IMG/VR virus record: IMGVR_UViG_3300036770_001342
Span: 1-64,000 of that record
Length of the DNA: 64,000 nucleotides
Strand: one strand, 5' to 3'
From: a virus
Shown: piece by piece, positions 1-64,000 of the stretch
Position numbering within the stretch: the stretch's first letter is position 1
How the letters are laid out: each line of letters opens with the position of its first letter
Made by a program: the position numbers and the translations under genes
Notes under the pieces: generated by a model
What the model saw: only the letters and a program-made list of their open reading frames with translations
Database searches by the model: none
Told to the model about the DNA's origin: nothing

Positions 1-411
1 ATGGTCATAATACATGGCTCTTGTATCAAACAATGTATATGGATCGCTAACACGCAATCTACCAAATGCGTCTAAGTTAGTGCCACCTAAACTGACATTG
101 GCAGTACCACTGATTGATACATTGCCCTCTACGATCCATGGATCAGTGCCCTGTGTGACATTGACATTACCTGTGATAGTGTCAACTGTAATGTTGCCAC
201 CTTCTACTGTTACAGGGAGAGTGTTTCCTGATATATCGACATTACCAAAACTATCTATACCAACATTGCCTACAGTGATATTAGCATTACCTATGCTAAT
301 ATCAGCATCAGTACGCACATAGACATTACCCGTAGATTCGTCTAGGGCGAGGGCTTGCGTGATATTACGCAAGTACCAAGGTGCTACTTCTGTTGGGGTT
401 GGTTCAGCCAT
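1..411 (-). CDS. Putative virion structural protein, truncated at the window edge (absent from ORF track)
   Basis: Manual translation MAEPTPTEVAPWYLRNITQAL...DAFGRLRVSDPYTLFDTRAMYYDH, open to position 1; G/N/V/T-rich; late-type TAAATA upstream at 445-450. Confidence 0.75.
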   Translation of the reverse strand, partial: MAEPTPTEVAPWYLRNITQALALDESTGNVYVRTDADISIGNANITVGNVGIDSFGNVDISGNTLPVTVEGGNITVDTITGNVNVTQGTDPWIVEGNVSISGTANVSLGGTNLDAFGRLRVSDPYTLFDTRAMYYDH

Positions 412-413
412 AA

Positions 414-452
414 AAATACTCTCATGAAGGTTATTCTATGAGAGTATTTATC
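414..452 (-). promoter_or_regulatory. Late-type promoter (GATAAATA) overlapping a 12-bp inverted repeat over the translation start region
   Basis: AAATACTCTCAT (414-425) / ATGAGAGTATTT (438-449); TAAATA at 445-450. Confidence 0.65.
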
Positions 453-465
453 GTTTTGGGCTGTG

Positions 466-1173
466 TTATTTGATGTCTAGTGGACGTGTTTTGGTGACTA
501 GTATGCAAAAATACTTTTCTTTAAACTCTTTTAAATTTCCTTCGTCATCTTTAACATTAGGTATAGCAACACCAAATTCTAAAGCCTGAAACATGTCAAC
601 AGTAAATCCAGTACGTATTAATAGTGCTGTTAGTTGATCTTGCCCTAAAATACTATAATGATTTGGATTAAACTCATGTTTTCTATCGCAACTAGGGGCA
701 GGAACTTCGATGTACATCTTACTTCCTTGTTTTAGTATACGATTATATTCCATCAAACTAAAGATAGGATATGGACTATGTTCTAACGCATGACGCAAAA
801 ATATAAAATCTACGCTTTCATCGTAATATCCGTCCTTTTGAGGGATGAATGACAAATCGTATTTTTTAATTTTATGTCCTTTTTCTTCGCAAATCTTAAT
901 ATCGCCCGGACTCAATGTAACTCCAGTAACATTATTATACCCGCGCTTTTTCATTTCATCTAAAAAGTAACCCGGACCGCAACCTAAATCTAATATCACT
1001 GCGTTTTTATCTACATTTAGTGGGTCAAAATATTGCTCTACTACTCTAGCAGTTAAGCCTTCGTGCATTTTGCTATCGCCTTCATCATAGATGTGGGCAG
1101 TATAAAGCCATTCATTATAAAGTTTTAGTTTTACTAAATCAAGTGTTTGATTAATATCAATAAGGTCTTTCAT
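466..1173 (-). CDS. Class I SAM-dependent methyltransferase (small-molecule/glycan type)
   Basis: ILDLGCGPG motif I; DFIFLRHALEH; RILKQG..YIEVP. Confidence 0.85.
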   Translation of the reverse strand: MKDLIDINQTLDLVKLKLYNEWLYTAHIYDEGDSKMHEGLTARVVEQYFDPLNVDKNAVILDLGCGPGYFLDEMKKRGYNNVTGVTLSPGDIKICEEKGHKIKKYDLSFIPQKDGYYDESVDFIFLRHALEHSPYPIFSLMEYNRILKQGSKMYIEVPAPSCDRKHEFNPNHYSILGQDQLTALLIRTGFTVDMFQALEFGVAIPNVKDDEGNLKEFKEKYFCILVTKTRPLDIK

Positions 1174-1223
1174 GTGAATTCCTATGCGTTGTTAGCAATA
1201 CTTATTCACATTAAGACTGATGA

Positions 1224-1601
1224 TTATTTTTTATATCCTTTAAAAGGTTTGATAGGACTTACTTTTTGTGTATCTTCTACTTCCCTACTCTCTAAATCAC
1301 CCTGATTTAAATCTGCATAAGGTATACCTGCGGCTGCATATGCCAATTCAAGCATTTGTTGTTCTTCATAGGTATAAGGATGTGCTGTGTTATATTTTGC
1401 TGCCCAGGCTTCTTGATCTATGTCTGGTTTTTTCTTGCCATCAGTCATAGCAACAGCCATCATAACTCTGTTTAAATCATATGTATTATCATAATTGCTT
1501 CTACCGAAAGTATTTAGGCCGGTAGATGCTTGCTGATGACGCTTCATGACGTTGCGTCTTACTTTTTTGTTGCTTTCTTGTATAAAGTCTTTGGCTCTCA
1601 T
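1224..1601 (-). CDS. Hypothetical protein, probable virion/head protein; paralog of 1598..1999
   Basis: N-term MRAKDFIQE, C-term SPIKPFKGYKK shared with neighbour. Confidence 0.7.
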   Translation of the reverse strand: MRAKDFIQESNKKVRRNVMKRHQQASTGLNTFGRSNYDNTYDLNRVMMAVAMTDGKKKPDIDQEAWAAKYNTAHPYTYEEQQMLELAYAAAGIPYADLNQGDLESREVEDTQKVSPIKPFKGYKK

Positions 1602-1999
1602 TTTGGATAACCTTTGAAAGGCTTGACAGGAGAACTTTTATTTGTGTCGGAAACTTCTTCGCTTTCTTTACTGCTTACTAATTTTTTCCCCGATACACCT
1701 ACTTTTTTAAGCGCCTTATCAATAACTTTACCTATGTTAGGATCAAAACTTGATACTATTTGATTTTCACCCCAACTAGTTTCTGCTTTGAAGTTGGGAC
1801 GAAATCCATTCATTACATCGTCTGTGCCTTCTTCACCTCTAACAGCCGCGATAGCGACACCAAATCTATATTGTCTATAGAAATCTTGATTTTGTAATTC
1901 AGGAATAGCATATGTACTAGGCAATGCAGTAGCAGCCACTTCTAGTCCGTCATGCATATCGGACAACTTTTGTTCCGTTATAAATTCTCTGGCTCTCAT
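1598..1999 (-). CDS. Hypothetical protein, probable virion/head protein; paralog of 1224..1601 (start moved to MRAREFITE)
   Basis: ATG 1 nt after the upstream stop; shared N- and C-terminal motifs (SPVKPFKGYPK). Confidence 0.7.
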   Translation of the reverse strand: MRAREFITEQKLSDMHDGLEVAATALPSTYAIPELQNQDFYRQYRFGVAIAAVRGEEGTDDVMNGFRPNFKAETSWGENQIVSSFDPNIGKVIDKALKKVGVSGKKLVSSKESEEVSDTNKSSPVKPFKGYPK

Positions 2000-2000
2000 T

Positions 2001-2528
2001 TTAGCCTTCTGTTGTAATGAAGACGTTACCTGATTCTGTAACAAGATCGCCACCAGTTTCGGTAGTCATAGTAACTCCAACACCAAGATCACCAGTAAAT
2101 GTGACTTGATATGCTATAAAGTGATTGATAACTTCATTCTGTAATGGATTTACTAATAATCTTACCTGCCCCTCAAATACATCCATGTCATATTGTACTA
2201 ACCAATTACCTACGTTAGTTACGCCATATATAGTATACTTGGTATCAGATAAATCGTTATAAATTTGTGCACCTATTAAAGCCTGCTGACTGTCATTATT
2301 GTCCCCGCGATATGATTTAATTTGTATCAAGCACTGAGTAAATTCGTCTGCAGGATATGACCAAATTACTTGTTCAGGTGTATTATCTAATGTAACTGCA
2401 CTTGCAATAGTGCTATTAGTTTGCTGTAGGTAAACAAAATTGTTGTTTATTTTTTGGAACGCAGTGCGTAGTGGATCACCTTCACCGTCGTTTGGTAATG
2501 TTCCAACATTTACTAACTGAATTGACAT
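2001..2528 (-). CDS. Virion structural protein with T4 gp9/gp10-like N-terminal motif
   Basis: VNVGTLPNDGEGDPLRTAFQKINNNF; AGGAG RBS; late promoter upstream. Confidence 0.75.
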   Translation of the reverse strand: MSIQLVNVGTLPNDGEGDPLRTAFQKINNNFVYLQQTNSTIASAVTLDNTPEQVIWSYPADEFTQCLIQIKSYRGDNNDSQQALIGAQIYNDLSDTKYTIYGVTNVGNWLVQYDMDVFEGQVRLLVNPLQNEVINHFIAYQVTFTGDLGVGVTMTTETGGDLVTESGNVFITTEG

Positions 2529-2546
2529 AATAGGGACTCCTAATAC

Positions 2547-2574
2547 TATTTATCAGATTGGGACAAGATAAATA
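2547..2574. promoter_or_regulatory. Back-to-back divergent late-type promoters
   Basis: GATAAATA on - at 2547-2554 and on + at 2567-2574, between divergent genes. Confidence 0.7.
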
Positions 2575-2579
2575 ATTGT

Positions 2580-3059
2580 ATGTGGATTATAAATTGGCTA
2601 CCTGAAGCATTTATTCACATCATATTCCTAATAGGTGTGATTGGTACCATTGCTGGTTTCGTACTAGGATTCTTGCCATTTATCGGAAAATACAAACTAC
2701 CTATACAGATTATAAGTCTACTACTATTATCGTTGGGTGTTTATTTAGAGGGCGGCCTAGCGGAAAAGCATAAATGGGAGTTACGTGTAAAAGAGATGGA
2801 AGCAAAGGTCGCTGAAGCACAAGCCAAAGCATCAGTAGTCAATACAGAAATAGTAGAAAAAATAGTCACAGAAAAAGAATACATCAAGGTTAAAGGTGCC
2901 AAAGTCATAGAATATATAGATAGAGAAGTGAAAGTATTTGATAGTAATTGTGAAGTACCAGAAGTAGCGATCAAGGCTCATGATATATCAGCAAGCAATG
3001 AAGTGCCAATGGAAAATACTACACCAGAAAACAAGCCACAAGGGGAAGTCAGTGAATAA
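2580..3059 (+). CDS. Putative inner-membrane spanin (Rz-like)
   Basis: N-terminal hydrophobic helices, coiled coil (ELRVKEMEAKVAEAQAKA), EIVEKIVT..EYI segment, late Cys; overlaps a lipoprotein gene. Confidence 0.65.
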   Translation: MWIINWLPEAFIHIIFLIGVIGTIAGFVLGFLPFIGKYKLPIQIISLLLLSLGVYLEGGLAEKHKWELRVKEMEAKVAEAQAKASVVNTEIVEKIVTEKEYIKVKGAKVIEYIDREVKVFDSNCEVPEVAIKAHDISASNEVPMENTTPENKPQGEVSE

Positions 3060-3330
3060 ACTACTACTATTTTGCGCAGTCAGTTTACTAGCAGGATGTG
3101 CTACAACTGTTCCTGTGACTGCTAAATTCCCAGAAGCACCAGAAATACTATTAGTAGAATGTGACAAATTAGACAAGATCGGTAAAGATAAAGTATACTT
3201 TAGCGAGTTTCTAAAAACTGTCGTGGGCAACTATAACAAGTACCATATGTGCGCTGCTCAAAACGCTGCCTGGAAAGAATGGTATTACAAGCAAAAAGAA
3301 ATATTCGATAGCGTTAGCGAAAGTAAATAA
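3052..3330 (+). CDS. Putative outer-membrane spanin lipoprotein (Rz1-like); GTG start
   Basis: MNKLLLFCAVSLLAG-C lipobox, Pro-rich FPEAPE, further Cys residues; AGGGGA RBS. Confidence 0.7.
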   Translation: MNKLLLFCAVSLLAGCATTVPVTAKFPEAPEILLVECDKLDKIGKDKVYFSEFLKTVVGNYNKYHMCAAQNAAWKEWYYKQKEIFDSVSESK

Positions 3331-3333
3331 TTA

Positions 3334-4077
3334 ATGATTATAAATTTGTGGAGCACTCCCAGAACCGGTAGCAACTGGTATAGTGCTTTCTTACTTAATG
3401 AATATAAAAAAATTAATAAAAATACAATTACGATCCATCAATATTTAAATCATTTTCATTTAATAAGTTATTATAAATTAGGGTATGGAGACTGGTTATA
3501 CGAATATAGTAAAGGACTATATTACAGTACTTATTTCTATAACAATTTAAAACAATCTATTGAATACCGATCAATATGTGGTCAGCGTGAACGAGATGAA
3601 AATGCAGAAGAGGAATTTCGTATAGAGTTATTTGAAAAACATAATCATAGCAAACATCCAGTAATCTTTCATAATCATGTTGCACCCATGTCAATAAAGG
3701 CATACAATTATCTTTTTAAAAAAGCAGATAGAAATATATTTTTGTATAGAGAAAATTTTATTAATCAAATGTCGAGTTATGCGTTAGCATACGGAACATC
3801 TGTTTGGAAACCTTCTGCATCTTATGAAACTTTTTCAAATGTAGATGTTGACTATGCTATTTTAGAAAATCTATACGAAAGAATAAAATATTGGCATAAT
3901 TTAGATAAAACTAATTGCGAAATAATAAAGTATGAAGATTTAAACTTTTCTCAAAATGAATACGCATTACCAAAAAAACAAAATTTAACAAGTAGTTTTA
4001 ACCAACTCAGTAAAAAAACACAAGATAATATTTTAGAACTAAATGATAAGTTTAGTTCTTTTGCAAAAACTCTTTAA
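3334..4077 (+). CDS. Sulfotransferase-like (Stf0-type) P-loop protein
   Basis: STPRTGS 5'-PSB-like motif; LYRENFINQMSS 3'-PB-like motif; IKYEDL. Confidence 0.6.
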   Translation: MIINLWSTPRTGSNWYSAFLLNEYKKINKNTITIHQYLNHFHLISYYKLGYGDWLYEYSKGLYYSTYFYNNLKQSIEYRSICGQRERDENAEEEFRIELFEKHNHSKHPVIFHNHVAPMSIKAYNYLFKKADRNIFLYRENFINQMSSYALAYGTSVWKPSASYETFSNVDVDYAILENLYERIKYWHNLDKTNCEIIKYEDLNFSQNEYALPKKQNLTSSFNQLSKKTQDNILELNDKFSSFAKTL

Positions 4078-5137
4078 CTTTACCAACCGTGTATTCTACT
4101 TCACTATCACTTAACTCTGGATAGATAGGCAAACTCAATAAACCCCTAGTCAAATTTACACTTACACTCAACATGTCAGGCTTACTATAAATGTGTTTAG
4201 CCAACGGTAACTCACTTAGTGCTTTAGCATAGTGAATTTTAGTTTCGATGCCCGCATCTGTTAGATATTGTTGTAGTTCGTTTCGTCTATCTGTATACAC
4301 AACAAACTTTTGATCAGCGTGTACAAGATGGTCTCTGCTCAAGCAACGAATATCTATGTTACGTAATTCATCAAGATAGTAATGACGTATTTCTTTACGA
4401 CGCCACTGCCATTTGTCAATGTAATTGGCACGCACTGATAAATGTGCGCAATCTAATTCGCTCATTCTACTGTTAGTACCTGCACTTTCATGATCAGGTT
4501 TACCGTTGCTACGATAACTGTAAGCATATTCATATAACTCACGATCATTAGTTACTATAGCACCACCATTACCACTGCTAGGTAAATTCTTCGTTGGATC
4601 AAAACTGATAGCCATACCAGAACCAACATTATCAGCAACAAGCCAGTGCTGTGCCCCATCTACTACATCATTATAATTATGTCCAGTAATCATTTGTAAT
4701 TGCGGATTAGCACCGTACAACCCCACATTACATGAAAACTTAGTAAAGTTAGATAATAAGTTTTCACGATCTGGGTGCATCAATCCATTTTTGTCTGTAT
4801 CAACTAACTCAACAATGAACCCGGCTTTCAAAAAAGCATTGAGTGTAGCCACATATGTAATGTTAGGTATTCTAACTACCGGAGGTTGATCAAATTTATC
4901 ATCAGATGTTTTACGAACCCAACGTGCAATTATTTCTAGTGCTTGTGTACCACTATGTACAGTTAATGCGAAAGCGGTGTTGGTTCTGATAGCAAGCCAC
5001 GTTTCAAAGGCAGCAGTATAACTCCCATTCATTAGCTCACCACTGCGTAACACTAAGTCAGTGGCTTCTAATAATTCTGTTTTGAGATTTTTATACTGTC
5101 TTGCTAGACCAAAATGGGCTATTTTTGAGCCACTCAT
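4052..5137 (-). CDS. DegT/DnrJ/EryC1/StrS PLP-dependent sugar aminotransferase
   Basis: SGTQAL, DGAQ, SFDPTKNL..GNGGA, GTNSRMSE, LSLPIYP. Confidence 0.92.
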   Translation of the reverse strand: MSGSKIAHFGLARQYKNLKTELLEATDLVLRSGELMNGSYTAAFETWLAIRTNTAFALTVHSGTQALEIIARWVRKTSDDKFDQPPVVRIPNITYVATLNAFLKAGFIVELVDTDKNGLMHPDRENLLSNFTKFSCNVGLYGANPQLQMITGHNYNDVVDGAQHWLVADNVGSGMAISFDPTKNLPSSGNGGAIVTNDRELYEYAYSYRSNGKPDHESAGTNSRMSELDCAHLSVRANYIDKWQWRRKEIRHYYLDELRNIDIRCLSRDHLVHADQKFVVYTDRRNELQQYLTDAGIETKIHYAKALSELPLAKHIYSKPDMLSVSVNLTRGLLSLPIYPELSDSEVEYTVGKVKEFLQKN

Positions 5138-6062
5138 AATATTTTTGGAAACCTTCTTCTACATCAACTTTAGGATCATAACCAAAATCTCTACGTGCTG
5201 CATCAATATTCAATGCTCCACGACTTGGGAAGTCACTATCCTTATCGCGCACTTCTATCTTGCCCTTACCTACAATCTTGACTGCAAGTTCGGCAGCATC
5301 AAGTAGTGTACGACTATGACTCTTAGTCATATTATATGTCTTATTGTTAGTATTGTCACTCAAAGTGGCTGCAACGATTCCATTTGCTGCGTCATCAACA
5401 TATGTAAAGTCTAGTGTCTCACCAGCACCATTGACTTTGAGTGTACCATCACGCATTGCTGTTAGCATGAATTTGGCTATGACACGATCTTCAACATCCA
5501 ATGGTCCATATACAGCACTTGGGCGTATGATAGTGTGTGCCATACCAGTACTGCGTGTGTAATCTCTAGTTAGCCATTCACCGGCTAGTTTCATTATACC
5601 ATATTGACCTTGAGGTTTGCAAATAGCATCTTCAGTTACGTCATCGGTAAAGTCTCCATAGACCATACTACTGCTAATATAAACAAACTTCTTTACTTTA
5701 TGTATTTTGCTTTCTTCTAATAGATTTAGCAAGCCTTCGCTCATGACTTTAGCACCCTTAGGGGGGTTAGCATTGACAACTTTCTGTCGTGGGAAACTTG
5801 CCATGTGTATAACAATGTCTGGCTGAAAGCGACGAAATACATGATTCATTAAGAATCTATCGCTTATATCATGTGGGTAAAATTCAGTGGCACCGGTTAC
5901 CTTAAGGCGTTCTCCCATAAGATAATCAATCTCAAGTTGAGGTATAATACCGTAATTAGTTTTTGTATCAACCACGCAAACACGATGCTTTAAGTCACGT
6001 AATTTACGTACTACATTATGGCCGATAAGACCATAACCACCTGTTACTAATATATCACTCAT
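5091..6062 (-). CDS. NAD-dependent nucleotide-sugar epimerase/dehydratase
   Basis: ILVTGGYGLIG, YISSSMVYG, YGIMK (YxxxK), DFTYVDD. Confidence 0.92.
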   Translation of the reverse strand: MSDILVTGGYGLIGHNVVRKLRDLKHRVCVVDTKTNYGIIPQLEIDYLMGERLKVTGATEFYPHDISDRFLMNHVFRRFQPDIVIHMASFPRQKVVNANPPKGAKVMSEGLLNLLEESKIHKVKKFVYISSSMVYGDFTDDVTEDAICKPQGQYGIMKLAGEWLTRDYTRSTGMAHTIIRPSAVYGPLDVEDRVIAKFMLTAMRDGTLKVNGAGETLDFTYVDDAANGIVAATLSDNTNNKTYNMTKSHSRTLLDAAELAVKIVGKGKIEVRDKDSDFPSRGALNIDAARRDFGYDPKVDVEEGFQKYYEWLKNSPFWSSKTV

Positions 6063-6297
6063 ACTTCAACTTCCAATATGTTAACGCTTGTCCATCCAAC
6101 CAAGCATGTATCGTATATACATATCCAAAACTAGTAGGATCAATTTGACGTTTCCACATTGGCTTCTCTACGCTATTTTCCATGATCCATTTACCTGCGT
6201 CAGTTTGTTGCCACTTCCATATAGGTTCAGCAACGAACAGATCGGGATCTTCTACATCACCCATGTATATTTTATGTGCGATAACTTCTTGTGTCAT
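6055..6297 (-). CDS. Hypothetical phage protein
   Basis: 80-aa ORF overlapping both neighbours. Confidence 0.7.
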   Translation of the reverse strand: MTQEVIAHKIYMGDVEDPDLFVAEPIWKWQQTDAGKWIMENSVEKPMWKRQIDPTSFGYVYTIHAWLDGQALTYWKLKYE

Positions 6298-7196
6298 ACT
6301 GCCATCTTAGCCTTGATAGTATCGTGACTTTGATAATTCTCTAACTTGATATCACTCATAGTAAACTTATCAATGTCTTTGATTTCTGGGTTCAGCCACA
6401 GTGTGGGTTGTGGATACTCCTCACGGCGTAATTGTTCGTTCACTTGTTCAACATGATCACTATAGATATGGGTATCGCCCGTTGATATTATTAGTTCGCC
6501 AACCTTGAGATCACATACTTGTGCAATCATATGCGTGAGTAAGGCATAACTTGCTATGTTGAACGGCAAACCCAGAAATACATCTACGCTACGCTGATAC
6601 ATATGGCAATTCAATTCTTTGTTTTTGCTTACATAGAATTGGCTCATTACATGACAAGGTGGTAGTGCCATTTGATCTAGTTCACCTACGTTCCATGCGC
6701 TCAAAATATGTCTGCGGCCGTTGGGATTATTCTTCAATCCTTCAATCAATTCTTTTACTTGATCGATTTGCTTCCAATCTGTGGCAGCGCGATTGTAACC
6801 TGGTTCCCATGTTTTACCAAAATCGCACTTTAGATTGTGCTTGTTCCAACTACGCCACTGTACGCCATATACACGACCTAGATCACCATTGAACTTTGCC
6901 TTATCTTTCCAATAAGGTGCCATTGCGTTTGGTGTCCAGATAGTAACTTTACCATCGCTAGTACCGTGAGTGATTTCTGCTAGTCTGCGTTCGTCACTAC
7001 TTCCTTCTAAGAACCAAAGTAATTCACCTACGCATGACTTCCATGCTAATTTCTTTGTAGTAATAGCAGGAAAACTTTCACGTAGATTAAAACGCAACTG
7101 TCTAGCAAATACGCTGATCGTGCCTACTCCGGTTCGATCATCACGTACTTCACCATTGTTTAGTATATCTATTAATAGGTCATGATACTGGTTCAT
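6294..7196 (-). CDS. thyA: Thymidylate synthase
   Basis: DRTGVGT, ELLWFL, YGVQWR, MALPPCH, YQRSVDVFLGLPFNIASY, GDTHIY. Confidence 0.98.
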   Translation of the reverse strand: MNQYHDLLIDILNNGEVRDDRTGVGTISVFARQLRFNLRESFPAITTKKLAWKSCVGELLWFLEGSSDERRLAEITHGTSDGKVTIWTPNAMAPYWKDKAKFNGDLGRVYGVQWRSWNKHNLKCDFGKTWEPGYNRAATDWKQIDQVKELIEGLKNNPNGRRHILSAWNVGELDQMALPPCHVMSQFYVSKNKELNCHMYQRSVDVFLGLPFNIASYALLTHMIAQVCDLKVGELIISTGDTHIYSDHVEQVNEQLRREEYPQPTLWLNPEIKDIDKFTMSDIKLENYQSHDTIKAKMAV

Positions 7197-7492
7197 TTAA
7201 ACTTACTTAATAATCTATCTGTTTCTGGTTGTACAGTTTCCGCAATACTTTCAATGTTTAGTACAAATTCAACACTTAGTATTTGATCATCATGTTCGGA
7301 TAATTTTCTACTAACTGCTTCTTCAATTTGTTCTGGTGCTAAACCTTGATCAAGGAAACGCTTAATATTGATTGTTTGCTGACGTTTCCCTGTCATCTTT
7401 ATCACTAATTTTTTGATAAATTCTACAGGGATTTTTTGCTTGTCAACATCTTCAATAATATGTTCCCACTTCTTCATAAACTCTGGGGACAT
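7193..7492 (-). CDS. Hypothetical phage protein
   Basis: 99-aa ORF with 4-nt overlap with thyA start. Confidence 0.75.
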   Translation of the reverse strand: MSPEFMKKWEHIIEDVDKQKIPVEFIKKLVIKMTGKRQQTINIKRFLDQGLAPEQIEEAVSRKLSEHDDQILSVEFVLNIESIAETVQPETDRLLSKFK

Positions 7493-7497
7493 TTATA

Positions 7498-8142
7498 TTA
7501 CGCCGTTACTTTAGTTTTTGCCTTCTTTGCCTTAGGAGCAGGTTTGACTGGATCAAGACTTGCTGCTTCTTTTTCTAAACGTTGTGCTTCAGCCAATAAG
7601 CCTTTTGCTTCTGCGGACATTTTAGCAGCCTGTTGACGTAGGTTGTTTGCTAATGCTTGATCACCTAATGCATCGCCTGTTGACTGTATTGGTGCAGTAG
7701 TTTTATCTCCGCGTAAACGTCTGGCAACATCAACCGGATCCTGTAATCCTCTGCTTGCATCCATTTCAGCCAACTTACGAACAGCCTCTTCACCTTGCTT
7801 CATCTCATCAAGAATCTTGTTGAGTTCATCAAGTTTGATCAGTACGTTTGGTTGCGGTGTCATTACAACAAGTTCAGTACGAATCTTCTTCAACATGCCT
7901 TCAGCATGTAATTTTTGAAGAATAATTTGTCCGTCCTTTGTATAAGTTCTATTTAAAGCGTCGGCTAAATTTTCACTATTTTGACCGATATCACTTTCTA
8001 TGCATTTCATAAGTGGATCATGAATGTGCTGGTTTAGAACTTCTGGATAAGTTACCAAACACATATGAGGTTCACCGGGAACTTCACGAAATATAACAGC
8101 AACTTTACGATCACCGTGTTTGCCTATGTGTCTCAAAAACAT
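7498..8142 (-). CDS. Hypothetical protein with C-terminal coiled coil and Lys/Ala/Pro tail
   Basis: AAGGAG RBS; TAAATA at 8167-8172. Confidence 0.8.
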   Translation of the reverse strand: MFLRHIGKHGDRKVAVIFREVPGEPHMCLVTYPEVLNQHIHDPLMKCIESDIGQNSENLADALNRTYTKDGQIILQKLHAEGMLKKIRTELVVMTPQPNVLIKLDELNKILDEMKQGEEAVRKLAEMDASRGLQDPVDVARRLRGDKTTAPIQSTGDALGDQALANNLRQQAAKMSAEAKGLLAEAQRLEKEAASLDPVKPAPKAKKAKTKVTA

Positions 8143-8198
8143 ATGTTTTCTCCTTATAAGTATTTTTATTTAATTAGAAATAGTATGCGCCATTTATT

Positions 8199-8420
8199 TT
8201 AAGACCACGTAAGGTCATAAAAAACAGCCTCAGAGGGGTCCTCAAAATATATAACATTATCAAAAAAAGTATTTGAGGTTCCGATATAATATCTTCCTAA
8301 TAGTTTTTCTTGTACCCACTGAACATTGTTATCCTCTGCGGGAGCATTGGCTTTAATAAAGTGTTTTGGGCAATAATCTAATTGTCGTTGATCAAACCAA
8401 GTATATAAATTTATATTCAC
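8199..8420 (-). CDS. Hypothetical phage protein
   Basis: 73-aa ORF overlapping upstream stop; ends FEDPSEAVFYDLTWS. Confidence 0.65.
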   Translation of the reverse strand: MNINLYTWFDQRQLDYCPKHFIKANAPAEDNNVQWVQEKLLGRYYIGTSNTFFDNVIYFEDPSEAVFYDLTWS

Positions 8421-8827
8421 GCTAACAACTTCCTCAATACTGTATACTTTTCGTAAGCCTCTACTACTCGGTCATCATCAGTTTTGGGTGAGGGTGCTAA
8501 TGGTATCCAAATTTCTTTGCGTGATAATTCAATATGTACAAATCCACCAAATCCATTATACAGTCGCGGCTGATGTATCTTACCGTTACGATATAAATCA
8601 CTTGCTATCTCTATTACATTATCAAGATCACAATCAGATAGATCATAACTGCTACGTTGTCTAGCACCAACATTACCATACTCGTAATATGATTTTACAA
8701 CACTAATTAGTTGTTCTAAGTCAGGACAAGCCGTTCTAGTGATGATGACCAAAACATCATCGACACTCACTTCGCCTAACGCAAGTGATTTCAAACATCC
8801 ACCCAAACTAGTACCAACTAGCATCAT
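8417..8827 (-). CDS. Hypothetical phage protein
   Basis: 136 aa, coupled overlaps. Confidence 0.75.
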   Translation of the reverse strand: MMLVGTSLGGCLKSLALGEVSVDDVLVIITRTACPDLEQLISVVKSYYEYGNVGARQRSSYDLSDCDLDNVIEIASDLYRNGKIHQPRLYNGFGGFVHIELSRKEIWIPLAPSPKTDDDRVVEAYEKYTVLRKLLA

Positions 8828-9180
8828 ACAATTACACTTTTCTCCAATTCAAAACGTTCACTAAAAATCTTTTTACCATTCTTACGAATATGGTCTACCA
8901 TAAATTGCGGGTCATCTTCAAACGCACTTTTGATATCTTCAATATCAATACCCTGAGCAGCAAACTGATAGATTTCATAATGACGTTGACTATTAGCCTT
9001 AGCCCTGATTATCATTTGCTTTAGTGGGATATTACTATTCCTACTAGGTGTCTTTAGACCTTGTAGTGTGTTCCACACTTGAGTTTTTTCCCATTCTTGC
9101 TGTTGTGATAGTTCCTCATCAATGTCATATATACATTCAAGACCTTGATTATCCCACATAGCCAAAAAATTCTTAACCAT
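8824..9180 (-). CDS. Hypothetical phage protein
   Basis: 118 aa; AGGTGA RBS. Confidence 0.75.
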   Translation of the reverse strand: MVKNFLAMWDNQGLECIYDIDEELSQQQEWEKTQVWNTLQGLKTPSRNSNIPLKQMIIRAKANSQRHYEIYQFAAQGIDIEDIKSAFEDDPQFMVDHIRKNGKKIFSERFELEKSVIV

Positions 9181-9268
9181 TAGTCACCTAAACTTAATAA
9201 TAGGTTTATACCTAAAAAACCAATAATGAACCAAAAAACAAAAATAAAGATATTTTTAATATAATATA

Positions 9269-9511
9269 TTATTGTTTTTTTGTAAGTTGCCATATCACTT
9301 CTGCCTTTTCAATAAGATCGGCTAATGCAGTATTATCTTTGCTAGCCTCAAGTATGTCACGCCATTCTAACCAACGATCACGATCCTTCTTAGCGGGATC
9401 TTCAATGATCATAGTTCTTTCTGTTTCACCACTCTTTCTGGCATAGACAGTTTTACCACCGTCTGGCGATTCAAAGATTGTTATCTCTTCAATGCTTTTT
9501 ATGATCGTCAT
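9269..9511 (-). CDS. Hypothetical phage protein (IFESPDGGKTVYAR motif); start moved to reduce overlap with the vWA gene
   Basis: ATG at 9511 in frame with the track ORF. Confidence 0.65.
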   Translation of the reverse strand: MTIIKSIEEITIFESPDGGKTVYARKSGETERTMIIEDPAKKDRDRWLEWRDILEASKDNTALADLIEKAEVIWQLTKKQ

Positions 9512-10805
9512 ATAAGGCCCACGACCCGAACGGGGGATTCGGGTTAGGATCACCGTGAATGATCCATGTCGTATCACAATAGTTCTCATCACCCCAACTA
9601 CCATAAGGGTAACCGTCTGTGAATACAATCAGTCTTGTGGGCACTCGACCTTGTTCTTTGAGATGATCAAAGATACAAGTGAAGTCAGTACCACCACCGC
9701 CCATCAATTGATAGCCTTCGATAGTATCGAGGTTCTCGCTAGTAAAAGTTTGCGGGTTGTACACTTCAGTATCAAAGCAAGCAACGTTGACACGATAACC
9801 ATCGAACGCACTCATCATGCCAGCAACTTCAGTCAAGAATGCCTTGCCCTGAGCATCGCTAATCGAACCCGACAAGTCGATGAAAACATCAACATCAATT
9901 TCTTCGCCGGGAGTCATACCAGGCATAACAGCATCCATATGCCAACCGCGACGACTGGGCTTGATCCAACTAAAGTCAGTCTTGATCGCGCTAGTAAGAT
10001 TAGTCTGAATCAACTCACGCCAGGGCATGACAGGGTTAGTCATATCTTTGATAAGACGTTCAACACCTGCGGGCAGACTACCTGCTTCAGCACTCTGAGC
10101 AGCATTGATTACAGCCTGTTTGATTTCTTGCTTGAGAGCCTCACGCTCTTCAGGTGTCATAGGTGCGGGACGCTTGCCCTTAGACTTCTTGTTTCCACCT
10201 TCACCCTCACCGTCGCCCTCACCATCGTCACCTTCACCGTCACCGTCCATATGCTCGTCGAGCAATTGTTCAATGAGTTGGTCCAGTGTTATGGGCTGTA
10301 CATTCTTCATCAAGTCATCATAGATTTCTTCACTTGATTTACCGTCATACTTTTGTTCGTACAATGCAGGGACGCTAGTAATAAACTGACCTACTTTGTG
10401 ACGCTTCAAATCAGCATTCACCGCATAGTCATTTGCGATATTGAAAATTTGCGGGTCACGTTCACCACGACGACCCATGTGATCATAGACAACGTGAAGC
10501 ACCTCATGCGCAACCAAAAATTCAACTTCTTTGGCCTTGAGTAGCATAATAAATTTTGAATTGTAGTAAAACTTACGACCGTCAGTCGCAGCAGTACCGC
10601 ACCATTCATCAGCATTGATTAGTTGAAGTCTAGTAGCGAGATTACCGAAAAACGAATGACGTAGCAACAGACCAATACGTGCCGTCACCAAACGTTCACG
10701 TGCCTGCGCATCAATTTTTGGGTCAGTAGGCCCGATAAGATTGTCAAACTTTTTATTACGTTTTGACTTCTTCTTACCTTTAGTACCGGGGATAACGTCA
10801 CTCAT
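9489..10805 (-). CDS. Metallopeptidase-like / vWA domain protein (DUF2201-type)
   Basis: TAATDG, HEVLH (HExxH), NIANDYAVN, acidic Gly linker, MIDAS DLSGS, GGGGTDF, FTDG. Confidence 0.9.
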   Translation of the reverse strand: MSDVIPGTKGKKKSKRNKKFDNLIGPTDPKIDAQARERLVTARIGLLLRHSFFGNLATRLQLINADEWCGTAATDGRKFYYNSKFIMLLKAKEVEFLVAHEVLHVVYDHMGRRGERDPQIFNIANDYAVNADLKRHKVGQFITSVPALYEQKYDGKSSEEIYDDLMKNVQPITLDQLIEQLLDEHMDGDGEGDDGEGDGEGEGGNKKSKGKRPAPMTPEEREALKQEIKQAVINAAQSAEAGSLPAGVERLIKDMTNPVMPWRELIQTNLTSAIKTDFSWIKPSRRGWHMDAVMPGMTPGEEIDVDVFIDLSGSISDAQGKAFLTEVAGMMSAFDGYRVNVACFDTEVYNPQTFTSENLDTIEGYQLMGGGGTDFTCIFDHLKEQGRVPTRLIVFTDGYPYGSWGDENYCDTTWIIHGDPNPNPPFGSWALYDDHKKH

Positions 10806-10834
10806 ACATAAACTCCGTTAGTCAATATGTATAT

Positions 10835-10863
10835 ATTATAAGATAAGTGAGAGTCAATGTCAA
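10835..10863 (-). promoter_or_regulatory. Consensus sigma70 promoter for the vWA gene
   Basis: TTGACA(10863-10858)-17 nt-TATAAT(10840-10835). Confidence 0.9.
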
Positions 10864-10871
10864 GAGAAAGC

Positions 10872-10922
10872 CCATGATGCTCAAACCCTAGACTCTCACG
10901 TATTCGGGCTTGAGCACCATGG
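10872..10922 (-). promoter_or_regulatory. Long stem-loop in the 3' UTR of the AAA ATPase gene
   Basis: CCATG-G-TGCTCAA-G-CCC / GGG-T-TTGAGCA-T-CATGG with a 17-nt loop containing GTGAGAGTCT. Confidence 0.7.
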
Positions 10923-10935
10923 ACCATAACGGACC

Positions 10936-12030
10936 TTAGTTACCAGCCTCGACGATGTACTTACCGTACTTTTTGTGAAAATCGTCAAAGTTTTTCAACT
11001 GACTAGGTTCGATGGGCAACTTGAAAGTTTTGAGTGCGACTTTAGCACCCATAACAACAAGTTCAGTTTCAAAGTTATTCATCATATAACTAAAGAAATT
11101 GTCACACATACCATGAAACTTCTTCATATCAACACGATTTTCAACAGCATCACGCAATTCGTAACACATTGAAGTAGTCAACGAATACATTGCCGAAATT
11201 TCTTTGACGTTGAGGTCCTTGACCTTGCCCGATAAAATATCACTGGGGTTAGGCATCTTGCTAGACACTTTACGATGCGCCATAAACTTGACTGCAAGAC
11301 CCTCACCGATAGCACCTGCTACAAGATTGAACAGTGTATCGTTATCTGTGTCTGCCTCATCGTCAAGCAATTGCGAAACGAATGTCCAACTACGCGGGGT
11401 AGCGAATGCGCGACTAGACGATTTGTTGTCAAAGTCATACAAGTCATTCTTAGCGAACGACAAGTAACCAACAACGTCAGTATGAATACCTGCATTCACA
11501 GCCCAGTTCTGCCATGAAGCAAAGTCTGCCCGCATTTCAAGATGCAAGAAACGATTTGCGAGGGGCATGGGCATACGATACGTGACACCTTTATCACTTT
11601 CACGATTGCCTGCTGCGACGATAACAACGTTATCGGGCAGTACATATTTACCTACGCGACGATTGAGCACCAATTGATAACCTGCTGCTTGTACAGCGGG
11701 CGGTGCACTGTTCATCTCGTCAAGAAAAAGTACAATGACGGGATATTGACTTGCGAGTTCAGTATCAGGTAGATCGACTGGGGGTGCCCAATCCATGCGA
11801 CCGTTATCTTTGTTGTAGTATGGGATACCGCGCAAGTCAGTAGGCTCCATCTGCGCCATACGCAGATCAATCATCAACCCGCCTAGTTCGTTCGTAATTT
11901 CTTGAACGACCTCACTCTTGCCGATACCGGGAGGACCCCAAAGAAATACAGGGCGTTTTGCCTTGAATGCTTTGTGAATCGCTTTACGCGCTTGCGTACT
12001 AGTAACAGTAAAATTATCAGAAATAGCCAT
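10936..12030 (-). CDS. MoxR/dynein-related AAA+ ATPase
   Basis: Walker A GPPGIGKS, Walker B LFLDE, AAGN sensor, LANRF, TPRSW; adjacent to vWA partner. Confidence 0.92.
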   Translation of the reverse strand: MAISDNFTVTSTQARKAIHKAFKAKRPVFLWGPPGIGKSEVVQEITNELGGLMIDLRMAQMEPTDLRGIPYYNKDNGRMDWAPPVDLPDTELASQYPVIVLFLDEMNSAPPAVQAAGYQLVLNRRVGKYVLPDNVVIVAAGNRESDKGVTYRMPMPLANRFLHLEMRADFASWQNWAVNAGIHTDVVGYLSFAKNDLYDFDNKSSSRAFATPRSWTFVSQLLDDEADTDNDTLFNLVAGAIGEGLAVKFMAHRKVSSKMPNPSDILSGKVKDLNVKEISAMYSLTTSMCYELRDAVENRVDMKKFHGMCDNFFSYMMNNFETELVVMGAKVALKTFKLPIEPSQLKNFDDFHKKYGKYIVEAGN

Positions 12031-12061
12031 GTGAGAGTCTCCTATAAGTTAGTGTTTTGAT

Positions 12062-12090
12062 ATCATAGTTGATATCGAAACTATTGTCAA
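12062..12090 (-). promoter_or_regulatory. Sigma70-type promoter for the AAA ATPase
   Basis: TTGACA-17 nt-TATGAT. Confidence 0.85.
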
Positions 12091-12350
12091 GCCCTGAATC
12101 GCTCATAACCACGAATCGGGCTAAAACGATAAGGAAGATTTTTTTCCTGAATCGTATAATCCATATTGAAGTTACGCAAAGTGTTGATGAGAGTAGCGAG
12201 GTCTAAGTCTTCCTCAAGATATACCGTACCACCCTTTTGATAAGAATACTCGGTGATGCGATCAGTAATTCCCAACTGATCAAGCACCTTGCGCTTGACA
12301 GCACCCCAAGCGTGACCAGGATCACTGTACACTTTGATTTTGATAGTCAT
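12087..12350 (-). CDS. Hypothetical early phage protein (DPGHAW...YLEED motif); start moved to MTIKIK
   Basis: AGGA RBS before ATG at 12350. Confidence 0.75.
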   Translation of the reverse strand: MTIKIKVYSDPGHAWGAVKRKVLDQLGITDRITEYSYQKGGTVYLEEDLDLATLINTLRNFNMDYTIQEKNLPYRFSPIRGYERFRA

Positions 12351-12366
12351 TATAATATGTCCTATA

Positions 12367-12540
12367 TTAGAGTGGGGCGAAAAATTCTCGACCAGCAGCC
12401 ATGAATACATGATATGCTTGACGGATAACAGAAGTATACTCTTCTGGGTAAAGACGTACCTCACCTAAAAAGTCAAGCATGGGAAGACCCTCGATTTCAG
12501 CAGCGTCTCCAAGAATCTTACAGGCTTCGCTAGTAGTCAT
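12367..12540 (-). CDS. 57-aa hypothetical early protein (not in ORF track)
   Basis: MTTSEACKILGDAAEIEGLPMLDFLGEVRLYPEEYTSVIRQAYHVFMAAGREFFAPL; AGGAG RBS; sigma70 promoter directly upstream. Confidence 0.75.
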   Translation of the reverse strand: MTTSEACKILGDAAEIEGLPMLDFLGEVRLYPEEYTSVIRQAYHVFMAAGREFFAPL

Positions 12541-12569
12541 ATCAATCTCCTAAACTCGACTATAGATAT

Positions 12570-12598
12570 AGTATAGTGGAATACGGACCCAAAGTCAA
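12570..12598 (-). promoter_or_regulatory. Sigma70-type promoter
   Basis: TTGACT-17 nt-TATACT. Confidence 0.8.
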
Positions 12599-12641
12599 GC
12601 CTTTTCTGAGGTTTCGTAAGTTATTGATTCTATTAGGGTTT

Positions 12642-12974
12642 TTACTGGGTAAGACGCAGAATTAATAGCATTTTTTCGACATAATCGATGGCCTGGGCTA
12701 ATTCTCTACGGGGTTTATCTGCTAGATAGGGCTTGTGTAATTGTCTAGCACGAACCTCAGCACTACCTAACACACCTACAAGTGTCTCGGCGTTTTTGAT
12801 AAGTTTGCGAAGGTCTTTATTATAGTGTAGTTGGCGTGCTTGATAATTGATATCGTCAAGAATCTTGCTTGCCTCAAGGGCTGTTGTGAATTTTATCTCA
12901 CTCAAGTCCCATGTCCTTGCGGATTTTGGTTGCGCTGATTGAATGTATTGCATCGTCAAAAACCTCTTGCTCAA
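12642..12974 (-). CDS. Hypothetical helical protein (true start may be TTG at 12905)
   Basis: ORF track; 5' part overlaps the upstream gene. Confidence 0.6.
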   Translation of the reverse strand: MSKRFLTMQYIQSAQPKSARTWDLSEIKFTTALEASKILDDINYQARQLHYNKDLRKLIKNAETLVGVLGSAEVRARQLHKPYLADKPRRELAQAIDYVEKMLLILRLTQ

Positions 12975-13689
12975 TCTTGTAACCTACATCACGCCCATAT
13001 GTGATGTTCACGATATTTGGAACGACAACGATTTCATATTGACCTTGATACTTTGGATCTAAGTCTCTACGAATATACTCTTTTACCTGTTCAATAGCAA
13101 ATGGGTTTGACCCATTCCAACCTTGGCAATCACGGATCATGATACAGACTTGACCCGTTTTAGCCAAAGCACGTTCAAACAATGCACGATGTCCTGGATG
13201 CCATGGTTGCCAGCGACCCAACATCTGTACTGTTTCTTTCTGCCAATCAAATACAGGTCTGCGTTTATTTTTTAAAATATAATTTGCTACAAAAGGTACC
13301 CAAACTTCAGCATTCTGTTCTGTAATACGGAAATCGTATTCTTTAGGTGGAACAAATAATTTGTTGGTATCTTCAAAACGACCACGTTCTATAGTATCTA
13401 TCCATATGGTCCAATCTGCTTTATAATTATTGCGCATCTCTACTAAAGGAGCAACAAAGTCACAAATAACATAATCACATTCAGACATTTCGGCTAGATC
13501 ATACATTCTATGTGATTGTCTAATTCGACCTTCATGACTAAAATCCCAATCGTTGAATTGCTTACGTATATCATCAGCATTATACCAATCTACAGTTACA
13601 CCTATAATTGATTCTAATTCTTGTTTAAGTTTATTAGCAAAATAAGTCTTACCGCTTCCTGGTAGACCCATAATTAAAATTTTCTTCAT
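12898..13689 (-). CDS. Adenylyl-sulfate kinase-like domain fused to a cytidylyltransferase-like (HxGH) domain
   Basis: GLPGSGKT P-loop, ADDIR..DWDFSHEGRIRQ, CDFVAP; C-terminal GRWQPWHPGH. Confidence 0.8.
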   Translation of the reverse strand: MKKILIMGLPGSGKTYFANKLKQELESIIGVTVDWYNADDIRKQFNDWDFSHEGRIRQSHRMYDLAEMSECDYVICDFVAPLVEMRNNYKADWTIWIDTIERGRFEDTNKLFVPPKEYDFRITEQNAEVWVPFVANYILKNKRRPVFDWQKETVQMLGRWQPWHPGHRALFERALAKTGQVCIMIRDCQGWNGSNPFAIEQVKEYIRRDLDPKYQGQYEIVVVPNIVNITYGRDVGYKIEQEVFDDAIHSISATKIRKDMGLE

Positions 13690-14960
13690 TTAAATTTACC
13701 ATTAGGATTTGCAGTTGGAGGAATACCTGCTCTGCTAGTTTTGAATCCAAACGCTTTAGCATTCTTTACTATACTGTCAGGCTTCACATCTATAGTTAGT
13801 GCAGTTTTGAAACGTGGATCATTTTTTTGTTTTTCGCTTGGAATGTAACCGCTGGCTTCTACCACGCTTCGCTCTTCTATATGAAATACTCTTCTTGCTT
13901 TATCGCTAAGATCACTGGGTTTTATAAGTTTAGCAGGTATTGTTTTTGCTTGTGATTTTATTGCTTTATGTAATCTATGGTTGCCATCAAGTATCCAGTC
14001 TATTTGACCTTGCCCGTCCAACATAACTAAAATAGGAAACTGATTAGATACTGTTACTTGATTGATCCTTTCTATTTCTTCTGGGTTTCCGTCCCAATGA
14101 AGTAGTTTACTCTTCAGATTGTCATTTATCGGAAGATCAATTTGTTTGATATGTTTGGTCAGTTCTAAGATATCCTGCAGTGTAATTTTTTCATTACCGT
14201 CTGACCAACTTGTTTCGGCTCCACCTTCTGCTACACCGTTTGGATCATAATCTTCTAAACTTAATTTTTTACTATGCAGTTCTTGCTTTTTATCCCATAG
14301 TTGTTGTATGTAACCTTGTTTACGTAATGCTTTAAACGCTAGATTTTCAGGCCCAAACTCGCCGGTTTTAGTAAGTCCGGCTTTGCGATATCTTTTTATA
14401 ATGTCTAGAACATTTTCAATATCTTCTAAACTTTCTGATTGTATTGCTAATTCTATTAATTGACCCAATTTTTCATATTTGGCTCTAGTATTAGCCTGAT
14501 CAAAGTTTGCTCTTTTCTTAACTGGAAATTTAATCCAATCTTTATTCAGTAAACTATATTCTCCAAGACTAATATGAGGTTGATTACTATCTTGTACATA
14601 TAATTCTACAGGTACACCATTAACTGTGATATCATGTGATTTGTTATATTCGTTCTTTTTGGCATTAAAGAGTTCTTGATAGACCTCATTATTTGGAAGT
14701 TTGCTAAAATCAACAAGAATGTGTAAATCTAAATCGCTGTGGGGTGTATAACTATATGCTGCATTACTACCACTGATAGTAATATCCTCAACGTTTAGTC
14801 CGGATAAACCTAATTCAGTTATAAAATCTTTTGCTATGATTGCTAGAGCATTGTAAACATCATTATGTAAATCTTGACCGGACCATAATTTAGGGTTTAA
14901 TTCATTATGAAATTTAACCGCGTCAGAAAGTTTAAATGACTCTAATTCTTTAATGTCCAT
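13686..14960 (-). CDS. Pol-beta-superfamily nucleotidyltransferase with an inserted ParB/Srx-like module (start moved to MDIKEL)
   Basis: ISGSNA..SDLDLH, VELYVQD; FPILV..ILDGNHRLHKA; the track's longer N-terminus overlaps the tmRNA 3' hairpin; TATAAATA 5 nt upstream of this ATG. Confidence 0.8.
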   Translation of the reverse strand: MDIKELESFKLSDAVKFHNELNPKLWSGQDLHNDVYNALAIIAKDFITELGLSGLNVEDITISGSNAAYSYTPHSDLDLHILVDFSKLPNNEVYQELFNAKKNEYNKSHDITVNGVPVELYVQDSNQPHISLGEYSLLNKDWIKFPVKKRANFDQANTRAKYEKLGQLIELAIQSESLEDIENVLDIIKRYRKAGLTKTGEFGPENLAFKALRKQGYIQQLWDKKQELHSKKLSLEDYDPNGVAEGGAETSWSDGNEKITLQDILELTKHIKQIDLPINDNLKSKLLHWDGNPEEIERINQVTVSNQFPILVMLDGQGQIDWILDGNHRLHKAIKSQAKTIPAKLIKPSDLSDKARRVFHIEERSVVEASGYIPSEKQKNDPRFKTALTIDVKPDSIVKNAKAFGFKTSRAGIPPTANPNGKFK

Positions 14961-14965
14961 ATGAG

Positions 14966-14973
14966 TATTTATA
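14966..14973 (-). promoter_or_regulatory. T4-type late promoter TATAAATA
   Basis: Exact match directly after the tmRNA 3' hairpin. Confidence 0.75.
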
Positions 14974-14975
14974 GA

Positions 14976-15001
14976 AGAATAGGGACCGAAGTCCCTATTC
15001 T
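14976..15001 (-). terminator. cUUCGg hairpin ending the tmRNA transcript
   Basis: AGAATAGGGAC-TTCG-GTCCCTATTCT, perfect 11-bp stem; weak U tract. Confidence 0.75.
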
Positions 15002-15346
15002 GACTATTGGGTATCAAGGTTGTCAACCCCGGCTTAGCCTCAAGCGGCTAGGCTGTAAACATCATCGTTTGCGGATGTTTGATTTACGCTAATTACGTTA
15101 GTCGTCTTTCGGACTGTCTGCTTGGGTACTACTTGCCCTGTCGAAACTGTTCATCCCCGTTGGATAGCCATCACGTACATTGCTGCAGAGGTGATGGGCG
15201 TTTGGTGGATTACCCCAACCTACTGATCTACTCCATTCACGCTCGGTGTAAAACAGATTGCGTGGTTCATCTTCTAATCTATTGGTGGAGATGGTGGGAT
15301 TCGCACCCACGTCCAGAACATTTTTCTCTTCGCTTCTTACAGTCAT
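15001..15346 (-). ncRNA. ssrA: Circularly permuted (two-piece) tmRNA: acceptor piece ~15346-15283, intervening segment 15282-15159, coding piece 15158-~15001; tag (A)ANDDVYSLAA* at 15072-15040
   Basis: GGGGATG pairs with CATCTCC-A-CCA including G3:U70; T arm GTGGG-TGCGAAT-CCCAC; CAGGGCA/TGTTCTG helix 2; the CCA end precedes the GGGG 5' end; second inter-piece helix TGACTGT/ATAGTCA; TAAATA at 15352-15357. Confidence 0.95.
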
Positions 15347-15361
15347 AAGAATATTTATTAT

Positions 15362-16483
15362 TTAAATTGCACTTATTGGAATATTCTTTTTAATTGTTTG
15401 TAATTTCGTATATGTTTGTATAATTGATTCATCCAATATTATTCCAGTTTCATCATAATGTTTAAAGATTTTTTGTATTATATCCGGAGTATGACGATTT
15501 GAATATACTAGATCATAAAATTTTTCTCTATTATGCAATATTTTCAATGTTAAACTATTGTTATATTTTTTTAAATCGTGCAATGGAGTATCTGTAATTT
15601 TTTTAACTTCAAGGGCTATCATTTCAAATCTTTTTTCAACATCACTAATTTTGTCAAACGAATAATCAAAAATTTCATCATATAATTTAAAACCCATTGA
15701 TTGCAAAATTTTGTGTATTCCCTGACATCCTGCAATCAAAAACGGTTTGCCAACAATAATAGGCATAAATGTTTTTTCTGTAAAGAATGGAAGATTGATG
15801 GTAGATTCTGATACTAATTGAAAAAATGATTCGTAGAACTCTTTAGGCACATAGCATTGATCTTTTACCGTAGTATATCTATTGTCTAATGTTTTAGTCG
15901 CTCCATCATAATACTTAAACTCATATGAATTAGGTATGACTCCGGCGTCATTAGTATTATGCCAAGAATAAGCCGAATAATTCAACAAATCATGTTTACT
16001 TAATGAATCAATTAATAATTTCCTCCACATATGGGGTCTATTGTTAAGATATAAAAAGTGGTATGTGTTTTGATGGTCGTTTAAATTCTGTATTAGTAGT
16101 TTTTTAAGAGTAACATTTCGATATTGTAATTTAACTTCGTCGCATGTCCACCAAAAACTTGCGCCGGCAATACCTGCAGGCCAATTAATTACTTCTACAT
16201 TATCAGGTAATATATCAAAATCATAATCAAATTTTAAAAATTTATCATTTTTTCTAAAATCATATATGCAACCAACTATTATGTAAACTTTTATATTTTT
16301 TGATTTACTTATTTTTAAAATTTCTTCATAGTTGACTATGTTATAGAATTGCCATTCTAAATGACAAAATATTATGATACCTTCATAATCATTATCACGC
16401 AACTTTTGTAAGTCTGCGCTATTAGGAGAATTCCATATATTTGTGGTCCAGTAATTCATATTAAAATTCAAACAATAAATCAC
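15362..16483 (-). CDS. Putative glycosyltransferase-like protein; paralog of 27982..29085
   Basis: FLYLNNRPH..R, LVSES..FFTEKT..PI..KPF, GFKLYDEIFDYSFD. Confidence 0.55.
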   Translation of the reverse strand: MIYCLNFNMNYWTTNIWNSPNSADLQKLRDNDYEGIIIFCHLEWQFYNIVNYEEILKISKSKNIKVYIIVGCIYDFRKNDKFLKFDYDFDILPDNVEVINWPAGIAGASFWWTCDEVKLQYRNVTLKKLLIQNLNDHQNTYHFLYLNNRPHMWRKLLIDSLSKHDLLNYSAYSWHNTNDAGVIPNSYEFKYYDGATKTLDNRYTTVKDQCYVPKEFYESFFQLVSESTINLPFFTEKTFMPIIVGKPFLIAGCQGIHKILQSMGFKLYDEIFDYSFDKISDVEKRFEMIALEVKKITDTPLHDLKKYNNSLTLKILHNREKFYDLVYSNRHTPDIIQKIFKHYDETGIILDESIIQTYTKLQTIKKNIPISAI

Positions 16484-17726
16484 TATTTAAGTAATTACTA
16501 TTATTTTTTCTAAAGACCCAGATTGGTTCAACAAATATACTGTTCTTATCTGCTTCAACAATGGCGTGTGGGCGAGCCTGCATACGCATACCGATCTTAC
16601 CTAGATAATGTGCGTTTGGATATGACAGTATATCATCAACCATATGGTCACATAGATTCAATCGCGTACCTTTAGCAATGCGTGGCTCAATAATATTAAT
16701 CATCATATACGCATTATCAGTTAATGTATCCCATATCATACGATTGACTTTGAAAAAGAAATCATGTTTCCAACTATCAAATGTAGTATATCTACTCCAA
16801 CTTTGATTAGTGCTATTGTTTGCGGCGTAACGTTCTGTCTCGTAGTAAGGGGGACTTGTAAAATAAAAGTCAAAAGTATTTTCAAACTTACTCCAATCAA
16901 CATCTTCGCTAGGAAGATTATAGATTATAACTTTTTTTGTACCTAATACGATAAAATGATCACCTTTATCTTGCAGCACAGCAGTATCACATCCCAATAT
17001 GTTTTCATATTCAAGACATTGGTCTTTATATGTTTCATAAACTTCAGGGTTAGGATCGCACCCTACATATAATTCTGTACCTTTAGTTGCATAAAATCCT
17101 GCCAATCTATCTCCCCAACCGCAACTTGTATCTAATACCTTACGTGCGTTATGCTTTTCGTAAAGTGCTTTTGCAACACTAGGCTTAAATTGCGTTGCTG
17201 TGTAGGTGCCGATACGGAATGCGCTACGAAATGTATTTTGGCATACGTCACTATTACCTAATGTTCCCAAACGCCAAAAATGCCAGTTCATATCATTGAG
17301 TAATGTACGACTATGCCATATATCGTAAGGACTGCTACACAAATTACTACCACACTTCATACGATTTAGTTGTTGGAAATAATTGCTCACACTATTATAT
17401 GTGTGTGATTTGTCAATTACTCCTAGTGGGTTGTCGCTGTATTTGTATTTGTAATCAGCACGTTCATGAACGTTGATGGGATATTTGTATTGATCCAGCA
17501 TACTAGTCTTAACAAAACGTTCAAATAACTTATACATTTCATCGTAACTAATTTCTTTGCTAGGAAATGGTAAATTATTTGATATGATATACTCAGTTAG
17601 ACTTTCTTTGATATCCTTCTTGGGGTATTGCTGTATGAAGGTTCGCCAATCACTGTTGGGAATATGTGGTATTCCGCGACTGTCTTTATGTTTATCAAGG
17701 TAATTTAGGATATTTGGATCTATCAT
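16461..17726 (-). CDS. DNA amino-methyltransferase (m4C/m6A)
   Basis: Motif I VLDTSCGWGDRL, YVGCDPN, motif IV FTSPPYY. Confidence 0.85.
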   Translation of the reverse strand: MIDPNILNYLDKHKDSRGIPHIPNSDWRTFIQQYPKKDIKESLTEYIISNNLPFPSKEISYDEMYKLFERFVKTSMLDQYKYPINVHERADYKYKYSDNPLGVIDKSHTYNSVSNYFQQLNRMKCGSNLCSSPYDIWHSRTLLNDMNWHFWRLGTLGNSDVCQNTFRSAFRIGTYTATQFKPSVAKALYEKHNARKVLDTSCGWGDRLAGFYATKGTELYVGCDPNPEVYETYKDQCLEYENILGCDTAVLQDKGDHFIVLGTKKVIIYNLPSEDVDWSKFENTFDFYFTSPPYYETERYAANNSTNQSWSRYTTFDSWKHDFFFKVNRMIWDTLTDNAYMMINIIEPRIAKGTRLNLCDHMVDDILSYPNAHYLGKIGMRMQARPHAIVEADKNSIFVEPIWVFRKNNSNYLNSDLLFEF

Positions 17727-17732
17727 CAAAAT

Positions 17733-17761
17733 ATGATAACAGTATTTTTGCCTGTTGTCAA
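17733..17761 (-). promoter_or_regulatory. Sigma70 promoter with extended -10 for the DNA MTase
   Basis: TTGACA-17 nt-TATCAT with TG before the -10; predicted +1 falls at the ATG (17726). Confidence 0.8.
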
Positions 17762-17768
17762 TAGAATT

Positions 17769-17935
17769 CGCTTCGGCTTGGATTCGAACCTTGTCCTAGT
17801 CTTGTCGATCTGCACTTCCCACAGTACTGACCGAAGCAGTTTTTCTGGTTTATCTCTAGTGCCTATAGAACACCTTGATCCTCAAACTACGCCATCGCTA
17901 TGCGACAAACACTACTCCAGAAGGTCGTGCGGCTG
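17769..17935 (-). ncRNA. Putative non-coding RNA with a 3' tRNA-like domain lacking a normal anticodon arm
   Basis: Own TATAAATA at 17941-17948; no - strand ORF; GCTTCGG/CCGAAGC stem, GTACT-GTGGGA-AGTGC hairpin, GG-TTCGAAT-CC T loop; upstream TTCTGG/CCAGAA multibranch. Confidence 0.6.
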
Positions 17936-17940
17936 AATGT

Positions 17941-17948
17941 TATTTATA
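17941..17948 (-). promoter_or_regulatory. T4-type late promoter TATAAATA
   Basis: Exact match 3 nt after the speD stop. Confidence 0.75.
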
Positions 17949-17951
17949 CTT

Positions 17952-18326
17952 TTATTCTAAAGGTAGTTCAATAAGTTTGTTTTCACGATCAAGATATTTC
18001 ATTTCAATCTTAACAGGGTGAAATTCACGTAACGCTTCTACAACGTCATATGGGTCAAGTGGGCCGCAAGTATAAACATCTAGTTGGAGCAATGATGGCT
18101 TATCTTCATCCCAAACATGTAGTGCGATATGACTTGTCTCAATGATAGCGACAGCAGTTAGTCCACGATTGCCAACTACATCTAGGTACTTAGCAAAAGG
18201 ACCCATCATGACCTTCATGCCAATCTTATCAATAAGTCTGTTCATCCAATCGATTGCTAGTTGTTCTTCCTTTAGTGGATTACCAACTTCGGCACGAATA
18301 ATCAAGTGTTTATGTACTACAGCCAT
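17952..18326 (-). CDS. speD: S-adenosylmethionine decarboxylase proenzyme
   Basis: HKHLII, GLTAVAIIETSHIALHVW, LDVYTCG (pyruvoyl class). Confidence 0.88.
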   Translation of the reverse strand: MAVVHKHLIIRAEVGNPLKEEQLAIDWMNRLIDKIGMKVMMGPFAKYLDVVGNRGLTAVAIIETSHIALHVWDEDKPSLLQLDVYTCGPLDPYDVVEALREFHPVKIEMKYLDRENKLIELPLE

Positions 18327-21300
18327 TATTTGTATTTCCTATTGTAATATTCTTTCAACCAATCCCATTCATAACTTAATTTTAATTTATCGAAATCTCC
18401 ACCTACCATATCATAATATTCTACACCGTCTTTAGCACCTTGTAAACAATCCTGGGCATATTTGCCTTCTGCTACAGTTAGCCAAATTTTTAATCTATCA
18501 AAACTTACATCTTTATAGTCAGATTTTAATTTTATTACTTCTCTGAATGCAGTACGCCAAGTATTGTATGGATCCGTATTAAACTCTGCTACCCCGGATA
18601 ACATGTCTACTACAGTATGCGGATCATCTAACGTAAAATCTAATCCGCGTCCTTTGTTGTTTAATGTTAGTTTTTTATTATATGCGATCATTGCTTGGTG
18701 ACCATATACTAATCCATTTACTGGATTAATAGCATTGAAGATATAATGTTTGGGACTCTGTAGCCTGTCAGGTTGCCAGTTCCAATCAAAGTCATTGTTT
18801 ACCTTTAATTTAGCAAATACTGTAAACATCCACTGTGTTTGTGACGCTTCAGCAGCAGCCTGATATGCTTGAACACGACCATTGACACCATCTACTCGCA
18901 CAACCCTGTTTGGTAACCCCTTAGTTACCTTTAGTAGATGCTCATAGTTTTCATCAGATTGCGGTTCTCCGTTACTTAAAAAGACAATATCTAAAGGTTT
19001 AGAATTAGTAAGTCTACTGGCTTTAGCAATATACGGGTAGTCATACAATTGGTCTTGAATATAAAACTTAACTTGTTTAGGTACTACTATGACCGATCCG
19101 CCCGTAGTTAAAATCTCTATGTTCTTTGTATGGCTAGCCCATAAATTTAATGGCTCTCTGTAGTCAATCTGTATATCGTTATCTGAGTTCTTCATTACAG
19201 CATACGGGAAATCATATTCAATTTTCCACGAATTGCTATGGGTATCGTCATCAATAGTATAAATTGGCGGTGCAATTCTGTGAGCCTTGTTGTGTGTGAC
19301 ATAATTTACTTTATTAAAATCTTCCAAATAACTTAATTCACTTATTGCAGAACGCAATTTGTTTACATCTATTAAGAATGTGTCACCAAATTTTTGTCTA
19401 TCACTAGCAAAAACATGTAAATTTTCTTTAGCGAAAGGATCGCAGATATATGTAAAGTCAAAATTGTCGTAATTACAAACGCTACTACAAATCCAAATAT
19501 AATGTTCTTTTTTAGTTTCTAATGTATCTAATAATTTTTTAAATGTTGAAAGATAACTGTCAACATATTTTACAATTTTAATTTCTTTATTTGTTTTATT
19601 AGCAAGGTTTTCTAATATAATACTTGTTTCTTTATTTCCGTGATCGATCAAGTAAACATCATACAAACAATCTGTAGCCGTTGTAGTCTTATCTTTTACA
19701 AAATTTAAATTTTGTAGGTGCTCTATAATTTTTACATATTTTGTATCATCGTTAAAGGTACTACCGTTTATTAAGTATGTGTTTCCCCAATGACTCCACT
19801 GTGTACCAAATACATGCACCATTTGCATTTGCCAAGGACTTGGATAAAAATTAAATTCAAAGTTTGAATAATCGTATTCGCTGTTTACTACCCAAAATAA
19901 ATTTGTTTTTGATTTTCTAATACATCTAGAAATTGTTTCTACCCAAGAATTAAAGAATCTTGTTTTAATAATATTTGGAAATCTTTTTTGTAGTTCTTCA
20001 TATCTATGTTTACTATCAATGTTATTTCTATCTATAAAGAATATACTTAGATTTGTTTCCTTAATATAAACTTGCTGCTCAGTTACATAGTTATATTCAC
20101 GGTAACCTGACATGTACATAGGACCATTAATATAATATGTTTGTGTATCTTTAGCGTTTTCATTACCGAACACATTCACATGTCTAAAGTTTTGACTATT
20201 AGGTTTCCAACTAAAATCAAATCCTTCATATGTGAGATCGGGGTTTAAAGCCCAAAATTCTTCATCTGGATGCTGTTTAATCAAATCATCTAATGTAGTC
20301 TGTATATAATATTTAGGAATATCTTTTTTCTTTATCACTTGCGCATTAGTACGTGGCATGTAAACAATATCAACTGCATCGGGAACTGTATATCTAGGAC
20401 CATTATCTTCCCATTGATAAATTTGTGGAGGACTATGAGGATTAGGTCTCCAACTGAAATCAAAATTTTCTAAATCGTCAGCGTTGTAGACAGACCAAAG
20501 TTTCATATCGATTCCAGGAGTTGCAACCAGTGTATCTAAATATTTTCGTTCTGTTGCTCCTTCCATATGGTATTCAACGCTAGGCTCTGTGGCTGCGTCG
20601 TTCCATTTATTACCAAATACATAAATTAGTGAAGGTTCTCTAGGATCAGGAACCCAACTATAATCAAAATATTCTACTGGTATCAGATTTTTCCATAATC
20701 CATTATTGTAGTTTGCCTTTAAGTATGCTTTACTATCAAGATATTTGTATTCAGTAGCACCAGGTACATGATACTCTAAAGTATGTTGTAATTCGACTGG
20801 GTTCCATTGATTGCCGAACACATATATGTAGGGAGGATCGTTTGGGTTAGGTCTCCAAGTAAAGTCAAAGTTGTCAACTGGCAACAATACTTTCCAGTAC
20901 TCATGCACAGGACTTACTTTTGCTATAACATCCTGCACATAATTATATTCTGTGGCTCCTGGCACTTTATATAAAACAGTTTTTTCAACTTCAGCCGCAT
21001 TCCATTGATTACCGAATACGTAAATATATGGAGGTGCGCCGGGATTAGGACGCCAACTGAAATCAAATTCTTCGACGGGTACACAAATTTCCCAACACTC
21101 ACTCATTGGTAACGTTTTCGCTACCATATTGTCCATATACTTTCTAACTGGTTCTGAATCTAATCCTTCACAATAATATTCTATTGTGGGTTCAGTCTCC
21201 GCACTGTTGCTTTGATTTCCCCATACATAGATAAATGCAGGTTCGCTAGGATCCGGTCTCCAACTGAAATCAAAACTTGACTTGTCTACTGGTATCAATA

Positions 21301-24300
21301 TTTTCCATTTATCCCATTCAGGTTCAACTTCTAAATTGTTACCCATGTATTTGATTTCTGTCGCGCCCGGTGTATGATAAGTCACAGTTGGCTTCTTTTC
21401 ACCCGGTATATACTTATTACCCCATACATAAATGTATGCTGGCTCACGAGGATCAGGCATCCAAGTAAAATCAAAGTTGGCTGGTTGTTGAGTTATAGTC
21501 CAGTTGTCCCATTGCGGGACTATTTCTACATTGCCCATGTATTTCTTTTCAGTAGCACCAGGAACAATGTATTCTAGTGTGGGGCGTAACTCACCTTTTA
21601 CATGCTTATTACCCCATACGTAAATGAATGGTGGTTCATTAGGATTAGGACGCCAACTAAAGTCAAATGACTTATCAACAGGTAAATAGATTTTCCATCT
21701 ATCCCATTCTGGTTCAACATCAACATCGTTGCCCATGTATTTGACTTCTGTTGCACCTTCTACTGTATATGTAACCGTAGGTATTTTTTCTCCGGGTATA
21801 TATTTGTTACCCCATATATAGATATAAGGCTCTGACGTAGGATCAGGCACCCAACTATAATCAAAGTTTCGTGTCTTTTGATGCGTTTGCCATTTAGTAT
21901 AATCTGCTGTAACTTGTACTATGCCCATGAATTTCCTTTCAGTAGCACCTTCAACAATATATTCGATTGTAGGAGATACTTCAGCAGGTACGTGTTGATT
22001 ACCCCAAGTATAAATGTATGCTGGCTCTCTTGGATCTGGCATCCAAGTAAAATCAAAGTCTGTTACAGGATAATATATTTGATAATTCTTATAGTCAGGC
22101 TTTAGTGGAACTAATTCCTGCATATATTTCTTTTCAGTAGCCCCCGGTGTAATATATTCTAATGTAGGACGCAATTCAGCATTAACATATTTGTTGCCCC
22201 ATACATAAATGTATGCTGGCTCTCTTGGATCTGGACGCCATGTCATATCAAATAAATCTGTGTCAACATTATGATACGTTCTCCAACGATCCACTTGTAC
22301 AGTTACAGGCACAATGCCCATATATTTCTTTTCTATTGCGTTATCGCAATAATACTCAAGTGTAGGTTGTAACTCGCCGGCTACATATTTGTTGCCCCAT
22401 ACATAGATATATGCTGGCTCATTGGGATCTGGTCTCCAAGACAAATCAAATTTTTCTGTGTCTATACCCTCGTAAATCTTCCAACGATCTAGTTCAGGTA
22501 ACACATCTATATTACCCATGTACTTTGTTTCTGTGGCATTGGGTACTTTATAAATCAATGTAGGCTTTACTTCACCCGGTATGTATTTGTTGCCCCATAC
22601 ATAAATGTATGCCGGCTCTCTTGGATCTGGACGCCATGCTAGATCAAATTTTGTTTTATCAATTTCTTGTACGATTGTCCATCTATCTTTTTCCTGTATT
22701 ACAGGTACATGTTCTTGCATGTATTTCTTTTCTGTTGCCCCAGGACAATGATATTCTAATGTAGGCTGCAATTCAGCAGGTATATACTTATTACCCCATA
22801 TATAAATGTATGCAGGTTCTCTTGGATCAGGTCTCCAAGACAAATCAAATTTGTTTGTATCAATCTCTTGATGTATTACCCAACGTTCATATTGCGGTAA
22901 TACTTCAACATCTCCCATATATTTGTAATCTGTAGCACCCGAAACATGATATTCTAACGTTGGTTGCATTTCAACAGGTACAAACTTGTTACCCCATGCG
23001 TATATGTATGGCGGATCTTTAGGATTAGGTCTCCAAGCAAAATCAAATTTTGTTCTATCTATGTTTTGATTTTCAACCCAATTTTCAAAATTAGGTAATA
23101 ATGTCACAAGTTCACTCATGTACTTGTATTCGGTAGCGCCGGGTACAATATACTCTACAGTAGGACTAGTAGCGGCGTCAAAATATTTGTTACCCCAAGC
23201 ATAAATGTAAGGCGGACTAGTTGGGTCTGGTCTCCAACAAAAATCAAAACTAGATTTATCAATATTGTATAAAATATTCCAGCAATCATAGTTAGGTAAT
23301 ACGCCTACCAATTCAGTCATGTATTTCTTTTCAGTAGCACCGGGGCAGTGATATTCTAATGTAGATTGTACTTCTGCCGGTACATACTTATTGCCCCATA
23401 CATAAATGTATGCTGGCTCTCTTGGATCAGGTCTCCAACTTAAATCAAATGTTGATTTATCTATAGGTTGAACTTCTACCCAACGATCCGTTTCTGGCAA
23501 TACAGGAACATCGTTACCCATATACTTGCGCTCAGTTGATTCCGGACAATGATATTCTAAAGTTGGGTGTAATTCAGCCTCAACATATTTGTTACCCCAT
23601 ACATAGATATATGCAGGTTCTCTTGGATCTGGTCTCCAAGTAAGATCAAAATTATTTTTATCTATAGACTCAAAAATCTTCCAACAACTAGTTTTAGGCA
23701 AAACTGAAATTAATTCTGTCATGTATTTCTTTTCAGTCGCGCCTTGACAATGATATTCAAGTGTAGGTTGTAACTCAGCAGATATCCACTTATTACCCCA
23801 AACATAAATGTAAGGAGGACTACCCGGATCAGGTCTCCAACTAAAGTCAAAATTTTCTATTTCATCATAAACTTTAAAATTAGTTTTATCTATTGATAGT
23901 TTAACATGCCACAATGTGTGATCTATATATTTTCTTTCTGTTGCGCCGTCTACATGATATTCTATTGTAGGCATAACTTCAGCACTATAATGCTGATTAC
24001 CCCAAACATAAATGTAAGGGGGACTTTTAGGATCAGGGCGCCAGCGAAAATCAAATGTATTTTTATCTACAGACTCAACTATCTTCCACTTAGTATAGTC
24101 TGGCATCAACTCTACAAGCCCGTCTACATATTTGTAATCTGTAGCACCTTCAATTACATATTCTACTACTGCTTTATGTGTGGCAGGAAAATATCTACAT
24201 CCCCAAGCATAAATGTAAGGCGGACTAGTTGGGTCTGGATGCCAACTAAAATCAAAAGTAGTTTCGTCTATTAGTTCGTTAATTTTCCAATTATCTGTTT

Positions 24301-24619
24301 TTATATTTTTACGTCTAACTGGTTCAACGTCTGTTCTATAGACTAATACTTCGCTGTCGTTTTTACTACAAAGCCATGTACCGCTATCTTTCTGATGTTG
24401 ACTAGGCCAAATATTGTTATGATCTTGAGTCCATACTTGATCATCATCAAGAAAATCAAAATCGAAATCCCAGTCAAAGTTTGTATAGTCACAATATTCG
24501 TTGACTATCCAAAAATGTTCCGTAGTGGCTTGATTTCTAGCATCATCTAGATTTTTTGCAGGCTTCTCTCTTGGATGGACGTTTGGTTTTTGTCCGTAAT
24601 AAAAGACATCACGTAACAT
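18326..24619 (-). CDS. 2,097-aa tandem-repeat protein with C-terminal glycosyltransferase-like domains
   Basis: ~20 repeats; C-terminal LDIVFLSNGEP..RVDGVNG..AAAEAS..WRTAFREVIK resembles 42808..43761. Confidence 0.85.
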   Translation of the reverse strand: MLRDVFYYGQKPNVHPREKPAKNLDDARNQATTEHFWIVNEYCDYTNFDWDFDFDFLDDDQVWTQDHNNIWPSQHQKDSGTWLCSKNDSEVLVYRTDVEPVRRKNIKTDNWKINELIDETTFDFSWHPDPTSPPYIYAWGCRYFPATHKAVVEYVIEGATDYKYVDGLVELMPDYTKWKIVESVDKNTFDFRWRPDPKSPPYIYVWGNQHYSAEVMPTIEYHVDGATERKYIDHTLWHVKLSIDKTNFKVYDEIENFDFSWRPDPGSPPYIYVWGNKWISAELQPTLEYHCQGATEKKYMTELISVLPKTSCWKIFESIDKNNFDLTWRPDPREPAYIYVWGNKYVEAELHPTLEYHCPESTERKYMGNDVPVLPETDRWVEVQPIDKSTFDLSWRPDPREPAYIYVWGNKYVPAEVQSTLEYHCPGATEKKYMTELVGVLPNYDCWNILYNIDKSSFDFCWRPDPTSPPYIYAWGNKYFDAATSPTVEYIVPGATEYKYMSELVTLLPNFENWVENQNIDRTKFDFAWRPNPKDPPYIYAWGNKFVPVEMQPTLEYHVSGATDYKYMGDVEVLPQYERWVIHQEIDTNKFDLSWRPDPREPAYIYIWGNKYIPAELQPTLEYHCPGATEKKYMQEHVPVIQEKDRWTIVQEIDKTKFDLAWRPDPREPAYIYVWGNKYIPGEVKPTLIYKVPNATETKYMGNIDVLPELDRWKIYEGIDTEKFDLSWRPDPNEPAYIYVWGNKYVAGELQPTLEYYCDNAIEKKYMGIVPVTVQVDRWRTYHNVDTDLFDMTWRPDPREPAYIYVWGNKYVNAELRPTLEYITPGATEKKYMQELVPLKPDYKNYQIYYPVTDFDFTWMPDPREPAYIYTWGNQHVPAEVSPTIEYIVEGATERKFMGIVQVTADYTKWQTHQKTRNFDYSWVPDPTSEPYIYIWGNKYIPGEKIPTVTYTVEGATEVKYMGNDVDVEPEWDRWKIYLPVDKSFDFSWRPNPNEPPFIYVWGNKHVKGELRPTLEYIVPGATEKKYMGNVEIVPQWDNWTITQQPANFDFTWMPDPREPAYIYVWGNKYIPGEKKPTVTYHTPGATEIKYMGNNLEVEPEWDKWKILIPVDKSSFDFSWRPDPSEPAFIYVWGNQSNSAETEPTIEYYCEGLDSEPVRKYMDNMVAKTLPMSECWEICVPVEEFDFSWRPNPGAPPYIYVFGNQWNAAEVEKTVLYKVPGATEYNYVQDVIAKVSPVHEYWKVLLPVDNFDFTWRPNPNDPPYIYVFGNQWNPVELQHTLEYHVPGATEYKYLDSKAYLKANYNNGLWKNLIPVEYFDYSWVPDPREPSLIYVFGNKWNDAATEPSVEYHMEGATERKYLDTLVATPGIDMKLWSVYNADDLENFDFSWRPNPHSPPQIYQWEDNGPRYTVPDAVDIVYMPRTNAQVIKKKDIPKYYIQTTLDDLIKQHPDEEFWALNPDLTYEGFDFSWKPNSQNFRHVNVFGNENAKDTQTYYINGPMYMSGYREYNYVTEQQVYIKETNLSIFFIDRNNIDSKHRYEELQKRFPNIIKTRFFNSWVETISRCIRKSKTNLFWVVNSEYDYSNFEFNFYPSPWQMQMVHVFGTQWSHWGNTYLINGSTFNDDTKYVKIIEHLQNLNFVKDKTTTATDCLYDVYLIDHGNKETSIILENLANKTNKEIKIVKYVDSYLSTFKKLLDTLETKKEHYIWICSSVCNYDNFDFTYICDPFAKENLHVFASDRQKFGDTFLIDVNKLRSAISELSYLEDFNKVNYVTHNKAHRIAPPIYTIDDDTHSNSWKIEYDFPYAVMKNSDNDIQIDYREPLNLWASHTKNIEILTTGGSVIVVPKQVKFYIQDQLYDYPYIAKASRLTNSKPLDIVFLSNGEPQSDENYEHLLKVTKGLPNRVVRVDGVNGRVQAYQAAAEASQTQWMFTVFAKLKVNNDFDWNWQPDRLQSPKHYIFNAINPVNGLVYGHQAMIAYNKKLTLNNKGRGLDFTLDDPHTVVDMLSGVAEFNTDPYNTWRTAFREVIKLKSDYKDVSFDRLKIWLTVAEGKYAQDCLQGAKDGVEYYDMVGGDFDKLKLSYEWDWLKEYYNRKYK
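20400..24290 (-). repeat. Intragenic array of 19 full + 1 partial ~63-70-aa repeats (FDFSWRPDPxEPxYIYVWGNKY..PTLEYxxPGATExKY)
   Basis: Counted in the translation; recurring DNA words such as CCCCATACATAAATGTATGCTGGCTCTCTTGGATC; boundaries approximate. Confidence 0.9.
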
Positions 24620-24627
24620 GAAACTAC

Positions 24628-26112
24628 TTATGAAACAACTTTTAGATTATAAAGTTTCTCAAAACGGTCGGCATCACTGCGATCATTGACCATTGGCTCG
24701 CCGCGAATATTCAATGATGTATTGAGCAACATAGGACATCCTGTTTCTTGATACCAGGCTTCTAAGAGTTGTCGTATCCCAGATCCATCTTTAGGCACTG
24801 TCTGTACACGACTAGTATTGTCGAAATGGCTAATAGCAGGATAAAGGTCAGGATGCTTGCAACTAGCGATGACTTGCATATACCTACTATCAATCCAATT
24901 ACGAGGCATATCGAAATACTGATGTACATGCTCTTCCAGAATGACTGGTGCAAATGGTCTGAACTTTTGTCTGCGCTTGATTTCATTTACTTTGTCCTTA
25001 ATTTCAGGACCCCTCGGATCTGCTAGTAACGATCTATTGCCCAATGCGCGAGGTCCAAACTCTGCGCGACCGCTAGCAACACCTACCATCTTATTTTTAC
25101 TTAATTCTTTAATAACTTCTTTGACTGGATATGGGCCTTTAATATTTGTACCTAAAAAAGCATCTGTCCAGTTTAATTTCTTACCATAACCTAGTGCGGC
25201 TGCTCCTAGACTATTACCCGCATCACCCGGGTTAGGCATGATCCATATGTTCTTGTAGTATTTTCCTAACAATCTATTTGCAAGACAGTTTAATGCTACA
25301 CCGCCGCCATATACTAAATTACTACTATTTCCAATACGTTTGGCTCTCATCATAACTTTTTCAACAAGTGTTTCGCAAACTAATTGTGCGCTAGCAGCAA
25401 TGTCCATATCATCTGCTTTTGATAACCAGCCTTCTGAATCTAAACCCGTATGTAAATTATATTTAAATTCCAAATCTTCAAGATTTGACAAATAATGACT
25501 TGCCATACGATTAGCATATGTTGGTTTACCGTATGCTGCCATACCCATAAGTATGTACTCTTCATCCATTGGTCGTAGGCCCACACGCTGCGTCATAGCA
25601 CTATAGAACATACCTATGCTGTTAGGATATTTCTTACTCCACAATTTTGTATAATGTGCCGTACCGTTATTATCGTAACATGCATCCCATATACTGATAC
25701 AGTCCATTTCACCGATAGCATCTATGATGACTACTGTAGCATGATTGAAAGGACTTGTTTGAAATCCTGCGGCTGCGTGTGTCTTGTGATGCACATGTGT
25801 TTTGATCGGCATGTCGCCGAACTTTTCATATAAATCAGGACCTATAATTTGCTTGACACTCAATGGTCCAATAGGTTGACCTGCTCGAAATTGACGTATT
25901 GCCTTTAACCATGGTTTTTCATAATAATTTAGTTGGTAGTTGCTATTAACTACATATTTCATGGCTTCATCTATGATTCCTTCACATAGATCAGCATCAT
26001 GTTTCTTCTTGCTATAACGTTCACTATGTGCTGCAAACACTATATTGCCGGTATCACTAACAATACTCAATCCGGCATCATGAAAACCACAACTTAGCCC
26101 TATGTACATCAT
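24628..26112 (-). CDS. Carbamoyltransferase (NodU/CmcH/TobZ family); start moved to MMYIGLS
   Basis: GFHDAG, ERYSKKKH, HHKTHA, MGMAAYG, GGVALNC, GRAEFGPRALGNRS, FRPFAP, LLNTSLN. Confidence 0.95.
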   Translation of the reverse strand: MMYIGLSCGFHDAGLSIVSDTGNIVFAAHSERYSKKKHDADLCEGIIDEAMKYVVNSNYQLNYYEKPWLKAIRQFRAGQPIGPLSVKQIIGPDLYEKFGDMPIKTHVHHKTHAAAGFQTSPFNHATVVIIDAIGEMDCISIWDACYDNNGTAHYTKLWSKKYPNSIGMFYSAMTQRVGLRPMDEEYILMGMAAYGKPTYANRMASHYLSNLEDLEFKYNLHTGLDSEGWLSKADDMDIAASAQLVCETLVEKVMMRAKRIGNSSNLVYGGGVALNCLANRLLGKYYKNIWIMPNPGDAGNSLGAAALGYGKKLNWTDAFLGTNIKGPYPVKEVIKELSKNKMVGVASGRAEFGPRALGNRSLLADPRGPEIKDKVNEIKRRQKFRPFAPVILEEHVHQYFDMPRNWIDSRYMQVIASCKHPDLYPAISHFDNTSRVQTVPKDGSGIRQLLEAWYQETGCPMLLNTSLNIRGEPMVNDRSDADRFEKLYNLKVVS

Positions 26113-27281
26113 CTTGTATTTCCATAATGTATTACAGTTATATTTTCTTGAGAACCTAAATTTCTCCATGGATCAATTACTACACTATTAGCGGGAAATT
26201 TAAATTCTTCTACCCATTTTTCCCAATATGCAATTAAGAATACATTTGCATTTTCAGGAATTGTAACATCATTGGTATTAGGATCATAATAAGAAATATT
26301 TCCTTTTCTAGCCTCTATGTAATGTCCTATTAATAAACTGCAACTACCATTAGTATAAGGCACAGCCGGCTTATATGATTTACCTAAGATACAAATATTG
26401 TTGCCATATTCTAGACATTTTTTTGCAATGTTGTCGCTTTGAATTTCTCTAGCCTTCATAATAGCATCAAATAAATCATAACCTAAATCTAATTTTTCAG
26501 CGAGATATCGTAAGGCAATATTGTCTCTAGGATGACATGCACCGGCGTCGCCTAGTCCTGCTTTCATATATGCTGGACCCATAATTCTATGTGTAGACTT
26601 TGCTAATGCTTGAGTAACGACATCAACATTTATATTACCGTTTTTTTCAGCAACATCTTGAATCATGTTTACAAGAGCAAGTTTAGTTGAAATAAATGTG
26701 TTGTAGAAAATCTTAATTGATTCTGCTTCGTCCCACGTGCCTACTTCATAACGAGGATTGTTTTCCATAAACACTTTATAAAAATCAATTAATTCTTGAG
26801 CATCACCTGTCAGACTTCCATCTTCTGTACCTATAATAACCATTTCTGGATTTACCATATCCCACTTTACAGTACCCATAGCAATTAGATATGGGTTATA
26901 GATGAAACGTGCGTTAGTGATACAAGGACGTAATTGACTTCTTACTGTGCCGGGTAGTACAGTGCTTATTAACACTACTAGTTGGTTAGATTTAGCGAAT
27001 TGATTTACTTGTGTTAGAATGTTCTTGACTATTGTATAATCAAAGTCTTTATTAGGCAAATGACTAGTGGGAGTTTCCCCGCCGTATATAGGATCATGTG
27101 GAGTAGGAGCAGCGATGAAAATTAAATCTTTCCCGGTAACTGCTTCTTCAATGCTAGAAGCCATCTTAAAATTAGCAGGAGTTCTAGGTTCAACATCATA
27201 TCCCACTACATCATAGTGTTGTGCCATAACTTCAGCACAATCTTGTCCTAATTTGCCCACACCAATCATTGCAACTTTCAT
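26109..27281 (-). CDS. UDP-glucose/GDP-mannose dehydrogenase family
   Basis: GVGKLG, AAPTP, STVLPGT, KIFYNTF, GACHPRD catalytic Cys, GKSYK. Confidence 0.92.
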   Translation of the reverse strand: MKVAMIGVGKLGQDCAEVMAQHYDVVGYDVEPRTPANFKMASSIEEAVTGKDLIFIAAPTPHDPIYGGETPTSHLPNKDFDYTIVKNILTQVNQFAKSNQLVVLISTVLPGTVRSQLRPCITNARFIYNPYLIAMGTVKWDMVNPEMVIIGTEDGSLTGDAQELIDFYKVFMENNPRYEVGTWDEAESIKIFYNTFISTKLALVNMIQDVAEKNGNINVDVVTQALAKSTHRIMGPAYMKAGLGDAGACHPRDNIALRYLAEKLDLGYDLFDAIMKAREIQSDNIAKKCLEYGNNICILGKSYKPAVPYTNGSCSLLIGHYIEARKGNISYYDPNTNDVTIPENANVFLIAYWEKWVEEFKFPANSVVIDPWRNLGSQENITVIHYGNTR

Positions 27282-27985
27282 GTCATTATTTCCTCAATTT
27301 TTTTATTTATTTTTTCTAATAACCAATTATTAATTAAAATTTCGTGTGAAGAGGGAGGTAGATGATGATCGTCTGGCGCAACTATAGGAATTTTGTTTTC
27401 TACGATATAATGATATGCACAACCTTCTACATGATTAATCTTATCTGCTAACCAAGTATAGGGCTTTATAAACAATTCTTCCGTAGGAACAAACCAAGAC
27501 CAAAATATAACAGGAACTTTAAATTGATCACATAAAAATTGCATAGTCATTATGTCTTGCATTACTTTATAATTTACCCATTTACTGACAGCAACTTGAC
27601 GCAACCAAAAATCGTCTATGTCTGATTTTTCACTTATTAACTGATACCTGCGTAAATTTTCATTATTACGGTAAGCATTAAAAGTATAACAGCCCATATC
27701 ATTTATAGATTGAGGATGGTCATACCCTATCGTATTATCTGTGTTTTCAAAATATTGTATACCTAAAGTAATTCTGCTGGGTTCTGATAACTGAATTATA
27801 ACTAAATCTAGTGTTGACTCTTTTAATATAGCGTGTAATTTCTCTATATAAAAAGAATTACCTGCTCCGGGAGAACTAGCACGTATTAAATTATACCCTA
27901 ACTTATCGCTTAAAAAGTCTGGCCAACTTTTGCCATAAAACGTATAACTATGACTATCTCCTATACATAGTACTGTTTTACTCAT
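27278..27985 (-). CDS. SGNH/GDSL-like protein
   Basis: CIGDSHS, GAGN, IIQLS..SR, DHHL..SH. Confidence 0.65.
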   Translation of the reverse strand: MSKTVLCIGDSHSYTFYGKSWPDFLSDKLGYNLIRASSPGAGNSFYIEKLHAILKESTLDLVIIQLSEPSRITLGIQYFENTDNTIGYDHPQSINDMGCYTFNAYRNNENLRRYQLISEKSDIDDFWLRQVAVSKWVNYKVMQDIMTMQFLCDQFKVPVIFWSWFVPTEELFIKPYTWLADKINHVEGCAYHYIVENKIPIVAPDDHHLPPSSHEILINNWLLEKINKKIEEIMT

Positions 27986-29085
27986 ACTGTAGTTCCATAA
28001 GTTTTCAAAAAGTGTAGTAGTTCACTGTGTTTGTTTTCATACTCATTAGACCAAAAATAGTTAAAATTATACTCTGCAATGTCATTTAATTTTATCCAAA
28101 TATTATGTTTTGTGTTTGTGTCTAAGTTACAAAAATTTTTAATTTGTTGTACAACTAATTGTAATCGATCATAGTGGTTAGTTACCATATCATATGATTC
28201 ATCTATAATACCATCAAATGTTTTAAATCCTAAATCTTTAAGTTTTTGTAAACTATGAGGTGGTGCTAATAAGATAAAGGCATGTTTATATGCGATGGCA
28301 GAATATATTTTTTCTGTAAAGAAAATTTCCGGTTCATACCAATTACTTTCAGTGATTACACTTATTCTACTTTCTAAAAATCTTTTCGTTCGTAATTCAT
28401 CTTGAGTACTATCTTGGGGTAATCTTATGTTGTATGGATCTATCCAAAATGTTTTTTGAATATAGGGTTTATATAACTCTTTTTTATCGTTAGGCAAATA
28501 GGGATCAGTCTCACAAAACTGTAGACTTGTTAACATGAACGGTACTTCGTCATTAAAGTTAGGATTAAAACTAACATAACCGTTATCAATAATATTGTTT
28601 AATTGCAATTCTGCAATGAGTTGATATCTATGATGTTTCGGGGACCTATTGTAAGACAAAAAATCTTTTATTTTATTATTAAAATTATGAGTGTGTTCAA
28701 ATTTACTATATTTTCTCCACTTATCAATCGCAAATAAGTTTAAAAAATTATATTTGTTTTCACCTATATCTTTATAATTTAAAATTTCTGTTGATAGATA
28801 TAAATCTTTTGTAGGAAAATTAGGATATTTGTTTATAAATTTATTAAAGATTTGATCTAGATGTTTTAAACTACCCTCATAGGGCAATACTAATACTACT
28901 TTATCACCTAAACGATAAGAACTTAAATCTACCTCGCATTCATTGTTTATATCTTGTACAGCGTATAGGTACAAATGAATTGCTGGCTTATTTGTATCTA
29001 ATACAAAAGAATGGTGTTGCGACCATTCTTGCATCCATCTAAATGCAAACTCGTCTTTATACTGTAATGTTCCATTAATAATCAT
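27982..29085 (-). CDS. Putative glycosyltransferase-like protein; paralog of 15362..16483
   Basis: FLSYNRSPKHHR, SVITES..FFTEKI, GFKTFDGIIDESYD. Confidence 0.55.
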   Translation of the reverse strand: MIINGTLQYKDEFAFRWMQEWSQHHSFVLDTNKPAIHLYLYAVQDINNECEVDLSSYRLGDKVVLVLPYEGSLKHLDQIFNKFINKYPNFPTKDLYLSTEILNYKDIGENKYNFLNLFAIDKWRKYSKFEHTHNFNNKIKDFLSYNRSPKHHRYQLIAELQLNNIIDNGYVSFNPNFNDEVPFMLTSLQFCETDPYLPNDKKELYKPYIQKTFWIDPYNIRLPQDSTQDELRTKRFLESRISVITESNWYEPEIFFTEKIYSAIAYKHAFILLAPPHSLQKLKDLGFKTFDGIIDESYDMVTNHYDRLQLVVQQIKNFCNLDTNTKHNIWIKLNDIAEYNFNYFWSNEYENKHSELLHFLKTYGTTV

Positions 29086-29201
29086 TTATAAATGAAGGGG
29101 TCTCTTTTACGCAATTCTTTTAATCTTTTGCGGTATCTAATCTCTCTGGTTATCTTACCAAAAAGTACATTAACAATAAAATTTTTAATTTTTTTAAACA
29201 T
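29082..29201 (-). CDS. 39-aa basic peptide (not in ORF track)
   Basis: MFKKIKNFIVNVLFGKITREIRYRKRLKELRKRDPFIYK; AGGAG RBS; overlaps both neighbours. Confidence 0.75.
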   Translation of the reverse strand: MFKKIKNFIVNVLFGKITREIRYRKRLKELRKRDPFIYK

Positions 29202-30219
29202 GTTTTTCTCCTATGCCTAGTCTATACTGATCTAGTGCTATACTGATTTCGTTGTAGAGCATTTCATTAAATGGTAATTTTTTAGTTTTTATAATATCGT
29301 TGATTATTAAAGAATATTCAGATTTATAATAATAGTGTGCGCTTACTAGAAACTTAATTTGTTCATCATCTATACCATCTACTACCCACTTACGCCATGC
29401 TCCTTGATTAAGAACATATTCTTTAAATTTTTTTAATTCGTGCGGATAATAATATCCTAGTTTATTTAACACTAGCGTATGTATATACCCTAATTGAGGG
29501 GCAATGTTAATGCTATCAATCCCTGTTTTATAATGCAATGCTGCTTGATTTTTGTTTAAGTAGTCCCCATTATGTTCCTTAAACAAAAAGTTATTATTAT
29601 GTAATCTGTTAGCAATACTTTGTGATAGTTCTACATTGAATGTGCCTATTTGGGTATGTTTAGTCAAACTACCTGTTTGATTAACTAAAAAAACTATATT
29701 TTTATATTTCTTAGCAAATTCAATCTGTTTATCAACAGTGTGCAAATTATCTAATAGATTAAGACCAGTATTATCTTCACAACCAAATTCAATTGCTATA
29801 TTTGGATTTAAAGATAAGGCATAGTCTATTAATTCTACGGCCAATGTATCTTGTTTATCCTGTTCTACTCTGCTTACATCAATGTGTATTAGATCAAAAT
29901 TATTGGTTATATCTTCTTTAATTGTTTCTTTGCAACGATGCACACTCATGTCATATGGTATTGTTTTGTCTACATCTGCAAAATTAGGGCCGCAATGATC
30001 TCTGCATATCTTAATAAGGTCTGAATTGTAAAATGAGTTAGATGTAATGTGGTTAACAAGTTCTTTAGTTTTAAAAGAGTAACCGTTGTCATAGTCAACT
30101 TGATTTCTACTTGCGATTACCATTAATGGAAACTGATAGTAATTACTATATGCTAGGCAAGCATCTACGACTTCAGGACTCATAGGTCCTATACCTAGTT
30201 TAAATTTGGACCAATCCAT
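29194..30219 (-). CDS. GatZ/KbaZ-like (tagatose-bisphosphate aldolase subunit / hexose-phosphate epimerase) TIM barrel
   Basis: IASRNQVD, RDHCGP, IHIDVS, KEHNGDY, NIAPQLG. Confidence 0.7.
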   Translation of the reverse strand: MDWSKFKLGIGPMSPEVVDACLAYSNYYQFPLMVIASRNQVDYDNGYSFKTKELVNHITSNSFYNSDLIKICRDHCGPNFADVDKTIPYDMSVHRCKETIKEDITNNFDLIHIDVSRVEQDKQDTLAVELIDYALSLNPNIAIEFGCEDNTGLNLLDNLHTVDKQIEFAKKYKNIVFLVNQTGSLTKHTQIGTFNVELSQSIANRLHNNNFLFKEHNGDYLNKNQAALHYKTGIDSINIAPQLGYIHTLVLNKLGYYYPHELKKFKEYVLNQGAWRKWVVDGIDDEQIKFLVSAHYYYKSEYSLIINDIIKTKKLPFNEMLYNEISIALDQYRLGIGEKHV

Positions 30220-30682
30220 TCATCACCTTTTCAAGATAAAGACAAGCATCTAATACTGCGCCGTATCCCGATTTACTGGGAGTTACATATTTAGCAGCAT
30301 ATTTGGCCTCTTCTCTAGCATTGGCAGGAGCGATTCCTACTCTAACAGCACGTAATATAGGAGCGTCAAAAATCCCGTCTCCCATATAGGCTGTTTTATT
30401 GAAGTCTATGTTTTCCACAAACCAAAGAGAGCGTTCTTCTTCTGTTACTAAATGTAATTTATTTTCTGGGAATTTCCAGTCTTGTACTATACGTGCTTTG
30501 GTGATTTCAAATCCAGTATGATCAGCAGTAACAAATTGAATGTCGGTGATGTATTTGCGTATTAATTTTAACCCGTCTTTATCATGAGGGCCAAATATCT
30601 TATAAACTTTTCCCTGGTTACTATAAATTGAGTGACCAGTTGTTAAAACACCATCAACGTCTAAAATAAATTTGTCTAACAT
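30200..30682 (-). CDS. KdsC-like HAD phosphatase
   Basis: ILDVDGVLT, YMGDGIFD, PANA, SGYGAV. Confidence 0.85.
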   Translation of the reverse strand: MLDKFILDVDGVLTTGHSIYSNQGKVYKIFGPHDKDGLKLIRKYITDIQFVTADHTGFEITKARIVQDWKFPENKLHLVTEEERSLWFVENIDFNKTAYMGDGIFDAPILRAVRVGIAPANAREEAKYAAKYVTPSKSGYGAVLDACLYLEKVMNGLVQI

Positions 30683-31398
30683 CTTTTTGCCGCAATATTC
30701 TCATATTCTTCCGCAGTAATCATCCTTCCTGTGTAGATAGCATACTGTTTTATAAATTGGTATTTATAAAATGTTTGCCCACTAACATAGTCTACATTTT
30801 TAGACTGTTCAGTTAGTTTATTAGGATTGATACTTAAATCTATTACCAATCTTGTATTTTTATGTAAAATATCAATTGGACTGTCTGTATTTACTGTTCC
30901 GTTTGCAGTGCAATTAATTAAAACTGTGCAGGAATCATGGCGGCGATCATAGTTGTTTAAACTTTTACTATACAGTTTAACATCAGTGTATCCTAATTTA
31001 CGCATGTACTTTAAGTACATATTACCCATATTTCCATTACCCAATATTATAACTGTATCTTGGGGCGTGATTTTGCTTACCGTATATATTATACCTTCTA
31101 AATCAGTATTGTAGGAATCGAATCCGTCATTGCTTTTAACTAGTGTATTACAACTATTATAAATCACTACATCTAAACTTTTGCTTTTAGAGTGTGTGAT
31201 GACACGCTGTTTAAAAGGCATGCTTACGCTTATTCCTACCGCGTCAGAAAAAAGGTTATATAACGTTTTGTCAAAGTTGTCTACATCACATCCTATAGGG
31301 GTATAACAAGCATTGATTCCATGCAACTTAAAAAAAGAGTTATAGAAATACTCTCCTTGTTTTCCGGGATGTGACGAAATACTATAAAAATTTTTCAT
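30676..31398 (-). CDS. Shikimate dehydrogenase-like oxidoreductase
   Basis: SVSMPFK, CNT, YNTD..G, GNGNMG, INCT. Confidence 0.8.
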   Translation of the reverse strand: MKNFYSISSHPGKQGEYFYNSFFKLHGINACYTPIGCDVDNFDKTLYNLFSDAVGISVSMPFKQRVITHSKSKSLDVVIYNSCNTLVKSNDGFDSYNTDLEGIIYTVSKITPQDTVIILGNGNMGNMYLKYMRKLGYTDVKLYSKSLNNYDRRHDSCTVLINCTANGTVNTDSPIDILHKNTRLVIDLSINPNKLTEQSKNVDYVSGQTFYKYQFIKQYAIYTGRMITAEEYENIAAKRC

Positions 31399-32932
31399 GC
31401 TCTAATTGCTCAAACAACATGATCCCTAGATACCATAATAATTTATCAAATGGATCTTTGTGTAACGGGGCCATATTCCAATATATGACGGGTATTAAAA
31501 GTTTCACTTTTTGCAAATTGTAGTTTTTTGCTTTAATGTATTTTATCAACTCCGCCACATAGTATTCATAATTTTCTACATAAGGAATATCAATTGACAC
31601 TTTACCGTCACATATTTCTACATTAAAATTGTTTTGCTTGATCTTGCTATAATCAATTAAAAAACCACCATACAGTTTGCTTAAATCGTAATAGATGTCC
31701 CCATATTCAACAATGTCGCCAAACTCATGTCTCCAATCTATAACTGTAAATTTGTCTTTATTAATTAACACGTTGTCAAATTGTAAGTCCCCATGCGTAT
31801 ATCCAGAAAGTAAACAGGTTGTCAACAAGTTCCAATCAATATTATTCAAATAATAATCATAGTGTTTAACAGAAACATTGTTTATATGGGTGACTGTTGG
31901 TAGATTTTTATGCATGTTCAGAAATTTGTCAATTCTAGATAAAGTCTTTTCTTTATAGAATTTGGTAGCATCAGCCTGCAAATCTACATCTTTGGTAATC
32001 CAAACTTGTTTATCCATCCAATCTAAAAATTTTTTAAAACTTTGTTTCTTATTGTTTTGATACAACGTTTTTCCCTTACCAAAATCATATTTTAACCAAC
32101 CATTAGATTGTGTAACTTGTTCAGGATAAACGTCTGGATTAGTAAGGTATTTGGTATACTTTTTTTGTGAGATAGAACTGTCTTTCCAGTACTTTAAAAC
32201 TTTGTTATTACAAATATATGTAATCTCATCAGTTTTGGTAAAATCATAATTTTCAACTTCTTTTCTAGCAGAAGTGTAAATGTTTAGATTACCGAAATCT
32301 AACCAAGAATTAAGAAGTTGCACATTACTACCAACAGAAATCGTCTCTATAATTTCCGGCGTTTTACATGCCTGCAATCGTTCTATAAATTTAATATGGT
32401 CTTTGATATACATAACTCCGGTAAATGCATAGTAATCACTACCGGTAGTTTCTTTAAATTGTATATCTAATATCTTGTTATTATCTAATTTAAAAGTTGT
32501 GTAATGAAAATTTAAGTCTTGATCGACTTGTTTGACATAGTACGTGTCTGTACCAGATGGTTTTAACTTCTCTGTAAAATAAGAGTCGCAAGGAATATAA
32601 TAAAATGATCCAGTAATTTTTTCTATGCACTGTTTAATAGTATATCCGGGCCCAGTAAAATTTTCAATATAATTGTCAATTTCGACAAACTCAATATTTC
32701 GTTCAGGGTATGCTAGATTACAAAAATCTATAACTTGTTCTTTTTTATATCCGACCGGAATTATAAATTTAGTGTCATTAGAAAATTGATCTATAATATG
32801 CGCAAGTACGGGTTTATTTTTAAACGGTACTAATCCTTTATTGATAAAGGCAGTAAGTTCTCCCATTCTAGAACCTAATCCAACAGTAGGTATTATTACT
32901 AGATTATTTGTGTTCGCTTTCAATTTTACCAT
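31382..32932 (-). CDS. Sugar-phosphate nucleotidyltransferase fused to an APH/choline-kinase-like phosphotransferase
   Basis: GLGSRM..NKGL, VGYKKEQ, PCD, WLDFGN; C-terminal HGDLQFDN, IDWR, YYDLSK. Confidence 0.8.
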   Translation of the reverse strand: MVKLKANTNNLVIIPTVGLGSRMGELTAFINKGLVPFKNKPVLAHIIDQFSNDTKFIIPVGYKKEQVIDFCNLAYPERNIEFVEIDNYIENFTGPGYTIKQCIEKITGSFYYIPCDSYFTEKLKPSGTDTYYVKQVDQDLNFHYTTFKLDNNKILDIQFKETTGSDYYAFTGVMYIKDHIKFIERLQACKTPEIIETISVGSNVQLLNSWLDFGNLNIYTSARKEVENYDFTKTDEITYICNNKVLKYWKDSSISQKKYTKYLTNPDVYPEQVTQSNGWLKYDFGKGKTLYQNNKKQSFKKFLDWMDKQVWITKDVDLQADATKFYKEKTLSRIDKFLNMHKNLPTVTHINNVSVKHYDYYLNNIDWNLLTTCLLSGYTHGDLQFDNVLINKDKFTVIDWRHEFGDIVEYGDIYYDLSKLYGGFLIDYSKIKQNNFNVEICDGKVSIDIPYVENYEYYVAELIKYIKAKNYNLQKVKLLIPVIYWNMAPLHKDPFDKLLWYLGIMLFEQLEHEKFL

Positions 32933-33344
32933 GCGATCTGCCGATATCGTCTTGTAATCTTACTACATCATCTAGTTCAGTTGTGCTTGCTTCTATAAAT
33001 TCTAGGTCAGTAATCGCTTCAACTCTATGAACATATCCCGGAGAGATATTGCAACTGACGCCCTCATATAAATCTATAACATTCATGTTTTTTTGATATA
33101 GTTCAAGTTCGCTATCAGTCATTCCTTTTAATAAAAACGTGTCTATATCTAGCGGGGTTTGGCTAATGTATAGTTTACCCGTTCCGGATAATACATAATT
33201 AGTTTCAAATTTATTTTTATGTACTTGGAGACTAGTACGCTTGCCAGCCTTAAATAATATACGTTTTAACGCATAGGGTTCATTTTTACCTTCTGCGATC
33301 CATAATTCATGTCCCCAGTGTTTTGTTACTTTTTTAATAGGCAT
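32904..33344 (-). CDS. Cupin (mannose-6-phosphate isomerase C-terminal-like)
   Basis: KHWGHE, SLQVH..KFET, PGYVHR, DDVVRLQD. Confidence 0.85.
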   Translation of the reverse strand: MPIKKVTKHWGHELWIAEGKNEPYALKRILFKAGKRTSLQVHKNKFETNYVLSGTGKLYISQTPLDIDTFLLKGMTDSELELYQKNMNVIDLYEGVSCNISPGYVHRVEAITDLEFIEASTTELDDVVRLQDDIGRSHGKIESEHK

Positions 33345-34125
33345 TTATTTTCTCTATTAATAGATCAGCAGTAATTTTATGGGCTTCTTCATTAGCATGT
33401 AGACTTCCTATTGTATCAGGATACTTGTCTGCATATCTAAACCAATTGTGGTTTAAAAAGTTTTTTTCTGGAATTAACTTTCGCAGTTTTTCTTCGTCTG
33501 ACATGACTATTACTTTAATACCATTATTTATAAGCATACTGTATGCTGTGTATATTAAACTGATATCGTAATCTCTTTTCATAGGACTGACACTTACTGA
33601 TCCGTACATCATAACATCAATAAAATAGTCACGTATTAATTTTAATCTTTCTTTGCTTTCATTTTCAAATCTAGGATATTTATTAGGATGGTATTTGTCT
33701 AGATGTTCATGCAATGCTGGTATTTGTTCGGTAAAAAGAATAGGTTTATATTTAGGATTGTCTTTAAGATAAAAATCTAATGAATTTTCATGATATGGTT
33801 GTGGATAATTATGGGGAGGATAATCATGATAATTTAAATTAAGCATACTAAGATAATAAGGAACCTGCTTGTCATCTGCTTCGCTCGATAACCATTCCAT
33901 TCTGTCAAAACTTGTAACGCTGATTATTACAAATGATGGTTTGGTTGCTAATTCTAAAACATACTGTGCTTGTAGGTATATTGCATAATTACTTGCGCTG
34001 CCCCTAGCAAAAACGTTTAAATCCCAATCAAAGTGATTAGCAACTAGTTGACCATATCTGTCTCTTAGTATATTTCTAAGTCCTATGCCCACATTAAAAC
34101 TATCACCGCAGATTACTAAACTCAT
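33334..34125 (-). CDS. SGNH-like protein
   Basis: ICGDSF, GSASN, HANEEAH. Confidence 0.6.
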   Translation of the reverse strand: MSLVICGDSFNVGIGLRNILRDRYGQLVANHFDWDLNVFARGSASNYAIYLQAQYVLELATKPSFVIISVTSFDRMEWLSSEADDKQVPYYLSMLNLNYHDYPPHNYPQPYHENSLDFYLKDNPKYKPILFTEQIPALHEHLDKYHPNKYPRFENESKERLKLIRDYFIDVMMYGSVSVSPMKRDYDISLIYTAYSMLINNGIKVIVMSDEEKLRKLIPEKNFLNHNWFRYADKYPDTIGSLHANEEAHKITADLLIEKINAY

Positions 34126-35006
34126 ATTATTTTATTCTCGTTTATATATCTATATAGTTCTTCTGCCCATGCTTTGTGAGATACATCTGACGGGTGCATT
34201 CCAAAATACTTCTGTTCTATATCAGTTTGATCTATAAAGTTTTTAAAAGTATTATGGTAAATATTTTTCTTATAAAATCTGACTGGATCAACTGTGTCCC
34301 ACAATTTATGGTAATGATTATAACTTTTGTGTTGTCTAGTTGTATCTAAATTTGAATAGTTGATTTTACCATAACTGTAACTAAAAAGATCAAGTTTACT
34401 TGCTATATCTCTTATATTTAAATTTTGCCATAGATGAAAAAAATGTGTATCTGTTTGATAAAAACTGTTAAATGCTAGCCATTTGATGTTATGAGCCTGA
34501 CAGAAATTTTGTAACAAAATATTGTTCATTATGTATCTTGGGATATATTCTTCTTCGTTCCACAAGTAACTAATATAATATTGCCAAAAATCTTTATTGT
34601 GGGGTACATTGAAGTGTGGAACGTGGGGCCAAATTCTAAATCTAAAACTCATTTGTTCATCTTTATACCAGAAAAAATTACGTTCAGGACTAGACCAACC
34701 TACAACAACCAATAAATCATTTGTAGATTTGTTTACACTGATATAGTTTTCTATTAGATAAAGTATTGTTCTGTTTAGTATTGAACCGTTATCATCAGCA
34801 GGTGTTGATAAATTTATTACTTCCTCTGCCTTAAATAATTCTCCTAAATGATAAGAATATGTTTTAGGTATTCTATATGCATCGTTATCTTCAAAGTAGT
34901 CATATTGAGTTACGTATTGATAGTCTTTTGAATATTTTGCTTCGTGTTCAGGACTTACTATTTCTGATCCAAAAGTCCAACTGTCACCATTTGTTACTAT
35001 TTTCAT
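34122..35006 (-). CDS. SGNH-like protein (start moved to MKIVTNGDS)
   Basis: NGDSWTFG, VGWSSPER, HPSDVSH. Confidence 0.65.
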   Translation of the reverse strand: MKIVTNGDSWTFGSEIVSPEHEAKYSKDYQYVTQYDYFEDNDAYRIPKTYSYHLGELFKAEEVINLSTPADDNGSILNRTILYLIENYISVNKSTNDLLVVVGWSSPERNFFWYKDEQMSFRFRIWPHVPHFNVPHNKDFWQYYISYLWNEEEYIPRYIMNNILLQNFCQAHNIKWLAFNSFYQTDTHFFHLWQNLNIRDIASKLDLFSYSYGKINYSNLDTTRQHKSYNHYHKLWDTVDPVRFYKKNIYHNTFKNFIDQTDIEQKYFGMHPSDVSHKAWAEELYRYINENKII

Positions 35007-35770
35007 AAAAAACTCTCTAAGTAAGTAGCCCAAGCATCATGCCCTTCTTCAAAATAATGGGAGTTGGGACCTTTTTTGTAATTGTCTTTCAAAAATTCGT
35101 GCATACCTATAGGTATAAAATTTGTTCTATCAAGTAAATTTGAATATTTGGTAGGATTTTCTAAATTTAATTGCGCATCAATCATTTTGCCGTAAGTTAG
35201 AAAAAATTTGTATTTTACATTGAGATGCTTAAAAGTGTTTTGTAAGGTTAATATATTTCTGTATGATCTGTCCGCGTCTCCTATATCCGTAGAAAATCGT
35301 GTAAAGTAATATTCAACTTCATTATTTTCACCGGTAGGACAAAAATTTACATATCTATTATATTCATTTTTATAGAATTCATTACGATTTGGTGATGTTA
35401 TGCCAATTATAAATTGATATTTAAAAGGGTATCTACTAATTTGATCATAATTTTCATCAATAAATTCAAGCGTGGTTCTTGTAATTTTATCGTTACTGCC
35501 GCCGTTTGACCCTAAATTTAACACGGTCAAAGCATTTAATTTTTCACCTAATACTCCACCAAAAAAGTAACGCTTTCTATAATTTTCGCACACGATTCTA
35601 TCGTGGTCAGTTAACGTTATTTCTTTCGTCTGATATGGTTCCCCAAATAAAAACATCATAAAATTTTTATCTGTTAATAGCGACTTATATTGGTCGGGTA
35701 CCAATTCTTCGCCGTATACATTACTATCGCCGTTAAGAATTAAGTTGAAGCGCGGCGTTTGATTTTCCAT
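35003..35770 (-). CDS. SGNH-like protein
   Basis: NGDSNVYG, GGSN, IGITSPNR, HYFEEGH. Confidence 0.65.
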   Translation of the reverse strand: MENQTPRFNLILNGDSNVYGEELVPDQYKSLLTDKNFMMFLFGEPYQTKEITLTDHDRIVCENYRKRYFFGGVLGEKLNALTVLNLGSNGGSNDKITRTTLEFIDENYDQISRYPFKYQFIIGITSPNRNEFYKNEYNRYVNFCPTGENNEVEYYFTRFSTDIGDADRSYRNILTLQNTFKHLNVKYKFFLTYGKMIDAQLNLENPTKYSNLLDRTNFIPIGMHEFLKDNYKKGPNSHYFEEGHDAWATYLESFL

Positions 35771-36486
35771 GGATAATCCTTATAAAATACAAATAGTCCT
35801 AAATCTGTTGCATATTTATGGAGTATTGAACCCGGACCTAATTTTCTGTGTGCTAGTTTATTAATACGATGCGCAGGTTCTTTGCAAAAATCTGTAGTAT
35901 TTTCTATATGTTTTCTGTATACGTTCGATAATAAATCCATCGAAAAACTATCGCCCCAATACATCACATCATTTAAATCATTGCCGTAATATTCTGTTAT
36001 CATTTTGTGCGGTTTTAATCCGGCTGTTATCGATAGAATAGGAGGCAATTCGTATTCAAAGTGCTGCATTTCCCAATATGCGTCAGGTCTAGTTTTTATA
36101 ACTAAATCATATTCAAAATTATTTTCTAATTCATAACTGCGTTTTAATTGCATACTTCTCATAAAACTGTATAAGGGACTTTCCCATGCTGAATATTTTA
36201 TGGTAATTGCCTTGTCTACTTCAAATTTTACAAAATTATAGGCATTTTTGTAATCTGTTATTTCTTGTTCGTCAATTATTACATCTACGCTATCTTTATA
36301 TTTGGGACCATTCCAAATAGTTTCATACTTTAAATCAATCCAAGTATTATAATTCCAAGTATGAGCAAACAAATCTATTTGGTGCGTAGTATTACCGATA
36401 TTATAAAATCTTATAATATCATCATATGTTTCTCGCCAGGTACGAATTTGACCGGAAAAGCAAATTGCAATTTTAAGAGGCTTCAT
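35740..36486 (-). CDS. Putative glycan-modifying protein; paralog of 36473..37291
   Basis: KIAICFSGQIR, FAHTW, YELENNFEYD..IKTRPD. Confidence 0.6.
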   Translation of the reverse strand: MKPLKIAICFSGQIRTWRETYDDIIRFYNIGNTTHQIDLFAHTWNYNTWIDLKYETIWNGPKYKDSVDVIIDEQEITDYKNAYNFVKFEVDKAITIKYSAWESPLYSFMRSMQLKRSYELENNFEYDLVIKTRPDAYWEMQHFEYELPPILSITAGLKPHKMITEYYGNDLNDVMYWGDSFSMDLLSNVYRKHIENTTDFCKEPAHRINKLAHRKLGPGSILHKYATDLGLFVFYKDYPWKIKRRAST

Positions 36487-37291
36487 AATCGTGTAGTCCA
36501 TACTTATTGATATAATTTTCATCTCTTATGACTAAGGGTATGATACCCCCGTCTAGTTGATGTATAGTTATATTAAGCATTTTCGTGTAGAAAAATAAGG
36601 CTCTTTCAGGAGATAGTTTTTCAAAAAACATTTGATCAACTAAAAATTTACTTCCCCTAAAAAAATCACTCATAATATCAAAAGTTAAAGAATTTGAATA
36701 CCAAAAAACATCCCCTACTTTAGTATATGGATATTCTATAACATTATTAGTAGTATATAATGTATTCGTATCAGGTAATGGTAATTTTGCTAATTTAGGT
36801 ATATGATGATTATCATATAGTTTTTTAAACGTCATATCTGATCTACCGTGAATACAAATATCATATTCAAAATTATTTTCTCGCTCATACTGCCTTTTTA
36901 ATTCTGCTACTTTCATCCAGCTGTAATATTGGTATGAGACTTCTTTAACAACCGGAGTAACTTCTTGATCATTATAGGGATTTGGTAATTGACTTTTAAT
37001 TTGCATGACCAAATCTTCAACATGTTGAGGGACATCAAATTCAGACTTGTCTATACAATATTTTTTTGGATAATATAATTCATTTATTTGATTAAATTCA
37101 TCGTCACTGACATATTCTTTTTGATTATCATGTAACTCAACGCTTTTTGGTACAGTTTTATAATTCCAAAAATGATAAAATACATCTTTAGAACAATTAT
37201 AATCCGTAAATAAGTTGTCCCACCATCGCTGACCCTTATCCCACATTCTAGGTTGTCCAGTTAAACAAACTGCTATTTTCAACTCTCTCAT
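36473..37291 (-). CDS. Putative glycan-modifying protein; paralog of 35740..36486
   Basis: KIAVCLTGQPR, FYHFW, YERENNFEYD..IHGRSD. Confidence 0.6.
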   Translation of the reverse strand: MRELKIAVCLTGQPRMWDKGQRWWDNLFTDYNCSKDVFYHFWNYKTVPKSVELHDNQKEYVSDDEFNQINELYYPKKYCIDKSEFDVPQHVEDLVMQIKSQLPNPYNDQEVTPVVKEVSYQYYSWMKVAELKRQYERENNFEYDICIHGRSDMTFKKLYDNHHIPKLAKLPLPDTNTLYTTNNVIEYPYTKVGDVFWYSNSLTFDIMSDFFRGSKFLVDQMFFEKLSPERALFFYTKMLNITIHQLDGGIIPLVIRDENYINKYGLHDYEAS

Positions 37292-38475
37292 ACTAATCCA
37301 TTAAATTCAGGTAAAAAATTTACAATATTATGATTACGAACTTTATCCATCATACGTATAAAATCTAATGTTTGTTTATCGTTTGATGCGGTAGGTTCTC
37401 TGTTTAGTTCGTGTAAAAGTTTGATTTTATTATTTTTATTACTAAACGTATTATTATTTTTATAACTGGTTGAAAAGTCAGGTATTAGATTGATTTGTTC
37501 TTTTGCTAATTCTTTTAATTCATTTGGTAAATTACTTACGTGTAGAAAATTAGGACTGTGAACCATATTACATTCTATTTTTACATCATTAAAAAATTTA
37601 TAAAAATTGCCAACATTACATATATTGTAAACACTTACTGTTTGTGTGATGGATGTTTGAAATTGTTCATTTTTAATAATTTCCATATGTTTCATAACAG
37701 TGTCCCAATCGCTAGGATATCTGATATAATAGTTTCTTTGCTCTAAATCATCAATAGATAATTGCATTTTTACATGCTTAAACTCTTTTAATAACTCTAT
37801 GAATCGTTCCGGCATTAATGTTAGATTAATGTTGTATAATAATTCAATATTTTTTGCGCGTCCCATTTCAACTAATTTTTCTAAAAAGTAAAAATGTTCT
37901 TTGATTAATGTGGGTTCGCCGCCATTAATATAAATGAGTTCTAGTTGATCACTGTGTGTTAATAATTGATCATACCAATCTTTATTTCTATACCACTTAC
38001 TAGTAAATTCACTATAATTATAATGGTCGTTTTGTTGCAGTTCTGGTAATTTTTTTACATCTTCAATCCATTTGCTACTTGACATAGGATTACAAGTTAA
38101 ACACTTAATGTTACATACATTACCTAATCGTAATTCTACAAAGCGCAGAGGAAACTTTTCTTGTTTTAGGAACAAATTATTTACAAGAAATTTTTTATTT
38201 TCCTGCATTCTTTTACTTTCGATACCGTTTTCTTCATCTCTATAGCAACCCATGCATTCGACTGGTTTTTCACCATTTTTCATTTTACGTCTAATTTCAG
38301 TGAAACTATCACTATTCATAATTTCATCAATAGTATTGTCACTTAAATTTAATACGTCATTATTAGTTCTGGCAAAACAAACTCCATTTTCATAATTAGC
38401 AACGCAACAAGGACTTACTAACCCGTTAGGATGTGTCGCTAAGTGTGTCCAAGGTAATACGCATAGTGTTTTCAT
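37288..38475 (-). CDS. Radical SAM enzyme with N-terminal SPASM/twitch-like Cys domain
   Basis: CVLPW..PCC..CMGC; CNIKCLTC; GGEP. Confidence 0.9.
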   Translation of the reverse strand: MKTLCVLPWTHLATHPNGLVSPCCVANYENGVCFARTNNDVLNLSDNTIDEIMNSDSFTEIRRKMKNGEKPVECMGCYRDEENGIESKRMQENKKFLVNNLFLKQEKFPLRFVELRLGNVCNIKCLTCNPMSSSKWIEDVKKLPELQQNDHYNYSEFTSKWYRNKDWYDQLLTHSDQLELIYINGGEPTLIKEHFYFLEKLVEMGRAKNIELLYNINLTLMPERFIELLKEFKHVKMQLSIDDLEQRNYYIRYPSDWDTVMKHMEIIKNEQFQTSITQTVSVYNICNVGNFYKFFNDVKIECNMVHSPNFLHVSNLPNELKELAKEQINLIPDFSTSYKNNNTFSNKNNKIKLLHELNREPTASNDKQTLDFIRMMDKVRNHNIVNFLPEFNGLV

Positions 38476-39809
38476 ATATTTTTCCACCAATTTAAAAGTT
38501 CTGCATGTTCAGCAAATATATCTTCTATTGTTAAGCGTCCGTTGACTCCGTCTCCCCTATACTTTGCTATACGTGATAAATTTTCTTTACCTCTTTTCCA
38601 TCCATCTTTATAATCAGGATATGTTTCCATAAAAGTGGGTTTAGTTTTTAAGTCTTTTAAGGCTTCGACATATATATTTGTTTTAGGGGTAACTCTAGGC
38701 TCAATATAAGATAATATATCGTCTATTATATTTTCAAGTAATGGTTTAGGTATGCTGACAGGCGACATGATTACGCTGCTGTCAAATGAAAAAGTTGTTT
38801 TGATATATGTGGTAACGTCTAATTCTTTTGCAATATCGAATAGATTTTTAATTGAAAATAAGCCCGGTAATGTAATAGTTAAATCTAATACCATACCATG
38901 ATTACCATATTGCTCATTTAAAAATAATCCCTGTTTGAAGTTACTGTACCATTCATCCCATTCTATACCTGTTCGAACATATTCTACGATCTTGCCCGTG
39001 CCGTCAATACTAGCACAAAGATTAACATTTTTAAAGTGAGGCAATAAGTCATATAACTTAATACCTTTGTGTTCAATTCTACTTAGATTAGTATTATAGC
39101 GTATAACAACATTTTTGCTTTGACCGGTCTCAACTAGATATTTCATTATGTCCCAGTGTATTTCCCACATTAGTGGTTCGCCACCTACCCAATAAATTTC
39201 TTCTATAATACCTTTTTTGACACTATCCCATAATTCAGTTTCGGCAACTTCTTTTTGAAATTTGTTAAATTTTAACTGATTTTCTTTTTTATAAAAGGGT
39301 TCTAGTTCTTCGTTAATGTTGCCCATTAAACGTCTTTCTGTAGCCCAACTTGAACTTAACAAGTCACCGCACATACGACATTTAAAATTACATAAATTAC
39401 TAATTCTATAATCATAACTGATAGGTTCTAGGGTAGTATGTCCAGTCTCGTCAGTATTTTCAAAAATTTCTTCAATCTTATGCGGGAAAAGTGTGTTTGT
39501 AAAATAACTTTTATAGGTGTACAAATTTAGTATGTTCTCGTTACATACTTGGCATTGTGGTAACATTTCACCCGCCATCATTTTCTTACGTATATCTTTC
39601 ATGTAATCACTGTTCCAGTGATCTTTTAATGTTACCGGGTTAAAGTAAGCGTTATCATCTGGATTGTCGCTGTCAATATATTGCTTTATATATGTGGCCT
39701 TTTCTCGGCTGGCACAGCATAAACGTCTTTCTCCTTGCGGAGAAAGATACGTATGCGTCCAAGGAGCAACGCAAAATGATTTATTGCCATCACTCGGCTT
39801 TATTTTCAT
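38472..39809 (-). CDS. Radical SAM enzyme with N-terminal SPASM/twitch-like Cys domain
   Basis: CVAPW..LCC..CQVC; CNFKCRMC; GGEP; SIDG. Confidence 0.9.
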   Translation of the reverse strand: MKIKPSDGNKSFCVAPWTHTYLSPQGERRLCCASREKATYIKQYIDSDNPDDNAYFNPVTLKDHWNSDYMKDIRKKMMAGEMLPQCQVCNENILNLYTYKSYFTNTLFPHKIEEIFENTDETGHTTLEPISYDYRISNLCNFKCRMCGDLLSSSWATERRLMGNINEELEPFYKKENQLKFNKFQKEVAETELWDSVKKGIIEEIYWVGGEPLMWEIHWDIMKYLVETGQSKNVVIRYNTNLSRIEHKGIKLYDLLPHFKNVNLCASIDGTGKIVEYVRTGIEWDEWYSNFKQGLFLNEQYGNHGMVLDLTITLPGLFSIKNLFDIAKELDVTTYIKTTFSFDSSVIMSPVSIPKPLLENIIDDILSYIEPRVTPKTNIYVEALKDLKTKPTFMETYPDYKDGWKRGKENLSRIAKYRGDGVNGRLTIEDIFAEHAELLNWWKNI

Positions 39810-41331
39810 TGTTTAATTCCTGCTCATATTCTTGGCTGCCAGGATTAGCACTTTTTGGTTTTAAGACCCAACCTTCTTTCTCTGCTCTTTCTTTTAATTC
39901 ACTCACATAAGGCATTTGCTTACTGCTATCTCCATCAACTAATATTTCAATCATATTAGTATTAGTTTCGGGGATACTATCATACCATTCTACTAGTGTA
40001 GGGAATGCCTTTTTAAAATCTTTACCTCGTCTCTTATCATACTGCTGATGGAAAGTTTTAAAATCTCTTACTCTACTTTCAATGCTTGAGACATGATTAT
40101 GTCCCTGTTCAACTTCACGCAAATAAGCAATCAATCTGATAATGCTATCTTTTTCTATTTCAGCCAACAATGTGTTATCTGAATTTACTTTTAACCATTC
40201 TTCCAATGCATTGGCTCTTTCTTGTCTGATTTCTTGCGGCAGCGTAGTAGGGCTTTGAAAACTTGGAAAACGTAGTATGTTAAAACTCATCATGCAATGA
40301 TGTTTACCAAATTTTGCTTTCAATTTCAACATTTCATCCATAAATTCACAAATTGAAAATAAGCACAATGCATTGATTGTCATCATAATATTTGATGTTC
40401 TTACATTTCCGAACTCAATTGTGTCATTAAGATTTTTTAACCAATCATCCCAAACTAGTCCGTCACGTATGTACTCTGCTTGTATACCAAAGGCTTCGCA
40501 ACTAGTATACAAATCAAAATGTTTAAATGAATGTGACGCTTGATATAATCTTTTAACTAAAGCATTGTTACCTAAATTTGAATTTACAGCAAATCGTACA
40601 TTACAATCAGGATGTTCTAGCCACCAATCTACTAGTTTCCAAAAACTAGGACTCATAGTTGCTTCACCGCCGGTTACTCGCAATTCTTTTAAACTATGCT
40701 GTAGATCGTTTTCCCACCACTTCCAAAACGCTACGATATACGGACTGTCTGTATTTTCAATACCATATGGCTGTGCCCATGAACCGTCTTGTTTAAATGC
40801 TGCGGCACCGTCGCTAACTAGATTTTGATAGGGGCCATCCATTTTAATATCGTTTTGCCATTTAGTACTAAAACTAGCATTGCAATAACTGCAGGCAAAA
40901 TTACACAATGCATCGAAAGCAATTTCTAAGGTTTGAAGGTCTACATCCTCAGTGCTTCCATACTGAGTAACTGCTTTCATTAAGTCATCTTCTTTATAGA
41001 TAACCGATTTGTAAATTCTATCACTAACCTTATCTTTACCTAATCCTTCAATCTTCCAGCAATAATCACATTCTTTAGGTTTTTCACCTACGAGCATTTG
41101 CTGTCTTACTAATTTTTTATAAGAGGTATTATGCAAAGCCTTATAACTTTTTTCAAGTTCGTCCAATGGGATCTTATGTGCCGGAGGGTGATGGCAACTG
41201 GCAGTAGTACCGTTACCTAACCACACTGTGGCATTATACCATTTAGCACCGCAAAAACTTTCACTCTTACTATTAAGTACGCGGTCTCTATATTCTACAT
41301 ACGATTCATCTGGTTTTTTAAATAATGCCAT
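39790..41331 (-). CDS. Radical SAM enzyme with N-terminal twitch-like domain
   Basis: CGAKW..SCHHP..CDYCW; CNFACSYC; GGEA. Confidence 0.9.
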   Translation of the reverse strand: MALFKKPDESYVEYRDRVLNSKSESFCGAKWYNATVWLGNGTTASCHHPPAHKIPLDELEKSYKALHNTSYKKLVRQQMLVGEKPKECDYCWKIEGLGKDKVSDRIYKSVIYKEDDLMKAVTQYGSTEDVDLQTLEIAFDALCNFACSYCNASFSTKWQNDIKMDGPYQNLVSDGAAAFKQDGSWAQPYGIENTDSPYIVAFWKWWENDLQHSLKELRVTGGEATMSPSFWKLVDWWLEHPDCNVRFAVNSNLGNNALVKRLYQASHSFKHFDLYTSCEAFGIQAEYIRDGLVWDDWLKNLNDTIEFGNVRTSNIMMTINALCLFSICEFMDEMLKLKAKFGKHHCMMSFNILRFPSFQSPTTLPQEIRQERANALEEWLKVNSDNTLLAEIEKDSIIRLIAYLREVEQGHNHVSSIESRVRDFKTFHQQYDKRRGKDFKKAFPTLVEWYDSIPETNTNMIEILVDGDSSKQMPYVSELKERAEKEGWVLKPKSANPGSQEYEQELNNENKAE

Positions 41332-41333
41332 AA

Positions 41334-42776
41334 TTATTTACCTGCTTCTTTTTTACATTCACTAAAGAATGTTTCATATTCGGGGAATGTTTCAACAAAA
41401 TTAGTATTCTTTCTACGATCATATTCTACAATGTACTCATAAAATTGTGATCGTAACAATTTACGTTTTTCTGGATTATGTTCAAGAGCATTCATTTCAT
41501 CTCTGACTACATAATACAATCTTTCAATTCGATTAATTTCATAATCATAAAAACCATTGCCGCACATAGGAGGCCAAAACAATACGTGAGGATTCTTATA
41601 TGCATGGCTTACACAATCTTCTAACACAGATAGAAATTCTTTTGGTAGTATCCATGCTGCCAAGAATTCTGGCCAACGAATATATGCTACGTCAAGTGAT
41701 ACTGGATGTTTGCGTACTGGTTGAACAGTGTATTTTAGTTTCATATCAATGACATCATTCATCATTTGTTTAAAACTAGTCAAACCCAAGGCATTAAACG
41801 CTGACATAATAGTTAAATGACTGTCGGGTATTTCTGCTAATACTCTATGGCAATTCTTTAACCAATAATCGTAATTTAAACCATAACGTATATACTCTGC
41901 TTTTTTACCATGACCTTCATTGCTGGTATACAACTTGAACATTTTGACACATTTTCTTTCTTGTATGATTTTCATCTTTTTCAAGAAACGTTCCATCAAC
42001 TCTTCCGGAACACCTAAATTACTATTGATGTTGAACTCTAATTGTGGTTGCGGGTTTTCAATTAGATAGTCAAGTACGCGATAAACTTGCTTGCTCATTA
42101 ATGGCTCACCGCCAGTAATTCTAAAAACTGACAGGTGTTTTACCGCATTTGGCCACCATTCCCAAAATGCATTAATATAGGGATTATCTTCGTGTACGGG
42201 TATAGGAAATTGTCCTACTTGTTTCAAGTAATCTAAACTATGCAGTGTGATGTTAGGTAGCACATAGGGGCCATGTTCTTGAATTTCTTGCTTCCATGTA
42301 GTGCTGAAAGCAGGACTACAGTACATACATTTGAAATTACACAATGTATCAAAACTAACTTCTAAGTAACTGGGATAAACATTTGCATCCCATGGCATAT
42401 TGGCTACGCGCTCAAGATGAGGTCTTGCCCAATTATCTGCACTTTTTGTAATTCTGTCACTATAAACTGTGTTATCACCTTTAGCATCTTCTGTGCGCCA
42501 GCAGTAATCACACTCTTTAGGGCGCTTGCCCTCTAACATCATTTTTCTTTGTTCTTTTTTGAATTTGGTGTTATGTAGCGCGTGAGGCGATATTGCTAGT
42601 TCTTCCAAGGGAATTTTATGCGGACTTGGATGGTGACAACTATGAGTTAATCCTGCACCCAAATGTAATGATACTTGATTCCATTTTGCCACACAAAAAC
42701 TAGGACTGACTTTATCTAATGCTTCCTTAGTTTCTTTAAATTGGTCGGATTTTTCGTACTGAGTACTTGTTGACAT
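41334..42776 (-). CDS. Radical SAM enzyme with N-terminal twitch-like domain
   Basis: CVAKW..SCHHP..CDYCW; CNFKCMYC; GGEP. Confidence 0.9.
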   Translation of the reverse strand: MSTSTQYEKSDQFKETKEALDKVSPSFCVAKWNQVSLHLGAGLTHSCHHPSPHKIPLEELAISPHALHNTKFKKEQRKMMLEGKRPKECDYCWRTEDAKGDNTVYSDRITKSADNWARPHLERVANMPWDANVYPSYLEVSFDTLCNFKCMYCSPAFSTTWKQEIQEHGPYVLPNITLHSLDYLKQVGQFPIPVHEDNPYINAFWEWWPNAVKHLSVFRITGGEPLMSKQVYRVLDYLIENPQPQLEFNINSNLGVPEELMERFLKKMKIIQERKCVKMFKLYTSNEGHGKKAEYIRYGLNYDYWLKNCHRVLAEIPDSHLTIMSAFNALGLTSFKQMMNDVIDMKLKYTVQPVRKHPVSLDVAYIRWPEFLAAWILPKEFLSVLEDCVSHAYKNPHVLFWPPMCGNGFYDYEINRIERLYYVVRDEMNALEHNPEKRKLLRSQFYEYIVEYDRRKNTNFVETFPEYETFFSECKKEAGK

Positions 42777-42793
42777 CGTTCACCTATGTCAAC

Positions 42794-42799
42794 TATTTA
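42794..42799 (-). promoter_or_regulatory. Late-type promoter core TAAATA ahead of the radical SAM/glycan genes
   Basis: CTAAATA in a 31-nt intergenic gap. Confidence 0.55.
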
Positions 42800-42807
42800 G
42801 AGGGATT

Positions 42808-43761
42808 TTACCATCCTTCTATCTTTCTTATAATATCAATTTCTCTTACTAATGGACCCATATTGTACTTGTCGTGATTATAATGTCGTTTAAAAAATTT
42901 ACTTTGTTCTGGATCTAACACAGACATAGGCAAATCTAGTTTATCTCGCAAAATATTTCCTATAATATCAATCTCTGTTTTAGGATCTTTACTTTTAAAT
43001 TCTTCCCATAGTATAGAAAAATTATCAAACCACATCACATCTTTATGATCCCAAGTTGATAGCATTGTCATATATGTACCCAATCTAGCACCATATATTG
43101 CCCACAAGCCGTTTTCAACGTCACTGCCTACATTATGCCATATAGTTAAATGATTAAAGTTTCTTCCCGGGACGCGATTTTTAAATTCATCTACACTGGG
43201 TTTACAACCCCTCTCCAAGCACATTTTAACGCCTTCACGAAATCCTGCACGCCATGCTTGAAAAGGTGTATAATTGGGATAAGTTATGCTGTAGCAATCA
43301 TACATATGCCAGTATAGATTATCTTTAGTGCCGTCCATACAGAAATCTACTTGAGTATGGTCGCTGCCGTCAGTATTTTCATGAGTTTTCATGTTCATGA
43401 CATAATCTTTTGTCCATGAACTCATCCCACCATTGCCATAACGCAATCCATTAATGTTATTAATTGCTTTCCATCTGAATTGTGCTAGGTGGGCGTTAGC
43501 AGGTGCATCTGTAAAATCTAATTGTAGGTTAAAGAAACTCTCTTCGGGCATATTATCGCCATCAATAAGAATAAAGCGTTCTGTGTCGCTGGCTTCAGCA
43601 GCGGCTTTATGCGCTGCATCACTACCCTTTACGCCGTCAACACGTTTAGCATAAGGAACCATATTCTTAATTTTAAGCCAAAATTCTTCTTTTTGCGGTT
43701 CGTCGTAACTTAAATAAATGCAGTCTAAATCAGCGATATCAATTATTTCATCAGAGTTCAT
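42808..43761 (-). CDS. GT-A-fold glycosyltransferase-like protein
   Basis: YLSYDEP, RVDGVKGSDAAHKAAA, LIDGD (DxD), AWRAGFREGVK. Confidence 0.65.
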   Translation of the reverse strand: MNSDEIIDIADLDCIYLSYDEPQKEEFWLKIKNMVPYAKRVDGVKGSDAAHKAAAEASDTERFILIDGDNMPEESFFNLQLDFTDAPANAHLAQFRWKAINNINGLRYGNGGMSSWTKDYVMNMKTHENTDGSDHTQVDFCMDGTKDNLYWHMYDCYSITYPNYTPFQAWRAGFREGVKMCLERGCKPSVDEFKNRVPGRNFNHLTIWHNVGSDVENGLWAIYGARLGTYMTMLSTWDHKDVMWFDNFSILWEEFKSKDPKTEIDIIGNILRDKLDLPMSVLDPEQSKFFKRHYNHDKYNMGPLVREIDIIRKIEGW

Positions 43762-44107
43762 ATGTTGATAACTTCCATTGTTTACTATTTACATCGTCTA
43801 GAGTAGTCAGTATACTAATATCATCTTTAGCGCAACTTATCCCGTTACTATCTGGTTTATATTTGGATATAATTGCTCCCGAATTTAGTTTAACTAATTT
43901 ACCGTTTTGAACTTTTAAATCATATCTACATTCTGCATAAGTCTGTGCATCAATAATTAAAAAATTACCTTCGGGTTTATCGCAAGTATAAAATAAAATT
44001 TTTCCATTTTCATCGTAATATAATCGAAATTGTGTAGGTTCATACTGAACCTCTTCTGCTATTAGGTATTCTATACCGTCAATTTCTACAACTTTTAAAC
44101 GTTCCAT
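43751..44107 (-). CDS. Hypothetical protein
   Basis: 118 aa, overlaps both neighbours. Confidence 0.7.
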   Translation of the reverse strand: MERLKVVEIDGIEYLIAEEVQYEPTQFRLYYDENGKILFYTCDKPEGNFLIIDAQTYAECRYDLKVQNGKLVKLNSGAIISKYKPDSNGISCAKDDISILTTLDDVNSKQWKLSTYEL

Positions 44108-44895
44108 GCCAAACTCAACTCATTACTAAATTTTTTAACATGATAGTGAAAAGGATATTTTTGCGGTATAGTATTAATTCTTAAAGTATGGGATAATATT
44201 TCGTACACTAATTCATTAGTCCAATCTTCAGTTTTTAACAGATTGATCATTTGTTTCATATGTACCATACTCATTTCTGTAAATGTAGGCATGGTAGTTT
44301 TTTCAGTGCCTATAATATGACAAGCAATAGCGTATACCCAATCAGTAGTTGCTTCTTCGTCTATTTTACATTTTAATATTTTTCTAAATTCATCCCAATT
44401 TTGAAAAATTATTTTAACCATTTCAAAAAATTGTTTGGCCGTATCTGACTTCTTAAAATAGGTTAAAGCATTATAACAATCAGGCAATTTGTTTTGATCA
44501 ATAAACGTTCTATAATACCTAACATCGCTAATATCTTGTTTAAAATTTCTAATCGTGGTTGATACAACTACATCTTGTTGCGAAAGTATGTCCCACCAGT
44601 ATTCTATAGAAGATGGTATATACATGTCTGCTTCAAGTTTAATAGTGTGGTCATAGGGACTTGCTTCATACACTTGCCAGTCATTAATTAATTTCCATTG
44701 GCTGTTAGGTGCTTGGTCTCCATATGGTAATGCAATAACTTTATCGAAAAAATTACTATGATCTACATCGTCTGTTATTAATGATATATTAGATGAAGGC
44801 ATTACTTTTCTTATACTGTGTGCCAAAATTTCAGCACATTTGACATAATCTACTGATTCAGTATTTTGAGCAAGTATTACGTATCCTCTACTCAT
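44095..44895 (-). CDS. GT8-like glycosyltransferase
   Basis: RGYVILA, SPYDHTIKLEAD, VHMK, FHYH. Confidence 0.65.
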   Translation of the reverse strand: MSRGYVILAQNTESVDYVKCAEILAHSIRKVMPSSNISLITDDVDHSNFFDKVIALPYGDQAPNSQWKLINDWQVYEASPYDHTIKLEADMYIPSSIEYWWDILSQQDVVVSTTIRNFKQDISDVRYYRTFIDQNKLPDCYNALTYFKKSDTAKQFFEMVKIIFQNWDEFRKILKCKIDEEATTDWVYAIACHIIGTEKTTMPTFTEMSMVHMKQMINLLKTEDWTNELVYEILSHTLRINTIPQKYPFHYHVKKFSNELSLAWNV

Positions 44896-45698
44896 TTGAT
44901 AAGATCCATAAAAATATCTTTATTAATAATATGAAAATCCATATCTTTTACAACAATATATTCCTTTTTAATTTTATTACGCAACCATTTATCATAAACA
45001 ATAGTATATTCAGTATTATATAACTCATCGTTGTTCTTATAGACAAAAGTTTTTGGTCCAATATGCATTAAATTCCAAGGTATTATATCATTGCTAATAT
45101 CTATATGCCCATTTACGATACGTAGTGCTAATGTAAGACCGTAATCATTTCTATACGTATCAGTAGAAAACTTATGAATATTAGCGTAGTGTTCATAATT
45201 TTCTTGAACCATTTTTAAACATTCAAAAATTTGTTTAACTTTTTGTGTTTTTTTAAATGCAACTACAGTAGCCCAAACTGTAGGCAAATTAATACCTTGT
45301 CCTAAATACTCTTCTTTTGTATAGTCATCCATTAAAAAAGATATTGTTTTATGGCAGACAAAATCATTCATGATTTCAAATGTTTTGTTAAGCCTATCAC
45401 TATTAACTACATAATCAACATCTAGCAGTAATGTTTCATCGTATGGACTTAATTCATAACTGCGATAGCGCCCTTTATTTAACCAAACTCTACCCTGTAA
45501 TTGATTGTTGTTATCGCTATCTATAACTATTACTTTATCAAATGTGTTATCTGTAACTGTAGATAATGACGCTTTGTCTGTAATTAATGTTGATGGTAAT
45601 TTTAAAAAATGACTTACACGCTTTGCTGTAAACTCTGCCATTTTAACATAATTATATTCCGGTGAGTTGAAAGCAAACAACAATACACCTCTTGTCAT
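44892..45698 (-). CDS. GT8-like glycosyltransferase; paralog of 44095..44895
   Basis: RGVLLFA, SPYDETLLLDVD (DxD), YRND, FHIINK. Confidence 0.65.
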   Translation of the reverse strand: MTRGVLLFAFNSPEYNYVKMAEFTAKRVSHFLKLPSTLITDKASLSTVTDNTFDKVIVIDSDNNNQLQGRVWLNKGRYRSYELSPYDETLLLDVDYVVNSDRLNKTFEIMNDFVCHKTISFLMDDYTKEEYLGQGINLPTVWATVVAFKKTQKVKQIFECLKMVQENYEHYANIHKFSTDTYRNDYGLTLALRIVNGHIDISNDIIPWNLMHIGPKTFVYKNNDELYNTEYTIVYDKWLRNKIKKEYIVVKDMDFHIINKDIFMDLIK

Positions 45699-46003
45699 CT
45701 TTTAGTCTCTAATAGTTTATATTCTTTATAATATTCTTGCATAACTGTTTCATAAACAGTTTTTAATTTCTCAAGTAGTTGCAGTCTATCAACTTCGACT
45801 GGATTGTTATGTGTATCTATTAATACTACTTTATCACTAGTAAAAGATTGTAGTGTGGCTATAGTGGTGGCATCTGCTTTCCACAATCCGTTTTGTTCGG
45901 CAATTAAAATTTTACTGCTATATTTTTCACGCAAGTATTCTTTTGCTGAATTATGACTAAATCTCGCTTTTGCTTCCGATAGTAAGGTTTGGACGTCCAT
46001 CAT
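45695..46003 (-). CDS. Hypothetical protein
   Basis: 102 aa; GAGG RBS; TAAATA at 46019-46024. Confidence 0.75.
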   Translation of the reverse strand: MMDVQTLLSEAKARFSHNSAKEYLREKYSSKILIAEQNGLWKADATTIATLQSFTSDKVVLIDTHNNPVEVDRLQLLEKLKTVYETVMQEYYKEYKLLETKR

Positions 46004-46052
46004 TATGCCTCGTCCAAGTATTTAGATATGGGATTTTTACCTAATAAATTTA

Positions 46053-47003
46053 TTAGGCTACTGAGTTACTACCAGTTAATGTAATGGTGCCCCAAGTATT
46101 TGAAATATTTGTTGCTGAGGGCGGGGCTACAGTCAATGTGCATGTTGAACCGCTACCCAATACACCGTTACCGCTTATCTTATCTAGTACCACGTTAACA
46201 TAAACAATGCTACCATTATCACTGTTACTACCCTGTACTCCATTTGTACGGGCATATCCTAACACCTGCACTGTTGCAGTATATGGTGCTGTACCTGAAT
46301 TTTGATCAAAAATTGTTGTATTGCCTGTGCTTAGGCCAAAATAACCATTATTGGTTCCGATAGATTCTACTGAGCCGCTACCACCAATTTTAGTAACACC
46401 GTTATATGCTGTACCAGCAATAGTGCGTGAACCGCTGTTTTGACCACTAATCACAATTGTACCTACTGCTGTACATAATGTATTCATCGCAGCATTAATA
46501 CCTGCTGTTGTGTTAGCGTGGGTAACGCTAAATTTTAATTGTCCGCCTGCATTGAAGAAGTAACGTGCTGCATCACCGTTAGCAAAAGAACAAGTAAATG
46601 CAAAGTTTGCATAGTCTGTCCATGATGAAGCAGTTGTTTGTGTATTTGATGATGTAGTGCCCTGTGATGCTGCATTGCCTTTATTAGTATTAATATTTGT
46701 AATAGCAGTGCCTAATCCAGATAAGAATGTTACGACTCCGCCTGAACTTGGTGCAGTTAATCCTGTGCTTGCGCCACCCTGGTGTGCGTTTGCACTATTA
46801 ATACTATTAATCATGCTTGCCCAGTTAGTTGCTGCTACTGTTTGTCCTGCAGCAACGTTGCTTATTGCTGTTTGACCGTAACCTGTTTGGCCGCCGCCGG
46901 TAGCCCAAACTGCATTAACAGTAGAACTACTAGTAGTAGGATTTCCACCTGCGCGAGTGTTAAAATCAGAAGCCTCAACTAAACCAAATTGTGCGTAACT
47001 CAT
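46053..47003 (-). CDS. Virion structural (tail/fibre-like) protein
   Basis: G/S/T/N/A-rich; ARYFFNAGG; late promoter at 47031-47036. Confidence 0.7.
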   Translation of the reverse strand: MSYAQFGLVEASDFNTRAGGNPTTSSSTVNAVWATGGGQTGYGQTAISNVAAGQTVAATNWASMINSINSANAHQGGASTGLTAPSSGGVVTFLSGLGTAITNINTNKGNAASQGTTSSNTQTTASSWTDYANFAFTCSFANGDAARYFFNAGGQLKFSVTHANTTAGINAAMNTLCTAVGTIVISGQNSGSRTIAGTAYNGVTKIGGSGSVESIGTNNGYFGLSTGNTTIFDQNSGTAPYTATVQVLGYARTNGVQGSNSDNGSIVYVNVVLDKISGNGVLGSGSTCTLTVAPPSATNISNTWGTITLTGSNSVA

Positions 47004-47033
47004 GTATGAAATCCTATAAACTTATGAATATAT

Positions 47034-47978
47034 TTATCTTATAGTTACAATCGCCTGGACTACACCCATTTCTGCATCTGTTTTAGTTTCTAATGCGCGA
47101 CCTATAGTATTAAACGCTGTGGCCTCGCCGTCTTTTGCTGCTCTAGCACAGCCATTGCCTGCGCTAACTAAACGCTGACCTTTTACTACTGGACCTACAA
47201 CATTAACATTGACGCGACCAGATACAGCAACCGGCGGGTGAGTATTATCGTCACCTGCACCTGCGTTCATTAGATATCCTGCTGTATGTGATATAACGCC
47301 GAAAATATCTTCGCTTAATTCATATTTGACCGCAGTAATTTCTTTACTACCGCCCAATTGGACAACTGTACCTGCATCATATGTTTGATCTGCTTCAAAA
47401 CGTTCAGCAAGGTCAGCATAAGTTGATTGCAATCTTGATCCTGCAGTTAATGTCCAGTTACCAGTAAGCGAACCTGCAGTACCTGCAGATCCTGTAGTGA
47501 TAACTTGTGTAGTAAGATTGCCTATGTTAGCATTTGTGATATTAGCAGTCTGTATGGTTGCAGTACCTGCGATGCTAATTGTCTGACATGCAATATTAGG
47601 AACTGATAAGTTATTCGTAATAATTGCATTGTTTGCGCTAATCGTACCGATGACCGTTACGCCACCGAATGTCGTGTTACCGCTAGCACTAGTAGTTGCT
47701 AATGATAACCAATTAGCAGCAATTGCTTCACCATCTTCCGGGCAAACATATAACGTTGAATTATTAGTGTTGTACCACAATTGACCGCGCAACGGGTTAG
47801 CAGGAGGTTCGGTACTTGCAAAATTTTCTGTTAGATGTACAAAGTTCGTGTCTAAAACTTGTCCATAACCAGCGTAGTTTCTACCAGGTAGCCCTAATGA
47901 GGTACTATCTGTGTTAATTTGACCGTCAGCGATAGTTGTTAATACTTGTCCATCGCTTTTTACAATCGTATATGCCAT
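47034..47978 (-). CDS. Tail fibre/baseplate-associated protein with C-terminal YADLAE..GRV chaperone-like domain
   Basis: GRNYAGYG..NFVHLTENFA..P.NPLRGQLWY; YADLAERF; late promoter at 48000-48005. Confidence 0.7.
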   Translation of the reverse strand: MAYTIVKSDGQVLTTIADGQINTDSTSLGLPGRNYAGYGQVLDTNFVHLTENFASTEPPANPLRGQLWYNTNNSTLYVCPEDGEAIAANWLSLATTSASGNTTFGGVTVIGTISANNAIITNNLSVPNIACQTISIAGTATIQTANITNANIGNLTTQVITTGSAGTAGSLTGNWTLTAGSRLQSTYADLAERFEADQTYDAGTVVQLGGSKEITAVKYELSEDIFGVISHTAGYLMNAGAGDDNTHPPVAVSGRVNVNVVGPVVKGQRLVSAGNGCARAAKDGEATAFNTIGRALETKTDAEMGVVQAIVTIR

Positions 47979-48008
47979 ATCTAATAAACTCCGCTTTTGT
48001 ATTTATCT

Positions 48009-48623
48009 CTATATAGTTAATAGGTTTGTGAGACTCTGTATTCTCACTGTATAATCTATCTGTATCTGACGATTTAGTGACTTTTGTACAGGGTGGAATA
48101 TAACATGAGTCAATAGTCTAGTTATAACATTACCCTCGTTGTCGGTTCCGTAATTGGCTAGTAGTCCTAATTCATCAAATATATAATCTGAATCTGTTTG
48201 TGTACTATTGTCGAAGGCGCCCTGTCCTGCAGGTTCACCGTAATCTAATAAACAAGATACTAAAATGTCGCTATACAATTTACCAGAAGTATGATTTACT
48301 GTCATTTTGTTGCGTGTCGGGTCTAGATTAAACACGCTGGTATCGTCAACAATTTTAGCATATGTTTCGTTGTATAAAGCAGCATTTTGACCTGTAGTGT
48401 TGGGTGGCAAATAAGTAATAATACCGGTTTCGTCTACTGACGCTCCACCATTACCAAATGCCATTTGATATATTTCGCCATATCCACGATTACTTAATGT
48501 GTCGGCTAATGCTTCACTCATGTTTTCGTAGTTGATAGCATTTTTCTTATCTACGAAAACTTCTAAAGAGTTAGGGTCGTAGATTTTTAAAAATCCTTCA
48601 ATTTTATAGGATACAGTTATCAT
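48009..48623 (-). CDS. Putative baseplate/tail structural protein
   Basis: MAFGNGG, FDELGL, THVIFHPVQKS..IDYTVR; structural neighbourhood. Confidence 0.65.
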   Translation of the reverse strand: MITVSYKIEGFLKIYDPNSLEVFVDKKNAINYENMSEALADTLSNRGYGEIYQMAFGNGGASVDETGIITYLPPNTTGQNAALYNETYAKIVDDTSVFNLDPTRNKMTVNHTSGKLYSDILVSCLLDYGEPAGQGAFDNSTQTDSDYIFDELGLLANYGTDNEGNVITRLLTHVIFHPVQKSLNRQIQIDYTVRIQSLTNLLTI

Positions 48624-48787
48624 TAATCGTCGGCCCTCTTTTGCACAAATATCTCTTTGGTATTAGGATCGTAAATTTTGACATGTGAGGAGAAATACAC
48701 ACCGCTTTTTTCATCAGGTTTTTTCTCTAATTTTTGCTCTTTTTTGTCGCTAATTTCCGACTTATTCCCTATAGATTTATTTATCAT
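48623..48787 (-). CDS. 54-aa hypothetical protein (not in ORF track)
   Basis: MINKSIG...KPDEKSGVYFSSHVKIYDPNTKEIFVQKRADD; fills the gap and its stop overlaps the next ATG; start uncertain. Confidence 0.6.
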   Translation of the reverse strand: MINKSIGNKSEISDKKEQKLEKKPDEKSGVYFSSHVKIYDPNTKEIFVQKRADD

Positions 48788-48790
48788 AAA

Positions 48791-51700
48791 CTAAACATCC
48801 AATCTTAAGAAGTTAGGTGCTGACCCTTCTGCGATCTGCAAGGGGTCGCCCTGTGTAGTATTATAGATTCCGGGAATCTTATTCCAAGTATCATTATAAT
48901 TTATGTTCGTCATAGTATTCTTATCTAAAAAACTATAAACTTCGGTATATTTTGGAATGTACACTTGTATACCAGAACCGTTGGCCCCGCGCTCTACTTC
49001 CATACTATTGGTAAATTGATCCACACTCAATACACGCATGTATTCACCCTGCATGTATATCAATTTACCCTCATATACAGTAATTGTCAACAAGTCTCCT
49101 TGTTCAATCCAATCTCCTTCCTGTATTCTAATGTATGGTCCTGTTGATCTGACTTCTAATTGTAAGAAATCTTCTTCAATAAGTCCTTCACGTCCTAAGG
49201 TGTTATTATATACACTTACGTCTATGATATCATTTTTATCTGCATTTAATGGTATGTAATAATAACCTGCTTCCTTAATAGGAGCAACATTTGTTTGAAC
49301 ACTCTTGAAAGTTAGATTATTAATATCATTTACATAAACAATGTTTTGATATTCTGTCAATACTTCTGTCAACCAAGTTCTTGAATCGCTGTTTGCTCTG
49401 TAAACAGTACCTTGATTATTTTTATCCACTGTATTTACATACACCATTTCGTTAGGTGTTGCAGAAGGCATCATGCTAGTGATAACAATTTCATCATCTA
49501 TACCGATAGGAGCCAATATACTTACTTCATTTGCTGCGTTCAATCTTAATTCAGAAGATGGTACACGTTTACCATTTACAGTTACCCATAAACGGTCAAC
49601 ATTAGTTTGTTCCCATTGAGTCAATACTATGTTAGTTGACAGTTGAGGTGTGAGTAATATTGGTGCGCCGTTTATTGTTTCGCTGACACTAATCTTGTTA
49701 TTATCATGATCTATACTACTAATGTAATATTTTTCTCCTGCAATAATTTGAGGAATAGAAGTTGAAGTTCCTAATTTAACATTACTTTCTGTAAAGTAAA
49801 CAGGAGTATACAATACTAACGGCAATATATTTTGTACTTCTAGTTCTGTGCTTGTGCAACTTGTAACTCTAGTGGTTTCTAAAATCCAAGTATCAGAAGG
49901 CCATACATAGCCGCCACTAATATAACTGTCGGATATTGTTATAGGATAATTTACAGCATCTACATATGGGCTATAATTCTCTTCTGGATGTTCGGGGAAA
50001 TATTGATATAGATCAAATTGTTCAGAATTGATCACATGTACATAGAACAAATTATTGTTTAATTGTACACTACCCTGAATACCATCTATACGCACTAAGT
50101 CATTTGTTGATAGTAAATGAGGTACAGCAGTTTGAACACGAACTGCTGGTTGACCACCAACTGCTACGTGCATTAATCCACTGTCGTTGACTGTTGGATA
50201 TTCTAAACCATTTTCGTCAATTACTTTGAATCTATTGCCAGAAATAACTTCATGTACCTTATATTCAGTACCGTCTGTATTGACACCGCCAAATCCTTGA
50301 TATACTGGGCTACTACCAGGAATATCAATTTGGAATAATACATTTTGTCCTATAACCATATTTGTTGTGCTATCTGCTATAAAATAGCCCCCTACTGCAC
50401 TTGAAGTTTGAGTGTCTAGTAATGGTTGAGTTATAGTGTTATAAACATTGTTGATAGCAGTAACGTTAATTGGACTTAATTCATATTGAGTGTTTAAATA
50501 CTGTCTTTGTGTATCATTGAATGTAGTTACCGCAATCGTATCATTTACTGTTGGTTCTAATGTATCAAATACTAGTACAGCCTGATTATAGTTAATAGTA
50601 TATTGATCAGGCATTATTCTTAAACCATTCACTTCAACGATAGCGTTTGTATCGTTATCTTCGCCTAAATAATTTGTTAGATAATAACTACCTTTTGTTC
50701 CGTTACCTGCAAATACTTGAGTTTGCGGTAATGTATAACCATATTGTGTAGGTAATGTTTCTCCAAAGAAAGTAAATGAGATATAATCTACAGATGTATC
50801 GTACTCACTAGCGAATACTACCTTGGCAGAAATTTGATTATCTGCTAACATAACTGCATAATCTTCTGTGATGAAGTTTGATTTACCTAATGCATTTGTT
50901 AATGTTACAGCAGGACCTCCTACTGTATCGGATACAGTAAATTGAGTTCCCCCTGATAATACTTCTTTAATGTAATATGTTTTGTGAGGAATTAGTCCGC
51001 CAAATATATTATTATCAAATATAATTTTTTGATTTGGTAATAATCCAACTGTAGAATATGTGATCAAACTATTGTCTGATGCTTTGGATCTAATAACTAA
51101 ATTAGTATCACCGTTAATTAGTTTATTACCATTATAGAATACAGCAGGTGGTGTCCAGTATAAACCAGGACCATTTTGCGCTACTGCAATCATACCAGAT
51201 CCTGTATCAGAAGTTAAATCAAATATAGGACCTGCAATACCTTCATTAATTGAGTCTGAAACTGTTATAGTTTTTTGTACTGAGTCAATAGTTTTGACAT
51301 AATACGGAGTATTTTCATTTAACCCACCAAATACTTCGCCAGTAAAGTAAACGTCATCATTTAAAGTGAATATAGATACGTCATTTACTGTTATAGTGTT
51401 CAATAAACTATCAGTTGCAATTGCTTCTGTAGAAGTAGGATCAGTAGTTGGTCTTATGATTCCGCTACCGTTTAATCTGTCTGCGGTATAGTTACAATTC
51501 AACCAAATTTCTTGGAATCCAGTATTACTATTGTCACGTAATGGATCAATTTGTGTATTTGATTTGACTAATTGATCGCCATTACCGACTTCATATACAT
51601 CCACACGTAATTGCTGTGTTTCAGTAATATTTGTGTTTAAGGTTATAGTTTTATTTACATAGTCTACAACATAATCATTATTTGGATAGATAGCAGTTGA

Positions 51701-54700
51701 TAAACTATTATCTGTGATATAAACAGCAATACTTGATGGGACTTCAACAACATCAGCAAAACTATATTCACCGCTGCTATCATAGTCTAATTCGATACTC
51801 ACTACATTATAACCTACGTGCGCATATTCTGTTGCTGGCCAATTAGTACCCGGACGTGTTGTTACAGTCATTGTTAATTGATCAGTGACTATACCGGGAA
51901 CTAATTCTTCTGGACCATAACCAGACATGAATGGATCACCCTTAATTGTATATGCAGGGTCAGGTATGCTAAACAATTGGGTTCTATCCCATACTATAGG
52001 ATCAGCATTCATATTAGAAGTTTGGAATAATGTATTATTGTTTCCTGCTATAGTCCATTCATTTTTATCACTATTATAATAAATCTTGTTTAAATTTTCT
52101 GTTGTGCCTGTAGTTTTTTCTGTCCATGTCAACCCGTTTACACTAGTAATCAATTTACCATTATTACCAACAATAGCAAATACACCATCACCATATGCTG
52201 AACTATTCCAAGAAGTCGCTGAACCATATGCGCCTTGGAACGCATATCCACCTGGTATACTTCTATACACTACCCCTAAATCTCCTGCTAACACTACGAT
52301 ATTATTACCGAAAGTTACCGATTTTAAAGGTGCAGTTCGTTGTGCAAATGTTGCGCCGGTATTAATAAAGGCCAAAGTCTCTGTCCAAATTTCACCATCA
52401 ATACTTTGTAATACTAACTTATTAGAATTTTTAGTACCTACTGCTATAAATCCAGTAAATGTAGCAGTTTCAACATATGCCACATCGTATATGTATCCGG
52501 TATTACCTGTTGTGAACTTGTAAGTTTCTACCCAATTTACTGCTGAATCGCTAGTGCAAATATTTTGTCCTACGGCTACATATTTTCCGTTACCATATGC
52601 AACATTATTAAATGCTAATTTAGATTGAATTAACAATTTTCTTTCAAATTCTAATTCATTATCTTCTACGCCGAATGGGACAAAGAATCCATTGATTGAC
52701 CATCCATTTGCATCAGTGCTTGTCAATATAGGAGTAGCACTGTTTGTTGATGTCATTACATATAAATCATCTGTTTTAATAATGTCAGTAATGTTTAGAG
52801 GTTTGTTGCTTAATCTACCCAACAACCAGTCATCAGTTACTTCCATATCTTTTGCAATTGCTGTATAATTAGGCAAATTTGCAGGAGAAATATAGTTTAC
52901 ACCGTTCCAGGCTATACCATTGATACTGACATTTTCTGGATAGAAAATTTGATCTTGTAAGATAGTGTCAATGTCATATTGATCGGCAGGATCGAACGCA
53001 TTTCCCTTATATGTAGTATTTGGGTATGTTACTCCGGTAAACAATTGATTTAAATCCGTACCCGGCATATTAATTGTTGGTTGATAGTAACCTTTTACGC
53101 GATCCATTGCGTTTAACCTACGATCACCACTATTCAACTCTTCCCATTTACCGAACACAAACTGATCATCATTGTTGGATACAACACAAATATAAACACG
53201 GTTGTTGTATTTGACAATACTCTGATTGAAATAGAAAGGTTCAGGTAAGAACATAAATGAGCCTGAAGAGGCAACTGTCATAGAACCAGACTCTACAGAA
53301 GTAGTAACCGGCAGTCCACCTGGTTCGTCACTAATAGTTATTGTACTACTTCCCGTATCAATATTTGTTATATAATATGTTTGTCCTAATGTGATATTAC
53401 CGAACACATTTCCTGTAAATACCACCGCACTGTTAAGATTAAATTCAGATACATCATTTAATGTTATGACACCATTAGATGCAACACTTGAAACAGTGGA
53501 TACAGTAGCACCTTGATAGCCTAATGTTAGCCCGCTAACTGGTATCGTCATTCTTGGATCACTGTAGACTTTAAATTGATTTGCAGTAATAACTTTCAAG
53601 TAATAATTGTTTGTAACAGCATTTGGTTTTCCAGAACAAATTACGCTGACAATGTTGCCATTACTTTCAATAGGTAATGACCAACTAAAAGTACCTGGTA
53701 CTATTGCATCTATTTTATTAACTTTAATAGTTAAATCATTTTTAGGAGAAGATCCTCCCAACAAATTACCCGGTATTGTAATAGTATTGTTTGCTGTTAA
53801 TCCTGCTCCCGGATTTGAGATCAATACTTTATATCCACCTAAAATGTAACTTACATCAAATACTGGATCTACTGTAATTTTTTGACTTAATGTTGCTGGA
53901 CCATAATCATCTGATGTTATTGCAACATTTACTTTGACATAATCAGGACCTGTACCTATCATACTACCATTATTAGTAGTCAATGCTATAGTATCGCCTG
54001 TTAAACTATCTTTAATTGTAAATTTAGTAGAATCAATTATATCTTTTACGTAGTATGTTACACCAATTATTATGCTTCCCAATGGATTTCCTGAAAATAC
54101 TATAGGCATATTTTCGTATAAACTACTAGTTGTACCGTCAACTGTGAATGTATTACTTGATGCTGAACTATTAGTAATTGCTATTTTTATTTCATCAATT
54201 TCTTCTATAGTATATGTTGTGCCTGCAATTAGACCACCAATATTTTCATCTACTGTAATTGGCATGCCGATATACATGCCAGTAGTACCACCACTTTTAT
54301 GTGTTAATGTAATTAGGTTAGCAGCGGTGGAAGTATGATCTATCATTCTCTCAATCAAATTACCATAATTTGTTGCTGTAATATTAGTAAATTGATTGCT
54401 TGTTGGATAGAATGTGAACAACTGGCCATCAACTTGGCCAGGACTTGCTGGTAACTGAATATTAACAGTCATATTTCCATTTGCTGTTGTTAATGCAAAA
54501 TTAGTTTCTTGATCCACAAAAAAGCAATAAGTTTGACTATTTGATGTTACAGGTGTTAGGGCAAATGTTGAACCACCTAATGTTTCACTGATTGTTATAA
54601 CATTGACATCAATAGTTTTTACATAATATATGTTACCTTGTTGTATATTTCCCCAACTTGTAACTGGCTCACCTTCAACAGTCATGTTGCTAAAGACGAT

Positions 54701-57700
54701 ACGGTCATTTACATTTAAACTCGTAGTATTTTGAACTATGATTTGATTTGATGCATTGATACTTAATGCTTTAATACGTACAAATTCATCTGTATCACTG
54801 ATTGTAAAATTTTCTTTATCTAATACGGCACTTACGAAATAAACAACGTGTTCTTCAATTCCACCAAACACATTTCCAGTAAAGACGATTGGAATACCTG
54901 TATACAATCCCGTTGTACCGCCAGTGCCTATTTCAGTTAATGGTATAGTTACAACGCTGTTAGTTGAGTTGGTTGCAGTAACATTTCTGATTCCTGGATA
55001 GTATGTAGAAATTATAGCAGTATCAATTACTTGTGCTGTATAGCATTTCAAATTGGTTGCTGATGAACTATCACCTACATTATATACAGGACCGTATTGA
55101 GTTGCACTGATCTTAAATTGTGTTTCATTGATAATTTCATTAACATAATAAGTAGTACCGGGTACAATTAAACTTGTACCGGGTATACCAATAAATTTAA
55201 TTGGCATACCTATTGTGAAACCAATTGTAGAACCGCTTGCATTTTCGGTTATTACATCAACATCTAATGTAATAATATCAGATGAACTAGTATTAGCAAC
55301 CGTACGCTCAAACTCTGACCAATCGATTTCGCGCTCATTATCTACATTTACTATAGGCAATACTAATCCATCATTACTTGCAAGTATTGTATTGATTGGT
55401 GGTAAGGTTGACTGCAAGTCTATGCTTGAACTACTGACATTTTCAGTATTATTATAGGATCCTGCAAAGAATGCGCCATAGAATGAGCCAGGAACCCAAT
55501 CAGTTATTTGACTCTCATAAGTTGTTCTATCAAAACGTAATGTAATATTATTTTCACGTATTGGATAACTTGAACTTACTGCACTTGCTTTTGCACCCAA
55601 TTCAAACTTATGATTTGATCCAGTACCTTGACTATAAATTTCAACTCTGTTTTGATCTCTTAATGCGTCACTATAATTTGCATAAAGAGCCAAAATAGTT
55701 AATGGGCTGTTACTTAGTACGTTAATATAATAATATTGATTGTTTTCTAATCCACCAATATTTTCACCAGTTACATTAACATAACGAACTAAATCGCCTG
55801 TCTGCAATGCTGGTGCATACAATTCTATTGTACTTTCAACTGCTGTTACGTTATCACTAGTAAATGTGAATGTTGCAGCAGGGTCGATAACAATATTTGG
55901 TAATGCTGCATATCCAATACCCGGATTAATTACATTGATTCCTACTACGGAATCTAGACTCATAACTGCTTCTAATACTGCTTCTTCTTTAGGAGCAGGA
56001 TATTTTGTTAAGTCTATTTGAGCCAATACTCTAGGAGGATTGCTATATCCTCTACCACCGTCTAATACTACAACAGGAGGCAAGTCAATGAACACGTTTT
56101 CACCAGGAATGTGATCATATTCTGGTGTGCCATTTAATCCTCTTGTCAGACCAAATAACGTATTTGTATTGGTATCTACTGAACTATAGCCGATAATCTC
56201 AAAGCGGGATGGATTTTCAACGTCTGCTATTTTTATTGTTCCATTAATAGGGAAACCTTGAGCATTATCTACAATTAAGAATGTTGCTCCAATTGGTAAG
56301 TAACTAGCAGTTTCAGTTATTAAATAATTTTCTTGACCTACTAGGCTTACACCGTAGTTGTTTCTCCACTCAGTATATTGTGGTAATTCCCAAACTGCAT
56401 CATCTGGTAAAAACTCATCTTGTTGATTTGGATTACTGTATACAAGTTGAGGAGTTATAAATGATTGTGTAGCAGAGTCATATGCTGCTGGTAGATCAAA
56501 GTCAGTTATATTTCCTTGATAGATATCTTCGCCTGTATATTCAAATAAAAATTCTTTAATTACTACGTGATAAGGTTTAACTTCATTTACATAGCCGGCT
56601 AAAAACTCTTGATTATCAGACTTGAAGTTTTGTAGTGGAACTAATTCACGTATTTTATGTGAAACATCAACGAGTGATGTTTTGTTTAACCACGGCAAAT
56701 AGTTTTGATTTTCAACCGTTTCTGTCTGGATATATTCAAACAATAGAATTAATGATTTGTTACGATAGATTAATAAATCATCGGTATAAATCTGTTCGTT
56801 TAACGCACGAATAATATTGCGTGTTTCTCTACTTGGATATTGATCATATGGGGTAGTGCCATAGAAGTCGTCACCATACCCTGTTTGACCTTCGCTGTAA
56901 TCCCAAAGTTCAGTTTTAAATCTTATAGTACCGTTCTGTAAACCAATTCTAGTCCAAACATTGTTTTCATCTAAGCGATAATATTCTGTAAATCCCTGAC
57001 TGTTTTGATTTACTGCTACAATTGTTCCTGTTGCTACAGTTAATGTAGAAAGATCGGCATAAAATTCAACTTGTATTGCCGCTTTAGTATTATCATTATA
57101 GCCCGGTGACCACCAATTTACACGTTCCCAATATAAAGTAGTGTCATAGTAATCTCCCTTTTCATTTAAGAATGAGATTAAAGGTCTTATTTCAGTGATA
57201 GGGAATAAACTTAATACTGTATTGGCATATTGCAAATAGTTTTGTAATGCGGTATAACGATCATAGAAGAAACTTTGACGTGGGCGCGCCAATACACCAG
57301 TTTGTACTAATTTTGGTAAGAATGGATCAGGTAATACACCACCTTCTTCATCTACCCCTGCTAGGCTATCTAATAGTCTGTCATACAGCCCTCTTGGTTC
57401 AAAAATACCTTGAGTTGGATTTACAAATCCTGGCAAGAAATCGCTTGCAAAATCCTCACGTATTAATTGATAAGACTGATGGCTAGGATCGTCATTTTGA
57501 CCATTGCTATAACCTATATGTAAAACACTTTCTTGTGCATTAATATACTGCTGACTGTTATACAATGCAAATACATTAGTATCAACAGGAGCAAAGTATG
57601 TAATACCGGAACTGATAGGGCTAGCAATATAAGCAGCAATATTAACATCTGCTAAAGTTTTATTACCTAATACTAAACCACTATTACGTACCCAAAAATA

Positions 57701-60700
57701 GTATATAGGTTGTATAGTGTTAGAACTATTAATTATTGTTTGTACAGTATAACTATTAACATCTCTAGGTGTGCCGGGACCTTGATATTCAGTTGGTAAT
57801 ACATTACTACCTACCCATGTATAAACAGCAACATCACTTCCCGGGAATAACGTACCCCAATATTTTGAATTGTAAACATTATCATTTTGATGATAATTTA
57901 CAAATCTCATATTAGTTGTGTCTAACCATATTGTACCTGTTTGTTCTGCGCCCCAAACAAAACCACTTTGTGTATTAGTTTCGTTATTGTATGTTGCTGG
58001 ATCAATATTAGATATTGTATCAATATTTTGTCTTATAGCACCTAATAGTTTACCTTGCAATGGATCAAAATAATCCATATTAATCAATGTTTGATTATTT
58101 TCAGTATTGTAGATTTGAATGTTTTGAATTCTATCAATATCAACAATAGGGTTAGTTTGTCTATATACTGACCAGTTAGGTATACCTAATTCATTAATGT
58201 ATACAATTACTTGACCATCTATGTCGTCTGGACGATAATTTGGTGTACCGATTATAACTTTGTTTTCGTTGAAATCTAACACTCTGCCATAATATGGTTG
58301 TGAGCCGTATACTTGATCTTTTGCGTTTACGCTTTGAGCGTAAGTATACGCTCCTATGTTATTTAAATTCTCTTCGTAATTTGCAAGATAATCATACATG
58401 TATACTGCGCCAGCATTTGGGTATGAATCAACAAATTGAGTAGCATTATTATCAAATACTAAATCGTTTGAATAATCATCGTCATCAACAAAATCAAATG
58501 TTGTTTGAGCATATCTAGTTCCGCTTGGTGCACTAATTACAACAGAATTACTTTCGTTAAATGCAACAGCATAACCAAATTGTGTTGGACCTGTTAAATG
58601 AGGGCACTGTAACACTTGAGTTTGAGTATATAATGTTAAACCCAATTCTGTAAATGTTGTTAGATCAGTGGCGCTTAATAATAATTTTTCATTTAAAGTT
58701 GCTAAATTTTGATCTATTACAGAAATAATTAGTTTACCATTTGAAGATACTGCTTCAATATTAGTAATTTTTGCTTGATTAATTGTAAGTGCTGCCAAAT
58801 CACTATCGCCGGCTGGTAAAGTTACAAGATAACCATTAATTAATAAGTCTCTACTAGTTGTCAAATTTACATTTTCTGTACCAACTACTATACCAAAACG
58901 TGCACCTGCATTAGTAAATCTATATGCAGCACCTTCTTCATTTGTGCTGTTAAGAGCAAAAGGTGCACCTACTATAATTTCATTACCGAATTTATTTGTA
59001 TCTAATCCAGTACCAAACATAACTCCTATTCTTGGATTAGTTTCCGTTGTAAGAACTTGTGCGAGGTTAAAGTTGCAACTATTAATTTCTAATATATCAC
59101 CTGCCTTTAATGTGCCGGTGTAACTTAAACTTGTTCCTACAATTGTATATTCTGTATTACTTACGATTCTACCATTGCGATAAATGATTGGATCTTGACT
59201 TCCAGTTGGTGTAAATGCAAGTGTAAACGTTGATGGAGTTGAAGTTGAGTTTTCTTGAACTTCAAAATTTTGAATCATTCTATTGAATACGTAGGCTCTG
59301 CCCCAATTTTCTGTGTTGACATCGTAATCGTACTCGGGTGATCCAACTACTACAACATTTCCGTAATAATTAGTTGCAATTACAGAACCAAACTTGTCTG
59401 GGGTAATTTCGGGACTTTCAATTGTAGTTACGAACTCATAATCAATATTAGTTGCAGTTCCCGTGCCTGTTGCAGCAATGCCGTTATATACAAAATATAT
59501 ACCAACTTTGTTTTCTACTGCACCTAATGCTGTAAAGTCTGTTGTTCCTAATGCGGTAATTTGATAAGTTAGGCCTGTCGTTAATGCGTCTGCATTTACA
59601 ATAGAATTATTTCTACGATATGCATGTACTTTATTTCTTATGTTTAATGGATTTGTGTCGTAATCGCTAACGTACAACCAGTTAGCGTCACCTGACATTG
59701 CCAATCCAGTACCAAAATTAGTTGAACCAGCCGGTGCTGATAATACTGTGCCAAAAATTTCAATGTCATCTGTAATTGTAGTATCATTTACATAATAGAA
59801 ATAAATTGTTGGATCAACTGTTGCTTGCGAAATAGCATAAACATTTTGAGCATAAGCAATATTTGTACCAAAACTTACATCATTTGTAATTGTTTGATCT
59901 TGCTCATAAACTTTATTCAATGCATCATACTGGAATCTATAAACATTGCCTGTGCCTGCATCACCAAACAAGTAATCACCTTTGCTTGTAAATGCAACGG
60001 AAGAACCAAATGTTACGCTATTTTCAATAGAAAAATCTGCATCGTATTTGTAATTAATACCCTTACGATATACTGCCCATCCGCCATCATTATTGAGATC
60101 AACCCATGCTGTATTTTGAACAAATTCTTTAGATAATAAATTTAAATTTTGAATATCGCTAGGTTGATTTACACGCTGTGAACTAAAGTTATAGGCAATA
60201 CCTTGTCCTGTAACTGTTCTTACACTATTACTTAATACTAATGGTACAATAACTTGATATGGATTTACAATTTGAGTAGCAACATAATATCCATTAACAC
60301 TATTGTCAAAGTTTATAATAGCAAAAATATCAAATTGATTTAAGTTATGCGGTCTATCAAATACAATAGTAGTAGTACCGTTTAAATTTGCATTTGCTTC
60401 TATGACTTGAGCAATTACATTAGGAGTCATTACCTGCCATTTTGCTAGATAATTTGCTATCCAAACATAATCACCTACGTAAAAATCATTAATAGGAACA
60501 ATAATGCCGTTTTGATTTACCCCTACTGATAATTGCTCAAAGAAGTAAGCACTCATTTTTACATCGTTGAAATTTACATATCCTGCATCCGGAAATACAG
60601 TGCTAGGAGTATATTGACTAATAGTTGGTAAAACATTTGAATTGTTAACTGGTTGTCCGTAATTTGTTAAACTATATAATGGGACTACTTGTTGTGCTCC

Positions 60701-63700
60701 GGGCACAGTTTGTCCGGTAGTTAAACCTACGATACCAGGATTACCTGTTAATAAATTTTGATTGAGTTTAAATTCTATAAAGTTGTTATTAAGAACACCG
60801 CCAAATGTACCGGACATGATTGCCCAGTTTTCATAGATGTTATAATCTATACCACCTTGAGGTAAGTTTGCGCCTTTAAACACACTCAATGCTGAACGAG
60901 TACCTTTTTCTTTAATAAAGTTTTTATAAACATTTACTTGAGTAATGTCAGTTAAATCTGCGCTTGCCATGTAAGGTCTTGATCTAAAACCAATCAAACT
61001 AAACGCTACTTGATCACCATCTTCTTCTAAATTTGCTTCATTGGTATTATAATACAATGCGCTTTCGTAACTGCGTGTACTACTATTTGGTAACAGTCCC
61101 TTTTGTATTTCGTTATAATCTGTCTCTTTCCATTCAGTTTCTTTAAATTCTTTACTTGGTTGAACTATTGTTAATGCTGTAAAATACTTGTTTTTAAATT
61201 TGACAATAGCACCCTTAGTATATTTTGTATTCTCGCGCCATTCTTCAATATTATCTTGGTTATAAATGAAACCACTAGCAAACATAGTACCGTTCCATTC
61301 GGCACTCTTAGTACCTTGCAGGAATATACGATTTTGCTTTAAGCCAGATATTAAGTTATAAACAACATCACCGAATATAGTAGTATTATCAAAAACTATA
61401 CCATGTTCGATATTACTTAAATTAAATTGTCCATACGCAATACTATCACCTACGTTTAATGCAGACACACTAAACAAAGTACCATCTCTTACTATTGATA
61501 AGTCTTTTGATTCTATAGGATATAAGTTTTGATTTAATACAAAGTTTGTTTGTCTAAATGTTAGTGGTTGGACAATTTGACTTTCCTTGTCAACAACTAA
61601 CGTATTTGCAGCAGGGTTAAGTGTAACAATGCTCCCTACACTCCAACCTACTTGAGTCCAATATAAGAATTCTGCAACCATCTGTTCCCAATTAATTTCA
61701 AGACCAGATTCAATGATATCAAATTTGGCTCCTATAGACTTCAAATAAGCACCATAACTCATTAAAAACTGTGAAACTTCTTGTGCTGTATAAAATACTG
61801 TGCCGTATGGTATTAATTTAACTGTGCTAGAATAATCATCAGCAACTTTTACAGTTTGATCTTCTACTGTAATAGTTTTACTGTTTGAATTAATAACAGG
61901 TGATAAAGTTTTAAAGTAGTTAGTAGTTTGACTATTACCAAATATTTTATAGCCTTCTGATGTAAGTTGTACAATTACTGCGCTATAAACTAGTTTATCA
62001 TATGGTTGATTTTCATATAACAATATCTGATAACTTTCATCAGGAATCAATAGTGATGAATTTTGAGATCCGGGTGTTCCTTTTTCAACAAAAAACTTCA
62101 ACAATGTTTTGTCACTAAAACCTGCAAGACGATATACTAATCTTACATCTAAGTTAGTTAATAAGTTTTTAATATTTGTAGTAGCATCAACGCCTAATTG
62201 TTTTTCGTAATCTACGATCCAATTAATGTAACTAGTTTTTGCGGTGCCATTACCATAAATTTGTACATCTTGAGGAACTAAATGATTTCTGTCGTCAATT
62301 AAAAATTGATTAAATTCTTGATTGTATTTGTAGTTGTCAATGTCTACGCCTAAATTGAAGAAATTAGCAGGCTTCAATAATGCTTGCAAACGCATTAAAT
62401 CATATGGCCAAGTTGAACTACGACGATAACTAAATTCAACCGGTCCTACATCTCCTATAGTCCAATCGCGCTGGAATGTGTTTGGATTATAATTACCTAC
62501 TAATGCGAATAATGGATTAATTAATTCACCTTGATCATTTACAGGTAAAATGTTTAATAAACCCGGACGCTTATAGATTTCGATCTCAATAGGATCGCCG
62601 TTATTCCAGTCAAGACCATTTTCCATATCTTGCCATAATATTAAGTTATCGCTAGTATATGGGGCAGGACCATAACGTGTTTCCCACCATGCTGGCTTGT
62701 TAGCATAACCTATCATTTGCCAAGGAGTAGCGTTAGGTGTACTTGTATCGAAATAATACAAATATATACCGCGCCAGTTACCCTGCTGTACTATTGTTTT
62801 GTTTAACTTATCTCTGCTATTAGTATAATTGTATGTGTACTCGTTGGTGCTCAAATACAATTGAGTTTTATAGTCTAATCTGTTTTGTCCTACCCAATCT
62901 AAAAATGTTGCGCTGTACATGTTTAACCATTCATCATAGTTAACAGTAGAACTTCTAAAATAACCCGGAATAATATCTGCTGCTTGAATTGGAATAGTGT
63001 TGCTTAATTTTAAGTTATTGTAAACTCTAGTTTCAAATTCTAGTAATACTTGATCTCTATAATCAATTAATCCCAATACAGGATCATAATTTCCATATAG
63101 TTTTGTGTAGGAACCGTCGTGACCAACAATAAAATAAGTTGGTTGATTATATGAATTATCTAATACTACTTCTGGTACGCTTGCAGGATACAAACCTAAT
63201 TTAGTAGGAGTATTAGGTATGTAACTTCCATAAGTCTGATTATACTCTTTAATAATAATCTTATCGCCATTAATCAAATCTTTTGTTACAATTAATGAAG
63301 GAGTATCAGTGCTTATAGTATAGTCAATATTCTTAATTAATTGTTTAGTTACAGTAGTACCTTGCAGTTTAGTTTCCAAATATACTAATACACCATCATA
63401 ATTGGCTGTAGTAAAATTATAAATTTTGCTTAGTGGGAACGTGGTTGTGTCAATATTATTAAAGAACGTATAGGTGTTAGTTATAAACGCTGCCTTATTT
63501 GGTATCATGTCTGACCAAAAGAAAGGCATCTCTTGATTTTTTACGCTTGTAATTTCGTCTAACGCTTCATCTAATAATGCTGATGGATTGTATCTTTGTT
63601 GCCAATCGATTTTGTTAGCGGTTTCTACTAATAAATTTTTAAATTTTATATATTCTCTGCTATTATACAATAATGAGTCAAATAAACTATGTTCCGCTTG

Positions 63701-64000
63701 ACGTAAAAATGCTCCAGGCAATACTAAACTTGCACTGTTTTGAATAATTCTGTTTCCCCATGGAATAATATTACCTAAATCTCTAGTATTGTTTGCACCA
63801 AATACTTGACCTGTTGTATTTGGGTTGTTGTAGAAAATACTCTGATAATGACCACGAATATCACCGATGTCAACTGTTGTTACATCAGAATTGAATGGGT
63901 TGTTACTTAAATTGATAGGTATAGAATAATAAGCATTCTGACTGGTTTGATTGCTTAAAAGTGCAACTTGAATAACTGTTTCAAACAGTGCAGGAATCTG
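48791..64000 (-). CDS. Giant virion structural protein (baseplate wedge/tail-associated), >5,069 aa, 5' end outside the window
   Basis: Frame is open from 63721 to 64000 by manual translation; EVKPYHVVI motif, FG-GAP-like and BNR/YCF48-like propeller repeats, ~11 FGG..YYV..F.IS modules. Confidence 0.85.
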   Translation of the reverse strand, partial: QIPALFETVIQVALLSNQTSQNAYYSIPINLSNNPFNSDVTTVDIGDIRGHYQSIFYNNPNTTGQVFGANNTRDLGNIIPWGNRIIQNSASLVLPGAFLRQAEHSLFDSLLYNSREYIKFKNLLVETANKIDWQQRYNPSALLDEALDEITSVKNQEMPFFWSDMIPNKAAFITNTYTFFNNIDTTTFPLSKIYNFTTANYDGVLVYLETKLQGTTVTKQLIKNIDYTISTDTPSLIVTKDLINGDKIIIKEYNQTYGSYIPNTPTKLGLYPASVPEVVLDNSYNQPTYFIVGHDGSYTKLYGNYDPVLGLIDYRDQVLLEFETRVYNNLKLSNTIPIQAADIIPGYFRSSTVNYDEWLNMYSATFLDWVGQNRLDYKTQLYLSTNEYTYNYTNSRDKLNKTIVQQGNWRGIYLYYFDTSTPNATPWQMIGYANKPAWWETRYGPAPYTSDNLILWQDMENGLDWNNGDPIEIEIYKRPGLLNILPVNDQGELINPLFALVGNYNPNTFQRDWTIGDVGPVEFSYRRSSTWPYDLMRLQALLKPANFFNLGVDIDNYKYNQEFNQFLIDDRNHLVPQDVQIYGNGTAKTSYINWIVDYEKQLGVDATTNIKNLLTNLDVRLVYRLAGFSDKTLLKFFVEKGTPGSQNSSLLIPDESYQILLYENQPYDKLVYSAVIVQLTSEGYKIFGNSQTTNYFKTLSPVINSNSKTITVEDQTVKVADDYSSTVKLIPYGTVFYTAQEVSQFLMSYGAYLKSIGAKFDIIESGLEINWEQMVAEFLYWTQVGWSVGSIVTLNPAANTLVVDKESQIVQPLTFRQTNFVLNQNLYPIESKDLSIVRDGTLFSVSALNVGDSIAYGQFNLSNIEHGIVFDNTTIFGDVVYNLISGLKQNRIFLQGTKSAEWNGTMFASGFIYNQDNIEEWRENTKYTKGAIVKFKNKYFTALTIVQPSKEFKETEWKETDYNEIQKGLLPNSSTRSYESALYYNTNEANLEEDGDQVAFSLIGFRSRPYMASADLTDITQVNVYKNFIKEKGTRSALSVFKGANLPQGGIDYNIYENWAIMSGTFGGVLNNNFIEFKLNQNLLTGNPGIVGLTTGQTVPGAQQVVPLYSLTNYGQPVNNSNVLPTISQYTPSTVFPDAGYVNFNDVKMSAYFFEQLSVGVNQNGIIVPINDFYVGDYVWIANYLAKWQVMTPNVIAQVIEANANLNGTTTIVFDRPHNLNQFDIFAIINFDNSVNGYYVATQIVNPYQVIVPLVLSNSVRTVTGQGIAYNFSSQRVNQPSDIQNLNLLSKEFVQNTAWVDLNNDGGWAVYRKGINYKYDADFSIENSVTFGSSVAFTSKGDYLFGDAGTGNVYRFQYDALNKVYEQDQTITNDVSFGTNIAYAQNVYAISQATVDPTIYFYYVNDTTITDDIEIFGTVLSAPAGSTNFGTGLAMSGDANWLYVSDYDTNPLNIRNKVHAYRRNNSIVNADALTTGLTYQITALGTTDFTALGAVENKVGIYFVYNGIAATGTGTATNIDYEFVTTIESPEITPDKFGSVIATNYYGNVVVVGSPEYDYDVNTENWGRAYVFNRMIQNFEVQENSTSTPSTFTLAFTPTGSQDPIIYRNGRIVSNTEYTIVGTSLSYTGTLKAGDILEINSCNFNLAQVLTTETNPRIGVMFGTGLDTNKFGNEIIVGAPFALNSTNEEGAAYRFTNAGARFGIVVGTENVNLTTSRDLLINGYLVTLPAGDSDLAALTINQAKITNIEAVSSNGKLIISVIDQNLATLNEKLLLSATDLTTFTELGLTLYTQTQVLQCPHLTGPTQFGYAVAFNESNSVVISAPSGTRYAQTTFDFVDDDDYSNDLVFDNNATQFVDSYPNAGAVYMYDYLANYEENLNNIGAYTYAQSVNAKDQVYGSQPYYGRVLDFNENKVIIGTPNYRPDDIDGQVIVYINELGIPNWSVYRQTNPIVDIDRIQNIQIYNTENNQTLINMDYFDPLQGKLLGAIRQNIDTISNIDPATYNNETNTQSGFVWGAEQTGTIWLDTTNMRFVNYHQNDNVYNSKYWGTLFPGSDVAVYTWVGSNVLPTEYQGPGTPRDVNSYTVQTIINSSNTIQPIYYFWVRNSGLVLGNKTLADVNIAAYIASPISSGITYFAPVDTNVFALYNSQQYINAQESVLHIGYSNGQNDDPSHQSYQLIREDFASDFLPGFVNPTQGIFEPRGLYDRLLDSLAGVDEEGGVLPDPFLPKLVQTGVLARPRQSFFYDRYTALQNYLQYANTVLSLFPITEIRPLISFLNEKGDYYDTTLYWERVNWWSPGYNDNTKAAIQVEFYADLSTLTVATGTIVAVNQNSQGFTEYYRLDENNVWTRIGLQNGTIRFKTELWDYSEGQTGYGDDFYGTTPYDQYPSRETRNIIRALNEQIYTDDLLIYRNKSLILLFEYIQTETVENQNYLPWLNKTSLVDVSHKIRELVPLQNFKSDNQEFLAGYVNEVKPYHVVIKEFLFEYTGEDIYQGNITDFDLPAAYDSATQSFITPQLVYSNPNQQDEFLPDDAVWELPQYTEWRNNYGVSLVGQENYLITETASYLPIGATFLIVDNAQGFPINGTIKIADVENPSRFEIIGYSSVDTNTNTLFGLTRGLNGTPEYDHIPGENVFIDLPPVVVLDGGRGYSNPPRVLAQIDLTKYPAPKEEAVLEAVMSLDSVVGINVINPGIGYAALPNIVIDPAATFTFTSDNVTAVESTIELYAPALQTGDLVRYVNVTGENIGGLENNQYYYINVLSNSPLTILALYANYSDALRDQNRVEIYSQGTGSNHKFELGAKASAVSSSYPIRENNITLRFDRTTYESQITDWVPGSFYGAFFAGSYNNTENVSSSSIDLQSTLPPINTILASNDGLVLPIVNVDNEREIDWSEFERTVANTSSSDIITLDVDVITENASGSTIGFTIGMPIKFIGIPGTSLIVPGTTYYVNEIINETQFKISATQYGPVYNVGDSSSATNLKCYTAQVIDTAIISTYYPGIRNVTATNSTNSVVTIPLTEIGTGGTTGLYTGIPIVFTGNVFGGIEEHVVYFVSAVLDKENFTISDTDEFVRIKALSINASNQIIVQNTTSLNVNDRIVFSNMTVEGEPVTSWGNIQQGNIYYVKTIDVNVITISETLGGSTFALTPVTSNSQTYCFFVDQETNFALTTANGNMTVNIQLPASPGQVDGQLFTFYPTSNQFTNITATNYGNLIERMIDHTSTAANLITLTHKSGGTTGMYIGMPITVDENIGGLIAGTTYTIEEIDEIKIAITNSSASSNTFTVDGTTSSLYENMPIVFSGNPLGSIIIGVTYYVKDIIDSTKFTIKDSLTGDTIALTTNNGSMIGTGPDYVKVNVAITSDDYGPATLSQKITVDPVFDVSYILGGYKVLISNPGAGLTANNTITIPGNLLGGSSPKNDLTIKVNKIDAIVPGTFSWSLPIESNGNIVSVICSGKPNAVTNNYYLKVITANQFKVYSDPRMTIPVSGLTLGYQGATVSTVSSVASNGVITLNDVSEFNLNSAVVFTGNVFGNITLGQTYYITNIDTGSSTITISDEPGGLPVTTSVESGSMTVASSGSFMFLPEPFYFNQSIVKYNNRVYICVVSNNDDQFVFGKWEELNSGDRRLNAMDRVKGYYQPTINMPGTDLNQLFTGVTYPNTTYKGNAFDPADQYDIDTILQDQIFYPENVSINGIAWNGVNYISPANLPNYTAIAKDMEVTDDWLLGRLSNKPLNITDIIKTDDLYVMTSTNSATPILTSTDANGWSINGFFVPFGVEDNELEFERKLLIQSKLAFNNVAYGNGKYVAVGQNICTSDSAVNWVETYKFTTGNTGYIYDVAYVETATFTGFIAVGTKNSNKLVLQSIDGEIWTETLAFINTGATFAQRTAPLKSVTFGNNIVVLAGDLGVVYRSIPGGYAFQGAYGSATSWNSSAYGDGVFAIVGNNGKLITSVNGLTWTEKTTGTTENLNKIYYNSDKNEWTIAGNNNTLFQTSNMNADPIVWDRTQLFSIPDPAYTIKGDPFMSGYGPEELVPGIVTDQLTMTVTTRPGTNWPATEYAHVGYNVVSIELDYDSSGEYSFADVVEVPSSIAVYITDNSLSTAIYPNNDYVVDYVNKTITLNTNITETQQLRVDVYEVGNGDQLVKSNTQIDPLRDNSNTGFQEIWLNCNYTADRLNGSGIIRPTTDPTSTEAIATDSLLNTITVNDVSIFTLNDDVYFTGEVFGGLNENTPYYVKTIDSVQKTITVSDSINEGIAGPIFDLTSDTGSGMIAVAQNGPGLYWTPPAVFYNGNKLINGDTNLVIRSKASDNSLITYSTVGLLPNQKIIFDNNIFGGLIPHKTYYIKEVLSGGTQFTVSDTVGGPAVTLTNALGKSNFITEDYAVMLADNQISAKVVFASEYDTSVDYISFTFFGETLPTQYGYTLPQTQVFAGNGTKGSYYLTNYLGEDNDTNAIVEVNGLRIMPDQYTINYNQAVLVFDTLEPTVNDTIAVTTFNDTQRQYLNTQYELSPINVTAINNVYNTITQPLLDTQTSSAVGGYFIADSTTNMVIGQNVLFQIDIPGSSPVYQGFGGVNTDGTEYKVHEVISGNRFKVIDENGLEYPTVNDSGLMHVAVGGQPAVRVQTAVPHLLSTNDLVRIDGIQGSVQLNNNLFYVHVINSEQFDLYQYFPEHPEENYSPYVDAVNYPITISDSYISGGYVWPSDTWILETTRVTSCTSTELEVQNILPLVLYTPVYFTESNVKLGTSTSIPQIIAGEKYYISSIDHDNNKISVSETINGAPILLTPQLSTNIVLTQWEQTNVDRLWVTVNGKRVPSSELRLNAANEVSILAPIGIDDEIVITSMMPSATPNEMVYVNTVDKNNQGTVYRANSDSRTWLTEVLTEYQNIVYVNDINNLTFKSVQTNVAPIKEAGYYYIPLNADKNDIIDVSVYNNTLGREGLIEEDFLQLEVRSTGPYIRIQEGDWIEQGDLLTITVYEGKLIYMQGEYMRVLSVDQFTNSMEVERGANGSGIQVYIPKYTEVYSFLDKNTMTNINYNDTWNKIPGIYNTTQGDPLQIAEGSAPNFLRLDV

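What the first reader, a model, noticed from the sequence alone, without database searches (positions are those of the whole stretch)
17769..17948. Unassigned late ncRNA ending in an anticodon-less tRNA mimic
Seen: a GC-richer ~165-nt non-coding island bounded by a perfect TATAAATA upstream and the next gene's -35 downstream. Its 3' 69 nt (17837-17769) form a 7-bp acceptor-like stem GCTTCGG/CCGAAGC plus G, a D-like arm with a GG-containing loop, and CAAGG-TTCGAAT-CCAAG (canonical T loop, 3 of 5 stem pairs). Only 18 poorly pairing nt lie where the anticodon and variable arms belong, and no CCA is encoded. The 5' ~95 nt form a separate multibranch (TTCTGG/CCAGAA enclosing TGTCGC-ATA-GCGATG and GGTGTT/GGCACT). 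Inference: a bipartite RNA I cannot assign to a known class. It could be a tRNA-elbow decoy for host tRNA-targeting defences, or an RNase P handle that releases the 5' domain. With the tmRNA and NTase within ~4 kb it may belong to an RNA-level anti-defence module. This is my strongest candidate for an undescribed element.
Basis: partly seen in the sequence, partly recalled or inferred. Interest (0 to 1): 0.8.

Follow-up and report, generated by a model that had tools for sequence, protein, structure and literature searches.

The report
Phage tRNA-shaped RNA behind COG2908 RNA
The island encodes two small phage RNAs in a row, a known but unexplained motif (Rfam COG2908) and a 69-base tRNA-shaped RNA with no anticodon arm; the second belongs to a large, apparently undescribed family that phages place wherever tRNA-cutting enzymes work.

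Summary
A TATAAATA box (17948-17941, minus strand) precedes about 180 non-coding bases, and no terminator comes before the next gene's promoter.

The 5' part is not unassignable. 17934-17890 is a full-length Rfam COG2908 motif (67.2 bits, cut-off 58.7). I extend it to a 92-nt RNA with a second domain.

The 3' 69 nt (17837-17769) is a real cloverleaf. Among 44 distinct relatives all four stems show compensatory changes. The anticodon arm is replaced by a 4-bp mini-hairpin and no CCA is encoded.

The same module, with different closing stems, also sits inside phage tRNA arrays and in the excised spacer of permuted tmRNA genes. It is therefore an independent tRNA-like RNA gene. It is neither a decaying tRNA nor only a handle for the 5' RNA.

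Most likely host tRNA-processing enzymes release it, which also frees the COG2908-family RNA. It probably acts through its conserved tRNA-like body on a tRNA-binding factor. Its function is unproven.

This scan has noted anticodon-less tRNA-shaped phage RNAs on other DNA before, including in tmRNA spacers.

The parts
17941..17948 (-). TATAAATA, a T4-type late promoter box. The Rfam motif starts 6 nt after it.
   Evidence: Among 131 homologous loci, 77 have exact TATAAATA and 120 have TAAATA, ending 4-8 nt (mode 6-7) before the motif. A gp55-like ORF is present in the window's own record and in 3 of 4 sister records.
17890..17934 (-). COG2908 RNA motif (Rfam RF02939): P1, P2 and P3 around a junction.
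   Evidence: 67.2 bits against a gathering score of 58.7, model positions 1-45 of 45. Pairs in P1 and P2 covary in 115 sequences.
17917..17922 (-). 5' strand of the pseudoknot (UUCUGG), in the apical loop of P2.
   Evidence: The two middle pairs switch together, UA/CG to CG/UA, in 49 of 115 sequences. The helix is 98.3% paired.
17849..17889 (-). Domain 2, not in the Rfam model: helix AUC/GAU closing the hairpin GGUGUU-CUAUA-GGCACU.
   Evidence: AU<->GC at the closing helix in 6 of 37 sequences. 4 of 6 hairpin pairs show compensatory changes.
17843..17848 (-). 3' strand of the pseudoknot (CCAGAA). This is the 3' edge of the 92-nt core RNA.
17838..17842 (-). Linker AAACU. The predicted RNase P cut lies between 17838 and 17837.
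   Evidence: Inference from position. The linker is 4-9 nt in the 37 relatives. In sister phages a real tRNA starts at the equivalent place.
17769..17837 (-). 69-nt tRNA-shaped RNA without an anticodon arm. Acceptor 17837-17831 with 17776-17770; U8 at 17830; D arm 17827-17812; mini-hairpin 17811-17798; AGGA 17797-17794; T arm 17793-17777 (T loop 17788-17782); discriminator G at 17769. No CCA is encoded.
   Evidence: Compensatory changes occur in 7 of 7 acceptor pairs, 3 of 5 D-stem pairs, 2 of 4 mini-arm pairs and 2 of 5 T-stem pairs. The covariation score is 0.561 against 0.177 in shuffles (0 of 500 reach it).
17733..17761 (-). Sigma-70-like promoter of the next gene (methyltransferase-like, ATG at 17726). 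It marks the 3' limit of the island.
14949..15405 (-). Permuted (two-piece) tmRNA gene, 2.4 kb downstream. It is context: the cloverleaf family is linked to such genes elsewhere.

Best explanation
The island holds two separately folding RNA genes, read as one transcript from a T4-type late promoter.

Module 1 (17934-17843) is a 92-nt pseudoknotted RNA. Its first 45 nt are the Rfam COG2908 motif.

Module 2 (17837-17769) belongs to a family of phage tRNA-shaped RNAs in which a 4-bp mini-hairpin replaces the anticodon arm. The family is not in Rfam.

Members of the family lie where the host's tRNA-processing enzymes already act: as slots in tRNA arrays, in the excised spacer of permuted tmRNA genes, or directly behind the COG2908-family RNA.

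Proposed mechanism:
1. RNase P cuts at 17838|17837.
2. The 3' side is trimmed, and CCA is perhaps added.
3. This releases a stable RNA of about 69 nt and at the same stroke sets the 3' end of module 1.
4. The cloverleaf cannot decode. Its acceptor sequence is free to vary, while the elbow, the core and the short arm are nearly invariant. It therefore most likely works by binding (titrating, blocking or guiding) a protein that recognises the body of a tRNA.

Shown here: the fold, the family, the genomic contexts and purifying selection. Inferred: the processing steps and the binding function.
For: Fold. Among 44 distinct sequences the acceptor is 95.8% paired, the D stem 99.1% and the mini arm 97.2%. 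14 of 21 pairs show double changes. All shuffled and slid controls fall far below.

Selection. Among the 37 relatives that carry both modules, pairwise identity is:
- 96.5% for the cloverleaf
- 93% for the COG2908 motif
- 71% for domain 2
- about 37% for the flanks.

Independence. The same core appears with unrelated closing stems of 7-17 bp in other settings:
- between tRNA-Leu and tRNA-Arg with 8-nt and 3-nt spacers (L334, L324)
- in other tRNA arrays (L367, L363, L323)
- inside permuted tmRNA gene calls (L320, L336, L365).

Of 58 distinct elements, 20 follow a COG2908 RNA, 16 lie within 30 nt of a same-strand tRNA, and 12 lie in or against a tmRNA call.

Positional equivalence. In 15 of 135 COG2908-RNA loci a genuine tRNA (Met, Asn or Pro) starts a few nt after the core.

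Processing. Permuted pre-tmRNAs are cut by tRNA-processing enzymes (PMC11915505).

Other points. No terminator follows the island. No CCA is encoded, whereas neighbouring phage tRNAs do encode it.
Against: There are no expression or cleavage data, and no cultured phage carries the element.

The T stem is weak: 2 G-C pairs plus two A.A mismatches in this window. The minimum-free-energy fold of the 69 nt is not exceptional (z = -1.3) and prefers another pairing of the T-loop region.

Near-syntenic sister phages (the L151 type) carry the core RNA and the same downstream gene without the cloverleaf. It is therefore dispensable for module 1.

No partner protein was identified. The neighbouring genes are uninformative.
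Confidence: 0.6

Rival explanations
1. Pure processing handle, like a plant mitochondrial t-element or mascRNA. The cloverleaf exists only so that RNase P and a 3' nuclease cut the COG2908-family RNA away from the downstream mRNA. The released tRNA-like piece is waste.
For: It sits 5 nt after the core RNA, and no terminator follows. Real tRNAs occupy the same slot in sister phages. No tRNA gene was found in six partial records of this phage group, about 470 kb in all. t-elements are an established precedent (PMC1920247).
Against: The module also occurs inside tRNA arrays and tmRNA spacers, where no handle is needed. Its loops and junctions are nearly invariant, more conserved than the RNA it would serve. 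Close relatives do without it.
Confidence: 0.15
2. Anti-defence decoy. The cloverleaf soaks up or blocks a host immunity protein that recognises the body of a tRNA. Candidates are a tRNA nuclease or a toxin acting on the acceptor, elbow or variable region. This is a specific version of the best explanation.
For: The elbow and core are invariant while the acceptor varies freely. The RNA lies with phage tRNA and tmRNA genes. Defences that cut tRNAs outside the anticodon loop are known: Septu at the variable loop (PMC13096335) and P2 OLD at the anticodon stem (PMC12445682). A 65-nt CDS-less tmRNA of phage DS6A inhibits host tmRNA (PMC11915505).
Against: A late promoter is an odd time to express a counter-defence. 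No defence or partner gene is linked. The host is unknown. Nothing here tests binding.
Confidence: 0.2
3. Small selfish or mobile RNA cassette. It spreads between RNA-gene loci of phages by recombination at tRNA-like stems and gives the phage no benefit.
For: Presence is patchy among near-syntenic phages. The same core has many different closing stems and lies in several genomic contexts.
Against: Compensatory changes in all four stems and about 96% identity show selection on the folded RNA itself. No transposase, homing endonuclease or target duplication was seen next to it.
Confidence: 0.08
4. Decaying tRNA pseudogene.
For: The Rfam tRNA model aligns end to end but scores only 12.8 bits. The anticodon arm is missing.
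Against: It is the best-conserved segment of the locus. All 58 distinct relatives lack the anticodon arm in the same way, and their stems covary. No bacterial tRNA shares its T loop plus 3' acceptor strand.
Confidence: 0.02

Closest known systems
Rfam RF02939, the COG2908 RNA motif (Weinberg et al. 2017, PMC5737381), classed as cis-regulatory
   Same: 17934-17890 matches the whole 45-nt model above its gathering score, and P1 and P2 covary. In some relatives an LpxH-like (COG2908) gene follows: in L208 it starts about 150 nt downstream.
   Different: Here, and in most of 135 loci, the motif starts at the predicted start site of a late-type promoter. It continues into a second domain and a pseudoknot that the model lacks. 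Unrelated genes, tRNAs or the cloverleaf follow it. It behaves like a stand-alone small RNA rather than a leader tied to one gene family.
Phage T4 species 1 RNA (rnaC), a stable RNA of unknown function at the end of the T4 tRNA cluster
   Same: It is a T4-type phage RNA lying with tRNA genes. Its 3' part has a T arm (CCGGG-UUCGAAU-CCCGG) and a 7-bp acceptor (CGGAACG/CGUUUCG) but no usable anticodon arm. The Rfam tRNA-Sec model gives only 17.5 bits.
   Different: No sequence relation: an nhmmer profile of the family does not hit it, and the T4 region has no COG2908 match. T4 rnaC keeps its 5' extension in the mature RNA and has a long extra arm.
mascRNA of MALAT1 and plant mitochondrial t-elements (PMC1920247)
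   Same: These are tRNA-shaped elements with a poor or missing anticodon arm. They sit next to another transcript, and RNase P and RNase Z use them to make RNA ends.
   Different: They are eukaryotic or organellar. The phage module also occurs on its own in tRNA arrays and tmRNA spacers, and its sequence is far more constrained than a mere cutting signal would need.
CDS-less mini-tmRNA of mycobacteriophage DS6A (as described in PMC11915505)
   Same: It is a phage-encoded, anticodon-less tRNA-like RNA of about 65 nt with a proposed inhibitory role.
   Different: The tmRNA tRNA-like domain has G3:U70 for alanine charging and no D stem. The window's element has U3-A70, a 5-bp D stem and a variable acceptor.
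Canonical phage tRNA genes
   Same: 7-bp acceptor, U8, a D loop with GG, the T loop UUCGAAU, and the same slots and spacers in tRNA arrays.
   Different: There is no 7-nt anticodon loop and no encoded CCA. Pair 49:63 is non-Watson-Crick in 43 of 44 sequences. The element falls below the tRNA model's threshold and is not called by ARAGORN.

Membership tests
Rfam RF02939 COG2908 RNA | Covariance-model score at or above the gathering score over the full model | tested here: met
   67.2 bits against 58.7, model positions 1-45 of 45.
Rfam RF02939 COG2908 RNA | P1, P2 and P3 helices kept, with covariation | tested here: met
   P1 pairs 2:46 and 3:45 and P2 pair 8:25 change on both sides in 16-50 of 115 sequences. 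P3 is invariant.
Rfam RF02939 COG2908 RNA | Cis-regulatory position upstream of COG2908 (LpxH-like) genes | tested here: not met
   In the window the cloverleaf and then a methyltransferase-like gene follow. Only some relatives precede an LpxH-like gene, for example L208. Others precede tRNAs or unrelated ORFs.
Canonical tRNA (Rfam RF00005) | Score at or above 29 bits, or a call by a tRNA finder | tested here: not met
   12.8 bits. No ARAGORN call. No hit at E<=0.001 in the whole 107-kb record.
Canonical tRNA (Rfam RF00005) | Anticodon arm: a 5-bp stem with a 7-nt loop | tested here: not met
   It is replaced by a 4-bp stem with a bulge and a 5-6-nt loop. The loop varies freely in this phage group.
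Canonical tRNA (Rfam RF00005) | 7-bp acceptor stem, D arm with GG, T loop UUCRANY | tested here: met
tmRNA tRNA-like domain / mini-tmRNA | G3:U70 alanine identity pair and a 3' CCA | tested here: not met
   The window has U3-A70. Position 3:70 is UA, CG or AU across the family. No CCA is encoded. There is no similarity to the window's own tmRNA.
tRNA-like processing element (t-element / mascRNA kind) | A tRNA-shaped fold abutting another transcript's end | tested here: met
   It lies 5 nt after the pseudoknot that closes the core RNA, and no terminator follows.
tRNA-like processing element (t-element / mascRNA kind) | Cleavage by RNase P at the 5' side and by RNase Z or exonucleases at the 3' side | not testable with these tools
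   This needs an in vitro cleavage assay or RNA end mapping.

The most novel reading that the evidence does not exclude
The cloverleaf is a new class of phage effector RNA. It would be a tRNA-body mimic, matured by the host's own tRNA enzymes, that disarms or diverts a tRNA-recognising host factor such as a defence nuclease or toxin. Phages would make it by hiding it in tRNA arrays, in the discarded tmRNA spacer, or behind another small RNA.
Probability: 0.2. Interest if true: 0.85.

Novelty: new variant of a known kind. Interest (0 to 1): 0.62.

Why it matters
Phage tRNA genes are now seen as weapons against tRNA-cutting host immunity. A conserved tRNA look-alike that cannot decode falls outside that picture. 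It recurs in at least 110 uncultured phage loci. It turns up in three different 'processing niches': tRNA arrays, tmRNA spacers and the tail of another small RNA.

The finding gives a concrete, testable candidate for an RNA that works through tRNA shape alone. It gives the spacer of two-piece tmRNA genes a possible use. It also re-reads the orphan Rfam COG2908 motif as the 5' third of a longer, pseudoknotted late phage RNA rather than a gene-specific leader.

Tried and rejected
1. Copy of a host tRNA 3' half, or an attP site. The 19-mer spanning the T loop and 3' acceptor strand hits only 7 coding sequences in 185,579 species genomes, and none is a tRNA.

2. Alternative fold pairing GAUCGA with the T loop UCGAAUC. 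The energy model prefers it. It is rejected because GA becomes UG in several relatives, and because the mini-hairpin covaries instead.

3. Relation to the window's own tmRNA or its spacer. Only chance 7-8-mers are shared.

4. Homology to T4 rnaC or rnaD. The T4 region has no COG2908 hit at E<=10, and the family profile does not hit it.

5. A parent tRNA among 707 phage tRNAs in the fetched loci. The best scores are weak. A 92-nt 'tRNA-Ile(tat)' in L218 shares 6 of 7 acceptor bases and the T-stem 3' strand. This is a lead only.

6. Cultured phages. blastn of the island against 50,697 phage records found nothing.

7. Neighbouring proteins. Only speD has a Pfam domain. The 'NTase' has no Pfam match, and its only PHROG matches are families of unknown function. 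The methyltransferase assignment rests on weak PHROG and tblastn matches.

8. One viral scan used too loose a pattern and returned only chance hits.

9. An 8th acceptor pair, U8:R65, fitted this phage group. The wider family favours the canonical 7-bp acceptor plus T-stem geometry.

Full report
**What is in the window**

On the minus strand the speD gene (AdoMet decarboxylase, Pfam PF02675) ends at 17952. A TATAAATA box follows at 17948-17941. About 180 bases without an ORF come next. Then there is a sigma-70-like promoter, TTGACA-17-TATCAT, at 17761-17733, in front of a methyltransferase-like gene (weak matches).

The island is 49.4% G+C in a 34.7% G+C window. No terminator-like site lies on that strand. 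TATAAATA is rare in the window: 4 copies against about 16 expected, all on the coding strand.

The window is part of a 107-kb viral record judged about 31% complete. That record encodes a distant relative of the T4 late sigma factor gp55 (E 1e-6), and so do 3 of 4 sister records. A T4-type late promoter is therefore a reasonable reading.

**The 5' module is a known motif, and it is longer than the model**

cmscan places a full-length COG2908 motif (RF02939) at 17934-17890, with 67.2 bits against a gathering score of 58.7. Pattern scans of viral and metagenomic contigs gave 135 distinct homologous loci.

In 77 of 131 loci an exact TATAAATA ends 4-8 nt before the first base of the motif. In 120 of 131 the shorter TAAATA does. 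The RNA therefore starts at the predicted transcription start.

Beyond the 45 nt of the Rfam model, all homologues continue into a second domain that ends in GAYRAACC. In the 37 closest relatives its closing helix (AU<->GC) and its hairpin (4 of 6 pairs) show compensatory changes.

The apical loop of P2 pairs with the tail after that domain. UUCUGG:CCAGAA in the window's type switches to UUUCGG:CCGARA in the other type. The two middle pairs change together in 49 of 115 sequences, and the helix is 98.3% paired. With P1 it forms a pseudoknot and sets the 3' edge of a 92-nt core (17934-17843).

What follows the core differs between loci:
- the cloverleaf, in 37 distinct sequences
- a real tRNA a few bases on, in 15 loci (mostly Met-CAT, also Asn and Pro)
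- ORFs of unrelated families or other hairpins, in about 75 loci.

One of those ORFs, in L208, is LpxH-like, which explains the motif's name. The Rfam label 'cis-regulatory' does not fit most loci.

**The 3' module is a real cloverleaf without an anticodon arm**

The Rfam tRNA model aligns to exactly 17837-17769 over its whole length but scores 12.8 bits against a cut-off of 29. ARAGORN calls nothing there. GGTTCGAATCC occurs once in the window, against 0.02 expected.

Within the 37 relatives that carry both modules the element is almost invariant, so covariation was at first only one-sided. Pairwise identity there is 96.5% for the element, 93% for the COG2908 motif, 71% for domain 2 and about 37% for the flanks. 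This already excludes a decaying pseudogene.

Scans with pieces of the element itself then found the same core in many other viral contigs, with different stems. In an alignment of 44 distinct sequences (A4) the results are (one search gives the same on 34 sequences):
- Acceptor stem: all 7 pairs show compensatory changes, 95.8% paired.
- D stem: 3 of 5 pairs, 99.1% paired.
- Mini-hairpin that replaces the anticodon arm: 2 of 4 pairs, 97.2% paired.
- T stem: pair 51:61 switches GC<->CG in 16 sequences. Pair 50:62 is C-G in 16 sequences and non-standard (A.A, as in this window) in 27. Pair 49:63 is non-Watson-Crick in 43 of 44.
- Covariation score: 0.561, against 0.177 in shuffles (0 of 500 reach it) and at most 0.063 in slid controls.

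Invariant positions are C9, G11, U12, the D loop G..GG.A, the junction C-A-G, A-GGAC and the T loop. The acceptor sequence and the discriminator vary freely. No member encodes CCA, although adjacent phage tRNAs do.

An alternative fold that pairs GAUCGA with the T loop is preferred by the energy model. Sequence variation contradicts it.

**Where the family lives**

Of 58 distinct elements:
- 20 follow a COG2908-family RNA
- 16 lie within 30 nt of a tRNA gene on the same strand
- 5 lie inside a permuted tmRNA gene call, that is, in its intervening sequence
- 7 abut a tmRNA call
- 10 are 'other'; at least two of these sit in tRNA arrays (L323, L403) and three have a tmRNA call within 5 kb.

Examples:
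- L334, 1310-1378, lies between tRNA-Leu (1225-1301) and tRNA-Arg (1382-1456).
- L367 and L363 lie in arrays of 15 and 24 tRNAs.
- L320, L336 and L365 lie between ...CCUCCACCA and ...GAUGGGGG of two-piece tmRNA genes, closed there by 14-15-bp stems.

Permuted pre-tmRNAs are cut by tRNA-processing enzymes and the spacer is discarded (PMC11915505). That paper calls a tRNA in such a spacer 'unique', so this cargo seems not to be described. A literature search found no description of the family, and Rfam has no model for it.

In the window's phage group no tRNA gene was found in six partial records, about 470 kb in all. A tmRNA gene lies 1-4 kb downstream of the RNA in several relatives.

**How it most likely works**

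The contexts share one property: RNase P and the 3' tRNA-maturation enzymes act there anyway. I infer that the cloverleaf is released as an RNA of about 69 nt by those enzymes. In the window the cut at 17838|17837 would also separate the 92-nt core RNA from the downstream message. Both steps are inferred.

The element cannot be only a handle, for three reasons. It occurs where no handle is needed. It is more conserved than the RNA it would serve. Near-syntenic phages (the L151 type) lack it.

The acceptor is free while the elbow, core and short arm are fixed. I therefore think it acts by tRNA-body mimicry on a tRNA-binding protein (confidence 0.6 for the overall model).

A decoy for tRNA-targeting immunity is an attractive special case. 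Such defences do cut outside the anticodon loop (PMC13096335; PMC12445682). It is untested, and late expression argues against it (0.2).

**Comparison with known things**

The closest analogue in kind is T4 species 1 RNA (rnaC). It also lies in a tRNA cluster and ends in a T arm plus acceptor. It is not related in sequence.

mascRNA and plant t-elements share the 'tRNA shape as cutting signal' logic. The DS6A mini-tmRNA shares the 'anticodon-less phage tRNA mimic' idea but needs G3:U70, which is absent here.

Earlier notes of this scan report anticodon-less tRNA-shaped RNAs in other phages. These include a cloverleaf in a tmRNA spacer of a marine T4-like phage (e1-5659002), a 68-nt tmRNA spacer that shares words with this element (e1-5786777), and the same 5' RNA in another genome (e1-5952103).

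**Verdict**

The 5' half is a known orphan motif, extended here. The 3' half is a member of a sizeable, apparently undescribed family of tRNA-like phage RNAs. It is a new variant of a known kind, with function open.

Noticed in passing
window 17726-17761 (-): The methyltransferase-like gene appears to be leaderless. Its ATG (17726) lies 7 nt after the -10 hexamer of a near-consensus sigma-70 promoter with an extended TG. Relatives keep the same layout (TATAAT, 6 nt, ATG), for example L001, L018 and L022.
   Followed up: partly
window, whole: TATAAATA is strongly depleted, with 4 copies against about 16 expected. All four are on the coding strand. One (14966-14973) sits at the 3' end of the tmRNA gene, in front of the next ORF.
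   Followed up: no
L316:1909-2047 (-), T4 rnaC: T4 species 1 RNA ends in a canonical T arm (CCGGG-TTCGAAT-CCCGG) and a 7-bp acceptor (CGGAACG/CGTTTCG). T4 rnaD ends in GGCGCACCA. Both are tRNA-like at their 3' ends, and their function is still unknown.
   Followed up: partly
L218 (minus strand, about 2740-2831); also L356 3944-4035 and L343 12027-12123: Phage tRNA arrays hold a recurrent 92-97-nt 'tRNA-Ile(tat)' with a long extra arm. Its acceptor (GCUUCUG) and T-stem 3' strand resemble those of the window's cloverleaf.
   Followed up: no
L363 1412-1485 (-): ARAGORN calls a tRNA with anticodon CTA ('Pyl') in a 24-tRNA phage array. It may be an amber suppressor.
   Followed up: no
G000:C1:80574-80810 (+), outside the window: A 325-aa ORF shows distant similarity (32% over about 80 aa, E 1e-6) to the T4 late sigma factor gp55. 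It is conserved in sister records.
   Followed up: partly
L307 and L262, just 3' of the COG2908-family RNA: A third kind of 3' module: a G+C-rich hairpin (GTCCCGA...TCGGGAC or GCCCAC...GTGGGC, with compensatory differences) and a similar loop. No U-run follows it.
   Followed up: no
window 12898-13689 (-): A 263-aa protein with a P-loop kinase N-terminus (APS-kinase / KTI12-like) and a cytidylyltransferase-like C-terminus, close to the tmRNA gene. It may act on nucleotides or RNA.
   Followed up: no

Follow-up and report, generated by a model that had tools for sequence, protein, structure and literature searches.

A late-type jumbo phage operon predicted to make and edit an unusual glycan in the host cytoplasm, with virion proteins as candidate acceptors

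Glycans made by viruses have been found in the giant viruses of algae and amoebae and in a handful of actinobacteriophages, and virion glycosylation by viral gene products is represented by A64R and its partners in the chlorovirus PBCV-1 and by the fibril glycan clusters of Mimivirus. To our knowledge, no phage has a glycan pathway of at least 25 genes that includes several radical-SAM steps. Glycosylation of the capsid and tail tube of mycobacteriophages has been described (Freeman et al. 2023, here as cited in PMC12619734), and the T4-like Campylobacter phages CP220 and CPt10 carry 11-12 radical-SAM genes, five of which are part of an interchangeable module whose role is not known (Timms et al. 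2010, PMC2853527).

Here we describe an operon in a 64,000-nucleotide stretch (the window; positions 1 to 64,000 of the IMG/VR record IMGVR_UViG_3300036770_001342) of a ~340-kb uncultured T4-like freshwater jumbo phage. In the reading that we favour, and in which we place moderate confidence, this late operon makes and chemically edits an unusual glycan wholly in the host cytoplasm, most likely on virion proteins. It resembles the viral systems above in its soluble, virus-encoded transferases and sugar-nucleotide genes, its predicted cytoplasmic action, its clade-variable content and its position beside structural genes, but, with 25 genes in 28 kb, it is much larger for a phage system and has in addition a quartet of radical SAMs, a carbamoyltransferase and a pseudo-transferase repeat protein of 2097 aa. 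For the CP220/CPt10 module, unlike this operon, no transferase or fibre linkage has been described, and because the radical-SAM protein g09 matched none of the Campylobacter phages at E <= 1e-3, the radical-SAM proteins of those phages do not appear to be close relatives. What is new here is a radical-SAM quartet common to this phage and Bdellovibrionota, pairs of active and DxD-less transferases, and a minimal version in a cultured phage.

The open reading frames of the window include 25 minus-strand ORFs of at least 100 aa at 17952-46003 (~28 kb), close to the count of about 26 co-oriented genes given in an earlier note on this DNA. As that note had also stated, nearly all of them overlap or abut: 20 of the 24 junctions overlap, by 1-61 nt, and the other four have gaps of 2, 8, 31 and 108 nt. 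The shared strand is in itself unremarkable, as nearly everything between ~4 kb and ~80 kb is encoded on the minus strand. The entry region comprises the following features.

46053..48623, minus strand: three late-box genes directly upstream of the operon (context)
46019..46025, minus strand: late-type promoter box CTAAATA, 15 nt 5' of the g01 ATG
42794..42800, minus strand: late-type promoter box CTAAATA, 17 nt 5' of g06, the first radical-SAM gene

The upstream trio encodes a 204-aa core protein, a fibre with an intramolecular-chaperone domain and a fibre-like protein with 27% Ser+Thr, so that the earlier placement of the operon directly after tail/baseplate genes was right about its position and wrong about the baseplate, the immediate upstream genes being fibre-like. 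The two TAAATA entry motifs reported before were recovered as CTAAATA ahead of g01 and g06, and a further candidate box lies at 27304, 22 nt ahead of the dehydrogenase gene g22. HTAAATA is strongly depleted window-wide (41 sites vs 125 +/- 11 in shuffles), and [AC]TAAATA behaves like a real promoter element, because its intergenic copies stand 5-57 nt ahead of starts, including those of fibre and baseplate-region genes. Sigma70-like matches occur at shuffle frequency (75 vs 75.9; 90 vs 83.4), in agreement with the proposed lack of a sigma70 promoter inside the operon. Judged from the promoter boxes, the operon would be transcribed late. Every item of gene content listed in the earlier note was recovered by profiles or models.

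For comparison, we used 80 related phage loci, five near-complete genomes and the cultured Ralstonia phage RsoM2USA. The operon opens with a transferase module, to which g20 is added here.

45695..46003, minus strand: g01, conserved small protein of 102 aa, in 80/80 related loci at a median of 57% identity
44892..45698, minus strand: g02, GT8-like nucleotide-diphospho-sugar transferase with a D[TV]D motif, in 80/80 loci
44095..44895, minus strand: g03, GT8-like paralogue in which EAD replaces DxD (phrog_1903)
43751..44107, minus strand: g04, conserved small protein of 118 aa, in 80/80 loci at a median of 46% identity
42808..43761, minus strand: g05, predicted GT-A fold glycosyltransferase of an uncatalogued family, with a DGD motif (AF2 pLDDT 93)
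27982..29085, minus strand: g20, phage-specific putative glycosyltransferase with a weak GT10 lead, in 25/80 loci, often multi-copy

Family searches returned no match for g01, which has a weak positional match to RsoM2USA ORF354, or for g04. The paralogues g02 and g03 are 30% identical; D-x-D is invariant in 81 sequences of g02, and g03 has an equally invariant EAD, i.e., an altered DxD site. Neither matched the Glyco_transf_8 or Nucleotid_trans profiles, and g02 had no Pfam match even at E <= 5; the nearest named ESM Atlas clusters of g03 are Nucleotid_trans/Glyco_transf_8, at scores of 0.95-0.96 that serve as a feature lead only. In the same atlas, g20 falls in a viral family, with GT10 reached only at 0.80 and some relatives fused to an epimerase. 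No Pfam or CAZy-type profile matched g02, g03, g05 or g20, and PDB sequence searches with g05, g09 and g20 gave nothing usable. Most transferase assignments are thus leads from fold, motifs or language-model comparisons.

The fold lead is clearest for g05, whose model has GT-A matches at Z 9.3-8.0 over residues 3-182, mostly with 139-149 aligned (VIA), and at Foldseek probabilities of 0.95-1.0. The top matches are almost all GT-A glycosyltransferases (nucleotidyltransferases sharing the fold rank lower) and include the protein- or capsid-glycosylating PBCV-1 A64R, STIV A197 and SunS. The DGD, a DxD motif after the fourth strand, is present in 81/81 close relatives, and among 50 distant members of a family with 1165 representatives, conservation of D67 and D69 is 90% or higher. 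Although g05 belongs to no Pfam family (1 of the 50 members has a marginal Glyco_tranf_2_3 match, E 0.004), its fold and DxD motif predict a metal-dependent GT-A glycosyltransferase. The transferases are paired, DxD-bearing g02 with EAD-bearing g03 and DGD-bearing g05 with the DxD-less C-terminus of the repeat protein g24.

Phage glycosyltransferases often glycosylate DNA, as discussed in PMC12619734, and these transferases and tailoring enzymes could in principle decorate phage DNA bases; a single thymidylate-synthase-family gene lies in the same window, at 6297-7193. However, this gene is a full-length family member (365 bits) in a separate nucleotide-metabolism block ~11 kb past the operon end, the boxes are of late rather than early or middle type, and the operon, with neither a DNA kinase nor a base-hydroxymethylase, is linked to fibres instead. 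DNA hypermodification is accordingly rated as highly improbable.

No membrane helix was detected in any of the 25 operon proteins (no 19-residue hydrophobic window exceeds 1.6), and neither priming transferases (PF02397, Bac_transf; PF00953, Glycos_transf_4; controls positive) nor a Wzx flippase (PF01943) were found in this fragment and four near-complete relatives. A cytoplasmic glycan-building and tailoring pathway is therefore a well-supported prediction, and a Wzy-type polymerase in the operon is unlikely because its proteins have no membrane helix. The earlier note had read the lack of a flippase or exporter as favouring a cytoplasmic acceptor, which these searches bear out, as they and the sugar-locus relatives of the radical-SAM family do for glycan building and tailoring; its description of the pathway as capsule-like finds no support if the term means a lipid-linked polymer that is exported. 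In comparison with bacterial O-antigen and capsule loci, the operon has the same conserved flanks and swappable low-GC sugar-nucleotide, transferase and decoration genes, but not their lipid-carrier primer, flippase or membrane proteins.

Soluble GT-A enzymes such as phage TarP modify host lipid-linked polymers, and the absence of an exporter is therefore compatible with a target on the host surface. The enzymes could thus alter host lipid-linked polymers before export and so give the cell a different surface late in infection, which might, for instance, block superinfection or keep progeny from sticking to debris. The g05 fold matches include the teichoic-acid-modifying RmlT, TarP and TarS, and the closest non-phage relatives of the radical-SAM proteins, at ~50% identity, lie in bacterial glycan loci, which suggests exchange with loci of host type. 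We nevertheless consider such remodelling of the host envelope quite unlikely, given a phage that brings no membrane protein, primer or flippase of its own, late-type boxes that leave a lytic T4-like phage little time for export, and a module that keeps its fibre-gene linkage in distant lineages.

This linkage emerged from the synteny check across related phages that had been proposed for the locus, in which conserved ends flank a swappable middle: one end consists of the fibre genes, the glycosyltransferase module and the first radical-SAM gene, and the other of the carbamoyltransferase and the repeat protein. The genes from g00a to g05 were found in 73-80 of the 80 loci. In RsoM2USA, the order is fibre, g01, g02, g03, x, g05, a g06-type radical SAM and a gene like the C-terminal part of g24, at only ~40% identity. 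Its ORF345-355 thus resemble this operon in a g05 homologue (40%), a g06-type radical SAM (38%) and a GT8-like pair, but form a minimal version of ~8-11 genes, with no repeat expansion and with the carbamoyltransferase elsewhere in the genome. All of ORF345-355 are annotated as hypothetical. The giant neighbour ORF361 of RsoM2USA, which has been assigned to a virion protein band (PMC8504454), is a weak homologue of a 6437-aa ORF here. With 20 kb as a megablast query, no cultured phage was matched; the relatives are at the protein level only. In a third lineage, reached with two distant g05 relatives as queries and represented by short contigs only, g05 and a DxD-less partner have an N-twitch radical SAM 6-7 kb away. 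The 'moraphage' paper (PMC12619734) was considered as a source for the island and set aside, since the lineage that it describes is a different one (Bacteroidota hosts, genomes of at most 307 kb) and the island is not treated there.

In 80/80 loci, as in RsoM2USA, transferase genes follow fibre genes, which matches the gene arrangement of virion glycosylation. Considering this linkage in two distant phage lineages and the late-type boxes, virion proteins are a plausible but unproven glycan acceptor. Fibre linkage could also reflect shared late transcription only.

Behind the transferase module lie four radical-SAM genes, all scored against the NCBIfam model NF033640 (N_Twi_rSAM), which has a curated cut-off of 170 bits for the whole protein.

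41334..42776, minus strand: g06, N-twitch radical SAM of the conserved 'first' type, NF033640 311.3 bits
39790..41331, minus strand: g07, N-twitch radical SAM, NF033640 310 bits
38472..39809, minus strand: g08, N-twitch radical SAM, NF033640 321.1 bits, own orthogroup with support 100
37288..38490, minus strand: g09, N-twitch radical SAM, NF033640 343.5 bits, own orthogroup with support 99

In g09 (model pLDDT 86), a SPASM match at residues 10-83 precedes the Radical_SAM domain at 122-280, and a 16-sequence alignment shows invariant C126, C130 and C133 together with C10, C28, C29, C79 and C82; the CxxxCxxC core and the N-terminal Cys-rich twitch segment specified for NF033640 are thus both present. 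In the tree, g06 groups in a clade with RsoM2USA gp349 and with the genes that take first position in relatives, and g07 belongs to a separate orthogroup with Bdellovibrionota members (support 99). As the four proteins fall into four separate old orthogroups, each with phage and bacterial members, they appear to be an old quartet common to phage and Bdellovibrionota glycan loci. NF033640 is a catalogue family for which our literature search found no tested member, whereas here four old orthogroups occur as a set; the search likewise found no functional study of the N-twitch family or of radical SAMs in capsule loci. In 54/54 loci, the 10 kb that follow g05 contain one to seven N-twitch radical SAMs.

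A scan of bacterial genomes with the single protein g09 gave no match, and an alignment-based scan for the radical-SAM family yielded 6 loci. Bdellovibrionota and Porticoccaceae contigs carry 2-8 tandem N-twitch copies, and on the two contigs examined the neighbours are a GT2, NAD-epimerase/dehydratases and a carbamoyltransferase (L092) and an NTP-transferase (L095). We infer sugar substrates for g06-g09. The fold matches of g09 include the peptide maturases SkfB, CteB and anSME as well as the nucleotide- or sugar-acting viperin, MoaA and BlsE, and single out no nearest enzyme; a protein or another radical-SAM substrate is therefore conceivable.

Direct modification of proteins or peptides, in which epimerisation, cross-links or methylation would chiefly target a virion protein or g24 and sugars would be secondary, is judged unlikely. 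It would fit the best structural matches of g09, which are RiPP or protein maturases, the presence of B12-type radical SAMs and methyltransferases in relatives as well, and the ~20 near-identical 64-69-aa units offered by g24. On the two bacterial contigs examined, however, the arrays lie amid sugar-nucleotide enzymes and a GT2, with no precursor peptide seen. As candidate RiPP precursors, we considered ORFs of 70-107 aa that share the ending F-x-LRW[SG] and, in two relatives, form arrays directly behind the first radical SAM; a profile found copies at four or more unrelated places across the genomes, which identifies a scattered family rather than dedicated substrates, and no small ORF with this ending occurs in the present genome.

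The swappable middle, whose g10-g21 block has the lowest GC (0.306 vs 0.347 for the window), encodes, besides g20, the following proteins.

36473..37291, minus strand: g10, putative enzyme of a C-x-[ST]-G-Q-x-R family (phrog_13607), in 10/80 loci
35740..36522, minus strand: g11, g10 paralogue (25%) with a weak DUF7796 match in a profile search
35003..35770, minus strand: g12, DUF6071 (35.9 bits, cut-off 27), N-terminal GDS motif, SGNH-like by motif
34122..35033, minus strand: g13, DUF6071 (38.7 bits), GDS motif, 28% paralogue of g12
33334..34125, minus strand: g14, GDS-motif protein by motif, family search with no match
32904..33344, minus strand: g15, cupin of mannose-6-phosphate isomerase type (PF01050, 32.2 bits, cut-off 23.6)
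31382..32932, minus strand: g16, nucleotidyltransferase fused to an APH/choline-kinase-like kinase (NTP_transf_3 + APH)
30676..31398, minus strand: g17, shikimate-dehydrogenase-like NAD(P) oxidoreductase (Shikimate_dh_N, 34.2 bits)
30200..30682, minus strand: g18, KdsC/YrbI-type HAD sugar-phosphate phosphatase (62.5 bits, under the cut-off of 107)
29194..30219, minus strand: g19, GatZ/KbaZ-like, tagatose-bisphosphate aldolase subunit family (PF08013, 43.7 bits)
27278..27985, minus strand: g21, GDS-motif protein with a weak DUF1574 match in a profile search

The GDS block of g12, g13, g14 and g21 was read directly from the translations, near the N-terminus. Together, g15-g19 are predicted to form a five-gene cassette that activates a sugar or polyol. 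Its g16 has 745 homologues, named cytidylyltransferase-like or choline- or thiamine-kinase-like in their sources; g17 scored under the cut-off of all aroE models; and g19 matched PDB 2fiq at E 7e-5. The product sugar is left unnamed because most of the cassette enzymes score under NCBIfam cut-offs. In five relatives, 40 other island proteins include a dehydrogenase, an epimerase, a DegT aminotransferase, methyltransferases and 8 further radical SAMs.

The remaining four genes are as follows.

26109..27281, minus strand: g22, predicted NDP-sugar 6-dehydrogenase of the UDP-Glc/GDP-Man family (PF00984 61.8, PF03721 56.4 bits)
24628..26169, minus strand: g23, NodU/CmcH-type carbamoyltransferase, the conserved island end (Carbam_trans_C 166.1, Carbam_trans_N 114.3 bits)
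18326..24619, minus strand: g24, 2097-aa repeat protein with ~20 tandem 64-69-aa repeats and a C-terminal DxD-less g05 paralogue
17952..18326, minus strand: g25, pyruvoyl-type AdoMet decarboxylase (PF02675, 59.9 bits), coupled to g24 by an ATGA overlap

In g22, the N-terminal NAD domain and the central domain clear their cut-offs, the C-terminal UDP-binding domain reaches 21.3 bits (cut-off 30) and the NCBIfam NDP-sugDHase model 148.6 vs 189.8, and its copies in relatives are 70-84% identical. The carbamoyltransferase g23 scores over the cut-off for both of its domains, is not NodU itself (127.6 bits in the NodU equivalog model vs a cut-off of 1000) and stands, 65-70% identical, directly ahead of the repeat protein in 4/5 near-complete relatives. 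In 5/5 relatives, the island ends with a g24 orthologue, 1380-2298 aa long; the g24 C-terminus has FAK or WGK in place of DxD in 6/6 genomes, and the repeats amount to ~20 copies of the hairpin located just behind a DxD site. The decarboxylase g25, absent at the same position in relatives and found elsewhere in 2/5, is probably a passenger.

Carbamoyltransferases, twitch-type radical SAMs, NDP-sugar dehydrogenases and transferases also co-occur in aminoglycoside and nucleoside-antibiotic pathways, and BlsE is among the g09 fold matches; the operon might therefore make a free aminoglycoside- or nucleoside-like glycoside late in infection, unattached to macromolecules. This seems very doubtful, as no exporter or resistance gene was seen in the operon and its hypervariable content and fibre linkage better fit a surface structure.

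Returning to a virion glycan made in the cytoplasm, the swappable middle would provide activated building blocks, with g15-g19 contributing aldolase/epimerase-like, reductase, phosphatase, kinase and nucleotidyltransferase activities and an isomerase, in a logic as in NDP-heptose or CDP-polyol routes, and g22 an NDP-uronic acid. Subsequently, g02/g03, g05 and g20 would attach and extend the sugars, g06-g09 would perform radical edits on them, and the GDS-motif proteins and g23 would add or remove acyl and carbamoyl groups, while g24 would serve as a non-catalytic partner or scaffold; this presumed order is our inference. The fibre proteins encoded upstream would be the first candidate acceptors.

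Because conserved ends bracket a swappable middle, the island appears to behave like a phage serotype locus. More tentatively, it may be a hypervariable serotype locus of the phage particle, in which a conserved priming module and four old radical SAMs carry out an undescribed sugar (or sugar-protein) chemistry that yields radically edited, carbamoylated fibre glycans, while the module is exchanged with the surface-glycan loci of Bdellovibrionota and the pseudo-transferase of 2097 aa acts as a multivalent template. If the product is placed on fibres, this swappable locus, which hundreds of jumbo phages from lakes and the sea carry, would add a new layer of variation in phage host range and immune evasion. 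If true, the proposal would also give the first functional handle on the N-terminal-twitch radical-SAM family, and with a minimal version present in the cultured RsoM2USA, the question is directly testable.

The operon occupies 17952-46003 on the minus strand. The earlier note had described about 26 co-oriented genes, nearly all overlapping or abutting; the co-orientation holds, the count comes to 25 minus-strand ORFs (g01 to g25 in order of transcription), and 20 of the 24 junctions overlap, with gaps of 2, 8, 31, and 108 nt at the other four. Co-orientation is not distinctive here, because the minus strand carries almost everything from ~4 to 80 kb. The proposed TAAATA entry motifs are present as CTAAATA 15 nt 5′ of the g01 ATG (46019) and 17 nt 5′ of the g06 ATG (42794), and sigma70-like matches remain at shuffle level; the earlier note had noticed no sigma70 promoter within the operon. 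A further copy precedes g22:

27304: late-box copy, 22 nt before g22

HTAAATA is depleted in the window (41 copies vs 125 ± 11 in shuffles), and intergenic [AC]TAAATA copies in the 107-kb record lie 5-57 nt ahead of gene starts, including those of fibre and baseplate-region genes; the element behaves like a T4-type late box. Nine minus-strand HTAAATA copies cluster at 29463-35819, within the low-GC variable block g12-g19, which fits either foreign DNA from which the motif has not been purged or internal late starts. Outside the operon, two genes at 15362-17761 lie behind the region's best sigma70-like site (17761-17733; TTGACA, 17 nt, TG-TATCAT). The second of them (15362-16483) is a paralogue of g20, with relatives inside the glycan islands of two near-complete genomes (G003 and G005), and some sugar genes may therefore be expressed earlier and apart from the operon.

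The window covers the first 64 kb of an IMG/VR record that is 106.9 kb long and rated 31% complete, and relatives carrying the core genes of the operon reach 333-361 kb at 92-100% completeness. Among cultured phages, the core transferase was found only in the Ralstonia jumbo phage RsoM2USA (343.8 kb). The operon's three upstream neighbours, together with g01-g05, recur in 73-80 of 80 related loci, with a median identity of 74% for g05. All 54 loci whose sequence extends at least 9 kb downstream encode one to seven radical SAM proteins of the N-terminal-twitch family NF033640, most often four, in the first 10 kb, and in 45 of these loci one begins no more than 800 nt from g05. Five near-complete relatives have 24-38 kb between g05 and a conserved ATPase, a stretch always closed by a g24 orthologue of 1380-2298 aa, which is preceded in four of the five by a g23 orthologue (65-70% identity). 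The middle differs in every genome, and its N-twitch radical SAM genes number 2 to 13. A census of 40 other island proteins added eight radical SAMs, two of them with B12 domains, a dehydrogenase, an epimerase, a DegT aminotransferase, and methyltransferases, and many of the 40 had no family match. In the window, GC is lowest in the g10-g21 block (0.306 vs 0.347 overall), where most of the operon's internal late-box copies also lie, which fits recent acquisition; g13-g19 were found in only 6-8 of 80 loci, a count limited by 10-kb flanks.

The several glycosyltransferase-like genes noted earlier are borne out as a GT8-like pair (g02 and g03), a GT-A-fold protein (g05), and a weak GT10 lead for g20, which belongs to a phage-specific family with epimerase fusions among some relatives. 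The small conserved proteins g01 and g04 matched no family. The paralogues g02 and g03 are 30% identical and GT8-like at the N-terminus; across 81 sequences, g02 always has D[TV]D and g03 always EAD. The nearest Atlas clusters of g03, as a lead only, are Nucleotid_trans/Glyco_transf_8. No Pfam family was found for g05, but in its AF2 model (pLDDT 93) residues 3-182 form a GT-A domain (VIA Z 9.3-8.0), behind which lies a helical one; Foldseek matches include RmlT, PBCV-1 A64R, TarP, and cellulose synthase. DGD is invariant in g05, whose family comprises 1165 representatives at 50% clustering, some members being fused, by reading of their sequences, to a GT-B-like or methyltransferase-like part. 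The giant repeat protein reported before is g24 (2097 aa), with ~20 tandem units, each 64-69 aa long. Its C-terminal domain shares 32% identity with g05 and carries FAK or WGK at the DGD position in all six genomes, and the tandem units resemble the hairpin after the DGD site, both having F-D-[FW]-x-W-x-P-D ... Y-I-[FYW]. In RsoM2USA, ORF350 is the g05 homologue, ORF349 the g06-type radical SAM, and ORF348, directly behind it, an un-expanded form of g24. The two families, GT8-like and g05-like, thus each have one canonical and one altered-site copy, which suggests catalytic and non-catalytic partners. A third, more distant phage lineage (L103:6119-7506 and 13840-15105; L101) has a g05-like gene with the DxD-less paralogue directly behind it; an N-twitch radical SAM lies 6-7 kb beyond this pair.

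The predicted radical SAMs are g06-g09, all full-length NF033640 proteins of the N-twitch kind, which has more than 1100 homologues. In a 56-protein maximum-likelihood tree (quick search only, root arbitrary), they fall into four separate groups (support 92 for g06 and 99-100 for g07-g09), each drawing on both phages and bacteria; RsoM2USA gp349 and relatives' first-position genes belong with g06. Tandem runs of 2-8 N-twitch genes occur on six bacterial MAG contigs (Bdellovibrionota and one Porticoccaceae), one of them shown to be bacterial by a cellular Obg GTPase; neighbours on the two examined comprise GT2, two NAD-epimerase/dehydratases, an NTP-transferase, a carbamoyltransferase homologue, and GDPD. 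All four types co-occur in the window, in G002 among the relatives, and on three bacterial contigs. Separate groups and joint occurrence mark g06-g09 as an old co-inherited set rather than recent duplicates. The g09 model (pLDDT 86) matches SkfB, CteB, anSME, viperin, BlsE, and MoaA about equally, so that its predicted fold does not reveal the substrate. The largest array observed here, 13 N-twitch genes in ~22 kb, lies between g05 and the carbamoyltransferase in G002 (L084-L085, 54.5-83 kb of that genome's record). Directly after the first radical SAM, G005 (L090:2895-5101) and G003 (L087:15071-17113) carry inserted arrays, in which 6-9 small ORFs of 70-107 aa are translationally coupled and share the C-terminal ending F-x-LRW[SG]; the family recurs in other arrays of these genomes, e.g. 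at 124-127 kb in G002 and 72-74 kb in G005.

Sugar-activating and decorating functions noted from the sequence were likewise recovered. The SGNH-like proteins of the earlier note correspond to g12, g13, g14, and g21, all of which begin with a GDS block and of which g12 and g13 pass the DUF6071 cut-off; g22 is a predicted NDP-sugar dehydrogenase, g23 is a NodU/CmcH-type carbamoyltransferase, and the paralogues g10 and g11 have no assigned function. The rare-sugar cassette of the earlier note corresponds to a five-gene block with these predicted identities:

g15: PMI-type cupin
g16: fused nucleotidyltransferase-kinase
g17: shikimate-dehydrogenase-like reductase
g18: KdsC-type phosphatase
g19: GatZ-like protein

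Relatives of g16 are named choline- or thiamine-kinase-like and cytidylyltransferase-like by their sources. The cassette would follow the logic of NDP-heptose synthesis, with its four activities of isomerase, kinase, phosphatase, and nucleotidyltransferase, or alternatively that of a CDP-polyol route (aldolase, phosphatase, reductase, kinase, and nucleotidyltransferase). The last gene, g25 (17952-18326), encodes an AdoMet decarboxylase and overlaps the stop of g24 (ATGA); none of five relatives has it here, though two have it elsewhere. It is probably a passenger, and could supply polyamines or provide for decarboxylated SAM use beside four SAM-consuming enzymes. A full-length thymidylate-synthase-family gene at 6297-7193 (365 bits), for which Pfam alone cannot separate thymidylate synthase from base hydroxymethylase, is kept in all five genomes searched.

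As to destination, neither a Wzx-family flippase, in accordance with the earlier note, nor a priming phosphoglycosyl transferase was detected in this fragment and four near-complete relatives, with positive controls, and no operon protein has a membrane-helix-like segment, which together indicate that the predicted glycan pathway is cytoplasmic. The host surface or DNA as target of the operon enzymes, protein editing, and a free small-molecule product are given lower weight than a virion acceptor, for which the neighbouring genes are relevant:

48791-64000, continuing to 68104 of the record: single ORF of 6437 aa, directly upstream of the fibre genes

This ORF is weakly similar (E 3e-10) to the giant neighbour ORF361 of RsoM2USA, to which a >288-kDa virion protein band was assigned (PMC8504454). 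Together with the late-type boxes, the fibre-gene linkage unbroken in the lake lineage and RsoM2USA (~40% identity), the adjoining upstream fibre-like protein (46053-47003) with 27% Ser+Thr, and the intramolecular-chaperone domain of a nearby fibre, this assignment favours virion proteins as the candidate acceptor of the glycan.
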